From: Candidatus Saccharimonadota bacterium
GTDB lineage: Bacteria; Patescibacteriota; Patescibacteriia; 2-12-FULL-60-25
Length of the DNA stretch: 32,000 nt
Direction of reading: 5' to 3'
Assembly: GCA_023898425.1 (NCBI GenBank)
Contig: CP060222.1
Location: 210,001-242,000, forward strand
The notes beneath the pieces were generated by a model. That model was not told where the DNA came from. It worked only from the letters and a program-made list of their open reading frames with translations, and did not search any database. The translations under genes were made by a program, and so were the position numbers. Positions 1-32,000 of the stretch are shown piece after piece (position 1 is the stretch's first letter; every line of letters starts with the position of its first letter).

Positions 1-240
1 TACTCGGATCAATCCGCAAATCAACGCGCGATCGAAGCCCGAGCTGACCTACGCTTGATTCTCGACCAAATCGAACGCTTAAAAGAAAGTTATCGTGACG
101 TGCTCATGCTACGTCTCATCGACGGACTCTCCTTTGGTGATATTGGTAAGGTCTTGGATAAAAGCGTTGGTAATGTCCGTGTTATCTACCATCGTGCGAT
201 TAAAGCGCTCGATGGCCTCGTCCCACCAGAACATGAATAA
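1..240 (+). CDS. ECF-type RNA polymerase sigma factor, C-terminal part (5' end lies outside the window)
   Basis: Frame 1 is open from base 1 to TAA 238-240. The tail ..LKESYRDVLMLRLIDGLSFGDIGKVLDKSVGNVRVIYHRAIKAL is a textbook sigma-70 region 4 helix-turn-helix. The TTG at 55 in the ORF track is an internal codon. Confidence 0.85.
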   Translation, partial: YSDQSANQRAIEARADLRLILDQIERLKESYRDVLMLRLIDGLSFGDIGKVLDKSVGNVRVIYHRAIKALDGLVPPEHE

Positions 241-1414
241 ACGCGAACTTCTCAAACGTATGCAAGCCGTAAAGACGGCTGAGCGTTTGATTTCGCCAGA
301 TAAGCAATGGATGAGCGATACACGTACAATGCTTATGACGCAGGTAAAGCATTCATTACCTGCTGAACCAATGCCAATACCCGCTAAAGCCAAAACAGCT
401 TTTAGCATGTTCGTAAAACAATCCTATTCTGCTATTAGAGGTCCTGCCTTGATTTTGTCATCCGTTGCGATGGCATTGCTTGGTGGATCACTATTTAGCG
501 TTTCAGCCTCGGAGCGATCACTCCCGGGCGAATTATTGTATCCAATTAAAATTGCTTCTGAACAAACAAGGCTTGCTTTTGCAAAAACAAAAACCGACAA
601 GGTAAAGCTCAAAACAGAATTTGTAGAAAGACGCGTTAATGAAATGAAAGAGATTGTAAATCAACCAGGCGCACAACCAGAACGCGTAAAGCTCGCGGCC
701 GAAACCTTAAAGCGTGATCTGAATACCGTTAAACAACAACTCAAAGAAGCAAAACAAGAGCTACCAGCTGCAGAAACGGCAAATGTTGCAAAGATTGTTG
801 ATAAAGCAACAAGCAAGGTAGCAACAGATTTAAAGACAATGAAAAATGAAGACTCGCTCACAAATGTAAAAGCATCGCTCTCAGAAGCGCAGGTAGCAGC
901 AGTAGATACATCCGTTAGCGCAGTAGCGGTCTTGGTAGAAGTACAAAAAAATCCCGACTCTGCCATTTCTACCGAAGAAGTAACACAAGCGGTTGCGACA
1001 AAAGTTGAATCTTTCCGATTAGATCTTACGGTGGCAACAGATAAGCTAAACGCTTTGCCCACGACAACGTTAACGCCGGTTATCGTAGCGGGTAATTCAT
1101 CAGCAACGATTTCTATTACCGTAACAGCTTCTTCGTCAGCAGAGCAAATCAACTCAGCGAGTTCCTCATTACAACAAGCAAGCGACTACTTACAAGATAA
1201 TAAACTCGACGAAGCCTCTACAAAACTCGTCGAAGCAGCCAAAGTCTTAGTTCAGGCAGATACGTCTATTGATATGGTGGCGAGTAAATCGTCAACAACG
1301 CAACAAGCGCCAAGTATAGAGCCAGAAACACCTATACCAACTAGCACATCAAGTACTAAAGCGACCACGGTAACAAGTTCAACAACTAAAGCGACGACAA
1401 CGACAGCCAAGTAA
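233..1414 (+). CDS. membrane-anchored DUF5667-like protein, putative anti-sigma factor
   Basis: ATG 233 overlaps the sigma stop (ATGAATAA). There is one hydrophobic helix (GPALILSSVAMALLGGSLFSV). It is followed by LPGELLYPIKIASEQTRLAFAKTKTDKVKLKTEFVERRVNEMKE, which fits the DUF5667 pattern usually found next to ECF sigma genes. The rest is an Ala/Lys-rich helical region and a Thr/Ser-rich tail. The 95-232 extension in the ORF track is out-of-frame sigma sequence. Confidence 0.6.
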   Translation: MNKRELLKRMQAVKTAERLISPDKQWMSDTRTMLMTQVKHSLPAEPMPIPAKAKTAFSMFVKQSYSAIRGPALILSSVAMALLGGSLFSVSASERSLPGELLYPIKIASEQTRLAFAKTKTDKVKLKTEFVERRVNEMKEIVNQPGAQPERVKLAAETLKRDLNTVKQQLKEAKQELPAAETANVAKIVDKATSKVATDLKTMKNEDSLTNVKASLSEAQVAAVDTSVSAVAVLVEVQKNPDSAISTEEVTQAVATKVESFRLDLTVATDKLNALPTTTLTPVIVAGNSSATISITVTASSSAEQINSASSSLQQASDYLQDNKLDEASTKLVEAAKVLVQADTSIDMVASKSSTTQQAPSIEPETPIPTSTSSTKATTVTSSTTKATTTTAK

Positions 1415-1681
1415 GATTTCTCCGCCAAACAGGGCCACGCTGCAATCGCAGGGTAGCCCTGACGAGCGGGGGAATCTATCGCTCCGATGAGTTTACTCAT
1501 CCCAGCAAGTACCTTGTGCTTCCGCTCGCGCTCGATTCCGCCAAGGCCCAGATTATAAACGTCGAGCATTCGCCTTCGAATGCATCAGGGCACTTCATTC
1601 AAAACCTTCCTAAGCCCTGCCTCTATGATTCAATTAAGGATCTATTGGCGGACGCAATTGGCCATAAGGCCCAAATACTAC

Positions 1682-3862
1682 ATGTTTAAGAAGATTTTCT
1701 CCGGTATTGTATCTGCGACGACCATTGCATGGTCCGTTGGTGCTGGTGCTCTTGCACTTCCATCAATTGCTTCAGCTGCAACTGCTGGTGACCTCATCAA
1801 GGCTTCCGGTCCTGCTGTGTACTATTACCACACAGACGGTAAGCGCTATGTTTTCCCTAACGAGAAGACATATTTTTCCTGGTTCAAAGACTTCTCATCC
1901 GTTAAGACCATTTCGGATTCAGAACTCGCATCCATCTTTGTTGGTGGCAACGTAACTCTTCGCCCTGGTACTTACCTCGCAAAGGTAACGACAGATCCTA
2001 AAGTATACGCTGTATCACACGATGGTACTTTCCACTGGATTGAGTCCGAAGCTATCGCTAAGGCTCTCTACGGTGACAATTGGGCACAGCGCGTCATTGA
2101 CGTACCTGATGCTTTCTTCATCAACTACACTGTCGGCACATCCGTTTCAACGGCTGTTCACCCTGACGGTACAGTTGTTTCCAAAGACGGTTCAAAATGG
2201 GTTATCGACGCTGGTAAAGCTCGCATGATCTCTGATGACTCCGTATTTGCTTCAAACGGCTACAACGCTGCTTTCACAATCCCTACGACCATCGCTTACG
2301 CGGCTGGTTCAAACGTAACGGCTCGTGAAGGTCGTCTTGCTGACGTTATCTACGGTGCAGGTACGCCTGTATCCGGCAGCATCACTGTAGCTCTTGCTTC
2401 AGACACACCTGCTGGTATGGTCGTTCCTATGAACGCATCATCTGTAATGCTTGCTAAATACAACTTCACTGCAGGTTCAGAAGCTGCGACCATCAGTGGT
2501 CTCCGTCTTCGCCGCGTTGGTGTTGGTGCAACATCAGATCTTGCAAACGTTTACCTCTATGACGCGAACGGCGCACGTCTTACGACGGGTCGCACGATCA
2601 ACTCACAGACAAACGAAGTTGAATTTAACAACTTGAACATCTCCCTCGCTGCTGGTCAGACAAAATCACTTGTTGTAACAGGTGACTTCTCTGCTCCTGT
2701 ACAGGTTGGTGGTCAGCACTCATTCCAAATCATTGACGCTTCTGCTGTCATGACTGGTGGTGTTGTATCCGGCTCCTTCCCAGTTGCTGGTAACGTGTTC
2801 ACGGTTGGTACAATCTCAGCTGGTGTTCTTAATGTAACGAAGGGCACAACGCCTTCGAACCCAAACACGGGCACGACTCAAGCTGAAATCTCCAACTTCA
2901 AGCTCGAAGCTAATACAAACGACATCGAAGTCCGCCGTATTACGCTTCTCCAAGCTGGTTCAATCTCAAACTCAGATCTTAAGAACTTGAATCTTTACCA
3001 AGGTGCAACTTTGGTAGCTTCAGCTTCATCCCTCATGGGTGATAAGATTGTGTTGAACTTCAACCCAGCAGTTGTTATCCCTAACGGCACCACACGTACG
3101 TTCACCCTCAAGGCGGACATCTCTGGTCGCTCGGATCGTGATATCAAGACCTTTATCGAATACACAACTGACGTTTATGCTGTAGACAAGCTCTACAACT
3201 CCGGCGCTTCTGTTGATATTTCTGGTTTTGATGGTACGGCTTCTAACTTTATCTCTGTTGACGTTGAAGGTGGCGCTCTTACGATCGCTGCTAACGGCCC
3301 AGCTACTGGTAACGTTGCTAAAGGCACGCAAAACGTACCATTCTTCAAATTCTCCATCACCTCTTCAGAGAGCGATGTTGAAATCCGTAACCTCGACTTC
3401 GTAGTTGAAGGTCTCTCTGGTGCTCTTCTTAAAGGTACGTCTGGTACAGACTACTTCCGCAATCTTCGCGTGAAGAATCTTGACACAAACGCTACTTTGA
3501 TGGGTCCAACGACTCCTTCGGTTTACACGAACGCTGATTCGAAGACTGCAATTAATCTCAATGAATCATTCTACATCCCAGCAGGGAAAACGATGAATCT
3601 TGCTATTACAGCTGACCTTGCTAATAACGAGGACGGTGCTGCAGAATTCTTTGGTAATCAATACCGTGTAACGCTTGGTAACGGTGCTCTCTTCGGTGCA
3701 AATGATGTTCGCATCACTGCAACGGGTGAATACCTTGATGTAGCAAAAATTATCCCTAATAGTGATATTGCGGGTAACCCAATGACGGTTAAGACTTCAA
3801 GTCTTGACGTTACTCTCGCTGCTAACCCAGCTTCATCCATTGCCGTTAAAAGCAACAGATGA
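1682..3862 (+). CDS. large secreted repeat-built surface (S-layer-like) protein, N-terminal portion, ending at a frame break
   Basis: ATG 1682 gives MFKKIFSGIVSATTIAWSVGAGALALPSIASA/ATAG, a classic Sec signal peptide. Next come three ~55-aa modules of the GDLIKASGPAVYYYHTDGKRYVFPN type. These are followed by tandem ~110-130-aa beta-rich modules (..KYNFTAGSEAATISGLRLRRVG.., ..ISNFKLEANTNDIEVRRITLLQAG.., ..FFKFSITSSESDVEIRNLDFVVEG..). The gene shows a marked GCT/GGT/ACT/GTT codon preference, as seen in abundant proteins. Confidence 0.85.
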   Translation: MFKKIFSGIVSATTIAWSVGAGALALPSIASAATAGDLIKASGPAVYYYHTDGKRYVFPNEKTYFSWFKDFSSVKTISDSELASIFVGGNVTLRPGTYLAKVTTDPKVYAVSHDGTFHWIESEAIAKALYGDNWAQRVIDVPDAFFINYTVGTSVSTAVHPDGTVVSKDGSKWVIDAGKARMISDDSVFASNGYNAAFTIPTTIAYAAGSNVTAREGRLADVIYGAGTPVSGSITVALASDTPAGMVVPMNASSVMLAKYNFTAGSEAATISGLRLRRVGVGATSDLANVYLYDANGARLTTGRTINSQTNEVEFNNLNISLAAGQTKSLVVTGDFSAPVQVGGQHSFQIIDASAVMTGGVVSGSFPVAGNVFTVGTISAGVLNVTKGTTPSNPNTGTTQAEISNFKLEANTNDIEVRRITLLQAGSISNSDLKNLNLYQGATLVASASSLMGDKIVLNFNPAVVIPNGTTRTFTLKADISGRSDRDIKTFIEYTTDVYAVDKLYNSGASVDISGFDGTASNFISVDVEGGALTIAANGPATGNVAKGTQNVPFFKFSITSSESDVEIRNLDFVVEGLSGALLKGTSGTDYFRNLRVKNLDTNATLMGPTTPSVYTNADSKTAINLNESFYIPAGKTMNLAITADLANNEDGAAEFFGNQYRVTLGNGALFGANDVRITATGEYLDVAKIIPNSDIAGNPMTVKTSSLDVTLAANPASSIAVKSNR

Positions 3863-5415
3863 TTCCTGCAACAGGCATCACGCTCACTTCTGGTGCGCAA
3901 TCTGATGTTACTGTTCGCTCGATCAAACTTACCGGTGAAGGTAAGGTTGGCGCTGGTCCTGTCGGCGTTGCTAACTTCAAAGACGTTGTAACGGCTTGTA
4001 GCCTTTATGACGGTGAGACAGTGCTTGGTACAACACAAAGCCTTGATTCAACCAATGGTACAATCCAGATCACAAATATGAACCTGGTAGTTGCTGCTGG
4101 TTCATCAAAGACCCTTGTTGTTAAGTGTACTGCTGACTCAACGGTAACTGCCGGTACGGGTGACTTCTTCCGTGTTGGTATTGCAAGCAATGTAACGGAT
4201 ATCGTTGCAGAAGATGCAGACAACAACACTTTGACGCTCACCGGTACAAACGCAGCTCCAGCTAACGCTTCAGCTCAAAACGTTAAGACCGGTGGTGACG
4301 TAACTGTTACTGCTAACAGTCTTCGTCAATCAACGATTCTCGTTGCTGACGGCTCAACTTGGCAAAACATCTCTTCTTACAAAGCAACCGCATTGTACGA
4401 AGAAGTTGCTATTGACCGTGTTGCTGTAACACTTCCTAACACCATCGAATCAGCATCTATTGCTTCGATTGCTATCGCTCAAGGCGGTGCTGTAAAGGGT
4501 GAAACGACTCTTCCTGCAGGTAACACAGGTGTCGATAAGGATATTATCCTCACAACTCCTATCATGGTACCTAAGGATGGTAATACAACCTTCGAAATCT
4601 GGGTTAAACTTAAACCAGTCGTAGGTGTTATTGCCAACCCAGGTGCAGGTATCGCTCGTTCTGGTAACCTTGTCCAAGCTGGTATCCAATACAACCTCCA
4701 AGCAGGTGAATGGGATGCTGCATACGCAGGTAACCTTAACGTTCGCTTGATCGGTCAAGCTTCTGGTGACCGTTTGTATGCACCAGCAGGTGCAGCAATC
4801 GTTGGTAATCAGTTTGTTGTTCGCAAGACCAAACCAACTATTACTCGCCAAGCTCTTGCTTCAAGCACATTGACAAATGGTACAGACAAGGACTTACACA
4901 AGTTCCAGGTCTCTGCTGATGCTAATGGTGCTGTTGCATTGAAAGAAATGACCTTCGATGTAAACTTTAGTGGTGCTACCGCTCTTTCAAACTTCCGTTT
5001 GAAGAAAGGTGCTACACTTATGAACACATCGGATGTTTCTATTCAAGACGAAAATGGTGTTGACCTTAATGCTCCGGCTGCTTTCGCTGGTAACCAAGTA
5101 ATCGTAACCTTCACAAATGAAGAGAACATTAGTGGTTCCGGCGTTGTCTACACACTTGTAGCTTCAGTCGCTGGTTCAGTTTCTGGTGATCAGGTTAGTG
5201 TTGACTTCGCTCGTGATACCGTAAACGGTACTCTCACTGGCGTAATCACAGCTCCTGGTACAGTTGGCGCACAAATCGGAGCAGACGATGTCTTCTTCGC
5301 ATGGTCCGACAACTCAGAAATTCCTCACTCAGATGTATTTGCTGGTCCTTCGTCACAAGACTGGATCAACGATGTTTATCTCGAGGACCTCGCAGGCACA
5401 AGCCTTTCACGCTAA
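3859..5415 (+). CDS. C-terminal portion of the same surface protein (separate ORF in the -1 frame, no signal peptide)
   Basis: The ATG overlaps the upstream TGA (ATGA). The sequence continues the same repeat architecture (..ITLTSGAQSDVTVRSIKLTGEG.., ..LHKFQVSADANGAVALKEMTFDVNF..). It has the same codon bias and ends at TAA 5413-5415, just before a strong terminator. Confidence 0.8.
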   Translation: MIPATGITLTSGAQSDVTVRSIKLTGEGKVGAGPVGVANFKDVVTACSLYDGETVLGTTQSLDSTNGTIQITNMNLVVAAGSSKTLVVKCTADSTVTAGTGDFFRVGIASNVTDIVAEDADNNTLTLTGTNAAPANASAQNVKTGGDVTVTANSLRQSTILVADGSTWQNISSYKATALYEEVAIDRVAVTLPNTIESASIASIAIAQGGAVKGETTLPAGNTGVDKDIILTTPIMVPKDGNTTFEIWVKLKPVVGVIANPGAGIARSGNLVQAGIQYNLQAGEWDAAYAGNLNVRLIGQASGDRLYAPAGAAIVGNQFVVRKTKPTITRQALASSTLTNGTDKDLHKFQVSADANGAVALKEMTFDVNFSGATALSNFRLKKGATLMNTSDVSIQDENGVDLNAPAAFAGNQVIVTFTNEENISGSGVVYTLVASVAGSVSGDQVSVDFARDTVNGTLTGVITAPGTVGAQIGADDVFFAWSDNSEIPHSDVFAGPSSQDWINDVYLEDLAGTSLSR

Positions 5416-5440
5416 TAGCGTTTAAGACTCTGTCTCACAA

Positions 5441-5465
5441 AACCCGCCTCACGGCGGGGTTTTTA
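5441..5465 (+). terminator. rho-independent terminator of the surface-protein gene
   Basis: aaCCCGCC-tcac-GGCGGGgTTTTT lies 26 nt after the stop codon. It is a GC-rich stem followed by a T5 run. Confidence 0.85.
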
Positions 5466-5477
5466 ATAACTCACCCG

Positions 5478-5500
5478 GATTTTCATCAAAGATGAAAATC
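5478..5500. repeat. perfect 10-bp stem hairpin (GATTTTCATC aaa GATGAAAATC)
   Basis: The reverse complement of 5478-5487 equals 5491-5500, with a 3-nt loop. Confidence 0.8.
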
Positions 5501-5502
5501 GT

Positions 5503-5526
5503 CCCTCTCTATGGAGAGAGGTTTTT
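5503..5526 (+). terminator. second terminator-like hairpin; copy 1 of the CCCTCTCT..AGAGAGG hairpin family
   Basis: CCCTCTCT-atgg-AGAGAGG followed by TTTTT (5522-5526). Confidence 0.6.
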
Positions 5527-5546
5527 CAGAATTCTGATGTAGCCTC

Positions 5547-5580
5547 AGAAGATCCCCCTCCTTTTGGAGGGGGATCTTCT
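5547..5580. repeat. perfect 15-bp stem hairpin (AGAAGATCCCCCTCC tttt GGAGGGGGATCTTCT)
   Basis: The reverse complement of 5547-5561 equals 5566-5580, with a 4-nt loop. Confidence 0.85.
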
Positions 5581-5582
5581 GT

Positions 5583-5645
5583 CTCCGAACACCCTCTCTC
5601 ACAGAGAGGGACATTTATGCCGAAGGTATAAATTGGGTGAGTAGC
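5583..5645 (+). repeat. 63-bp direct repeat, copy A (contains CCCTCTCT hairpin copy 2 at 5592-5610)
   Basis: ctccgaacaCCCTCTCTcacAGAGAGGGacatttat..aattgggtgagtagc. It aligns without gaps to 6170-6232 at a constant offset of 587 bp, with about 54/63 identities by manual count. The first 29 nt are identical. Confidence 0.85.
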
Positions 5646-5689
5646 GCGAAGGCTTGACGATGCCCCCATTCATATGGAACGGGGTAGAT

Positions 5690-6111
5690 ATGATCATCGC
5701 TAACTATAACCGCGCTTTAAAAGCGCGCTCACAAGAACTAAGAAAAACCAAACTCAGGCAGAAAAGATCTTTTGGTACGAGGTTCTCAAAAACCACCATT
5801 TCATATGTTTACCTGGCGTAGACAAAAACCTCTTGGTAACATTTTATTGTTGATTTTTATTGCACAGAATTAAGGCTTGTTGTTGATAGATGGATGGCAA
5901 GATCCATGAATCACAGGTTGAAAGAGATGAAGAAAGAACGCTCGTCTTACAAGAAGAATATGGTTTGCGGGTGATTCGCTTTACGAATGATGAGGTTTTA
6001 TATGAGAGAGGGAGGTTGTGGCGCGGCTTCGCGCAACTCACCCTGGCTTTTGCTAAAGCAAAGAGCCGGTCCCTCTCTGTGGAGAGAGGGTGTTCGGAAG
6101 GCTGCGACTGA
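5690..6111 (+). pseudogene. DUF559 (Vsr-like endonuclease domain) pseudogene with multiple frame breaks
   Basis: The recognisable DUF559 consensus is spread over at least five reading-frame segments. These are ALKARSQELRK (from ATG 5690), NQTQAEKIFWYEVLKNHHF, FTWRRQKPLGN, DFYCTELRLVVD and DGKIHESQVERDEERTLVLQEEYGLRVIRFTNDEVL (ORF 5890-6111). Stops interrupt at 5818-5820 and about 5869-5871. The last ORF runs on into the palindromic repeat. Confidence 0.75.
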
Positions 6112-6197
6112 TCTGGAGCGTACGTTATTTTTTATAAAAAATAACGTACGCTCTGCCATCAGTCGCGGCCTCCGAACACCCTCTCTCACAGAGAGGG
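6071..6197. repeat. 127-bp imperfect palindrome with a 38-bp perfect core (6116-6153); its ends are CCCTCTCT hairpin copies 3 and 4
   Basis: The core GAGCGTACGTTATTTTTTATAAAAAATAACGTACGCTC is its own reverse complement. The flanks also pair: GCGACTGAT/ATCAGTCGC, TGTTCGGA/TCCGAACA, and CCCTCTCTgtggAGAGAGGG (6071-6090) against CCCTCTCTcacAGAGAGGG (6179-6197). There are a few bulges and mismatches. Confidence 0.9.
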
Positions 6198-6232
6198 ATA
6201 TTTATCGCAACGCGATGAATTGGGTGAGTGGC
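6170..6232 (+). repeat. 63-bp direct repeat, copy C (partner of 5583-5645)
   Basis: ctccgaacaCCCTCTCTcacAGAGAGGGatatttat..aattgggtgagtggc. It ends 50 nt upstream of ATG 6283. Copy A ends 44 nt upstream of ATG 5690. Confidence 0.85.
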
Positions 6233-6282
6233 ACCCCGTACGTTGTGCTCATGTGGCCTCACGGTGTATCCTATACATCATT

Positions 6283-8625
6283 ATGAATCGTTCTTCTGCT
6301 ATCAAGTTCTTTAAAGCTATTACGCTTCTCGGTGTTTATGGGGGTTTACTTGTGCCTCCGATGTTTATCCCGGTTGTTATCTTTCCGTTTGTCTTTTCTA
6401 AACTCATTTTCTTACAGGTACTTATCGGTATTACGTTTCCTGCGTATATCGCCTTGGCATGGATGGAGCCTGCATATCGTCCTAAGAAGCATTTACTTAC
6501 GGGTGCATTACTTTGGTATTTTGCCGCGGTAGCGCTTTCGGTATTATTTGCTGTTGATCCAATGCGTGCTTGGTGGGGTAATCAAGAGCGTATGAATGGG
6601 TTATTTACCCTCCTTCATTTCTTGGCGTGGTTCTTGATGATTACGGGCGTTATTCGTACTTGGGATGAATGGAAAAAGCTTTTGCGTTTTGAGGTATGTA
6701 TTGGTGGTTTTATGGCGATAATCGCGATGTTGCAAAAGCTTAATCCAAATTTATTGATGTTTCCTGCTGGTCCTCGTGTGGGTGGATTATTGGATAATCC
6801 AATTTACATGGCAGCGTATCAGATTTTTAACCTGTTCTTCTTGGGTCTGCTTTGGTGGAAAGAAAAATCCAAAGGCTGGAAGTGGGGCTATGGATTTATC
6901 GCTCTTTTGGCCATTATCGCGTTTTTCTTGGCACAATCTCGTGGTGCTCTTGTAGGGTTGGCAGTTGGGTTATTGGCCTTTGCTTTTTATATCGGGGTTT
7001 TCTCAAAGAGCAAAAAACATAAGCTTGCGGTTTTTGGTGGCTTGGCAGCACTCGCTATTGGATACGGAGGGCTCTATGTAGCTCGCGATGTACCATTTAT
7101 CAAAGCTTCACCGCTTTATCGTCTTGTGGATTTTCAAGCGACGATTACCACGCGTCTTATTGCATGGGATATTGCTTGGAAGGGTTTTAAAGAGCGTCCT
7201 TTGACGGGTTGGGGTTTTGATAATTTCCACATCATCTTTAACCAGCACTATAACCCACAATCATTACGCTTTGGTCAGTACGAAACGTGGTTTGATCGTG
7301 CGCATAATACGGTATTAGATGTGATGTCGATGACTGGGCTCTTTGGTCTTATTGGCTTCATTGCTATTTATATTACGATTTTCTACTCCTCCTGGAGAGC
7401 CTATAAAAAAGGCTGGATCGATTTACCTATTGCGGCAATGTTGTTTTCTTTACCGATAGCGTATTTTGTACAAAATCTTTTTGTCTTTGACCACCCAGCT
7501 GGATTTACCATGAGCTATTTGCTCTTTGCTCTCGTTGTAGGTGCAACACAAAAAGACTTTGTTGGTGAAAAATCCAAAGAAGAAGTAAAAGAAGAGGCCG
7601 AAGGTCGTCACGAAGCTCCTTGGATTGCGTATGGCGCGATTTCGCTCGCTGCGCTCTTTATTGTGTGGGCATATTCAATCACACCATTCAATATTTCGCG
7701 TATCGCTTTACGTTCCAATGGTCTTATTAGCTCAAACCCACAAATGGGTATCGACCTTGCAAAACAAGCGAGAGACTACGGTTGGACACCGTATGTTGAT
7801 GAGCAATCATTCTTGCTATCCAGAAATCTCATTTCAATTGCGGGCGCACAGCCTTCGGCGGTACAATCACCGATTTGGAAGGACGGGTATCAGTTAGCAA
7901 AAGAGCTTAGCCTCGAAGAAATCTCTCGTCATCCAAAAAATACGCATCCACGCTTTATTTTGGCACGTTTAGCACAAGAAGCTTTTGTTGGTGATGCTCC
8001 AGAAGGCCAAGTATCATTAGACCAATACAAAGAGGCGATAAAATTGAGTCCACAACGTCAGCAATTGCACTTTAGTCTTGCGCGTCTCTATCTTATGGCT
8101 GGTCGTGTAGATGATGCGCTCGCGATTCTAAAAGACGTCACAACTTTTGATCCAGATGCGGGTGAACCATTCTGGAATTACGGCCTCTCACTCTTATTTG
8201 ATAAAAAAGATGTAGACGGTGGTGTCGCTGCGATTATGCAGTCTCAAACAGCGGCTTACCCATATCGCTTTACAAATGCACGTGAACTTACCGTTTTGAC
8301 GGACGCGCTCATTGTCTCAAATGATCAAGCGGTATTTGATCGCTTTATAAGAGAGCTTGCAAATACGGATTACTTTCCGCGTTTAACGGCAACAGAATAC
8401 GGTCAAATCGCTGTTCGCTTGCATCAAGCAAATAAGATTGAGTGGAGAGACGCCTTCTTACAAGCTGCAAGTGAAATCGATCAAAACACTATGGCAGAAT
8501 ATACAACGATTCTTACGACGCCGGCAGCTACGACCACAACCGAGGCTGCGGCAACGCCAGCAAATACGAGTGTTACCTCGACGAGTCAGGTGGCTACAGG
8601 TACCTATAAAGGCCCGCGAAATTAA
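6283..8625 (+). CDS. Wzy_C (O-antigen ligase / PglL-like) polytopic membrane protein with C-terminal TPR domain
   Basis: I prefer ATG 6283, because the TTG 6220 extension lies in repeat DNA. About 10-12 hydrophobic helices are visible. ..FFLAQSRGALVGLAVGLLAF.. and ..RPLTGWGFDNFHIIF.. are the hallmark Wzy_C loop motifs. The C-terminal ~300 aa are soluble with TPR-like repeats (YKEAIKLSPQRQQLHFSLARLYLMAGRVDDALAILKDVTTFDPD) and end in a Thr/Ala/Pro-rich tail. Confidence 0.8.
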   Translation: MNRSSAIKFFKAITLLGVYGGLLVPPMFIPVVIFPFVFSKLIFLQVLIGITFPAYIALAWMEPAYRPKKHLLTGALLWYFAAVALSVLFAVDPMRAWWGNQERMNGLFTLLHFLAWFLMITGVIRTWDEWKKLLRFEVCIGGFMAIIAMLQKLNPNLLMFPAGPRVGGLLDNPIYMAAYQIFNLFFLGLLWWKEKSKGWKWGYGFIALLAIIAFFLAQSRGALVGLAVGLLAFAFYIGVFSKSKKHKLAVFGGLAALAIGYGGLYVARDVPFIKASPLYRLVDFQATITTRLIAWDIAWKGFKERPLTGWGFDNFHIIFNQHYNPQSLRFGQYETWFDRAHNTVLDVMSMTGLFGLIGFIAIYITIFYSSWRAYKKGWIDLPIAAMLFSLPIAYFVQNLFVFDHPAGFTMSYLLFALVVGATQKDFVGEKSKEEVKEEAEGRHEAPWIAYGAISLAALFIVWAYSITPFNISRIALRSNGLISSNPQMGIDLAKQARDYGWTPYVDEQSFLLSRNLISIAGAQPSAVQSPIWKDGYQLAKELSLEEISRHPKNTHPRFILARLAQEAFVGDAPEGQVSLDQYKEAIKLSPQRQQLHFSLARLYLMAGRVDDALAILKDVTTFDPDAGEPFWNYGLSLLFDKKDVDGGVAAIMQSQTAAYPYRFTNARELTVLTDALIVSNDQAVFDRFIRELANTDYFPRLTATEYGQIAVRLHQANKIEWRDAFLQAASEIDQNTMAEYTTILTTPAATTTTEAAATPANTSVTSTSQVATGTYKGPRN

Positions 8626-8633
8626 GTGGACGA

Positions 8634-8659
8634 CCCTAGTACTTAGTGCTAGGGTTTTT
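8634..8659 (+). terminator. rho-independent terminator
   Basis: CCCTAGTAC-tta-GTGCTAGGG followed by TTTTT, 9 nt after the stop codon. Confidence 0.7.
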
Positions 8660-8667
8660 CTATTATT

Positions 8668-9603
8668 ATGATCTCCAAACGTGTATTAGTAACAGGTGGT
8701 GCGGGATTTGTCGGATCACATCTTTGCGATCGTTTGATTGCCGATGGACATCATGTTATTTGTCTCGACAATCTCTTTACAGGGTCTAAAAAAAATATTG
8801 AGCATCTTGCTCATCATGAACGTTTTACCTTTGTTGAGCGTGATGTGACGCTGCCGTTTTTTGCTCAAGTAGATTGGATTTTTAATTTAGCATGTCCAGC
8901 GTCGCCAAAGCATTATCAATTTGATCCAGTGGCTACGGTGCGTACCAACGTTTTGGGGATGATCCAGATGCTAGACCTCGCCAAAACAACCGGGGCACGG
9001 ATTCTTCAGGCATCAACATCAGAAGTGTATGGCGATCCTTTATGTCATCCACAACATGAGGAGTACTGGGGGAATGTTGACCCGATTTCAAAACGCGCTT
9101 GCTATGACGAAGGAAAGCGCTGTGCCGAAACATTGTGCTTTGATTATCATCGTGAATTTGGTATCGATATTCGTGTGATTCGTATCTTTAATACCTATGG
9201 CCCCCGTATGGCGATGGACGATGGCCGCGTTGTTTCGAATTTTATCGTACAAGCATTACGGGGTGAGGATATTACTATCTACGGTGACGGGTCCTTTACG
9301 CGCTCTTTTCAATACGTTGATGACCTTATCAATGGAATGATCAAGATGATGCAAAAAGAAGGGTTTACAGGGCCAGTAAATATCGGCAATCCGTCTGAAT
9401 TTACGATTAAGGAGCTCGCAGAAATGGTTATTGCACAAATACCAACTTCATCAACGATTACCTACCATCCAGCGGTACAAAATGACCCTAAGCAACGTAA
9501 ACCACATATCGATCTAGCAAAAAAAGAGCTTGACTGGGAGCCTTCAGTTCCATTAGTAGAAGGACTAAGAAAAACCATCGAGTATTTTAAAACCGTCGTT
9601 TAA
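8668..9603 (+). CDS. uxs: UDP-glucuronate decarboxylase (UDP-xylose synthase), extended SDR
   Basis: [18 protein letters not shown] Rossmann motif. ..[25 protein letters not shown].., ..[11 protein letters not shown].., ..[11 protein letters not shown].., ..[10 protein letters not shown].. and ..[20 protein letters not shown].. are all canonical UXS/ArnA-decarboxylase signatures. Confidence 0.9.
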
Positions 9604-9604
9604 T

Positions 9605-10735
9605 ATGAAAAAAGTTCTTATCTTTTCTACGGCCTATTTTCCACTTGTTGGGGGTGCTGAAGTTGCCATGAAAGAAATTACTGATCGTCTTCACGAGTGG
9701 GAGTTTCATGTCATTACCGCAAAAATCCAACCGGGGTTAGCAAGAACGGAACGATTTGGTAATGCGATTGTTCATCGTTGCGGTTTTGGAATGCCTGTTG
9801 ATAAATACTTGCTCCCTTGTTTTGGTGTATGGCGTGCTTTGCGAATCGCAAAGAAGGAAGAGGTGCAAGTCATCTGGTCACTCATGGCAAGTTATGGTGG
9901 CTTTGCGGCACTTGTCTATACTTGGGTACGTCCAAAAGCAAAAATGTTACTTACCTTGCAAGAAGGGGATCCGCTCGACTATATCGCAAAGCGTGTGGGT
10001 ATTTTTCATCGCTTTTTTGTTAAGATCTTTGAGCGAGCGAATGCTGTGCAAGCGATCAGTCATTTTCTTGCTGATTGGGCGGTAAAGATGGGCTTTAAAG
10101 GCGTGCCAATTGTTATCCCTAACGGTGTTGATATTGCGCGTTTTACTGCTCCGCAAGATACAAGTGCATTATCTGCATTACGAACACAGTGGGGAGTATC
10201 ACAAGAAGATATTCTTGTTGTGACAGCATCTCGACTGGTGTTAAAAAATGGCACCGATGATCTTATTCGAGCGCTTACTTTTTTGCCAAAAAACTATAAG
10301 CTCATTATCGCGGGTGATGGTGATGATCGTGATAAATTACGCGTACTCACACAACAAAAGCAACTTACCGAACGTGTTGTTTTTTTAGGAGGTCTTTCTC
10401 ATGAAAAACTACCATCCGTTTTAAAGGCCTGTGATATTTTTTGCCGACCGTCACTTTCAGAAGGTTTGGGGATTTCATTTTTAGAAGCGATGGCTGTTGG
10501 GCTTCCGATTATCGGAACTCCTGTTGGGGGCATCCCGGATTTTCTTCAGGATGGAGAAACGGGTGTATTTTGTCAGCCTCGGGATCCAGAATCAATTGCA
10601 AAGGCGGTATTACGAATACAAAATGTACCAGGCTTGCGAGATACCTTGATCGTAAGAGGTTCTGCGTTAGTATCCGAGAGCTATAACTGGGAAAACATCG
10701 CCGAAGATATCGGAAAGATGATTCGCTCGATCTAG
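9605..10735 (+). CDS. GT-B glycosyltransferase, family 4-like
   Basis: The N-terminus MKKVLIFSTAYFPLVGGAEV and the C-terminal ..PSLSEGLGISFLEAMAVGLPIIGTPVGGIPDFLQDGETGVF.. (E-x7-E region) are typical of GT4. Confidence 0.85.
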   Translation: MKKVLIFSTAYFPLVGGAEVAMKEITDRLHEWEFHVITAKIQPGLARTERFGNAIVHRCGFGMPVDKYLLPCFGVWRALRIAKKEEVQVIWSLMASYGGFAALVYTWVRPKAKMLLTLQEGDPLDYIAKRVGIFHRFFVKIFERANAVQAISHFLADWAVKMGFKGVPIVIPNGVDIARFTAPQDTSALSALRTQWGVSQEDILVVTASRLVLKNGTDDLIRALTFLPKNYKLIIAGDGDDRDKLRVLTQQKQLTERVVFLGGLSHEKLPSVLKACDIFCRPSLSEGLGISFLEAMAVGLPIIGTPVGGIPDFLQDGETGVFCQPRDPESIAKAVLRIQNVPGLRDTLIVRGSALVSESYNWENIAEDIGKMIRSI

Positions 10736-10738
10736 AAT

Positions 10739-11860
10739 ATGCGTATTGTTCTTGCTACGGGTATTTATCCGCCAGACACAGGAGGTCCTGCGAGTTATAC
10801 GCAGGCATTATTTACGTGGTTAAAAAAAGAAGGTCATCAAGTAACGGTTATTTGTTATAGCGACGCGCCTGGTAACGAAGTGGTACGCATTTCTCGCAAT
10901 GGGTCATTGTTTAGTCGGTATGTGCATTATGTAAAAGCCGTTTACCTAGCAGCAAAGCAGATGGATATCGTTTATGTACAAGGACCGGTTTCTGAAGGGC
11001 TTCCTGGGACAATTGCCGCTAAACTTGCAGGTAAACCCACGGTAATGAAAATCGTAGGGGATTATGCTTGGGAGCAAGCACAGCAAAATGGTGAAACGGC
11101 ATTATTAGATGAGTTTTTACAAACCAAACATAAAGGCAAGATCCGTTTGATGGAGATTGTCGAACGTTGGACGGCGCGGCAGGCAAAGTACATCATCACA
11201 CCAAGTCGTTATCTTAAAACGGTTGTCGAGAGATGGGGAGTGCCATCAGATAGGATTAAGGTTATTTTGAATGCGCAAGAACCGCTGAAGGCTTTCTCCG
11301 CCGGCGCTATTCGCGCGGCACCTCTTTCACTACGTGAAAAAGGGGATAACGATTGTATTTTTTTTACGGCAGCGAGGGCGGTGCCTTGGAAGGGGGTGAA
11401 AGAGCTTATTCAATGGTGGGAGGATACGTCTGAGACGCATCGATTGGTTATTGCGGGTTCTGGGCCAGATGCAGAACTTTGGAGGTCTCTTATCGAAGCC
11501 TCGCCCGTAAAAGAGCGTATAGACTATCGCGGTACACTTACTCGCGATCAAATGGCGGAGCAATACGCGCTAAGCGATGCTTTTTTATTAGACTCTGGTT
11601 ACGAAGGATATCCACATGTCGTCGCTGAGGCTGCCTCAATGGGTGTGCCATGTTTTGTGAGTGATAAAGGTGGTAATCCAGAAACGGTCGAGCAATTTGG
11701 CTCTTTGATCACAGTGCTACCGTATCTTGATCGTGTCGCATGGTTAAACGCAATCCAAAACGTACAAAAGAAAACTACACAAGAGTATAAACGCTCCATA
11801 TGGCGATTTGAAGATATGGCTACAAGTACGTTGGCTGTGTTAAAAGGTAAAAATATATGA
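10739..11860 (+). CDS. GT-B glycosyltransferase, family 4-like
   Basis: MRIVLATGIYPPDTGGPASYTQAL.. together with ..SGYEGYPHVVAEAASMGVPCFVSDKGGNPE... Confidence 0.8.
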   Translation: MRIVLATGIYPPDTGGPASYTQALFTWLKKEGHQVTVICYSDAPGNEVVRISRNGSLFSRYVHYVKAVYLAAKQMDIVYVQGPVSEGLPGTIAAKLAGKPTVMKIVGDYAWEQAQQNGETALLDEFLQTKHKGKIRLMEIVERWTARQAKYIITPSRYLKTVVERWGVPSDRIKVILNAQEPLKAFSAGAIRAAPLSLREKGDNDCIFFTAARAVPWKGVKELIQWWEDTSETHRLVIAGSGPDAELWRSLIEASPVKERIDYRGTLTRDQMAEQYALSDAFLLDSGYEGYPHVVAEAASMGVPCFVSDKGGNPETVEQFGSLITVLPYLDRVAWLNAIQNVQKKTTQEYKRSIWRFEDMATSTLAVLKGKNI

Positions 11861-12459
11861 AATTCGCTCACGAACAATTTGAACGAGAATGTATGCAAGA
11901 AATCGCAAAACGCGATCGTGTTTTGGATGTGGGTGGCGGTTCTCGTTTTCAAAAGGGGATGAAGACATACGAATCACTCTTTGCAAATACAGCGTATGAA
12001 ACCATGGATATTTCGTCTGATTATTCGCCTGATATTGTAGGGGATATTCATGCTATCCCTTTAGCGGATGCAAGCGTTGATGCGATTATTTGCCGCTCAG
12101 TGCTTGAGCATGTAAAAAATCCGAACGTCGCTATAATAGAACTCCATCGTATTCTTAAGCCCGGTGGCCTGTTGTTTTTACAGGTACCATCGACGTATCC
12201 ATACCATGCACGAAAAGGAGTAGGAGCCTATAAAGATTATTGGCGTTTTTTTGATGATACGCTTGAGCTATTTGGGGAGTCATTTACCTCATACAAAATC
12301 GTGAGACATGGCGGTTGGTTTTTGGCGATGTCATTTTTCTTTCCCGGCCAAGCGCTTATGAGAAAGTCTCTTGATTATATCGCACTATTTTTTGATAACG
12401 TTTTTGCAACACAGAAAAAGACAACAACGGCGTTTTATAGTGTATTGTTAATGAAGTAG
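11857..12459 (+). CDS. class I SAM-dependent methyltransferase
   Basis: ATGA overlap with the upstream gene. Motif I is RVLDVGGGSR. ..IICRSVLEHVKNPNVAIIELHRILKPGGLLFLQVPS.. is the Methyltransf_11-type post-I/II/III pattern. Confidence 0.8.
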   Translation: MKFAHEQFERECMQEIAKRDRVLDVGGGSRFQKGMKTYESLFANTAYETMDISSDYSPDIVGDIHAIPLADASVDAIICRSVLEHVKNPNVAIIELHRILKPGGLLFLQVPSTYPYHARKGVGAYKDYWRFFDDTLELFGESFTSYKIVRHGGWFLAMSFFFPGQALMRKSLDYIALFFDNVFATQKKTTTAFYSVLLMK

Positions 12460-12460
12460 T

Positions 12461-13546
12461 ATGAAGATACTTGCCATTGGATTAGATAGAACGCTTGCTG
12501 ACCCCGCTTCGGTGTCAGCTAAGCGACAAATCGCTTATTTTCGTGATTGGGATTGTGATATGGTTGTGTTATCGGTTGGATCGTCATCAATAAGTGAAAT
12601 TGCGCCAAATATTCGTGTCCATCTATCGGGTGGATCAAATAAGCTCATAGCGTTGATGCGTGGTTATAAGCTTGCAAAAAATTTAGCCCAACAAAAACAT
12701 GTGCAGATTGTTTCAGGACAGGACTTTTTGTGGACGGGGTTGATCGCTTGGCGCGTTGCTCGTGATGTGGGCGCAAAACTCTATGTGCAAGATCATAGCG
12801 AGTTTTTTGTATCACGTTTAAAAACCATTCAAGAACGTTTGTTTACGCCAATTGCTCGTCATATCGCAAAACGCGCTGATAAAATCAGAACAGTAAGTCA
12901 TAGGGGGGTGATGGCTACCACAAAGTTAGGCGTGCATCCAAAAAAAGTCATAGAGATCCCTATCGCGACGGATGTTTCAGCGTATGCAGCTCTTCAACCA
13001 GCGAAACAAGAGGCAAAAACCGTTTTGTGCGTAGGACGTTTAGAGTGGCAAAAAGGTATGGATACGTTGTTGATAGCTTGGCACAAGCTGATTAAAATTT
13101 TTCCAGAAGCTCGGTTGCATATTGTCGGCACAGGCAAATTGCAAGAAGCGCTTATTGCTCAGTCTCATGTTCTTGAATTAAGTGACTCGGTGGTTTTTAG
13201 GGGTGCTTTGCCTCATATCCGCGATGAGTTGGAATGGGCGTCTATAGTAGTACAACCGTCACGATTTGAAGGCTGGGGTATGGCTGTTATCGAAGCTGCG
13301 GCTGCCGCAAAACCAATTGTGATGACGAATGTTGGTTGTGCGGGAGAGGTTATTATTCATGATCATTCTGGGATAGTCATTCCTACCAATAATTCGGAGG
13401 CTCTCGCAAAGGCGATAGGTTTTCTTTTTCAGCATCCAGAAGTTGCTACACGTTTAGGTCGAGAAGCGCAAAAAAATGCTCTCGCATTACCAACACCAGA
13501 ACAAATGACTCAGTCTATCCGTGACTCTTTTGAATCAATGCTATGA
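12461..13546 (+). CDS. GT-B glycosyltransferase, family 4-like
   Basis: ..LCVGRLEWQKGMDTLL.. and ..PSRFEGWGMAVIEAAAAAKPIVMTNVGCAGEVIIHDHSGIVI... Confidence 0.85.
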   Translation: MKILAIGLDRTLADPASVSAKRQIAYFRDWDCDMVVLSVGSSSISEIAPNIRVHLSGGSNKLIALMRGYKLAKNLAQQKHVQIVSGQDFLWTGLIAWRVARDVGAKLYVQDHSEFFVSRLKTIQERLFTPIARHIAKRADKIRTVSHRGVMATTKLGVHPKKVIEIPIATDVSAYAALQPAKQEAKTVLCVGRLEWQKGMDTLLIAWHKLIKIFPEARLHIVGTGKLQEALIAQSHVLELSDSVVFRGALPHIRDELEWASIVVQPSRFEGWGMAVIEAAAAAKPIVMTNVGCAGEVIIHDHSGIVIPTNNSEALAKAIGFLFQHPEVATRLGREAQKNALALPTPEQMTQSIRDSFESML

Positions 13547-14571
13547 ATATTTTGATTACGATACAAGCCGTTGATTTAGATGATCCATTAAACGGGTTTT
13601 TTCATGAATGGTTAAAAGAAGCTTCACATCATTTTGATGCAATAACGGTACTTGCCTTGCGCGTTGGTAGACATGATCTGCCAAAAAATATAACCATTAT
13701 CCCGATGCGTAAAGCAGGCTCGAGGTCAAAGCTCGAAGCCTTTTGGACACTCGTACGTACATCATGGCAACGCAGAAAAATGTATGATGGTGTCTTTGTG
13801 CGTACGGACGCTATTTATGTTCTCTTATGTGGTTGGTTATGGAGACTTTTAGCAAAACCAGTTGTATTTTGGTATGCCCACTATAAGCCAAATAAGCTTT
13901 TGCCTTTTGCAGAACAGATAGCAACAGTCGTTGTAACATCGGTACCAGAAGCCTACCCAGGTCGAGCAATGATGGCAGAACGATTAGGTCAGGGGATCGA
14001 TGAATCTCGTTTTTTGGTGCATGAAAAAACAGAACATGCGATGCTACGATTGCTTGTCTTAGGTCGCGTTCAGAGAATTAAGGGGGTAAAAGAAATAGTG
14101 AGTGAATTTATTCGCGAAGGCGCTTATGGTGGCAAAGCGCAATTAACTATTGTAGGTCCCGCTCTAGACAGAGACTACGAAAAAGAGATCGAAGATTTAT
14201 GTGTTGGTAGAAAGGATATTCGTTGGATAAAGGGTTTGTCGTATGATGAGATTCCATCTTTGCTTGCTGAGCAAGACGTATTAGTAAATGCCTATTCTGG
14301 AAGTCTTGATAAGGTTATTGTGGAATCTATGATGATGGGGATGATTCCGGTCGTTGCAACACGTGGTCTTTGTCATACCGTGCCATTAGAGTGGCGCTGG
14401 ATGGTGGCCGAAACACCAGAAGAGCGTATTCGTGCAATACGTAAGATTCTTTCTCTTGCCTCCGAAGAACGCACTCGATACGCTAAGCGTGTACGTGAGT
14501 TGGCTATTCGTGATCATTCGATGCGAGGTCAAATTGAGCGTCTTGCAAACCTCTTTACGAGATATGAATAA
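13543..14571 (+). CDS. probable GT-B glycosyltransferase (divergent GT1/GT4-like)
   Basis: ATGA overlap with the upstream gene. It has a two-Rossmann-like layout, with ..LLVLGRVQRIKGVKEIV.. and ..SLDKVIVESMMMGMIPVVATRG... The motifs are weaker than in its neighbours. Confidence 0.55.
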   Translation: MNILITIQAVDLDDPLNGFFHEWLKEASHHFDAITVLALRVGRHDLPKNITIIPMRKAGSRSKLEAFWTLVRTSWQRRKMYDGVFVRTDAIYVLLCGWLWRLLAKPVVFWYAHYKPNKLLPFAEQIATVVVTSVPEAYPGRAMMAERLGQGIDESRFLVHEKTEHAMLRLLVLGRVQRIKGVKEIVSEFIREGAYGGKAQLTIVGPALDRDYEKEIEDLCVGRKDIRWIKGLSYDEIPSLLAEQDVLVNAYSGSLDKVIVESMMMGMIPVVATRGLCHTVPLEWRWMVAETPEERIRAIRKILSLASEERTRYAKRVRELAIRDHSMRGQIERLANLFTRYE

Positions 14572-15229
14572 TCACATTGCGGAGCTCTACCAAAAACATC
14601 ATGCAGAAAATGAGCGTTTTGGTTTTACTCTTTTTGAAAAAGAGCGTTCTGCATGGCTTTTATCTCAATTTCCAAAGAAAGAAGGTTTACGTATCCTAGA
14701 CCTAGGATGTCGAGACGCTACCTTGATGCGGCATTATGCACCTTTTGCTTCTACCCTTGTTGGGGTTGATATTGACGCATCCGCAATAGCTGAGGCGCAA
14801 AAGCGTTTACCGCAAGCTGAGTTATTTCAAATGGATTTACTTGGTGATTGGAGTGAGTTACAAGGGCATCAATTTGATATTATCGCTTGTTCTGAGGTAT
14901 TAGAACATGTTTATTATCCTCAACGTGTTGCAGAAAAGGTTTCAAGCTTATTAGCGCCAGGCGGTGTTTTTATTGGAACAATACCAAATGCGTTTTTCTT
15001 AAAGCATCGTTTGCGTTATTTATTTGCGTTACGTGAAGGTACGCCAATCTCTGATCCAACGCATATCACCCAATTCAACCTAAAAGAACTAAGACGAGTC
15101 TTATCTGTGATTTCAAACACAATAACGATTTCTGGTTATACAAGATTGCCTTTTCGTTGGCTTGCAAAAAAGATGCCCTCCGTATTTGCCTTTGATTTGT
15201 ACTTTAGCGTAAAGAAGAATCAGAATTAA
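14564..15229 (+). CDS. class I SAM-dependent methyltransferase
   Basis: ATG 14564 overlaps the upstream stop (ATGAATAA). Motif I is RILDLGCRDATL. ..DIIACSEVLEHVYYPQRVAEKVSSLLAPGGVFIGTIPN.. follows. The 14432 extension is out-of-frame upstream gene sequence. Confidence 0.8.
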   Translation: MNNHIAELYQKHHAENERFGFTLFEKERSAWLLSQFPKKEGLRILDLGCRDATLMRHYAPFASTLVGVDIDASAIAEAQKRLPQAELFQMDLLGDWSELQGHQFDIIACSEVLEHVYYPQRVAEKVSSLLAPGGVFIGTIPNAFFLKHRLRYLFALREGTPISDPTHITQFNLKELRRVLSVISNTITISGYTRLPFRWLAKKMPSVFAFDLYFSVKKNQN

Positions 15230-15878
15230 CTTCTGGTACAGCCGTGATAACAAGTGTTTCAATATATTTTTCTGTTAGACGTGAAAGTCCTCGGTACAAG
15301 ATGTTTAAAAACTTTTTCTTTAGGCTTTCTTGGTGTGAAAGCTCGAGTGAGTAAACGGTATCAAATGATGTCGTTGTCCAGCCATTTTTTCTTAGTAAGA
15401 CATTTATAGTTTTTTTATTAAAGTAACACGTGTGATCGCTATTTACTGTAGGTTCATCTTTGGTGAGTTTTTCGGCAATATTAAAGAGATTAAAGGTATT
15501 TGGTGTTGTGAGTATAAGCCGGCCATTTGGCTTGAGATGTTTTTTGCATGCATCTAAAAATAATCCAGGATTTGAAAGATGTTCTATAAGATCACCTGCA
15601 AAAATGACATCAAAGGTGACTGGGAGGGTAAAGTGTTCTGCGCTCTGTTTGAAATAGCGTCCTTCGTCTTGCGGCAGATTTGTTTCGTAAGTTTGCAGGT
15701 CTAAACCATAGGTTTCTTTTGCGATCTTTTTGATGGTTCTGTGCAACCAATGAGAGTCGGCAGGTGTTTTTCCTTGGCCTAAAAAACCAATATCAAGAAC
15801 GGTATCTGATGGAGTGATGGTTGCGGCTATCAATGCCTGCTTATTAGGATAGATCATAGTTGATGGCATTTTACCCAT
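15204..15878 (-). CDS. class I SAM-dependent methyltransferase (start uncertain)
   Basis: ..DTVLDIGFLGQGK.. (motif I) and ..DVIFAGDLIEHLSNPGLFLDACKKHLKPNGRLILTTPN... Candidate starts are ATG 15878, 15869 and 15857, or TTG 15953. The 3' end overlaps the convergent gene by 26 nt. Confidence 0.75.
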   Translation of the reverse strand: MGKMPSTMIYPNKQALIAATITPSDTVLDIGFLGQGKTPADSHWLHRTIKKIAKETYGLDLQTYETNLPQDEGRYFKQSAEHFTLPVTFDVIFAGDLIEHLSNPGLFLDACKKHLKPNGRLILTTPNTFNLFNIAEKLTKDEPTVNSDHTCYFNKKTINVLLRKNGWTTTSFDTVYSLELSHQESLKKKFLNILYRGLSRLTEKYIETLVITAVPEVNSDSSLR

Positions 15879-16558
15879 CAGATAGCATACGGTTAAACCA
15901 TATGCGCTTTGCAGAGACTGTTCAAGACCTGTTAAAAGGTTCTTCTTTAACAAGATCTGCTTTTAATCGCACATTGCCTCGAATATCGGCATTAAGTGGC
16001 CGTATACTGGATGTAGGAGGCACAAGGGTACCAATGGCGAGTTATTATCGGTATTTGGCCATCGACGATGTAAGAATGGTCGAGGTGCTAAATATCGTGG
16101 ATTCCGTAGGCGCTGATATTGTCGCCGATGCTGCCACAATCCCTTGTGAGACGGCGCGATACGATGCCGCTATCTGTTTTAATGTACTAGAACATGTCGC
16201 ACGTCCACAGCATGTCTTGTCTGAAGTTCGTCGTGTTATAAAAACAGATGGACGCTTTATCTTGATGGTGCCATTTTTGCACAGAGTACATGGTGATCCA
16301 GATGATTATTTTCGTTATACCGAATCTGGATTGCGCGTACTCTTTACTGATGCTGGGTTTTCGATTCGTTCGATTCTTGTGTTAGGCAAGGGTCCGCTCA
16401 CTGCTGCCTTGGCACAGTGGCAGACGCTTGTGCCTGGTTGGATGTCATTACCATTTTTTGCTATCTGTTATGCGCTAGATGGATGGTATATTCGTCTTCG
16501 TCCAAAGCAAGCTCAGAATTGGCCGCTTGGTTATTTGGTAGAGGCGAGAGCGATCTGA
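15863..16558 (+). CDS. class I SAM-dependent methyltransferase (start uncertain: ATG 15863 or 15902)
   Basis: ..GRILDVGGTRV.. (motif I) and ..AAICFNVLEHVARPQHVLSEVRRVIKTDGRFILMVPF... Confidence 0.75.
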   Translation: MAFYPSDSIRLNHMRFAETVQDLLKGSSLTRSAFNRTLPRISALSGRILDVGGTRVPMASYYRYLAIDDVRMVEVLNIVDSVGADIVADAATIPCETARYDAAICFNVLEHVARPQHVLSEVRRVIKTDGRFILMVPFLHRVHGDPDDYFRYTESGLRVLFTDAGFSIRSILVLGKGPLTAALAQWQTLVPGWMSLPFFAICYALDGWYIRLRPKQAQNWPLGYLVEARAI

Positions 16559-17787
16559 CGTTTGGCGGCAAACTCTAATCCGATCTGATATCCCAACATT
16601 TGGATAGCTTGAAAAAGGAGCTTACCAATAACGGCGCCGACCAATCCGCCAAGGAATAACCCAATCGCCATAATGACGCTTTGAAGTATAGATGAAGTGA
16701 CGAGGACTTTGCTTAAAGTATCGGACTCTTGTTGAGAAAAGAGGATGGTGAGCGGTATCGACCAAAGACCAAAAAGAAAGCTGATCCCGTATAGCTGTGC
16801 GAGAGGAATAATGTCTGTATAATTTGGATAGATGAGCGTAAATACCGGCGGGCAAAGCAAGACATAACCCAAGGCAGTAAAACTGAGACCAACAAAAAGC
16901 AACGCCATTTTTCTACGTAACAATGGAACAATTTCACCTAGGTTTCGATTTGCATAATCTGGTAAAACCACTGATGGGCCTATTTTTATAAAGCCCTTTA
17001 AGCGTTCTGGAATGGTTGTAATAACGGCAAAGGCCGCAAGGGATGCCGGACCAAGGATTGCGTGGATGAGAAATGTTTCTATTTGATCAACAGCAAGTCG
17101 AAGCCCCCAAAGGATAGAGATATGACGACCATAGGGGATGGTGGCTTTATCGGTTGAGGTATTTGGTTTGTAGCGATAGACGGTATAAGCGTGAAATAGC
17201 AAATTCGTTAGCAAAGTGGCGCCAATATTTGCTAGCGTAATAACGATAAGGCTTTGTGTACCAATAAGCGCAATAGCAATCGTCCCGTAGATACATAGCG
17301 CTTGAATAACATTGCTAGTAGAAAAAGCTTCGAACGCTTTTTTTCCTTGTAAGAAAGCAGTATAGGTATTAAAGGCATTCGATACCGGCATCACCAAGGC
17401 AATCGCCGCTAAACAAAAGGCGGCCGTCGTATTGCTTTGAGCGTAAAAGAAAGAGGCGGCTATAAAGCCTCCGATAGCATGTGGTATAGCCCACTTTAAT
17501 TGGTAGCGGATAGAACTCGCTAAAGCCCCTTCATGCCCTCTTGCAACCGCTTGGACAACGGCAATGTTCATTCCGGATAATGCAAAGCTATTAAAAGCAT
17601 TTAACAAACCTAAGATAAAACGGTATTCGCCAAAAACCTCTTTACTCAGGGTATTAGCAAACAAAATATTTACTCCTAAGCCAAAAATAGCAGCAATAAA
17701 AGAACCTACGACGAGCAAGCTACTATTTTTTGCATGCTCACGTACATTGATTTTAAGTCGATGCTCAAGTTGTTGAAGAATAGACAT
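16531..17787 (-). CDS. Wzx-type oligosaccharide flippase (MOP superfamily)
   Basis: 418 aa with about 12 hydrophobic helices. The N-terminus ..KNSSLLVVGSFIAAIFGLGVNILFANTLSKEVFGEYRFILGL.. is the typical Polysacc_synt/Wzx opening. It lies 3 nt downstream of the phosphoglycosyl transferase gene. Confidence 0.7.
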   Translation of the reverse strand: MSILQQLEHRLKINVREHAKNSSLLVVGSFIAAIFGLGVNILFANTLSKEVFGEYRFILGLLNAFNSFALSGMNIAVVQAVARGHEGALASSIRYQLKWAIPHAIGGFIAASFFYAQSNTTAAFCLAAIALVMPVSNAFNTYTAFLQGKKAFEAFSTSNVIQALCIYGTIAIALIGTQSLIVITLANIGATLLTNLLFHAYTVYRYKPNTSTDKATIPYGRHISILWGLRLAVDQIETFLIHAILGPASLAAFAVITTIPERLKGFIKIGPSVVLPDYANRNLGEIVPLLRRKMALLFVGLSFTALGYVLLCPPVFTLIYPNYTDIIPLAQLYGISFLFGLWSIPLTILFSQQESDTLSKVLVTSSILQSVIMAIGLFLGGLVGAVIGKLLFQAIQMLGYQIGLEFAAKRQIALASTK

Positions 17788-17790
17788 GAC

Positions 17791-19167
17791 TTAAGTGCCT
17801 TGACGACGTAAGACGACGCCAATGGTTTTTAGAAGAATAAGGGTATCCAAAAATAATGAGCGATGTTTAATATAAAAAAGATCGTATTGTAATTTACGTA
17901 AGTTGTCTTCGAGTACAGCCGTTGGTATTAAGTACGAAACTTGTGCCCAGCCGGTGAGTCCAGGGCGTGTAAGGTGACGCAACTTATAATAAGGCATCTG
18001 TTCTTCGAGTGGTGCAGTAAACTCAGGCCTTTCTGGTCGAGGGCCGATAAAGGAGAGATCACCAATAAAGACATTCCAGATCTGCGGTAATTCATCGAGA
18101 CGTAATTGGCGAAGTATGCGACCTGCTTTAAATAATCGCGGATCTGTTTTTGCATCTGAGGTAAATTGCGCACCTTCTTTTTCAGCGTCTAGATGCATGG
18201 TACGAAATTTCCAAAGGGTAAATCGTTGGCCGTTTTTGCCAACGCGTACTTGTTTATAGAGCGCAGGTCCTGGTGACGAGACTTTAATAATCCCAGCGAT
18301 CAAAGGGTAGAGTAGGATGGTGATGATGCCAAAAGGGATGGCCATCAAAACATCTGTGCCGCGCTTTACGATCTCGTACCAAGCTTTGTCCGCCTCTTTA
18401 AGATGATGAAGAAACCAAGCTTCATTGACATAACGAAGAGGAATACGACCGGTCGCTGCTTCTTCGATTTCTGCGCGGTCTAAGATAGTGATTGGATAGA
18501 ACACTGCTTGATACACGGCATTACGTAGAGACTCGTGTGTTTCTGGTGACGCCCCAAGTACAATCGTTTGAACACGATGCATGACGAGAAAATCCTCCCA
18601 TTGTTGTAGTCCTTCATAGGTTTCAAAAAAGCTATTTTTTGTTGCCATGCCTCCCGTGATAAAAGCATGTGTGAGTTTTAACCCAAGAGGGCTCTCTTCT
18701 AGTAGACGCGCTACTGGCATGGCTTCACTTGCTGGACCAATATAGACGGTGATTGCTGGGGTAGCGTTTCTTGATAAAAGATGACCAACAATGATCCGCC
18801 ACACATATCCAAAAAAGAGAAAAACAGCAAATTGTATAACGAGGATACGTCGAGGAGCAATCCCGAAAAAGGGGAGTAAATAAAAGAAGGCAAACCCAAT
18901 AAGAACATTTACAAGCATTCCTTCAAGGTACTGACGAAAAAGCTTAATCGGCTCTCTAATAAGAAGAAAACCGTATAAGCCAGAAACATAAAATACTACG
19001 ACCCAGATCAATGAGAGGAGAAAAAATGGCAATGCGTGGAGCGACCACTGTTCTTGGTGAAATGTTCCGTAACGCACAAAGAGGGTTATCACCATTGCAA
19101 ACTGAAAAAAGACCAAGTCTCCAAGGACAAATCCTAGTGTTTTGAGTCTATGTCTTCCTGTAAGCAT
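17791..19167 (-). CDS. polyprenyl-phosphate hexose-1-phosphate transferase (WbaP/Bac_transf family initiating phosphoglycosyl transferase)
   Basis: An N-terminal 4-5 TM block is followed by ..KRGTDVLMAIPFGIITILLYPLIAGIIKVSSPGPALYKQVRVGKNGQRFTLWKFRTMHLDAE..DPRLFKAGRILRQLRLDELPQIWNVFIGDLSFIGPRPERPEF..GLTGWAQV... This is the canonical sugar-transferase domain. Confidence 0.9.
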   Translation of the reverse strand: MLTGRHRLKTLGFVLGDLVFFQFAMVITLFVRYGTFHQEQWSLHALPFFLLSLIWVVVFYVSGLYGFLLIREPIKLFRQYLEGMLVNVLIGFAFFYLLPFFGIAPRRILVIQFAVFLFFGYVWRIIVGHLLSRNATPAITVYIGPASEAMPVARLLEESPLGLKLTHAFITGGMATKNSFFETYEGLQQWEDFLVMHRVQTIVLGASPETHESLRNAVYQAVFYPITILDRAEIEEAATGRIPLRYVNEAWFLHHLKEADKAWYEIVKRGTDVLMAIPFGIITILLYPLIAGIIKVSSPGPALYKQVRVGKNGQRFTLWKFRTMHLDAEKEGAQFTSDAKTDPRLFKAGRILRQLRLDELPQIWNVFIGDLSFIGPRPERPEFTAPLEEQMPYYKLRHLTRPGLTGWAQVSYLIPTAVLEDNLRKLQYDLFYIKHRSLFLDTLILLKTIGVVLRRQGT

Positions 19168-19221
19168 ATTCGCGAGAAATCTGTTTAAAGTGTAGACTTT
19201 TGGAGATCAACCTGTCCAGCT

Positions 19222-20421
19222 ATGAAACCATTACGATATTTCACCTTTCTCTTTATTTTAAGCGCAATCCCAACAAGTGCATTTGCGGCGACCGTGAATG
19301 ATCCGCTCTTTGCTCAGCAATGGAGTTTGCGTCAAACGCATGTTCCGGCGGCTTGGGATATCACTATGGGTGATCCTGCTGTTGTTGTAGCGGTTATCGA
19401 TACGGGTATTGATATGAATCAGCCTGAATTTGCAAATGCCATCTGGACAAATCCCTATGAGATTGCCGGCAATGGTATCGATGATGATAATGATGGTTAT
19501 ATTGATAATGTTCATGGTTGGAACTTTGTAAACGATTCACCCGATACACAGCCAATGAAGGTTATGCATCAACTTGATGAGTCCTACAGCCATGGTGCGG
19601 CTGTGGCCTCGATTATTGCCGCAAGAGCAAATGATCGTTATGGCATGGCAGGCGTTGCCCCAAATGTCCAAATCTTACCTATCACGGTATTAGATGGTGA
19701 TGGTTTTGGTGCAAATAATAATCTGGCATCTGCTATTCGATATGCAACAGCAAAAAATGTACGCATCATGAATATCAGCGTAACGGGCTTTGAAGATAAT
19801 GACGAAGTGCGTTTTGCTCTCTACGAAGCTCAACAAAGAGGGATTGTGATTGTTGCAGCCGTTGGTAATAGCGGAGCTGTGGAAGGGCAGAATCTTGACG
19901 AAGTCTCGGTGTATCCTGCATGTAACGGTAAAGATACAAAAACAAGTACGTTTATTCGAGTAACGGGGACGGACTCTATTGATCAGCATGCGCCACATGC
20001 AAACTTTGGTGCTTCGTGTACAGATATCGCAGCACCTGGCCATGAGCTTATTGGAGCGCATCCACTTGATTTACCAAGCGGCTCCGAAGAGACCGAGACC
20101 TATACACATGTTGCCGGCTTAACAGGAACGAGTGTTGCCTCACCAATGGTCGCAGGGACCGCGGCACTTATTGCATCAGCAAATCCAAAACTCACCGGTG
20201 CAGAGATACGACAAGTTCTTTTAACGACAACAGATTCTATCGAGCCAGGTATTGCCCCAGGTCAAAAAGGGCAGCTTGGATACGGGCGTTTAAATGCAGA
20301 AAAAGCCCTAAAAAAAGCGCTTCTTTCAACGGCTTCGCTTGCTGGTTCTCAATCAGTAAAACCCGCAATTGGACAAGAGCCACAATGGGGGAGGGTCTTT
20401 CGCTTTTGGTTGGGTCGGTAA
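19222..20421 (+). CDS. secreted subtilisin-like serine protease (peptidase S8)
   Basis: The signal peptide is MKPLRYFTFLFILSAIPTSAFA/AT. The D-H-S triad contexts are VAVIDTGID, SHGAAVASIIAA and GTSVASPMVAGTAALI. Confidence 0.9.
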   Translation: MKPLRYFTFLFILSAIPTSAFAATVNDPLFAQQWSLRQTHVPAAWDITMGDPAVVVAVIDTGIDMNQPEFANAIWTNPYEIAGNGIDDDNDGYIDNVHGWNFVNDSPDTQPMKVMHQLDESYSHGAAVASIIAARANDRYGMAGVAPNVQILPITVLDGDGFGANNNLASAIRYATAKNVRIMNISVTGFEDNDEVRFALYEAQQRGIVIVAAVGNSGAVEGQNLDEVSVYPACNGKDTKTSTFIRVTGTDSIDQHAPHANFGASCTDIAAPGHELIGAHPLDLPSGSEETETYTHVAGLTGTSVASPMVAGTAALIASANPKLTGAEIRQVLLTTTDSIEPGIAPGQKGQLGYGRLNAEKALKKALLSTASLAGSQSVKPAIGQEPQWGRVFRFWLGR

Positions 20422-20424
20422 ACC

Positions 20425-20433
20425 TGCTATAAT
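20425..20433 (+). promoter_or_regulatory. extended -10 box TGCTATAAT, 7 nt upstream of ATG 20441
   Basis: An exact TGnTATAAT consensus. A TTGGTT -35-like hexamer sits at 20406-20411 (16-nt spacer). No Shine-Dalgarno sequence lies between the box and the ATG. Confidence 0.45.
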
Positions 20434-20440
20434 CAGCGTT

Positions 20441-21454
20441 ATGGCGAATCCGATCTTTGAACGAAAAAATGTTGTTGTAACAGGTGGAGCTGGTTTTATC
20501 GGCTCACATCTTTGTGATGCGCTTGTAAAAGACCATCACGTTATCTGTATTGATAATTTTTCTACGAGTGATATTGAGAATATCAATCACTTATTACAAA
20601 ATCCTCACTTTGAGCTCATCAACCACGATATCACCAAGCCTTTTGACTTGCGTGATTTTCCTGAGTTAGAACGTTTCAAAATCAAGTTTCAAGGGATTCA
20701 AGAGATTTATCATCTTGCTTCTCCTATTTCGAAAAAGCATTTTGAAGAATTTAAAGTCGCAACTGTTTTAACCAATTCTATTGGGACAAAAAATGTTTTG
20801 GATATTGCTGTTGCACATCAAGCAAAAATCTTGTTTGCCTCATCTTCGGCACTTTATGGTCCACGTCGTGCGGACAAAGATCATGTTTCTGAGTCTGATG
20901 CGTGTTTGATCGATCACCTTACGCCAAGAGGTGCGTATGACGAGGGTAAGCGTTTTAGCGAGGCGATTCTTTCTACCTATGCTGATGTCTATGGTATTGA
21001 TGTAAAAATTGCACGTATTTTTCGTACCTATGGCCCACGTATGAAATTGCATGATGGTAACTTATTGCCAGACATGATTAATGCTGGTCTTGATGGTAAA
21101 GATATTGAGCTCTCTGCCCCCGAAGATGCAAAGATCGCGCTTTGCTATGTCTCCGACATTATCGATGGACTCGTACGTCATATGCGATCAACGATTGACG
21201 TTACGGTAGTTAATCTTGGTTCAGATCAAGAGATTTACCTGTCATCGGTTGCCTCTCTCATTGCCAAGATCACAGGAGGTAATGCACGAGTACGTTTTAC
21301 GGCAGTTAGCTCTTTTCAGGAGCCAGGGCTTCCTGACCTAACAAAAGCAAAACAAATTTTGTCATGGATCCCTTTAGTGCGATTAGAGGACGGTATTACT
21401 CGTATGGTTGAATACGCACGCTCACGTCGTCAACAAAGAACCATGTTTTCCTAA
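20441..21454 (+). CDS. UXS-like extended SDR (NAD-dependent epimerase/dehydratase), divergent paralogue 1
   Basis: ATG 20441 gives MANPIFERKNVVVTGGAGFIGSHLCDAL. It keeps ..AYDEGKRF.. (YxxxK) and ..RIFRTYGPRM... However, it has ASSSALYG where the canonical UXS has ASTSEVYG, and GLPDL where the canonical UXS has RKPHI. Confidence 0.8.
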   Translation: MANPIFERKNVVVTGGAGFIGSHLCDALVKDHHVICIDNFSTSDIENINHLLQNPHFELINHDITKPFDLRDFPELERFKIKFQGIQEIYHLASPISKKHFEEFKVATVLTNSIGTKNVLDIAVAHQAKILFASSSALYGPRRADKDHVSESDACLIDHLTPRGAYDEGKRFSEAILSTYADVYGIDVKIARIFRTYGPRMKLHDGNLLPDMINAGLDGKDIELSAPEDAKIALCYVSDIIDGLVRHMRSTIDVTVVNLGSDQEIYLSSVASLIAKITGGNARVRFTAVSSFQEPGLPDLTKAKQILSWIPLVRLEDGITRMVEYARSRRQQRTMFS

Positions 21455-21459
21455 TCACT

Positions 21460-22485
21460 ATGTCTGAAATCATCTTTGATAAAAAAAATATTCTTGTAAC
21501 GGGTGGCGCTGGTTTTATCGGCTCACATCTTTGTGAAGAATTATTAAATGCAGGTGCAAATGTTATTTGTTTAGACAATTTTGTTACCAGTCAAGAGCAA
21601 AACATTGACCATCTTTTGCGTCATCCGTCCTTTGAATTTATTCGTCATGATATGACGCAAGCGTTTGATCCCGAAGCCTATCCAGAGCTTGCGCGTTTTC
21701 GTATTAAGTTTCAGGGGATTCAAGAGATCTATAATCTCGCATGTCCAACGAGTCCAAAGAAGTTTGAGCAATATCGCATGCAAACGCTCTACACAAACTC
21801 TGTTGGTGTACGACAAGCATTAGATCTCGCATTGCGCTATAAGGCGCGTGTTGTGCATGCCTCATCATCGGTTATTTATGGTGCGCGTCCAGTGGACGGT
21901 CATCGATTTGTCGAGACAGAATTTGGTGCAAATGATCTTTTATCACCACGTGCTTGTTATGATGAAGGCAAGCGATGGGGTGAGACGATTTGCTCAACCT
22001 ATACACAAGTTCACGGGCTTGATGTACGTATTGCACGTATTTTTCGTACCTATGGTCCACGTATGCCGCTCTATGATGGTCAGATGATTCCTGATTTCAT
22101 CACGAACGCTTTAGAGGGCAAGGATTTAGAGATTTTTGGTGATGAGACATTTCGTACATCACTTATGTATGTAGGAGATTTGGTAGATGGACTTGTTAAG
22201 CTTATGAATATCCCACAGAATCCTGGACCGATCAATTTTGGAAGTGATGTAGATATCCCATTGGTAGATGTTGCGACGCGTATATTACAAATGACGGGAT
22301 CGTCATCTACGATTAAGTTTAGTGGATCATTGTTATTTATGACCGAGCTTGGTTTGCCTGAGCTTGCTAAAGCAAGAGAGACGCTTGACTGGATCCCTCT
22401 TGTGATGTTGGACGATGGATTAAAACGATCGATTGATTATACGATTTCGCATAAATCTTTGCTTGGTTTTCAGCCACTCGCATAA
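21460..22485 (+). CDS. UXS-like extended SDR, divergent paralogue 2 (tandem duplicate)
   Basis: ..[18 protein letters not shown].., ..ASSSVIYG.., ..CYDEGKRWGE.., ..RIFRTYGPRM.., ..ELGLPEL... It shares the ..RF[KR]IKFQGIQEIY.. insertion and long stretches of nucleotide identity with the gene at 20441-21454. Confidence 0.8.
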   Translation: MSEIIFDKKNILVTGGAGFIGSHLCEELLNAGANVICLDNFVTSQEQNIDHLLRHPSFEFIRHDMTQAFDPEAYPELARFRIKFQGIQEIYNLACPTSPKKFEQYRMQTLYTNSVGVRQALDLALRYKARVVHASSSVIYGARPVDGHRFVETEFGANDLLSPRACYDEGKRWGETICSTYTQVHGLDVRIARIFRTYGPRMPLYDGQMIPDFITNALEGKDLEIFGDETFRTSLMYVGDLVDGLVKLMNIPQNPGPINFGSDVDIPLVDVATRILQMTGSSSTIKFSGSLLFMTELGLPELAKARETLDWIPLVMLDDGLKRSIDYTISHKSLLGFQPLA

Positions 22486-22496
22486 CGTTATACACA

Positions 22497-22524
22497 AAAG
22501 AAGGCTTGACGGCCTTCTTTTTTT
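22497..22524 (+). terminator. rho-independent terminator
   Basis: AAAGAAGGC-ttgacg-GCCTTCTTT followed by TTTT, 12 nt after the stop codon. Confidence 0.8.
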
Positions 22525-22576
22525 ATTGAACGGAGTTAAGAGCGGTAACATGTCGTTATCACAAGGAGTTGGTGTT

Positions 22577-23914
22577 ATGACAAGATTTGCTTGGGTGTAT
22601 TGGTTAGGGGTGTTTTTTCTCACGGCTCTCCATGGCTGCGTCACGGACTCAACGTATCAGGACGTTGAAGATCCTTATGACGCAAGTTCTGAGGCGCTCG
22701 TGGCGAACTGTGGTGGTACCGTCAGGTATCCAACAACAGAAAGAGACTTTAATCGTCTCTATGCACAACGAGTATTTCTCGCTAGTGGCGGGCCGGGGGC
22801 GCATCTTGGTCGCGATATTGCCTATCGAGTAGATGAATCCATTTATCCCATCATGTGTGGTCGTATTGTTTATTACGGCCCCGCTAGTGGCTATGGGACC
22901 TTGGTTGTCGCTATTGAGCATACGCTGAATCGCGCCATCTCGGTAACATCAGGCGATGGAAGGAAAACGTTGGTTACGACGTTTCTCTCGATTTACGGTC
23001 ACCTGATGGCTGCTACACCAGATGGTGTAACACAGCCTTGGCGCAATGGTGACATGGTTACTACGCAAGATCGCATCGGTGTAGTGCAAACCGATGCCTT
23101 AAATGGTGACGGTGCTGAACATCTGCATTTGGGGATTCGGCTTCAAAGTGCTGCCGAAGCTCAACGCGTCGATGGTCGGTATTGGATGAGGGGTTATGAT
23201 AGTAATCCGTCCAAGCGTCGTTTCTTTGCTGATCCAGCGATATTTCTCTATGAGGTAATGCAGTTTCAGAGGTCTATTCTGTCGCACCCTGCGGGGAGCT
23301 ATCTCATTGATCCGCTTGGTAATAGGTATGTGGTGAGTGCCAACGGATCAGATCTGCATGCCATCGAGCCGCTTACAGCAGAGCAAGAGGGTTTTACGCA
23401 AAGACCTCTCTTGATCACAGAGCAAGAAAAAGCCTGCTACTTTATCAGTGATGAATATCGCCCGCGCTTTCGTCAGCAACCGGGGAGTGTTCCATTCGTT
23501 GGACGAAGCCAATATAGTCCAGTCGTCTATCTCTTTTATGGTGATAGGCAAAACGTCTATCACCGTGATGCCTTTGTCTCATGGGAAGCCTTGCTCTCAC
23601 ATGGGTATACTGCGGACAATATTGGTTGGTTTGACGAGACTGAGCTTGATTCGTTGCGACGCCTCTACCCCGTTCAGGGTATTGTGCGGATGCAAGAAGG
23701 GTCACTTGTCAAAGCACGTGGTGCGCCTGCCGTTTATGTCGTTTCTAATGGTCGTCGTAGGCCGATCTATAACTGGAATACCTTTCAGGCATTCGGCTAT
23801 TCGGCTAATCAGATCTACGAAATTGATGCAGATGCTCTTAACGACGTTGCTGGGCCTTTGGGTACGGTATTACGGCTCGAGGATGCGTCAGCTTGCCCCG
23901 CTCGCGGGATCTAA
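22577..23914 (+). CDS. M23 (LytM-type) metallopeptidase, probable lipoprotein, with C-terminal triple GxLxK..AVY module
   Basis: ATG 22577 is preceded by AAGGAG (22564-22569). MTRFAWVYWLGVFFLTALHGC is a signal peptide with a lipobox-like Cys. The HxxxD (AHLGRD) and HxH (EHLHLG) motifs, plus ..GYGTLVVAIEH.. and ..SIYGHL.., fit peptidase M23. The C-terminal ~210 aa resemble the N-terminus of the surface protein. Confidence 0.75.
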   Translation: MTRFAWVYWLGVFFLTALHGCVTDSTYQDVEDPYDASSEALVANCGGTVRYPTTERDFNRLYAQRVFLASGGPGAHLGRDIAYRVDESIYPIMCGRIVYYGPASGYGTLVVAIEHTLNRAISVTSGDGRKTLVTTFLSIYGHLMAATPDGVTQPWRNGDMVTTQDRIGVVQTDALNGDGAEHLHLGIRLQSAAEAQRVDGRYWMRGYDSNPSKRRFFADPAIFLYEVMQFQRSILSHPAGSYLIDPLGNRYVVSANGSDLHAIEPLTAEQEGFTQRPLLITEQEKACYFISDEYRPRFRQQPGSVPFVGRSQYSPVVYLFYGDRQNVYHRDAFVSWEALLSHGYTADNIGWFDETELDSLRRLYPVQGIVRMQEGSLVKARGAPAVYVVSNGRRRPIYNWNTFQAFGYSANQIYEIDADALNDVAGPLGTVLRLEDASACPARGI

Positions 23915-23918
23915 CTGT

Positions 23919-23957
23919 CACCCACACCAGGTCTCTGGTGTGGGTGTTCTGTTTGTT
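23919..23957 (+). terminator. terminator-like hairpin
   Basis: CACCCACACCAG-gtct-CTGGTGTGGGTG is a perfect 12-bp stem. It is followed by the T-rich stretch ttctgtttgtt. Confidence 0.65.
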
Positions 23958-23970
23958 GTAGGGTAGTGGT

Positions 23971-24648
23971 ATGAAGGTAATTGCGGTTATTCCGGCCTAT
24001 TTTGAAGGGTCGCGTATCGCTCATGTGATTCATGAGGTAAAGCCATTCGTTGATGAGGTGGTTGTCGTTGATGATGGTTCTACAGATATCACCACCAAAA
24101 CAGCAAAAGAGGCTGGAGCAATTGTATTTCGCCATGCTGTAAATCGAGGTCAGGGCGCAGCATTGCGTACAGGTACGGAGGCAGCGCTTCGTCTTGGGGC
24201 TGATTGCATTATCCATCTTGATGCAGACGGGCAGCACGACTCTGCGGCCATCCCGCTTTTCTTGAAAGAAATCGAAGCGGGGAGTGAAGTTGTTTTTGGA
24301 TCTCGGTTCTTAGGTGCAGAGGCTATTGGTATGCCAAAACATCGAAGATATGTTTTGGCCTTGGCAAAAACATTCAATCGTTTCGCACTCGGGATTTCTT
24401 CGCAAGTAACAGATCCACAAAGTGGTTATCGTGCAATGACCGCTCAAGCAGCGAGAACGATTGATTTTCGACAAGATCGTATGGCGCATTGTTCCGAGAT
24501 ATTGCGACTTGTTACGCGTTCATCACTGCGCTGGAAGGAAATCCCAACAACCGTTCGTTATACAGAGGACACACTAGCAAAAGGACAAAAAGCAACGGAT
24601 GCGTTTGTTATAGTTTGGCAATTAATTCTTGGAGCTTTTCAACGATAA
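23971..24648 (+). CDS. GT2 polyprenyl-phosphate glycosyltransferase (GtrB/ArnC/DPM1-like)
   Basis: MKVIAVIPAYFEGSRIAHVI..VVVVDDGSTDIT..NRGQGAALRTG..IIHLDADGQHD.. is a canonical GT-A DxD-containing fold of the Dpm1/GtrB type. No C-terminal TM helices are present. Confidence 0.85.
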   Translation: MKVIAVIPAYFEGSRIAHVIHEVKPFVDEVVVVDDGSTDITTKTAKEAGAIVFRHAVNRGQGAALRTGTEAALRLGADCIIHLDADGQHDSAAIPLFLKEIEAGSEVVFGSRFLGAEAIGMPKHRRYVLALAKTFNRFALGISSQVTDPQSGYRAMTAQAARTIDFRQDRMAHCSEILRLVTRSSLRWKEIPTTVRYTEDTLAKGQKATDAFVIVWQLILGAFQR

Positions 24649-24651
24649 ACT

Positions 24652-24984
24652 ATGATTATTCAATTTTTACTTACTCTTATCGCGCTTGCTGGTTTTGCCT
24701 TGGTGTGGCGACGAGCGTCGCAAGGTGTTTTAAGTCGTATCGAATCAATCAGTTGGTCGCTTTTGTGGATCGCGGGTACAATTATCGTTTGGCAACCAGA
24801 GGTTGCTAGTCGCTTAGCACGTTTGGTTGGTGTCGGTCGTGGTGTCGACGTGATCACGTATCTTGTTTTGGCTTTTGTTTGTATTCTTCTTTTTCAAGCA
24901 TTTTTAGCGATAGATCGCTTAGAGCGAAAACTTACGGATTTGGTACGTGCAGATGCTCTTCGCGATCTTGCGCCAAAAGAGTAG
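24652..24984 (+). CDS. small membrane protein, DUF2304-like
   Basis: 110 aa with 3-4 hydrophobic helices and a C-terminal amphipathic ..AIDRLERKLTDLVRADALRDL... Both this shape and its position directly after a GT2 gene are characteristic of DUF2304. Confidence 0.6.
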   Translation: MIIQFLLTLIALAGFALVWRRASQGVLSRIESISWSLLWIAGTIIVWQPEVASRLARLVGVGRGVDVITYLVLAFVCILLFQAFLAIDRLERKLTDLVRADALRDLAPKE

Positions 24985-24993
24985 AATTTGAGT

Positions 24994-26136
24994 ATGCGAG
25001 TTATTCATATTGCTTGTGTCGCGCCTCCAGAAATTGGAGGAATTGGCCAAGTAGCTTTACGTGAAGTCACCGGTCTTCGTGCGCATGGCGTTGATGCTCG
25101 ACTTATTGCTCCTGAACTCCCGGCGGGTCACCATGCTTCTACAGTTTTAGCCGACTATGATCGATCGTTTGTGCATCGATTGCCAACGGCATGGCGGTTT
25201 GGAAATGCATCTCTTCTTGAGGGATGGCGTGAACTTGTGTCTTCGGCCGATGTATTGCATTTACATTATCCTTATTATGGATTTACTGAGCAGCTTTTAT
25301 TTGCTGGGATGGATTTACCGCCAATCGTCATCACGTATCATATGGATGCGACGGCAAAAAAGACCGTGCGTGGCTGGATATTTGCTTTGCACAGATTCTT
25401 CTTTCAAAACGCTATTTTACGTCTAGGGAAACGTATCATTGTTTCGTCATTTGATTATGCTCGCAATGCATCAGTAGCACGATTTTTTCGTAAAGACCCA
25501 GATCGGTTTCAAGAGTTGCCTTTTGGAATTGATACCGTAAAATTTTCTCCAGGGTTAGACGAGCGTGAACGATTGATGATCGGCGAGTCTGATCCAACCA
25601 TTCTTTTTGTGGGTGGACTCGATGAAGCGCATGCCTTTAAAGGGCTATCAGTGCTTTTTAAGGCTTTTATCATGATAGATAGCGCAGCACATCTTGTTAT
25701 TGTCGGTGACGGTGATAAGCGTGCGGATTTTGAAGCAGAAGCAAGAGAGCTTGGGATTGCCTCGCGCGTTCACTTTATGGGCCGCGTTCGTGTAGATGAG
25801 CTCGTATCGCTTTATCGCTCGGCTGATGTCTTTGCCTTTCCGTCTACGAGTCAGGCGGAGGCATTTGGATTAGTCGCGCTTGAAGCACAGGCTTGTGGTT
25901 TGCCGGTTGTTGCTTCGGATTTACCAGGTGTTCGGACGGTAGTTCGTCAGGATGAGACGGGTTTACTTGTTCCGCCTAACGATAGCGAGTTGCTTGCTGA
26001 TGCATTAACGGATGTCCTTTCTCATCCACAAAAACGTATGCAATTTTCTATTGAAGCGCGTAAGCATGCATTGCAGTATGGTTATGAAGCGCATACCAGC
26101 GAACTCATGGAGATGTATCGACAAGTATGCGAATAG
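24994..26136 (+). CDS. GT-B glycosyltransferase, family 4
   Basis: MRVIHIACVAPPEIGGIGQVAL.. and ..PSTSQAEAFGLVALEAQACGLPVVASDLPGVRTVVRQDETGLLVPPND... I prefer ATG 24994 over TTG 24988. Confidence 0.85.
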   Translation: MRVIHIACVAPPEIGGIGQVALREVTGLRAHGVDARLIAPELPAGHHASTVLADYDRSFVHRLPTAWRFGNASLLEGWRELVSSADVLHLHYPYYGFTEQLLFAGMDLPPIVITYHMDATAKKTVRGWIFALHRFFFQNAILRLGKRIIVSSFDYARNASVARFFRKDPDRFQELPFGIDTVKFSPGLDERERLMIGESDPTILFVGGLDEAHAFKGLSVLFKAFIMIDSAAHLVIVGDGDKRADFEAEARELGIASRVHFMGRVRVDELVSLYRSADVFAFPSTSQAEAFGLVALEAQACGLPVVASDLPGVRTVVRQDETGLLVPPNDSELLADALTDVLSHPQKRMQFSIEARKHALQYGYEAHTSELMEMYRQVCE

Positions 26137-27203
26137 CTCTTTTAACAAATGCCTTTCCTCCGGTTATGCGAGGTGGGGGAGGACGAATCGCTTCGTGGCA
26201 TGAACAAATCCTTCTAGACGCAGGACACGAAGTCCGGGTTTTTTGCCCACCGATTACCTGGTTTGATAAGCCGATTCTTTCAAGGCTCTTTTATCATTTT
26301 CGTGATCTTTTTTCGCGTTCTACGGTTACGAGTGAGATTGTTGTTTGGAACCCGGATATACTCATCACTGAAAATCTTACAGGTTGTGGATTTGGTACTC
26401 CGCAAGCCGTGATCGCAAAGACGGGAGCACAATGGGTGCATGTATTGCACGATGTTCAGCTCTTTGAGCCATCGGGACGCTTAAAAGACGCAGAGCGCAT
26501 CACATTGTGGCAATACGTTTGGGGAGGGATGCGACGTTTTGTTTTTGGTGATCCGCAAACCGTTATTTGTCCTACACAATGGCTCTACGAAGAGCACCGT
26601 CGACGTGGATTTTTTACGCGAAGTGAAGTCGCGATCTTGCCTAACCCTGCTCCAGAAGAACAATTTGTATTGCGTTCGCCAAGAATGCCGCTTTCGCTTT
26701 TACTTATTGGTGCAACACAAGAAAAAGGTCTTGCGATGGCTGAGTGGTTAGCGAGTCATGCGATAGATTGCGCTGTTACCGTTACGTATCCACCAACACA
26801 ATATATTTCGATACCGAAAGAAAGTCATGTTCTCTACGTACCAAATGATGGCCCAGATAGCGTTGTACAAATGATGAAAGAAGCAGACGTACTACTCGTG
26901 CCATCAACCATTGTCGAAAATCAACCAACCGTCATTCTCGAGGCAGCCTCGGTTGGATTACCCGTTATTGCTTCAGATATTGGAGGTATCCGCGAAACCC
27001 TTGATGGAGCGGGTACACTTTGTCATCCATGGGATGAGCAGGCTTGGCTAGAAGCGGTAGAGCTTCACAAGCAACCAGCCTTTTATAGTTCTCAGGCTCT
27101 ACAAATGTACGAATTAGCACGTAAACGAGTTTTTGCGGATTATGCGTATAACTTCGCAACGCTTGTAGAAGAGCTTATTCAAGATCAAAACGATACAGAG
27201 TAA
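26127..27203 (+). CDS. GT-B glycosyltransferase, family 4-like
   Basis: MRIALLTNAFPPVMRGGGGRIASW.. and ..VENQPTVILEAASVGLPVIASDIGGIRETL... It overlaps the upstream gene by 10 nt. Confidence 0.75.
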   Translation: MRIALLTNAFPPVMRGGGGRIASWHEQILLDAGHEVRVFCPPITWFDKPILSRLFYHFRDLFSRSTVTSEIVVWNPDILITENLTGCGFGTPQAVIAKTGAQWVHVLHDVQLFEPSGRLKDAERITLWQYVWGGMRRFVFGDPQTVICPTQWLYEEHRRRGFFTRSEVAILPNPAPEEQFVLRSPRMPLSLLLIGATQEKGLAMAEWLASHAIDCAVTVTYPPTQYISIPKESHVLYVPNDGPDSVVQMMKEADVLLVPSTIVENQPTVILEAASVGLPVIASDIGGIRETLDGAGTLCHPWDEQAWLEAVELHKQPAFYSSQALQMYELARKRVFADYAYNFATLVEELIQDQNDTE

Positions 27204-29259
27204 TCGCACCGTTATCGATATCATGTTCATTGCCTGCAAGAGAGGATAATTGTCCTCTTACGCGTTCTGCATCCCACCAGTAGTTGTGGATTGCTACGTA
27301 AATGATACGTGAGTTTGTGAGTCGGCCAGCTTCTTTAATGGTGTCTATCGTAGGATTTTCTGAAGAGATACGTAAAAAACGTTCGTACAGTTTTCCGCCT
27401 GTTGGGATAGGATAATAGAACACATCATCAACATATCGCTTAAAGCCAAGAGCTTCGATAGCGGCGGCACTCATGCTTTGATTGGCTAATACAGCATAAG
27501 GACGTTGTTGAGCGTCTTGATCAATCCAAACGACAGCTTCTTTGTCTGCTTGACCAACACTCCAGCCATGGCTAATGACTCCAGCATCATGACGCGGAAA
27601 AGCATTGTATACACGAGCAGACTGCCAGAAGAGCAGTGATGCAAGTACAGCGCTACTTACGAGTGCTGGCCGTGATTTTTGTAGCTGTTGATAAAGACCT
27701 TTTGCCGCGGGTATCGCTAATAGGATTAAGCCAATCGTAAACAATCGATCAGCATAGTTGCTTCGCTCATAGGCGATAAGAAAAGAAAAGTCCCCAACAA
27801 TACGCATGAGATAGCCACTGATAAACAAAAAGACTCCAGAAAATGTTAATAGTTGATAAAACGATCGCTCTTGTGGCTCTTCGACTGATTTACTTAAGCC
27901 AAGTATTGCAAAGAGTAAGGTAAGTGGAGGTACTACCAAAGCAACAAGATCTACCCAATCTGGCCACATAGAGGCGTTGGCTCGTGCGCTCAATAATGAA
28001 TGTAGAGTCGCTTGTAGTGAGGAAAAATCTAAAAGCTTAGCAAAATCCCAAGTGATAGCTTGCTTACCCAAAAGACTAAAAACAAAGAAGGCGGCTGGCA
28101 CGGCAAATGCTGCACCGAAAGCGGTAATCACACTCATCCATGTACGCCAGAGCTGAGGTTTCTTGTGCGCGATCGTCATCCCGGCAAGGACGGTTACAAA
28201 TGGCAATCCCGCTAAAGGATGTGTTGCTAGTGACCATGTAGCAAAAATCCAAGCAGGTAGTACAGAATAGGTTTCGTCTTTATATCGCGGTAGCAGAAGA
28301 AGTGACGTAAATCCAAAAAGATAAGAAAGAGATTGCGGCGTTGTTGAAATAAGCCAGCTCAAAGGCAAAAAAAGAAGTGCTAAAAGATCTTGAGAAAGGA
28401 TTCTCCTTTTACGATCGATGGCAAATGCCGCGATAAGAAACGTCGTAAGACCCGTCAAAAGATAACGATCAATGGTATTGATTGAGAGATCGAAGAATTG
28501 TTTTATCCAAACCACCAAGGTGTATTGACCAATATAGTAAAATGGCTTTGGTTGTAGAGTCCCGTTTTCAAATAGGAGCCGCGTGCTTTCGCGATGAAGA
28601 AAACCATCAAAGCCAAAGCCTTGCGTATAGACGAGGGATGTAATCAGACTGAGGGCAATAAGCCCAGCGCCTGCTGCAGGAAGCAGCCAATACGTACGCT
28701 GTGTTTTTTTCGAAAGGAGTAATGGTAACAAAAAAAGAATACCTAATATGAACGGAAGTAATGGGTGAAGATAGGGCCAAGGACTTCTGATGGCGTCACT
28801 CGTGGCATGAGCCGCTGCATTACGTAAAACAAAACTCGTTAATACTATAGTGACAAGCGCACCCACCATGCCCATAATTGATGAATAGGGGGTTGATTTG
28901 ATGAAGGTGGATTTATCCACGTCATGAAAGTAGCTGCTATAAAATGCAATCAAACCACCAGACAAGAGAGTAGCAAAAGAAAGGATATAGGCGTTTAGTG
29001 GTACAGATAGATAGTAGCCAAATGTGAGTAGCAAGCTCTGTCCACCGAGTATTGTGCCAATAAGAATGATAAAACTCGTTATTTGACCACTGGTGGGCAA
29101 TAATCGCTTGCTCGCCGAATAGGCAACGAGCAAGATGCTAGCAAAACACATCGAAAGACTTACGATGTGACCAGGCAATACAATGACGAGGATTGCTGAG
29201 ATCGCAAGCCATAGTCCTAGCCAAAAACCCTCTCGGTCAAAACGTTCAATCATGGGCAT
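27175..29259 (-). CDS. 694-aa polytopic membrane protein with C-terminal soluble domain; candidate GT-C-type glycosyltransferase or polymerase (function unproven)
   Basis: By eye there are at least 12 hydrophobic segments. A conserved-looking loop reads ..YTQGFGFDGFLHRESTRLLFENGTLQPKPFYYIGQY... The C-terminal domain of about 150 aa reads ..AVLANQSMSAAAIEALGFKRYVDDVFYYPIPTGGKLYERF... I cannot assign a named family from memory. Confidence 0.4.
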   Translation of the reverse strand: MPMIERFDREGFWLGLWLAISAILVIVLPGHIVSLSMCFASILLVAYSASKRLLPTSGQITSFIILIGTILGGQSLLLTFGYYLSVPLNAYILSFATLLSGGLIAFYSSYFHDVDKSTFIKSTPYSSIMGMVGALVTIVLTSFVLRNAAAHATSDAIRSPWPYLHPLLPFILGILFLLPLLLSKKTQRTYWLLPAAGAGLIALSLITSLVYTQGFGFDGFLHRESTRLLFENGTLQPKPFYYIGQYTLVVWIKQFFDLSINTIDRYLLTGLTTFLIAAFAIDRKRRILSQDLLALLFLPLSWLISTTPQSLSYLFGFTSLLLLPRYKDETYSVLPAWIFATWSLATHPLAGLPFVTVLAGMTIAHKKPQLWRTWMSVITAFGAAFAVPAAFFVFSLLGKQAITWDFAKLLDFSSLQATLHSLLSARANASMWPDWVDLVALVVPPLTLLFAILGLSKSVEEPQERSFYQLLTFSGVFLFISGYLMRIVGDFSFLIAYERSNYADRLFTIGLILLAIPAAKGLYQQLQKSRPALVSSAVLASLLFWQSARVYNAFPRHDAGVISHGWSVGQADKEAVVWIDQDAQQRPYAVLANQSMSAAAIEALGFKRYVDDVFYYPIPTGGKLYERFLRISSENPTIDTIKEAGRLTNSRIIYVAIHNYWWDAERVRGQLSSLAGNEHDIDNGAITLYRFDLE

Positions 29260-29323
29260 AGCCTAGCAAGTTTTACGTCTTTGATATAGCGCTATCTCTA
29301 TTGTGTCGAGCTATGGTGAGACA

Positions 29324-29332
29324 TGCTATGAT
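29324..29332 (+). promoter_or_regulatory. extended -10-like box TGCTATGAT, 6 nt upstream of ATG 29339
   Basis: It lies in the 79-bp divergent intergenic region between the membrane-protein gene and the phosphatidyltransferase gene. No Shine-Dalgarno sequence is present. Confidence 0.4.
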
Positions 29333-29338
29333 TCTATT

Positions 29339-29920
29339 ATGCCCCTGATGACGAATGATAATATTCGTTTATATCCACATGACCGTTTTGTGGCGCGGCT
29401 CTTTTGGTTTGTACCGAAATGGGTTGAGCCGAACCACCTAACAGTTTTACGTATTATTTTAATACCTATTGTTTTGTTTTTATTATGGAGACAGTCATGG
29501 ATAGCGTCTTTTATCGTTTTTGTCTTTGCAGCCATTACTGATTTATTGGACGGCAGTCTTGCGCGTACGCGTTCGCAGATTACGCTTTGGGGGACGATCG
29601 CTGACCCGACGGCGGATAAGCTGCTTATCGCTACGGTAGCAGTCTATCTTATCTGGAAAGGCTTAGATCCTTGGGTTTGTTTTACCTTGGTTTTGCTTGA
29701 GTTACTAATCATTGCTAATGCCATCAGAAGGCAACAGCAGGGGATATATGTTTCAGCAAATAATTACGGTAAAATCAAGATGGTATTACAGGCCATTGGG
29801 GTAGCGTCATTACTACTCGCTCAAGCCGTAGCCTGGATGTGGCTCACACCACTTGCTCTCGCATTGTTTTTGTTCTCATTTGTTTTTGCTTTTCTTTCAC
29901 TGATCACGTATGGATTATAA
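29339..29920 (+). CDS. CDP-alcohol phosphatidyltransferase (PgsA-like)
   Basis: The signature D-x2-DG-x2-AR-x8-G-x3-D-x3-D is present as AAITDLLDGSLARTRSQITLWGTIADPTADK. There are 5-6 TM helices. I prefer ATG 29339 over GTG 29303. Confidence 0.8.
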   Translation: MPLMTNDNIRLYPHDRFVARLFWFVPKWVEPNHLTVLRIILIPIVLFLLWRQSWIASFIVFVFAAITDLLDGSLARTRSQITLWGTIADPTADKLLIATVAVYLIWKGLDPWVCFTLVLLELLIIANAIRRQQQGIYVSANNYGKIKMVLQAIGVASLLLAQAVAWMWLTPLALALFLFSFVFAFLSLITYGL

Positions 29921-29925
29921 CGACT

Positions 29926-31224
29926 ATGCTACATCAACTTAAAGCTCTTGTTCCGCCTTCATTGATCGCGGTTTACCACCGGGTTATCGCTCACGTGGCA
30001 GCTTTGTATTACGGTAACCCTTCTCGAGAGATGGTTGTTATAGGTGTTACTGGTACAAATGGTAAGACAACAACAACGTATCTTATTGCAAAGGCACTTG
30101 AGGGCGCGGGTGTGACGGCAGGCTGCACGACAACAGCTCTCATGAAGATTGGTAAAATCGAAAAACAAAATACCATGAAGATGACGATGCCAGGCCGATT
30201 TGCTTTGCAAAAGTTATTACGTCAAATGAAGGACGCGGGCTGTACACATGTGATTATCGAAACATCATCTCAGGGGCTTATTCAGTATCGTCACGAGGGC
30301 ATTGCTTATGATATTGGTGTTTTTACCAATCTTACGCCAGAGCATATTGAGGCACATGGTGGCTTTGAGAATTATAAAAAAGCCAAAAAGCTTTTGTTCA
30401 CGCACTTGGCAAAACAACCAACAAAACTGATTCATGGTAAGGCGGTAGAAAAAGCGATCATTTTAAACGCTGATGATGAACACGCTTCTTACTATCAGGT
30501 AGAGGGGATAAAAACACTTTGGTATAGCCTTGAGCGCAAAAGTGATTTATGTCCTGATACATTTACCCTGCAAGAACGGGGAGTGCATGCGGTGATTAAT
30601 GGTCATGACTTACAATTAAAATTACCGGGAGCCTATAATCTTGCAAATGCCTTGGCCGCTCTTCTTGTTGGTAAAGAATGTGGTTTTGCTTTGTCTGATC
30701 TTATAAAAGGCCTTGAATCTGTTGAAGTCATCCCTGGTCGTTATCAGCGTATCGAAGAGGGTCAGTCTTATGAGGTGATTATTGATTATGCGCCAGAGCC
30801 AGAATCGTTTAAGCGATTTTACGAAGCTTTTGAAGCTTCAAAGCATGGGACGATTATTCATGTTTTGGGTTCATGTGGCGGTGGCCGTGATATTGCACGC
30901 CGTCCTATTTTGGGGCAGCTCGCTGCAAAGCACGCGGATATTGTCGTTGTAACAAACGAAGATCCTTATGATGATAATCCCGCCGAGATTATTGATCAGG
31001 TGGCAGACGGTGCAAGATCCGCAGGTAAACAAGAAGGAAAAGACCTCTTTCTTTTGCAAGATCGTCGTGAAGCGATTCGGTTTGCGATGAAACAGGCAAA
31101 ACCGGGTGATGCGGTTATTCTTACAGGTAAAGGTAATGAGGCATGGATTTGCGGCGCTCATGGCAGTAAGCAACCATGGAGCGAAGAAGCAGAAGCTCGC
31201 GAAGCTATTCATCTCGCGGTATGA
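29926..31224 (+). CDS. murE: Mur ligase, MurE-type (UDP-MurNAc-L-Ala-D-Glu:diamino acid ligase) with a very short N-terminal region
   Basis: The P-loop is VIGVTGTNGKTTT. ..IIETSSQGLIQYRHEGIAYDIGVFTNLTPEHIEAHGGFENYKKAKKLLF.. is the MurE central-domain pattern. The C-terminal domain reads ..VLGSCGGGRD..VVVTNEDPYDDNP... ATG 29926 is used because the 29839 extension overlaps the previous gene and is not Mur-like. Confidence 0.75.
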   Translation: MLHQLKALVPPSLIAVYHRVIAHVAALYYGNPSREMVVIGVTGTNGKTTTTYLIAKALEGAGVTAGCTTTALMKIGKIEKQNTMKMTMPGRFALQKLLRQMKDAGCTHVIIETSSQGLIQYRHEGIAYDIGVFTNLTPEHIEAHGGFENYKKAKKLLFTHLAKQPTKLIHGKAVEKAIILNADDEHASYYQVEGIKTLWYSLERKSDLCPDTFTLQERGVHAVINGHDLQLKLPGAYNLANALAALLVGKECGFALSDLIKGLESVEVIPGRYQRIEEGQSYEVIIDYAPEPESFKRFYEAFEASKHGTIIHVLGSCGGGRDIARRPILGQLAAKHADIVVVTNEDPYDDNPAEIIDQVADGARSAGKQEGKDLFLLQDRREAIRFAMKQAKPGDAVILTGKGNEAWICGAHGSKQPWSEEAEAREAIHLAV

Positions 31225-31231
31225 TGTCATT

Positions 31232-31720
31232 ATGAAAGATTTGAGATTTCTTTGTCGGTTAAAAGAAGATGAGATTGTACAAAAGATTGTGCGTCTTCAT
31301 GCTTCTGAGCTTTGGCTCAAAGTATTGCCTTGGGGGATTGTACTTTGCATTGTTTCTTTTTTTCTTTTCTTTCTCTTGCGTGGTGGTTGGATCGGTATCC
31401 TCTTGGCGGTTGTCCTTGTGCTCGCGAGCCTCTATGGGATTTTTCAAGGCTTTGCCTGTTGGGATGGTACGGCGCTTGTATTAACGAATAAGCGATTATT
31501 GTTATTGCGTCGCAAACGACTCTGGTCTCGTACGGTAGAAGAAATGCCACTTTCTGAGACGCGCCATGTAGAAGCGCGTAAACGAGGTTCTTGGAGACGG
31601 ATTTTTGCTTTATCCTCGATAACGGTAAAAGGTGGTCAAAATCAGCAGTTTTCGCTCAGAAGCGTCACAGCCGCAGATCAATTTGTTGAATCGTTGAAAG
31701 AGACGCGAAAAATGCTATAA
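31232..31720 (+). CDS. small two-TM membrane protein with bacterial PH-like (DUF304/YdbT-type) C-terminal domain
   Basis: ATG 31232. A hydrophobic hairpin (VLPWGIVLCIVSFFLFFLL / WIGILLAVVLVLASLYGIF) is followed by ..GTALVLTNKRLLLLRRKRLWSRTVEEMPLSE..ITVKGGQNQQFSLRSV... This layout is typical of membrane bPH proteins. Confidence 0.5.
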   Translation: MKDLRFLCRLKEDEIVQKIVRLHASELWLKVLPWGIVLCIVSFFLFFLLRGGWIGILLAVVLVLASLYGIFQGFACWDGTALVLTNKRLLLLRRKRLWSRTVEEMPLSETRHVEARKRGSWRRIFALSSITVKGGQNQQFSLRSVTAADQFVESLKETRKML

Positions 31721-31721
31721 T
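31713..31721 (+). promoter_or_regulatory. extended -10 box TGCTATAAT, 6 nt upstream of ATG 31728
   Basis: An exact TGnTATAAT consensus. A TTGAAA -35-like hexamer sits at 31694-31699 (16-nt spacer). The box overlaps the stop codon of the upstream gene. Confidence 0.45.
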
Positions 31722-31727
31722 CCGCCC

Positions 31728-32000
31728 ATGGAGTCAAAGAATCTCAAGTCACAAGCAAAGAACACAAAGCGCTGGTCTTTATTTGTGATTGTGAGTCTCT
31801 TTTTGTTTTTTTTGGTGAGTGTCTCATCGGTCCGTCAAACGTATAGCGAATGGAAATTTGATCAGGAGCTAAAACGTATGCAAAATGAAATTGAGCAACT
31901 CGAAGGTCGTAAGCTTGAGCTGGCAGAATTACTCAATCGCTTGGATTCTCCTGATGCGCTTGATAAAGAAGCTCGTACCAGACTTGGCCTAAAAAAACCT
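31728..32000 (+). CDS. FtsB/DivIC-family septum formation initiator, 5' portion (runs off the window)
   Basis: It is absent from the ORF track because no stop codon falls inside the window. The translation is MESKNLKSQAKNTKRWSLFVIVSLFLFFLVSVSSVRQTYSEWKFDQELKRMQNEIEQLEGRKLELAELLNRLDSPDALDKEARTRLGLKKP. This gives one TM helix, a coiled coil, and the family-typical ..D..EA/ARxxLGLxKP.. ending. Confidence 0.75.
   Translation, partial: MESKNLKSQAKNTKRWSLFVIVSLFLFFLVSVSSVRQTYSEWKFDQELKRMQNEIEQLEGRKLELAELLNRLDSPDALDKEARTRLGLKKP

Follow-up and report, generated by a model that had tools for sequence, protein, structure and literature searches.

Predicted O-glycosylation of an S-layer-like protein by a neighbouring Wzy_C-TPR enzyme in a Patescibacteria (CPR) bacterium

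Results

The DNA analysed (32,000 nucleotides, hereafter the window) is from a Patescibacteria (CPR) bacterium and carries a gene for a large secreted surface protein, followed by one for a Wzy_C-TPR membrane enzyme. The simplest reading of the locus is a predicted surface-protein O-glycosylation system, in which the enzyme would be an O-oligosaccharyltransferase (O-OTase) that glycosylates the neighbouring S-layer-like protein; we put the chance of this somewhat short of even. In 61 of the 62 species-representative genomes that had at least 4 kb of upstream DNA, the big surface-protein gene immediately precedes the Wzy_C-TPR gene on the same strand, with a median gap of 215 nt. The features that bear on the argument are:

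1..240, plus strand: ECF-type sigma-70 gene, 3' end, truncated by the window edge (Sigma70_r4_2)
212..1414, plus strand: single-pass DUF5667 membrane protein (PF18915), C-terminal tail rich in Thr and Ser
1415..1681, plus strand: intergenic region, structured, holding the big gene's probable promoter boxes
1682..5415, plus strand: secreted surface-protein gene (big gene), 1,245 aa once repaired; signal peptide, N-terminal alpha/beta domain, Ig-like string
3848..3851, plus strand: frameshift site, an A4 run one A short relative to homologues (tblastn)
5443..5458, plus strand: terminator-like hairpin, 6 G-C pairs and a T run, 28 nt past the big-gene stop codon
5501..6232, plus strand: insertion-like unit, a frameshifted DUF559 remnant (~5654-6111) between direct repeats
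6283..8625, plus strand: Wzy_C (WaaL-fold) ligase-like membrane protein, 780 aa (PF04932, C-terminal TPR matches)
8632..8656, plus strand: terminator-like hairpin following the Wzy_C-TPR gene, 11 pairs and a T run
8668..9603, plus strand: UDP-glucuronate decarboxylase (UDP-xylose synthase, UXS), matching human UXS1 over its full length
9605-10735 and 10739-11860, plus strand: two GT4 glycosyltransferases, conserved locus core (Pfam)
12461-13546 and 13543-14571: GT4 genes, variable cluster part (Pfam)
11857-12459, 14564-15229, 15204-15953 (minus strand) and 15860-16558: class-I methyltransferases, variable cluster part (Pfam)
16531..17787, minus strand: MOP/Wzx-type flippase candidate (Polysacc_synt, PF01943)
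17791..19167, minus strand: large polyprenyl-phosphate hexose-1-phosphate transferase (initiating PGT; Bac_transf, PF02397)
19222..20421, plus strand: secreted S8 subtilase (PF00082, E=2.9e-45)

The count given above answers a check proposed in a preliminary description of this DNA, namely whether the two genes co-occur in related genomes. The host belongs to a large CPR group of ultra-small bacteria, in which the big gene almost always lies beside the enzyme gene and sugar-pathway genes; common ancestry may account for part of the linkage seen within a single clade. The arrangement was kept, with one S8 gene inserted, in a genome whose enzyme is only 30% identical. Counting against the O-OTase reading, of the four distant big-protein homologues (33-37% identity) three had no Wzy_C gene within 8 kb, and these kept the sigma and DUF5667 genes upstream. 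That the big gene has a terminator of its own counts for this reading. Because terminator-like hairpins end both the big and the Wzy_C-TPR genes, the two need not form one operon, which counts against it.

The big gene had been taken for a single ORF; in the window it consists of two ORFs in different frames (1682-3862 and 3859-5415), separated by a 1-nt frameshift. Comparison by tblastn with homologues P0122, P0124 and P0126 placed the frame switch at 3850-3859, and homologues of 1,243-1,270 aa run uninterrupted across the junction. With one A added to the A4 run, the two ORFs become one of 1,245 aa, whose junction, AVKKQQMIPATG, is the homologue sequence. The frameshifted state of the gene in the host genome counts against the O-OTase reading. 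The protein carries a signal peptide and is Ser/Thr-rich as first described (Ser+Thr 19%), and the strong codon bias reported for its gene was also confirmed: it is by far the strongest in the window (ENC 36.2 vs 43-57 in the other 23 genes, ~50 when pooled), with a preference for GGT, GCT, AAC and GAC. Judged from this signal, the protein is predicted to be very highly expressed. It matched no Pfam or NCBIfam family. An AF2 model of the homologue P0173 (pLDDT 85; all-beta multi-Ig, with generic Ig-like matches) was laid out as an N-terminal domain followed by a string of Ig-like beta-sandwich domains. The N-terminal domain, ~130 aa, is the most conserved stretch of the big protein, and no relative of it was detected among the other proteins of the window. 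An obvious low-complexity linker was absent, which neither supports nor excludes a role as a glycosylation target. On the favoured reading, the big protein would be the major surface protein of the CPR cell and a likely S-layer candidate.

Upstream, the frame-1 translation of 1..240 matched Sigma70_r4_2 (E=8.5e-13), and a sigma70_r2/r4_2 gene lies ahead of DUF5667 in loci L001, L002 and L083-L086. The gene of the DUF5667 protein (36 bits against a PF18915 cut-off of 27) precedes the big gene in 43 of the 45 full-flank loci and in each of the four distant ones; judging by its position and topology, the protein may act as an anti-sigma factor. The gene order ECF sigma, DUF5667, big protein is conserved more widely than the pair of big protein and Wzy_C-TPR enzyme. 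The RNA fold of the intergenic region gave z=-5.0, and two of its hairpins are kept across 22 loci, with compensatory changes in 13 pairs. The sequence AAGGTCGA occurs at about -119 in 42 of 57 loci, with ATCCTCGCC ~16 nt further upstream, and these are the probable promoter boxes of the big gene.

The interval between the two genes (5416-6282), which had been called a non-coding gap, was found to hold a decayed DUF559 gene, direct repeats and the terminator-like hairpin at 5443-5458. The repeats D1 and D2 (63 nt and 36 nt) flank the remnant and bear CCCTCTCT..AGAGAGGG palindromes; fragment 5890-6111 matched DUF559 with E=2.7e-7, and an intact DUF559 gene occupies the corresponding spot in locus L001.

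The enzyme scored 66 bits against PF04932 (cut-off 31.7) and gave TPR matches, in keeping with its first description as a Wzy_C membrane protein with a TPR tail. It comprises 12 TM helices, a Lys/Glu-rich linker, a 13th TM helix, a ~300-aa TPR-like domain and a Thr/Ser/Pro tail that terminates in GPR[RKN]. The AF2 model (pLDDT 83) has a WaaL fold (7tpg_B, TMt 0.65, probability 1.0), and its TPR part resembles the OGT TPR domain in structure comparison. R220, R291 and H341 were invariant in 20 homologues with 47-85% full-length identity; on alignment to the solved WaaL, R220 and H341 fell on its Arg and His motifs and R291 on its RL motif, and the invariant His sits in an AHN motif. With spacings of 71 and 50 residues, the three correspond to R215/R288/H338 of E. 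coli WaaL and R224/R298/H349 of N. meningitidis PglL, a triad common to WaaL and PglL (PMC3643930). Since the 13th TM helix comes after the linker, the TPR domain should lie on the catalytic side of the membrane and, by analogy with WaaL topology, would face outwards. This helix and the TPR domain, which has many invariant residues, are always present in the enzyme family. Full-length identity was 43-82% across 80 fetched loci, and this level of conservation, up to 85% in the sampled homologues, argues for a conserved substrate and not a serotype-variable polymerase. A search for PglL_A (PF15864), also proposed earlier, gave no match to the enzyme at E<=10, and PglL_A was not among the families listed for the 20 homologues; this counts against the O-OTase reading.

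Turning to the sugar-pathway genes, the UDP-xylose synthase was borne out by its best PDB match, human UXS1 (E=1e-120; runner-up 2e-47), and in 37 of the 45 loci a UXS-like SDR match lay downstream of the enzyme gene, at a median identity of only 43%, so that paralogue cross-hits are possible. Pfam likewise supported the four GT-B transferases as GT4 genes (at 9605, 10739, 12461 and 13543; all far under NCBIfam cut-offs) and the four SAM methyltransferases as class-I genes (11857-16558). Orthologues of the first two GT4 genes were found downstream of the Wzy_C-TPR gene in 40/45 loci (median identity 59%) and 44/45 (45%) respectively; in the variable part, each methyltransferase occurred in only 1-6 of the 45 loci and GT4d in 16. 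On the other strand, the reported Wzx flippase (E=1.2e-14) and initiating phosphoglycosyl transferase were both recovered, the latter with E=2.4e-57 for PF02397 and above the TIGR03025 cut-off (327 bits vs 295.6), while falling below the cut-offs of the WbaP and WcaJ models. Only 3/45 loci have a Wzx gene no more than 10 kb from the Wzy_C-TPR gene, and the PGT gene was in the conserved neighbourhood in 0/45, a weak test because the gene is at the edge of the 10-kb flank. The position of both genes outside the conserved neighbourhood counts against the O-OTase reading.

The ugd gene is absent from the window, and so the pathway had been overstated as "complete". The earlier view that no Wzy polymerase is present was unsafe: Wzy_C proteins include polymerases, and 27175-29259 encodes a polytopic protein (694 aa) that belongs to no known family, so the absence of a Wzy polymerase cannot be asserted. 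Chain-length regulator, lipid A and LPS-core genes were, as first described, not found among the window ORFs scanned. The window showed no recognisable equivalogs of teichoic-acid, LCP or glycolipid-synthase genes, and it is also free of pilin genes. The S8 subtilase is a possible partner, as other genomes repeatedly carry an S8 gene next to the big gene (between it and the Wzy_C-TPR gene in L084, downstream of it in L086).

Discussion

In the O-glycosylation mechanism that we favour, the PGT (17791-19167) would start a polyprenyl-phosphate-linked oligosaccharide, which the GT4 enzymes would extend with donors that include UDP-xylose from UXS, the SAM methyltransferases would methylate and the Wzx-type protein would flip. 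The Wzy_C enzyme would then transfer the glycan en bloc on the membrane's outer face, its Arg220/Arg291/His341 loop acting as in WaaL and PglL, while the extracytoplasmic TPR domain would dock the acceptor, predicted to be the protein encoded immediately upstream; the Thr/Ser-rich tails of other exported proteins may be further acceptors. The linkage, the CPR host and the ligase-like enzyme all favour this interpretation, as first proposed, whereas the PglL_A result, the distant homologues and the PGT/Wzx neighbourhood do not. Its original argument, from the lack of lipid A to a protein acceptor, fails: CPR are treated as a monoderm clade (10.1101/2021.05.31.446380), and TacL, a Wzy_C ligase of a monoderm, moves teichoic acid to a glycolipid acceptor (PMC5727136), so that lack of lipid A does not imply a protein acceptor.

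The main alternative, possible though rather unlikely, is that the enzyme is a TacL- or WaaL-like ligase that places the glycan on a membrane glycolipid or other wall component (a lipoglycan or secondary cell-wall polymer), to which the big protein would bind via its N-terminal domain; gene linkage would then join an anchor and its anchored partner, not an enzyme and its substrate. The fold and R/R/H triad suit any ligase of the superfamily, and conservation of the GT4a, GT4b and UXS genes suggests that the glycan is conserved too. The ~130 aa most conserved in the big protein are N-terminal, as S-layer anchoring modules often are. S-layer genes beside wall-polymer genes are a known Firmicutes pattern, and SLH/CWB2 anchoring systems and wall-polymer machinery have been discussed (10.1101/2025.04.02.646754). 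TPR domains can bind sugars (10.1101/2020.04.19.049825) and also polysaccharides, the latter a point against the O-OTase reading, and TacL itself provides the precedent for ligation to a glycolipid in a monoderm. However, TacL has 397 aa and no extra domain (PMC5727136), whereas the present family always carries the 13th TM helix and TPR domain; teichoic-acid, LCP and glycolipid-synthase equivalogs went unrecognised in the window; and the N-terminal domain has no relative among the window proteins, which leaves a shared wall-binding module unsupported.

It is improbable that the enzyme is a general O-OTase whose main targets lie elsewhere (for example type IV pilins, or the Thr/Ser-rich tails of many exported proteins) and which adjoins the big gene through a shared ECF-sigma envelope regulon. 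Neisseria PglL is indeed a general O-OTase acting on flexible low-complexity regions (PMC3643930), the DUF5667 protein and the enzyme itself both have Thr/Ser/Pro-rich tails, and the most widely conserved core comprises sigma, DUF5667 and big protein without the enzyme; against this, the window has no pilin gene and the 61/62 linkage concerns the big gene alone.

Slightly less probable still is a Wzy-type polymerase of a Wzx/Wzy capsule or exopolysaccharide pathway, with PGT, GT4 enzymes and Wzx building and flipping the repeat unit, as in such pathways, and the big protein unrelated or only co-regulated: there is no other recognised polymerase, the closest solved structure was named "polymerase/ligase" by its PDB depositors, and the enzyme weakly matches the TIGR04370 model, named "oligosaccharide repeat unit polymerase" (E=7e-5). 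Against this reading, the TIGR04370 score is 22 bits where the cut-off is 40, the window yielded no chain-length regulator, and the tight linkage to one protein gene is left unexplained. Rapid divergence with serotype is usual for Wzy polymerases, while this family keeps 43-85% full-length identity across many species. The invariant AHN-motif His and both Arg are, moreover, residues important in WaaL and conserved in PglL (PMC3643930).

Comparison with known systems

TacL of Streptococcus pneumoniae is, as predicted for the present enzyme, a Wzy_C ligase in a monoderm, and acts on a polyprenyl-PP-linked glycopolymer (PMC5727136). It differs in lacking an extracytoplasmic domain in its 397 aa and in having no reported linkage to a surface-protein gene; teichoic-acid genes, for their part, were not seen in the window. 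WaaL of Cupriavidus metallidurans (PDB 7TPG) was the best PDB match in both structure and sequence, sharing the Wzy_C domain and, in the large external loop, the conserved Arg and His. The present enzyme has ~370 extra residues (the 13th TM helix and TPR domain), and its host, as CPR are regarded as monoderms without LPS, should be missing the lipid A-core acceptor.

The WaaL-superfamily fold and R/R/H triad are shared with PglL (PMC3643930). As with PglL, PilO/TfpO and TfpW, the enzyme gene adjoins a candidate acceptor gene on the same strand; pglL genes mostly adjoin target genes (PMC3643930). TfpW, encoded directly downstream of its pilin acceptor gene pilA, also combines a polytopic membrane domain with a TPR domain, periplasmic in that case (10.1101/2020.04.19.049825), but is modelled on ArnT (GT-C), not WaaL. 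The PglL_A motif is missing here, the neighbour is a 1,245-aa multi-Ig protein and not a pilin, and the CPR host should have no periplasm bounded by an outer membrane.

The slg clusters of Paenibacillus alvei and Geobacillus stearothermophilus, with O-OTases WsfB/WsaB and PGTs WsfP/WsaP, carry out the S-layer O-glycosylation that is here predicted from genes. The present locus differs in its host phylum (CPR), in a Wzx-type flippase where G. stearothermophilus uses ABC-transporter export, in its four methyltransferases and UXS, and in a surface protein that lacks an SLH domain and falls outside the described S-layer families. It resembles them in having a Wzy_C enzyme whose C-terminal part carries a TPR motif, as reported for WsfB and also for PglL (PMC2943079), in an initiating polyprenyl-P hexose-1-P transferase, several glycosyltransferases and O-methyltransferase, and in the position of the cluster, in a monoderm host, near the gene of a secreted surface protein predicted to be abundant.

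Gene content of the locus

The gene map of the window was drawn from a six-frame ORF listing combined with Pfam, NCBIfam and PDB comparisons, and on this basis the gene inventory of the preliminary description, which had been made from the sequence alone, proved to be right.

Main features of the window (positions, strand, product)
1–240, +, 3′ end of an ECF-type sigma factor gene (Sigma70_r4_2, E = 8.5e-13)
212–1414, +, DUF5667 single-pass membrane protein with a Thr/Ser-rich tail
1682–5415, +, big secreted protein (the big gene)
6283–8625, +, Wzy_C protein with TPR repeats (the enzyme)
8668–9603, +, UDP-xylose synthase (UXS; human UXS1, E = 1e-120)
starts at 9605, 10739, 12461 and 13543, +, four GT4 glycosyltransferases
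starts at 11857, 14564 and 15860, +, three SAM methyltransferases
15204–15953, −, fourth SAM methyltransferase
16531–17787, −, Polysacc_synt (Wzx-type) protein
17791–19167, −, Bac_transf phosphoglycosyl transferase (PGT; passes TIGR03025)

The glycan pathway had also been called complete; the listed genes are present, but ugd was not found within the window. Two tandem, divergent UXS-like SDR genes lie at 20441–22485 (human UXS1, E = 2e-61 and 3e-68) and, counting the canonical UXS gene at 8668–9603 (1e-120), there are three UDP-glucuronate-decarboxylase-like genes within 14 kb. A second sugar route, consisting of a GT2, a DUF2304 gene and then two further GT4 genes, occupies 23971–27203, beside the gene for a 694-aa membrane protein. 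Its GT2 resembles polyprenyl-phospho-sugar synthases (PpgS/AglJ-like; score below the cut-off), and a GT2–DUF2304 pair is also found 3′ of the big gene in L086, a homologous locus from another genome. As to sugar specificity, NCBIfam gave only generic, sub-threshold matches for the GT4, GT2 and PGT genes. An Rfam scan of the whole window returned no family match.

Linkage of the big gene and the Wzy_C-TPR gene

Eighty loci from species-representative genomes were collected with a profile built from the Wzy_C-TPR family, and the proteins of the window were mapped onto them by tblastn. The big gene lay directly upstream of the Wzy_C-TPR gene, on the same strand and with a median gap of 215 nt, in 61 of the 62 loci that had at least 4 kb of upstream sequence, so the co-occurrence for which a synteny check had been proposed is borne out in the relatives. 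The one exception, L028, proved to be rearranged and lacks the big gene as well as the glycan genes.

Neighbouring genes were counted in the 45 loci with full 10-kb flanks. A DUF5667 gene was present upstream of the big gene in 43/45, and downstream were found GT4b (44/45; 45% identity), GT4a (40/45; 59% identity) and a UXS-like SDR gene (37/45; median 43% identity, with paralogue cross-hits possible). The remaining genes were variable: GT4d occurred in 16/45 loci, the methyltransferases in 1–6/45, Wzx in 3/45 and the PGT, which in the window's own layout falls at the flank edge, in 0/45.

The reverse test started from four distant homologues of the big protein (33–46% identity). Sigma factor, DUF5667 and big protein genes were kept in order at all four loci, and three of the four had no Wzy_C gene within 8 kb; sigma factor, DUF5667 and big protein genes are therefore the deepest conserved unit. 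The enzyme and the core sugar genes are joined to it throughout a large clade, not universally. At L084 a 30%-identical Wzy_C-TPR gene is kept two genes downstream, behind an S8 protease gene. A separate TPR protein encoded next to the big gene at L086 was considered as a detached TPR domain of the enzyme and rejected, there being no specific similarity (E = 1.4).

The big protein

The region 1682–5415 had been described as a surface-protein gene, which holds in that it is secreted and codon-biased but not in that it is a single intact ORF, as it is split into 1682–3862 and 3859–5415 in different frames. The homologues (1,243–1,293 aa) are uninterrupted, and tblastn located the frame switch at 3850–3859. 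Insertion of one A into the A4 run at 3848–3851, where the homologues need A5, gives a 1,245-aa ORF with the same junction, 'AVKKQQMIPATG', as the homologues. The gene split by the frameshift is the one with the strongest codon bias in the window, and P0121, a public protein record that is identical to the first ORF, is also just 726 aa long. Because codon bias is equally extreme in both halves (ENC 36.8 and 37.4), the lesion would be recent or artefactual; it could be a recent inactivation, a population variant or a sequencing error.

The family has more than 950 database entries, nearly all of 1,150–1,290 aa, every one of them 'hypothetical' and none with a Pfam domain. The big protein itself gave no match in Pfam or NCBIfam even at E ≤ 10, and no known anchoring module (SLH, CWB2) or described S-layer family was found in it with these collections. 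It has a signal-peptide-like N-terminus, and a model of a homologue (44% identity; pLDDT 85) has a signal helix and a conserved alpha/beta domain at the N-terminus, followed by beta-sandwich domains in a row, and for this model Foldseek returned only generic multi-Ig matches (alpha-2-macroglobulin, integrins, PrgB) with TM <0.2. The strong codon bias reported earlier was evident: the big gene is the codon usage outlier of the window, with an ENC of 36 against 43–57 and with 80% GGT, 65% GCT and 73% AAC. Such bias is the usual sign of very high expression. Because of this extreme codon bias and a terminator of its own, the product fits a major structural surface protein. Secretion, great abundance and a beta-sandwich architecture, as expected of an S-layer protein, are matched by the signal-peptide-like N-terminus, the ENC and the multi-Ig model, and such a role would be plausible for the big protein.

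A further idea, that the N-terminal domain is a wall-binding module shared with the C-terminus of the M23-like protein at 22433–23914, was discarded: BLASTP gave E = 0.06, and an HMM of the domain matched nothing else among the six-frame ORFs of the window. In L085 another gene, for 1,240 aa and outside any Pfam family (12574–16296), lies just downstream of the big-protein homologue, with a Y1 transposase gene between the two, and may be its paralogue. Genes for a secreted S8 subtilase are repeatedly found close to the big gene (19222–20421 in the window, 11938–13896 in L084 and 11990–14122 in L086); this protease may process the surface protein.

Intergenic regions and regulation

The stretch from the DUF5667 stop codon to the big gene (1415–1681), together with its equivalents in L002–L081, is conserved and strongly structured (RNA fold z = −5.0), and has no match in Rfam. 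It contains a first hairpin, CAGGGCG..CGTCCTG, with compensatory changes at 13 pairs (22 loci), and a second, GAGCGGG..CCCGCTC. The boxes ATCCTCGCC-N16-AAGGTCGA follow 3′ of the hairpins, at about −151 and −119 relative to the start codon of the big gene, and the AAGGTCGA box is present in 42/57 loci. The region may hold a promoter recognised by the neighbouring ECF sigma factor, together with a leader of ~110 nt. The order ECF sigma–DUF5667–big gene is seen in the window (1–1414), L001, L002 and L083–L086, even where there is no Wzy_C gene, and is often preceded by an HTH_17 gene; DUF5667 may act as the anti-sigma factor in a regulon dedicated to the surface protein.

What had been taken for a non-coding gap separating the big and Wzy_C-TPR genes is in fact occupied by a strong terminator-like hairpin and by the remnant of a DUF559 (endonuclease-like) gene, a pseudogene with several frameshifts. 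The remnant is bracketed by direct repeats of 63 nt (86% identical) and 36 nt, containing CCCTCTCT..AGAGAGGG palindromes, and together with them occupies 5501–6232. In the closest relative (L001, 84% identical) an intact DUF559 gene lies at the same intergenic spot on the opposite strand, which suggests a small mobile cassette.

The Wzy_C-TPR enzyme

The 780-aa enzyme matches Wzy_C (PF04932) at residues 206–360 with 66.2 bits against a Pfam gathering cut-off of 31.7, and each of the 20 homologues tested matches this family too. The 20 aligned homologues are 47–85% identical over their full length, with a mean column identity of 60%. In an AlphaFold (AF2) model (pLDDT 83, pTM 0.79) the membrane part matched the WaaL cryo-EM structure 7TPG (7tpg_B; TMt 0.65, probability 1.0, 450 columns), with the 12-TM WaaL fold and its large external TM9–TM10 loop, and the C-terminal part resembled TPR superhelices such as the TPR domain of OGT. 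R220, R291 and H341 are invariant among the aligned homologues and align with the corresponding motifs of 7tpg_B. Their spacing (71/50 residues) compares with 73/50 for R215/R288/H338 of E. coli WaaL and also fits R224/R298/H349 of N. meningitidis PglL, the residues on which ligase activity depends in these proteins (PMC3643930).

Short Lys/Arg-rich loops alternate with conserved loops, and TM12 is followed by a Lys/Glu-rich linker and then a 13th helix; because of these last two features and the WaaL topology, we infer that the TPR domain (~300 aa) would lie on the outer side of the membrane, next to the catalytic loop. Thr/Ser/Pro-rich low-complexity tails are found at the C-termini of both the enzyme (8520–8625) and DUF5667 (1290–1414), and in most of the 20 aligned homologues a conserved GPR[RKN] motif closes the tail of the enzyme; both tails may be O-glycosylation sites or a sorting signal.

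The acceptor of the enzyme

Public records that match exactly or near-exactly are labelled Candidatus Magasanikbacteria or Nomurabacteria, and the nearest relatives Uhrbacteria or Patescibacteria; from these labels the host is identified as a CPR (Patescibacteria) bacterium. The CPR has been described as a monoderm clade (10.1101/2021.05.31.446380), and lpx and waa genes, for the lipid A-core acceptor of WaaL sensu stricto, were absent from the 32-kb window. From such a lack of lipid A the preliminary description had argued to a protein acceptor, which is invalid as stated because in a monoderm the Wzy_C ligase TacL uses a glycolipid as its acceptor for teichoic acid (PMC5727136).

O-oligosaccharyltransferase (O-OTase) activity on the neighbouring surface protein nevertheless stays the best-supported reading, if in a weaker form than was proposed, and we tentatively favour a WaaL-superfamily ligase that acts as an O-OTase on the adjacent abundant protein. 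A C-terminal TPR motif has been reported for WsfB and PglL (PMC2943079), TfpW has a periplasmic TPR domain and is encoded just downstream of its pilin substrate (10.1101/2020.04.19.049825), and pglL genes usually adjoin their target genes (PMC3643930). Rather less probably, the enzyme is a ligase with a non-protein acceptor, making a lipid- or wall-anchored glycan to which the surface protein binds. This would account for the linkage to the big gene about equally well, and is disfavoured mainly by the highly conserved, ever-present TPR domain with its predicted extracytoplasmic position.

The statement that no Wzy polymerase was visible was unsafe, as Wzy_C proteins can be polymerases and the window encodes an unclassified polytopic protein of 694 aa (27175–29259). 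That the enzyme itself is a Wzy repeat-unit polymerase is nonetheless improbable, because its catalytic His is conserved, the polymerase model TIGR04370 was not passed (22 bits, cut-off 40), the window yielded no match to a Wzz/PCP family, in keeping with the reported lack of a chain-length regulator, and the sequence is highly conserved. The remaining probability would fall to a general O-OTase or to other roles.

The 694-aa protein (− strand) belongs to a CPR-only family with 196 hits, all 'hypothetical', and matched nothing in Pfam or PDB, even with a profile. Against the Wzy_C family hhalign gave a probability of 11.8%; an invariant GFGFDGF-LH...YYIGQY aligns weakly with GWGFDNFH...FGQYETWFDRAHN, a motif in the catalytic loop of the enzyme. 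The protein might be a glycan polymerase, a ligase or a GT-C-like enzyme that has so far escaped recognition.

Significance and comparison with known systems

CPR bacteria make up a large share of bacterial diversity and are mostly uncultured, and to our knowledge their envelope proteins are essentially unassigned. The locus supplies candidates for a major surface protein, a possible modifying enzyme and a possible controlling sigma/anti-sigma pair, and gives specific, cheap tests of surface biology in a poorly known bacterial radiation. It is conceivable, though less likely than not, that the whole is a self-contained 'surface coat module', in which the big protein would be the S-layer or envelope protein of a large clade (Uhrbacteria/Magasanikbacteria-type Patescibacteria) and would be decorated by a dedicated WaaL-fold TPR O-OTase with a conserved, xylose-containing, methylated oligosaccharide, its production set by the ECF sigma factor and DUF5667 anti-sigma factor via the conserved promoter and structured leader. 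The O-OTase reading, if confirmed, would carry S-layer-type O-glycosylation beyond the Firmicutes and provide surface antigens and handles to capture, image and cultivate CPR cells; if the acceptor is not a protein, a lipoglycan or wall polymer of CPR cells would be defined, which would be equally new.

For Patescibacteria, S-layer proteins have been predicted in a preprint that gives no details (10.1101/2024.05.28.596244). Literature searches found no paper on an O-antigen-ligase-like enzyme or protein glycosylation system in CPR and no report of a CPR O-OTase or CPR S-layer glycosylation, in agreement with the earlier remark that such a system was uncharacterised in this kind of organism. 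The phylum, the putative-acceptor family, the enzyme family with 13 TM helices and TPR, and the fixed ECF sigma/DUF5667 association were not described in the literature searched; the class of mechanism is already known.

The S-layer O-OTases of the WsaB/WsfB type are alike in combining Wzy_C with C-terminal TPR (WsfB as described in PMC2943079), and their clusters, compared by gene content, are alike in having a WsaP/WsfP-like PGT and glycosyltransferases near the surface-protein gene. The PglL type differs in the PglL_A motif (PF15864), which separates PglL from WaaL: the HMM check suggested earlier gave no match for the window enzyme at E ≤ 10, and PglL_A was not among the families of the 20 homologues at E ≤ 0.1. 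PglL-type genes usually adjoin the acceptor gene in the same orientation. The enzyme gene adjoins that of one secreted protein, which may be its acceptor, in 61/62 genomes. TacL-type ligases, in contrast, are ~400 aa with Wzy_C only and are accompanied by teichoic-acid precursor genes, whereas the 780-aa enzyme has a 13th TM helix and a TPR domain, and no teichoic-acid families were found among the ORFs of the window. With the WaaL superfamily as a whole the enzyme shares the Wzy_C domain, the fold and the Arg/Arg/His triad.
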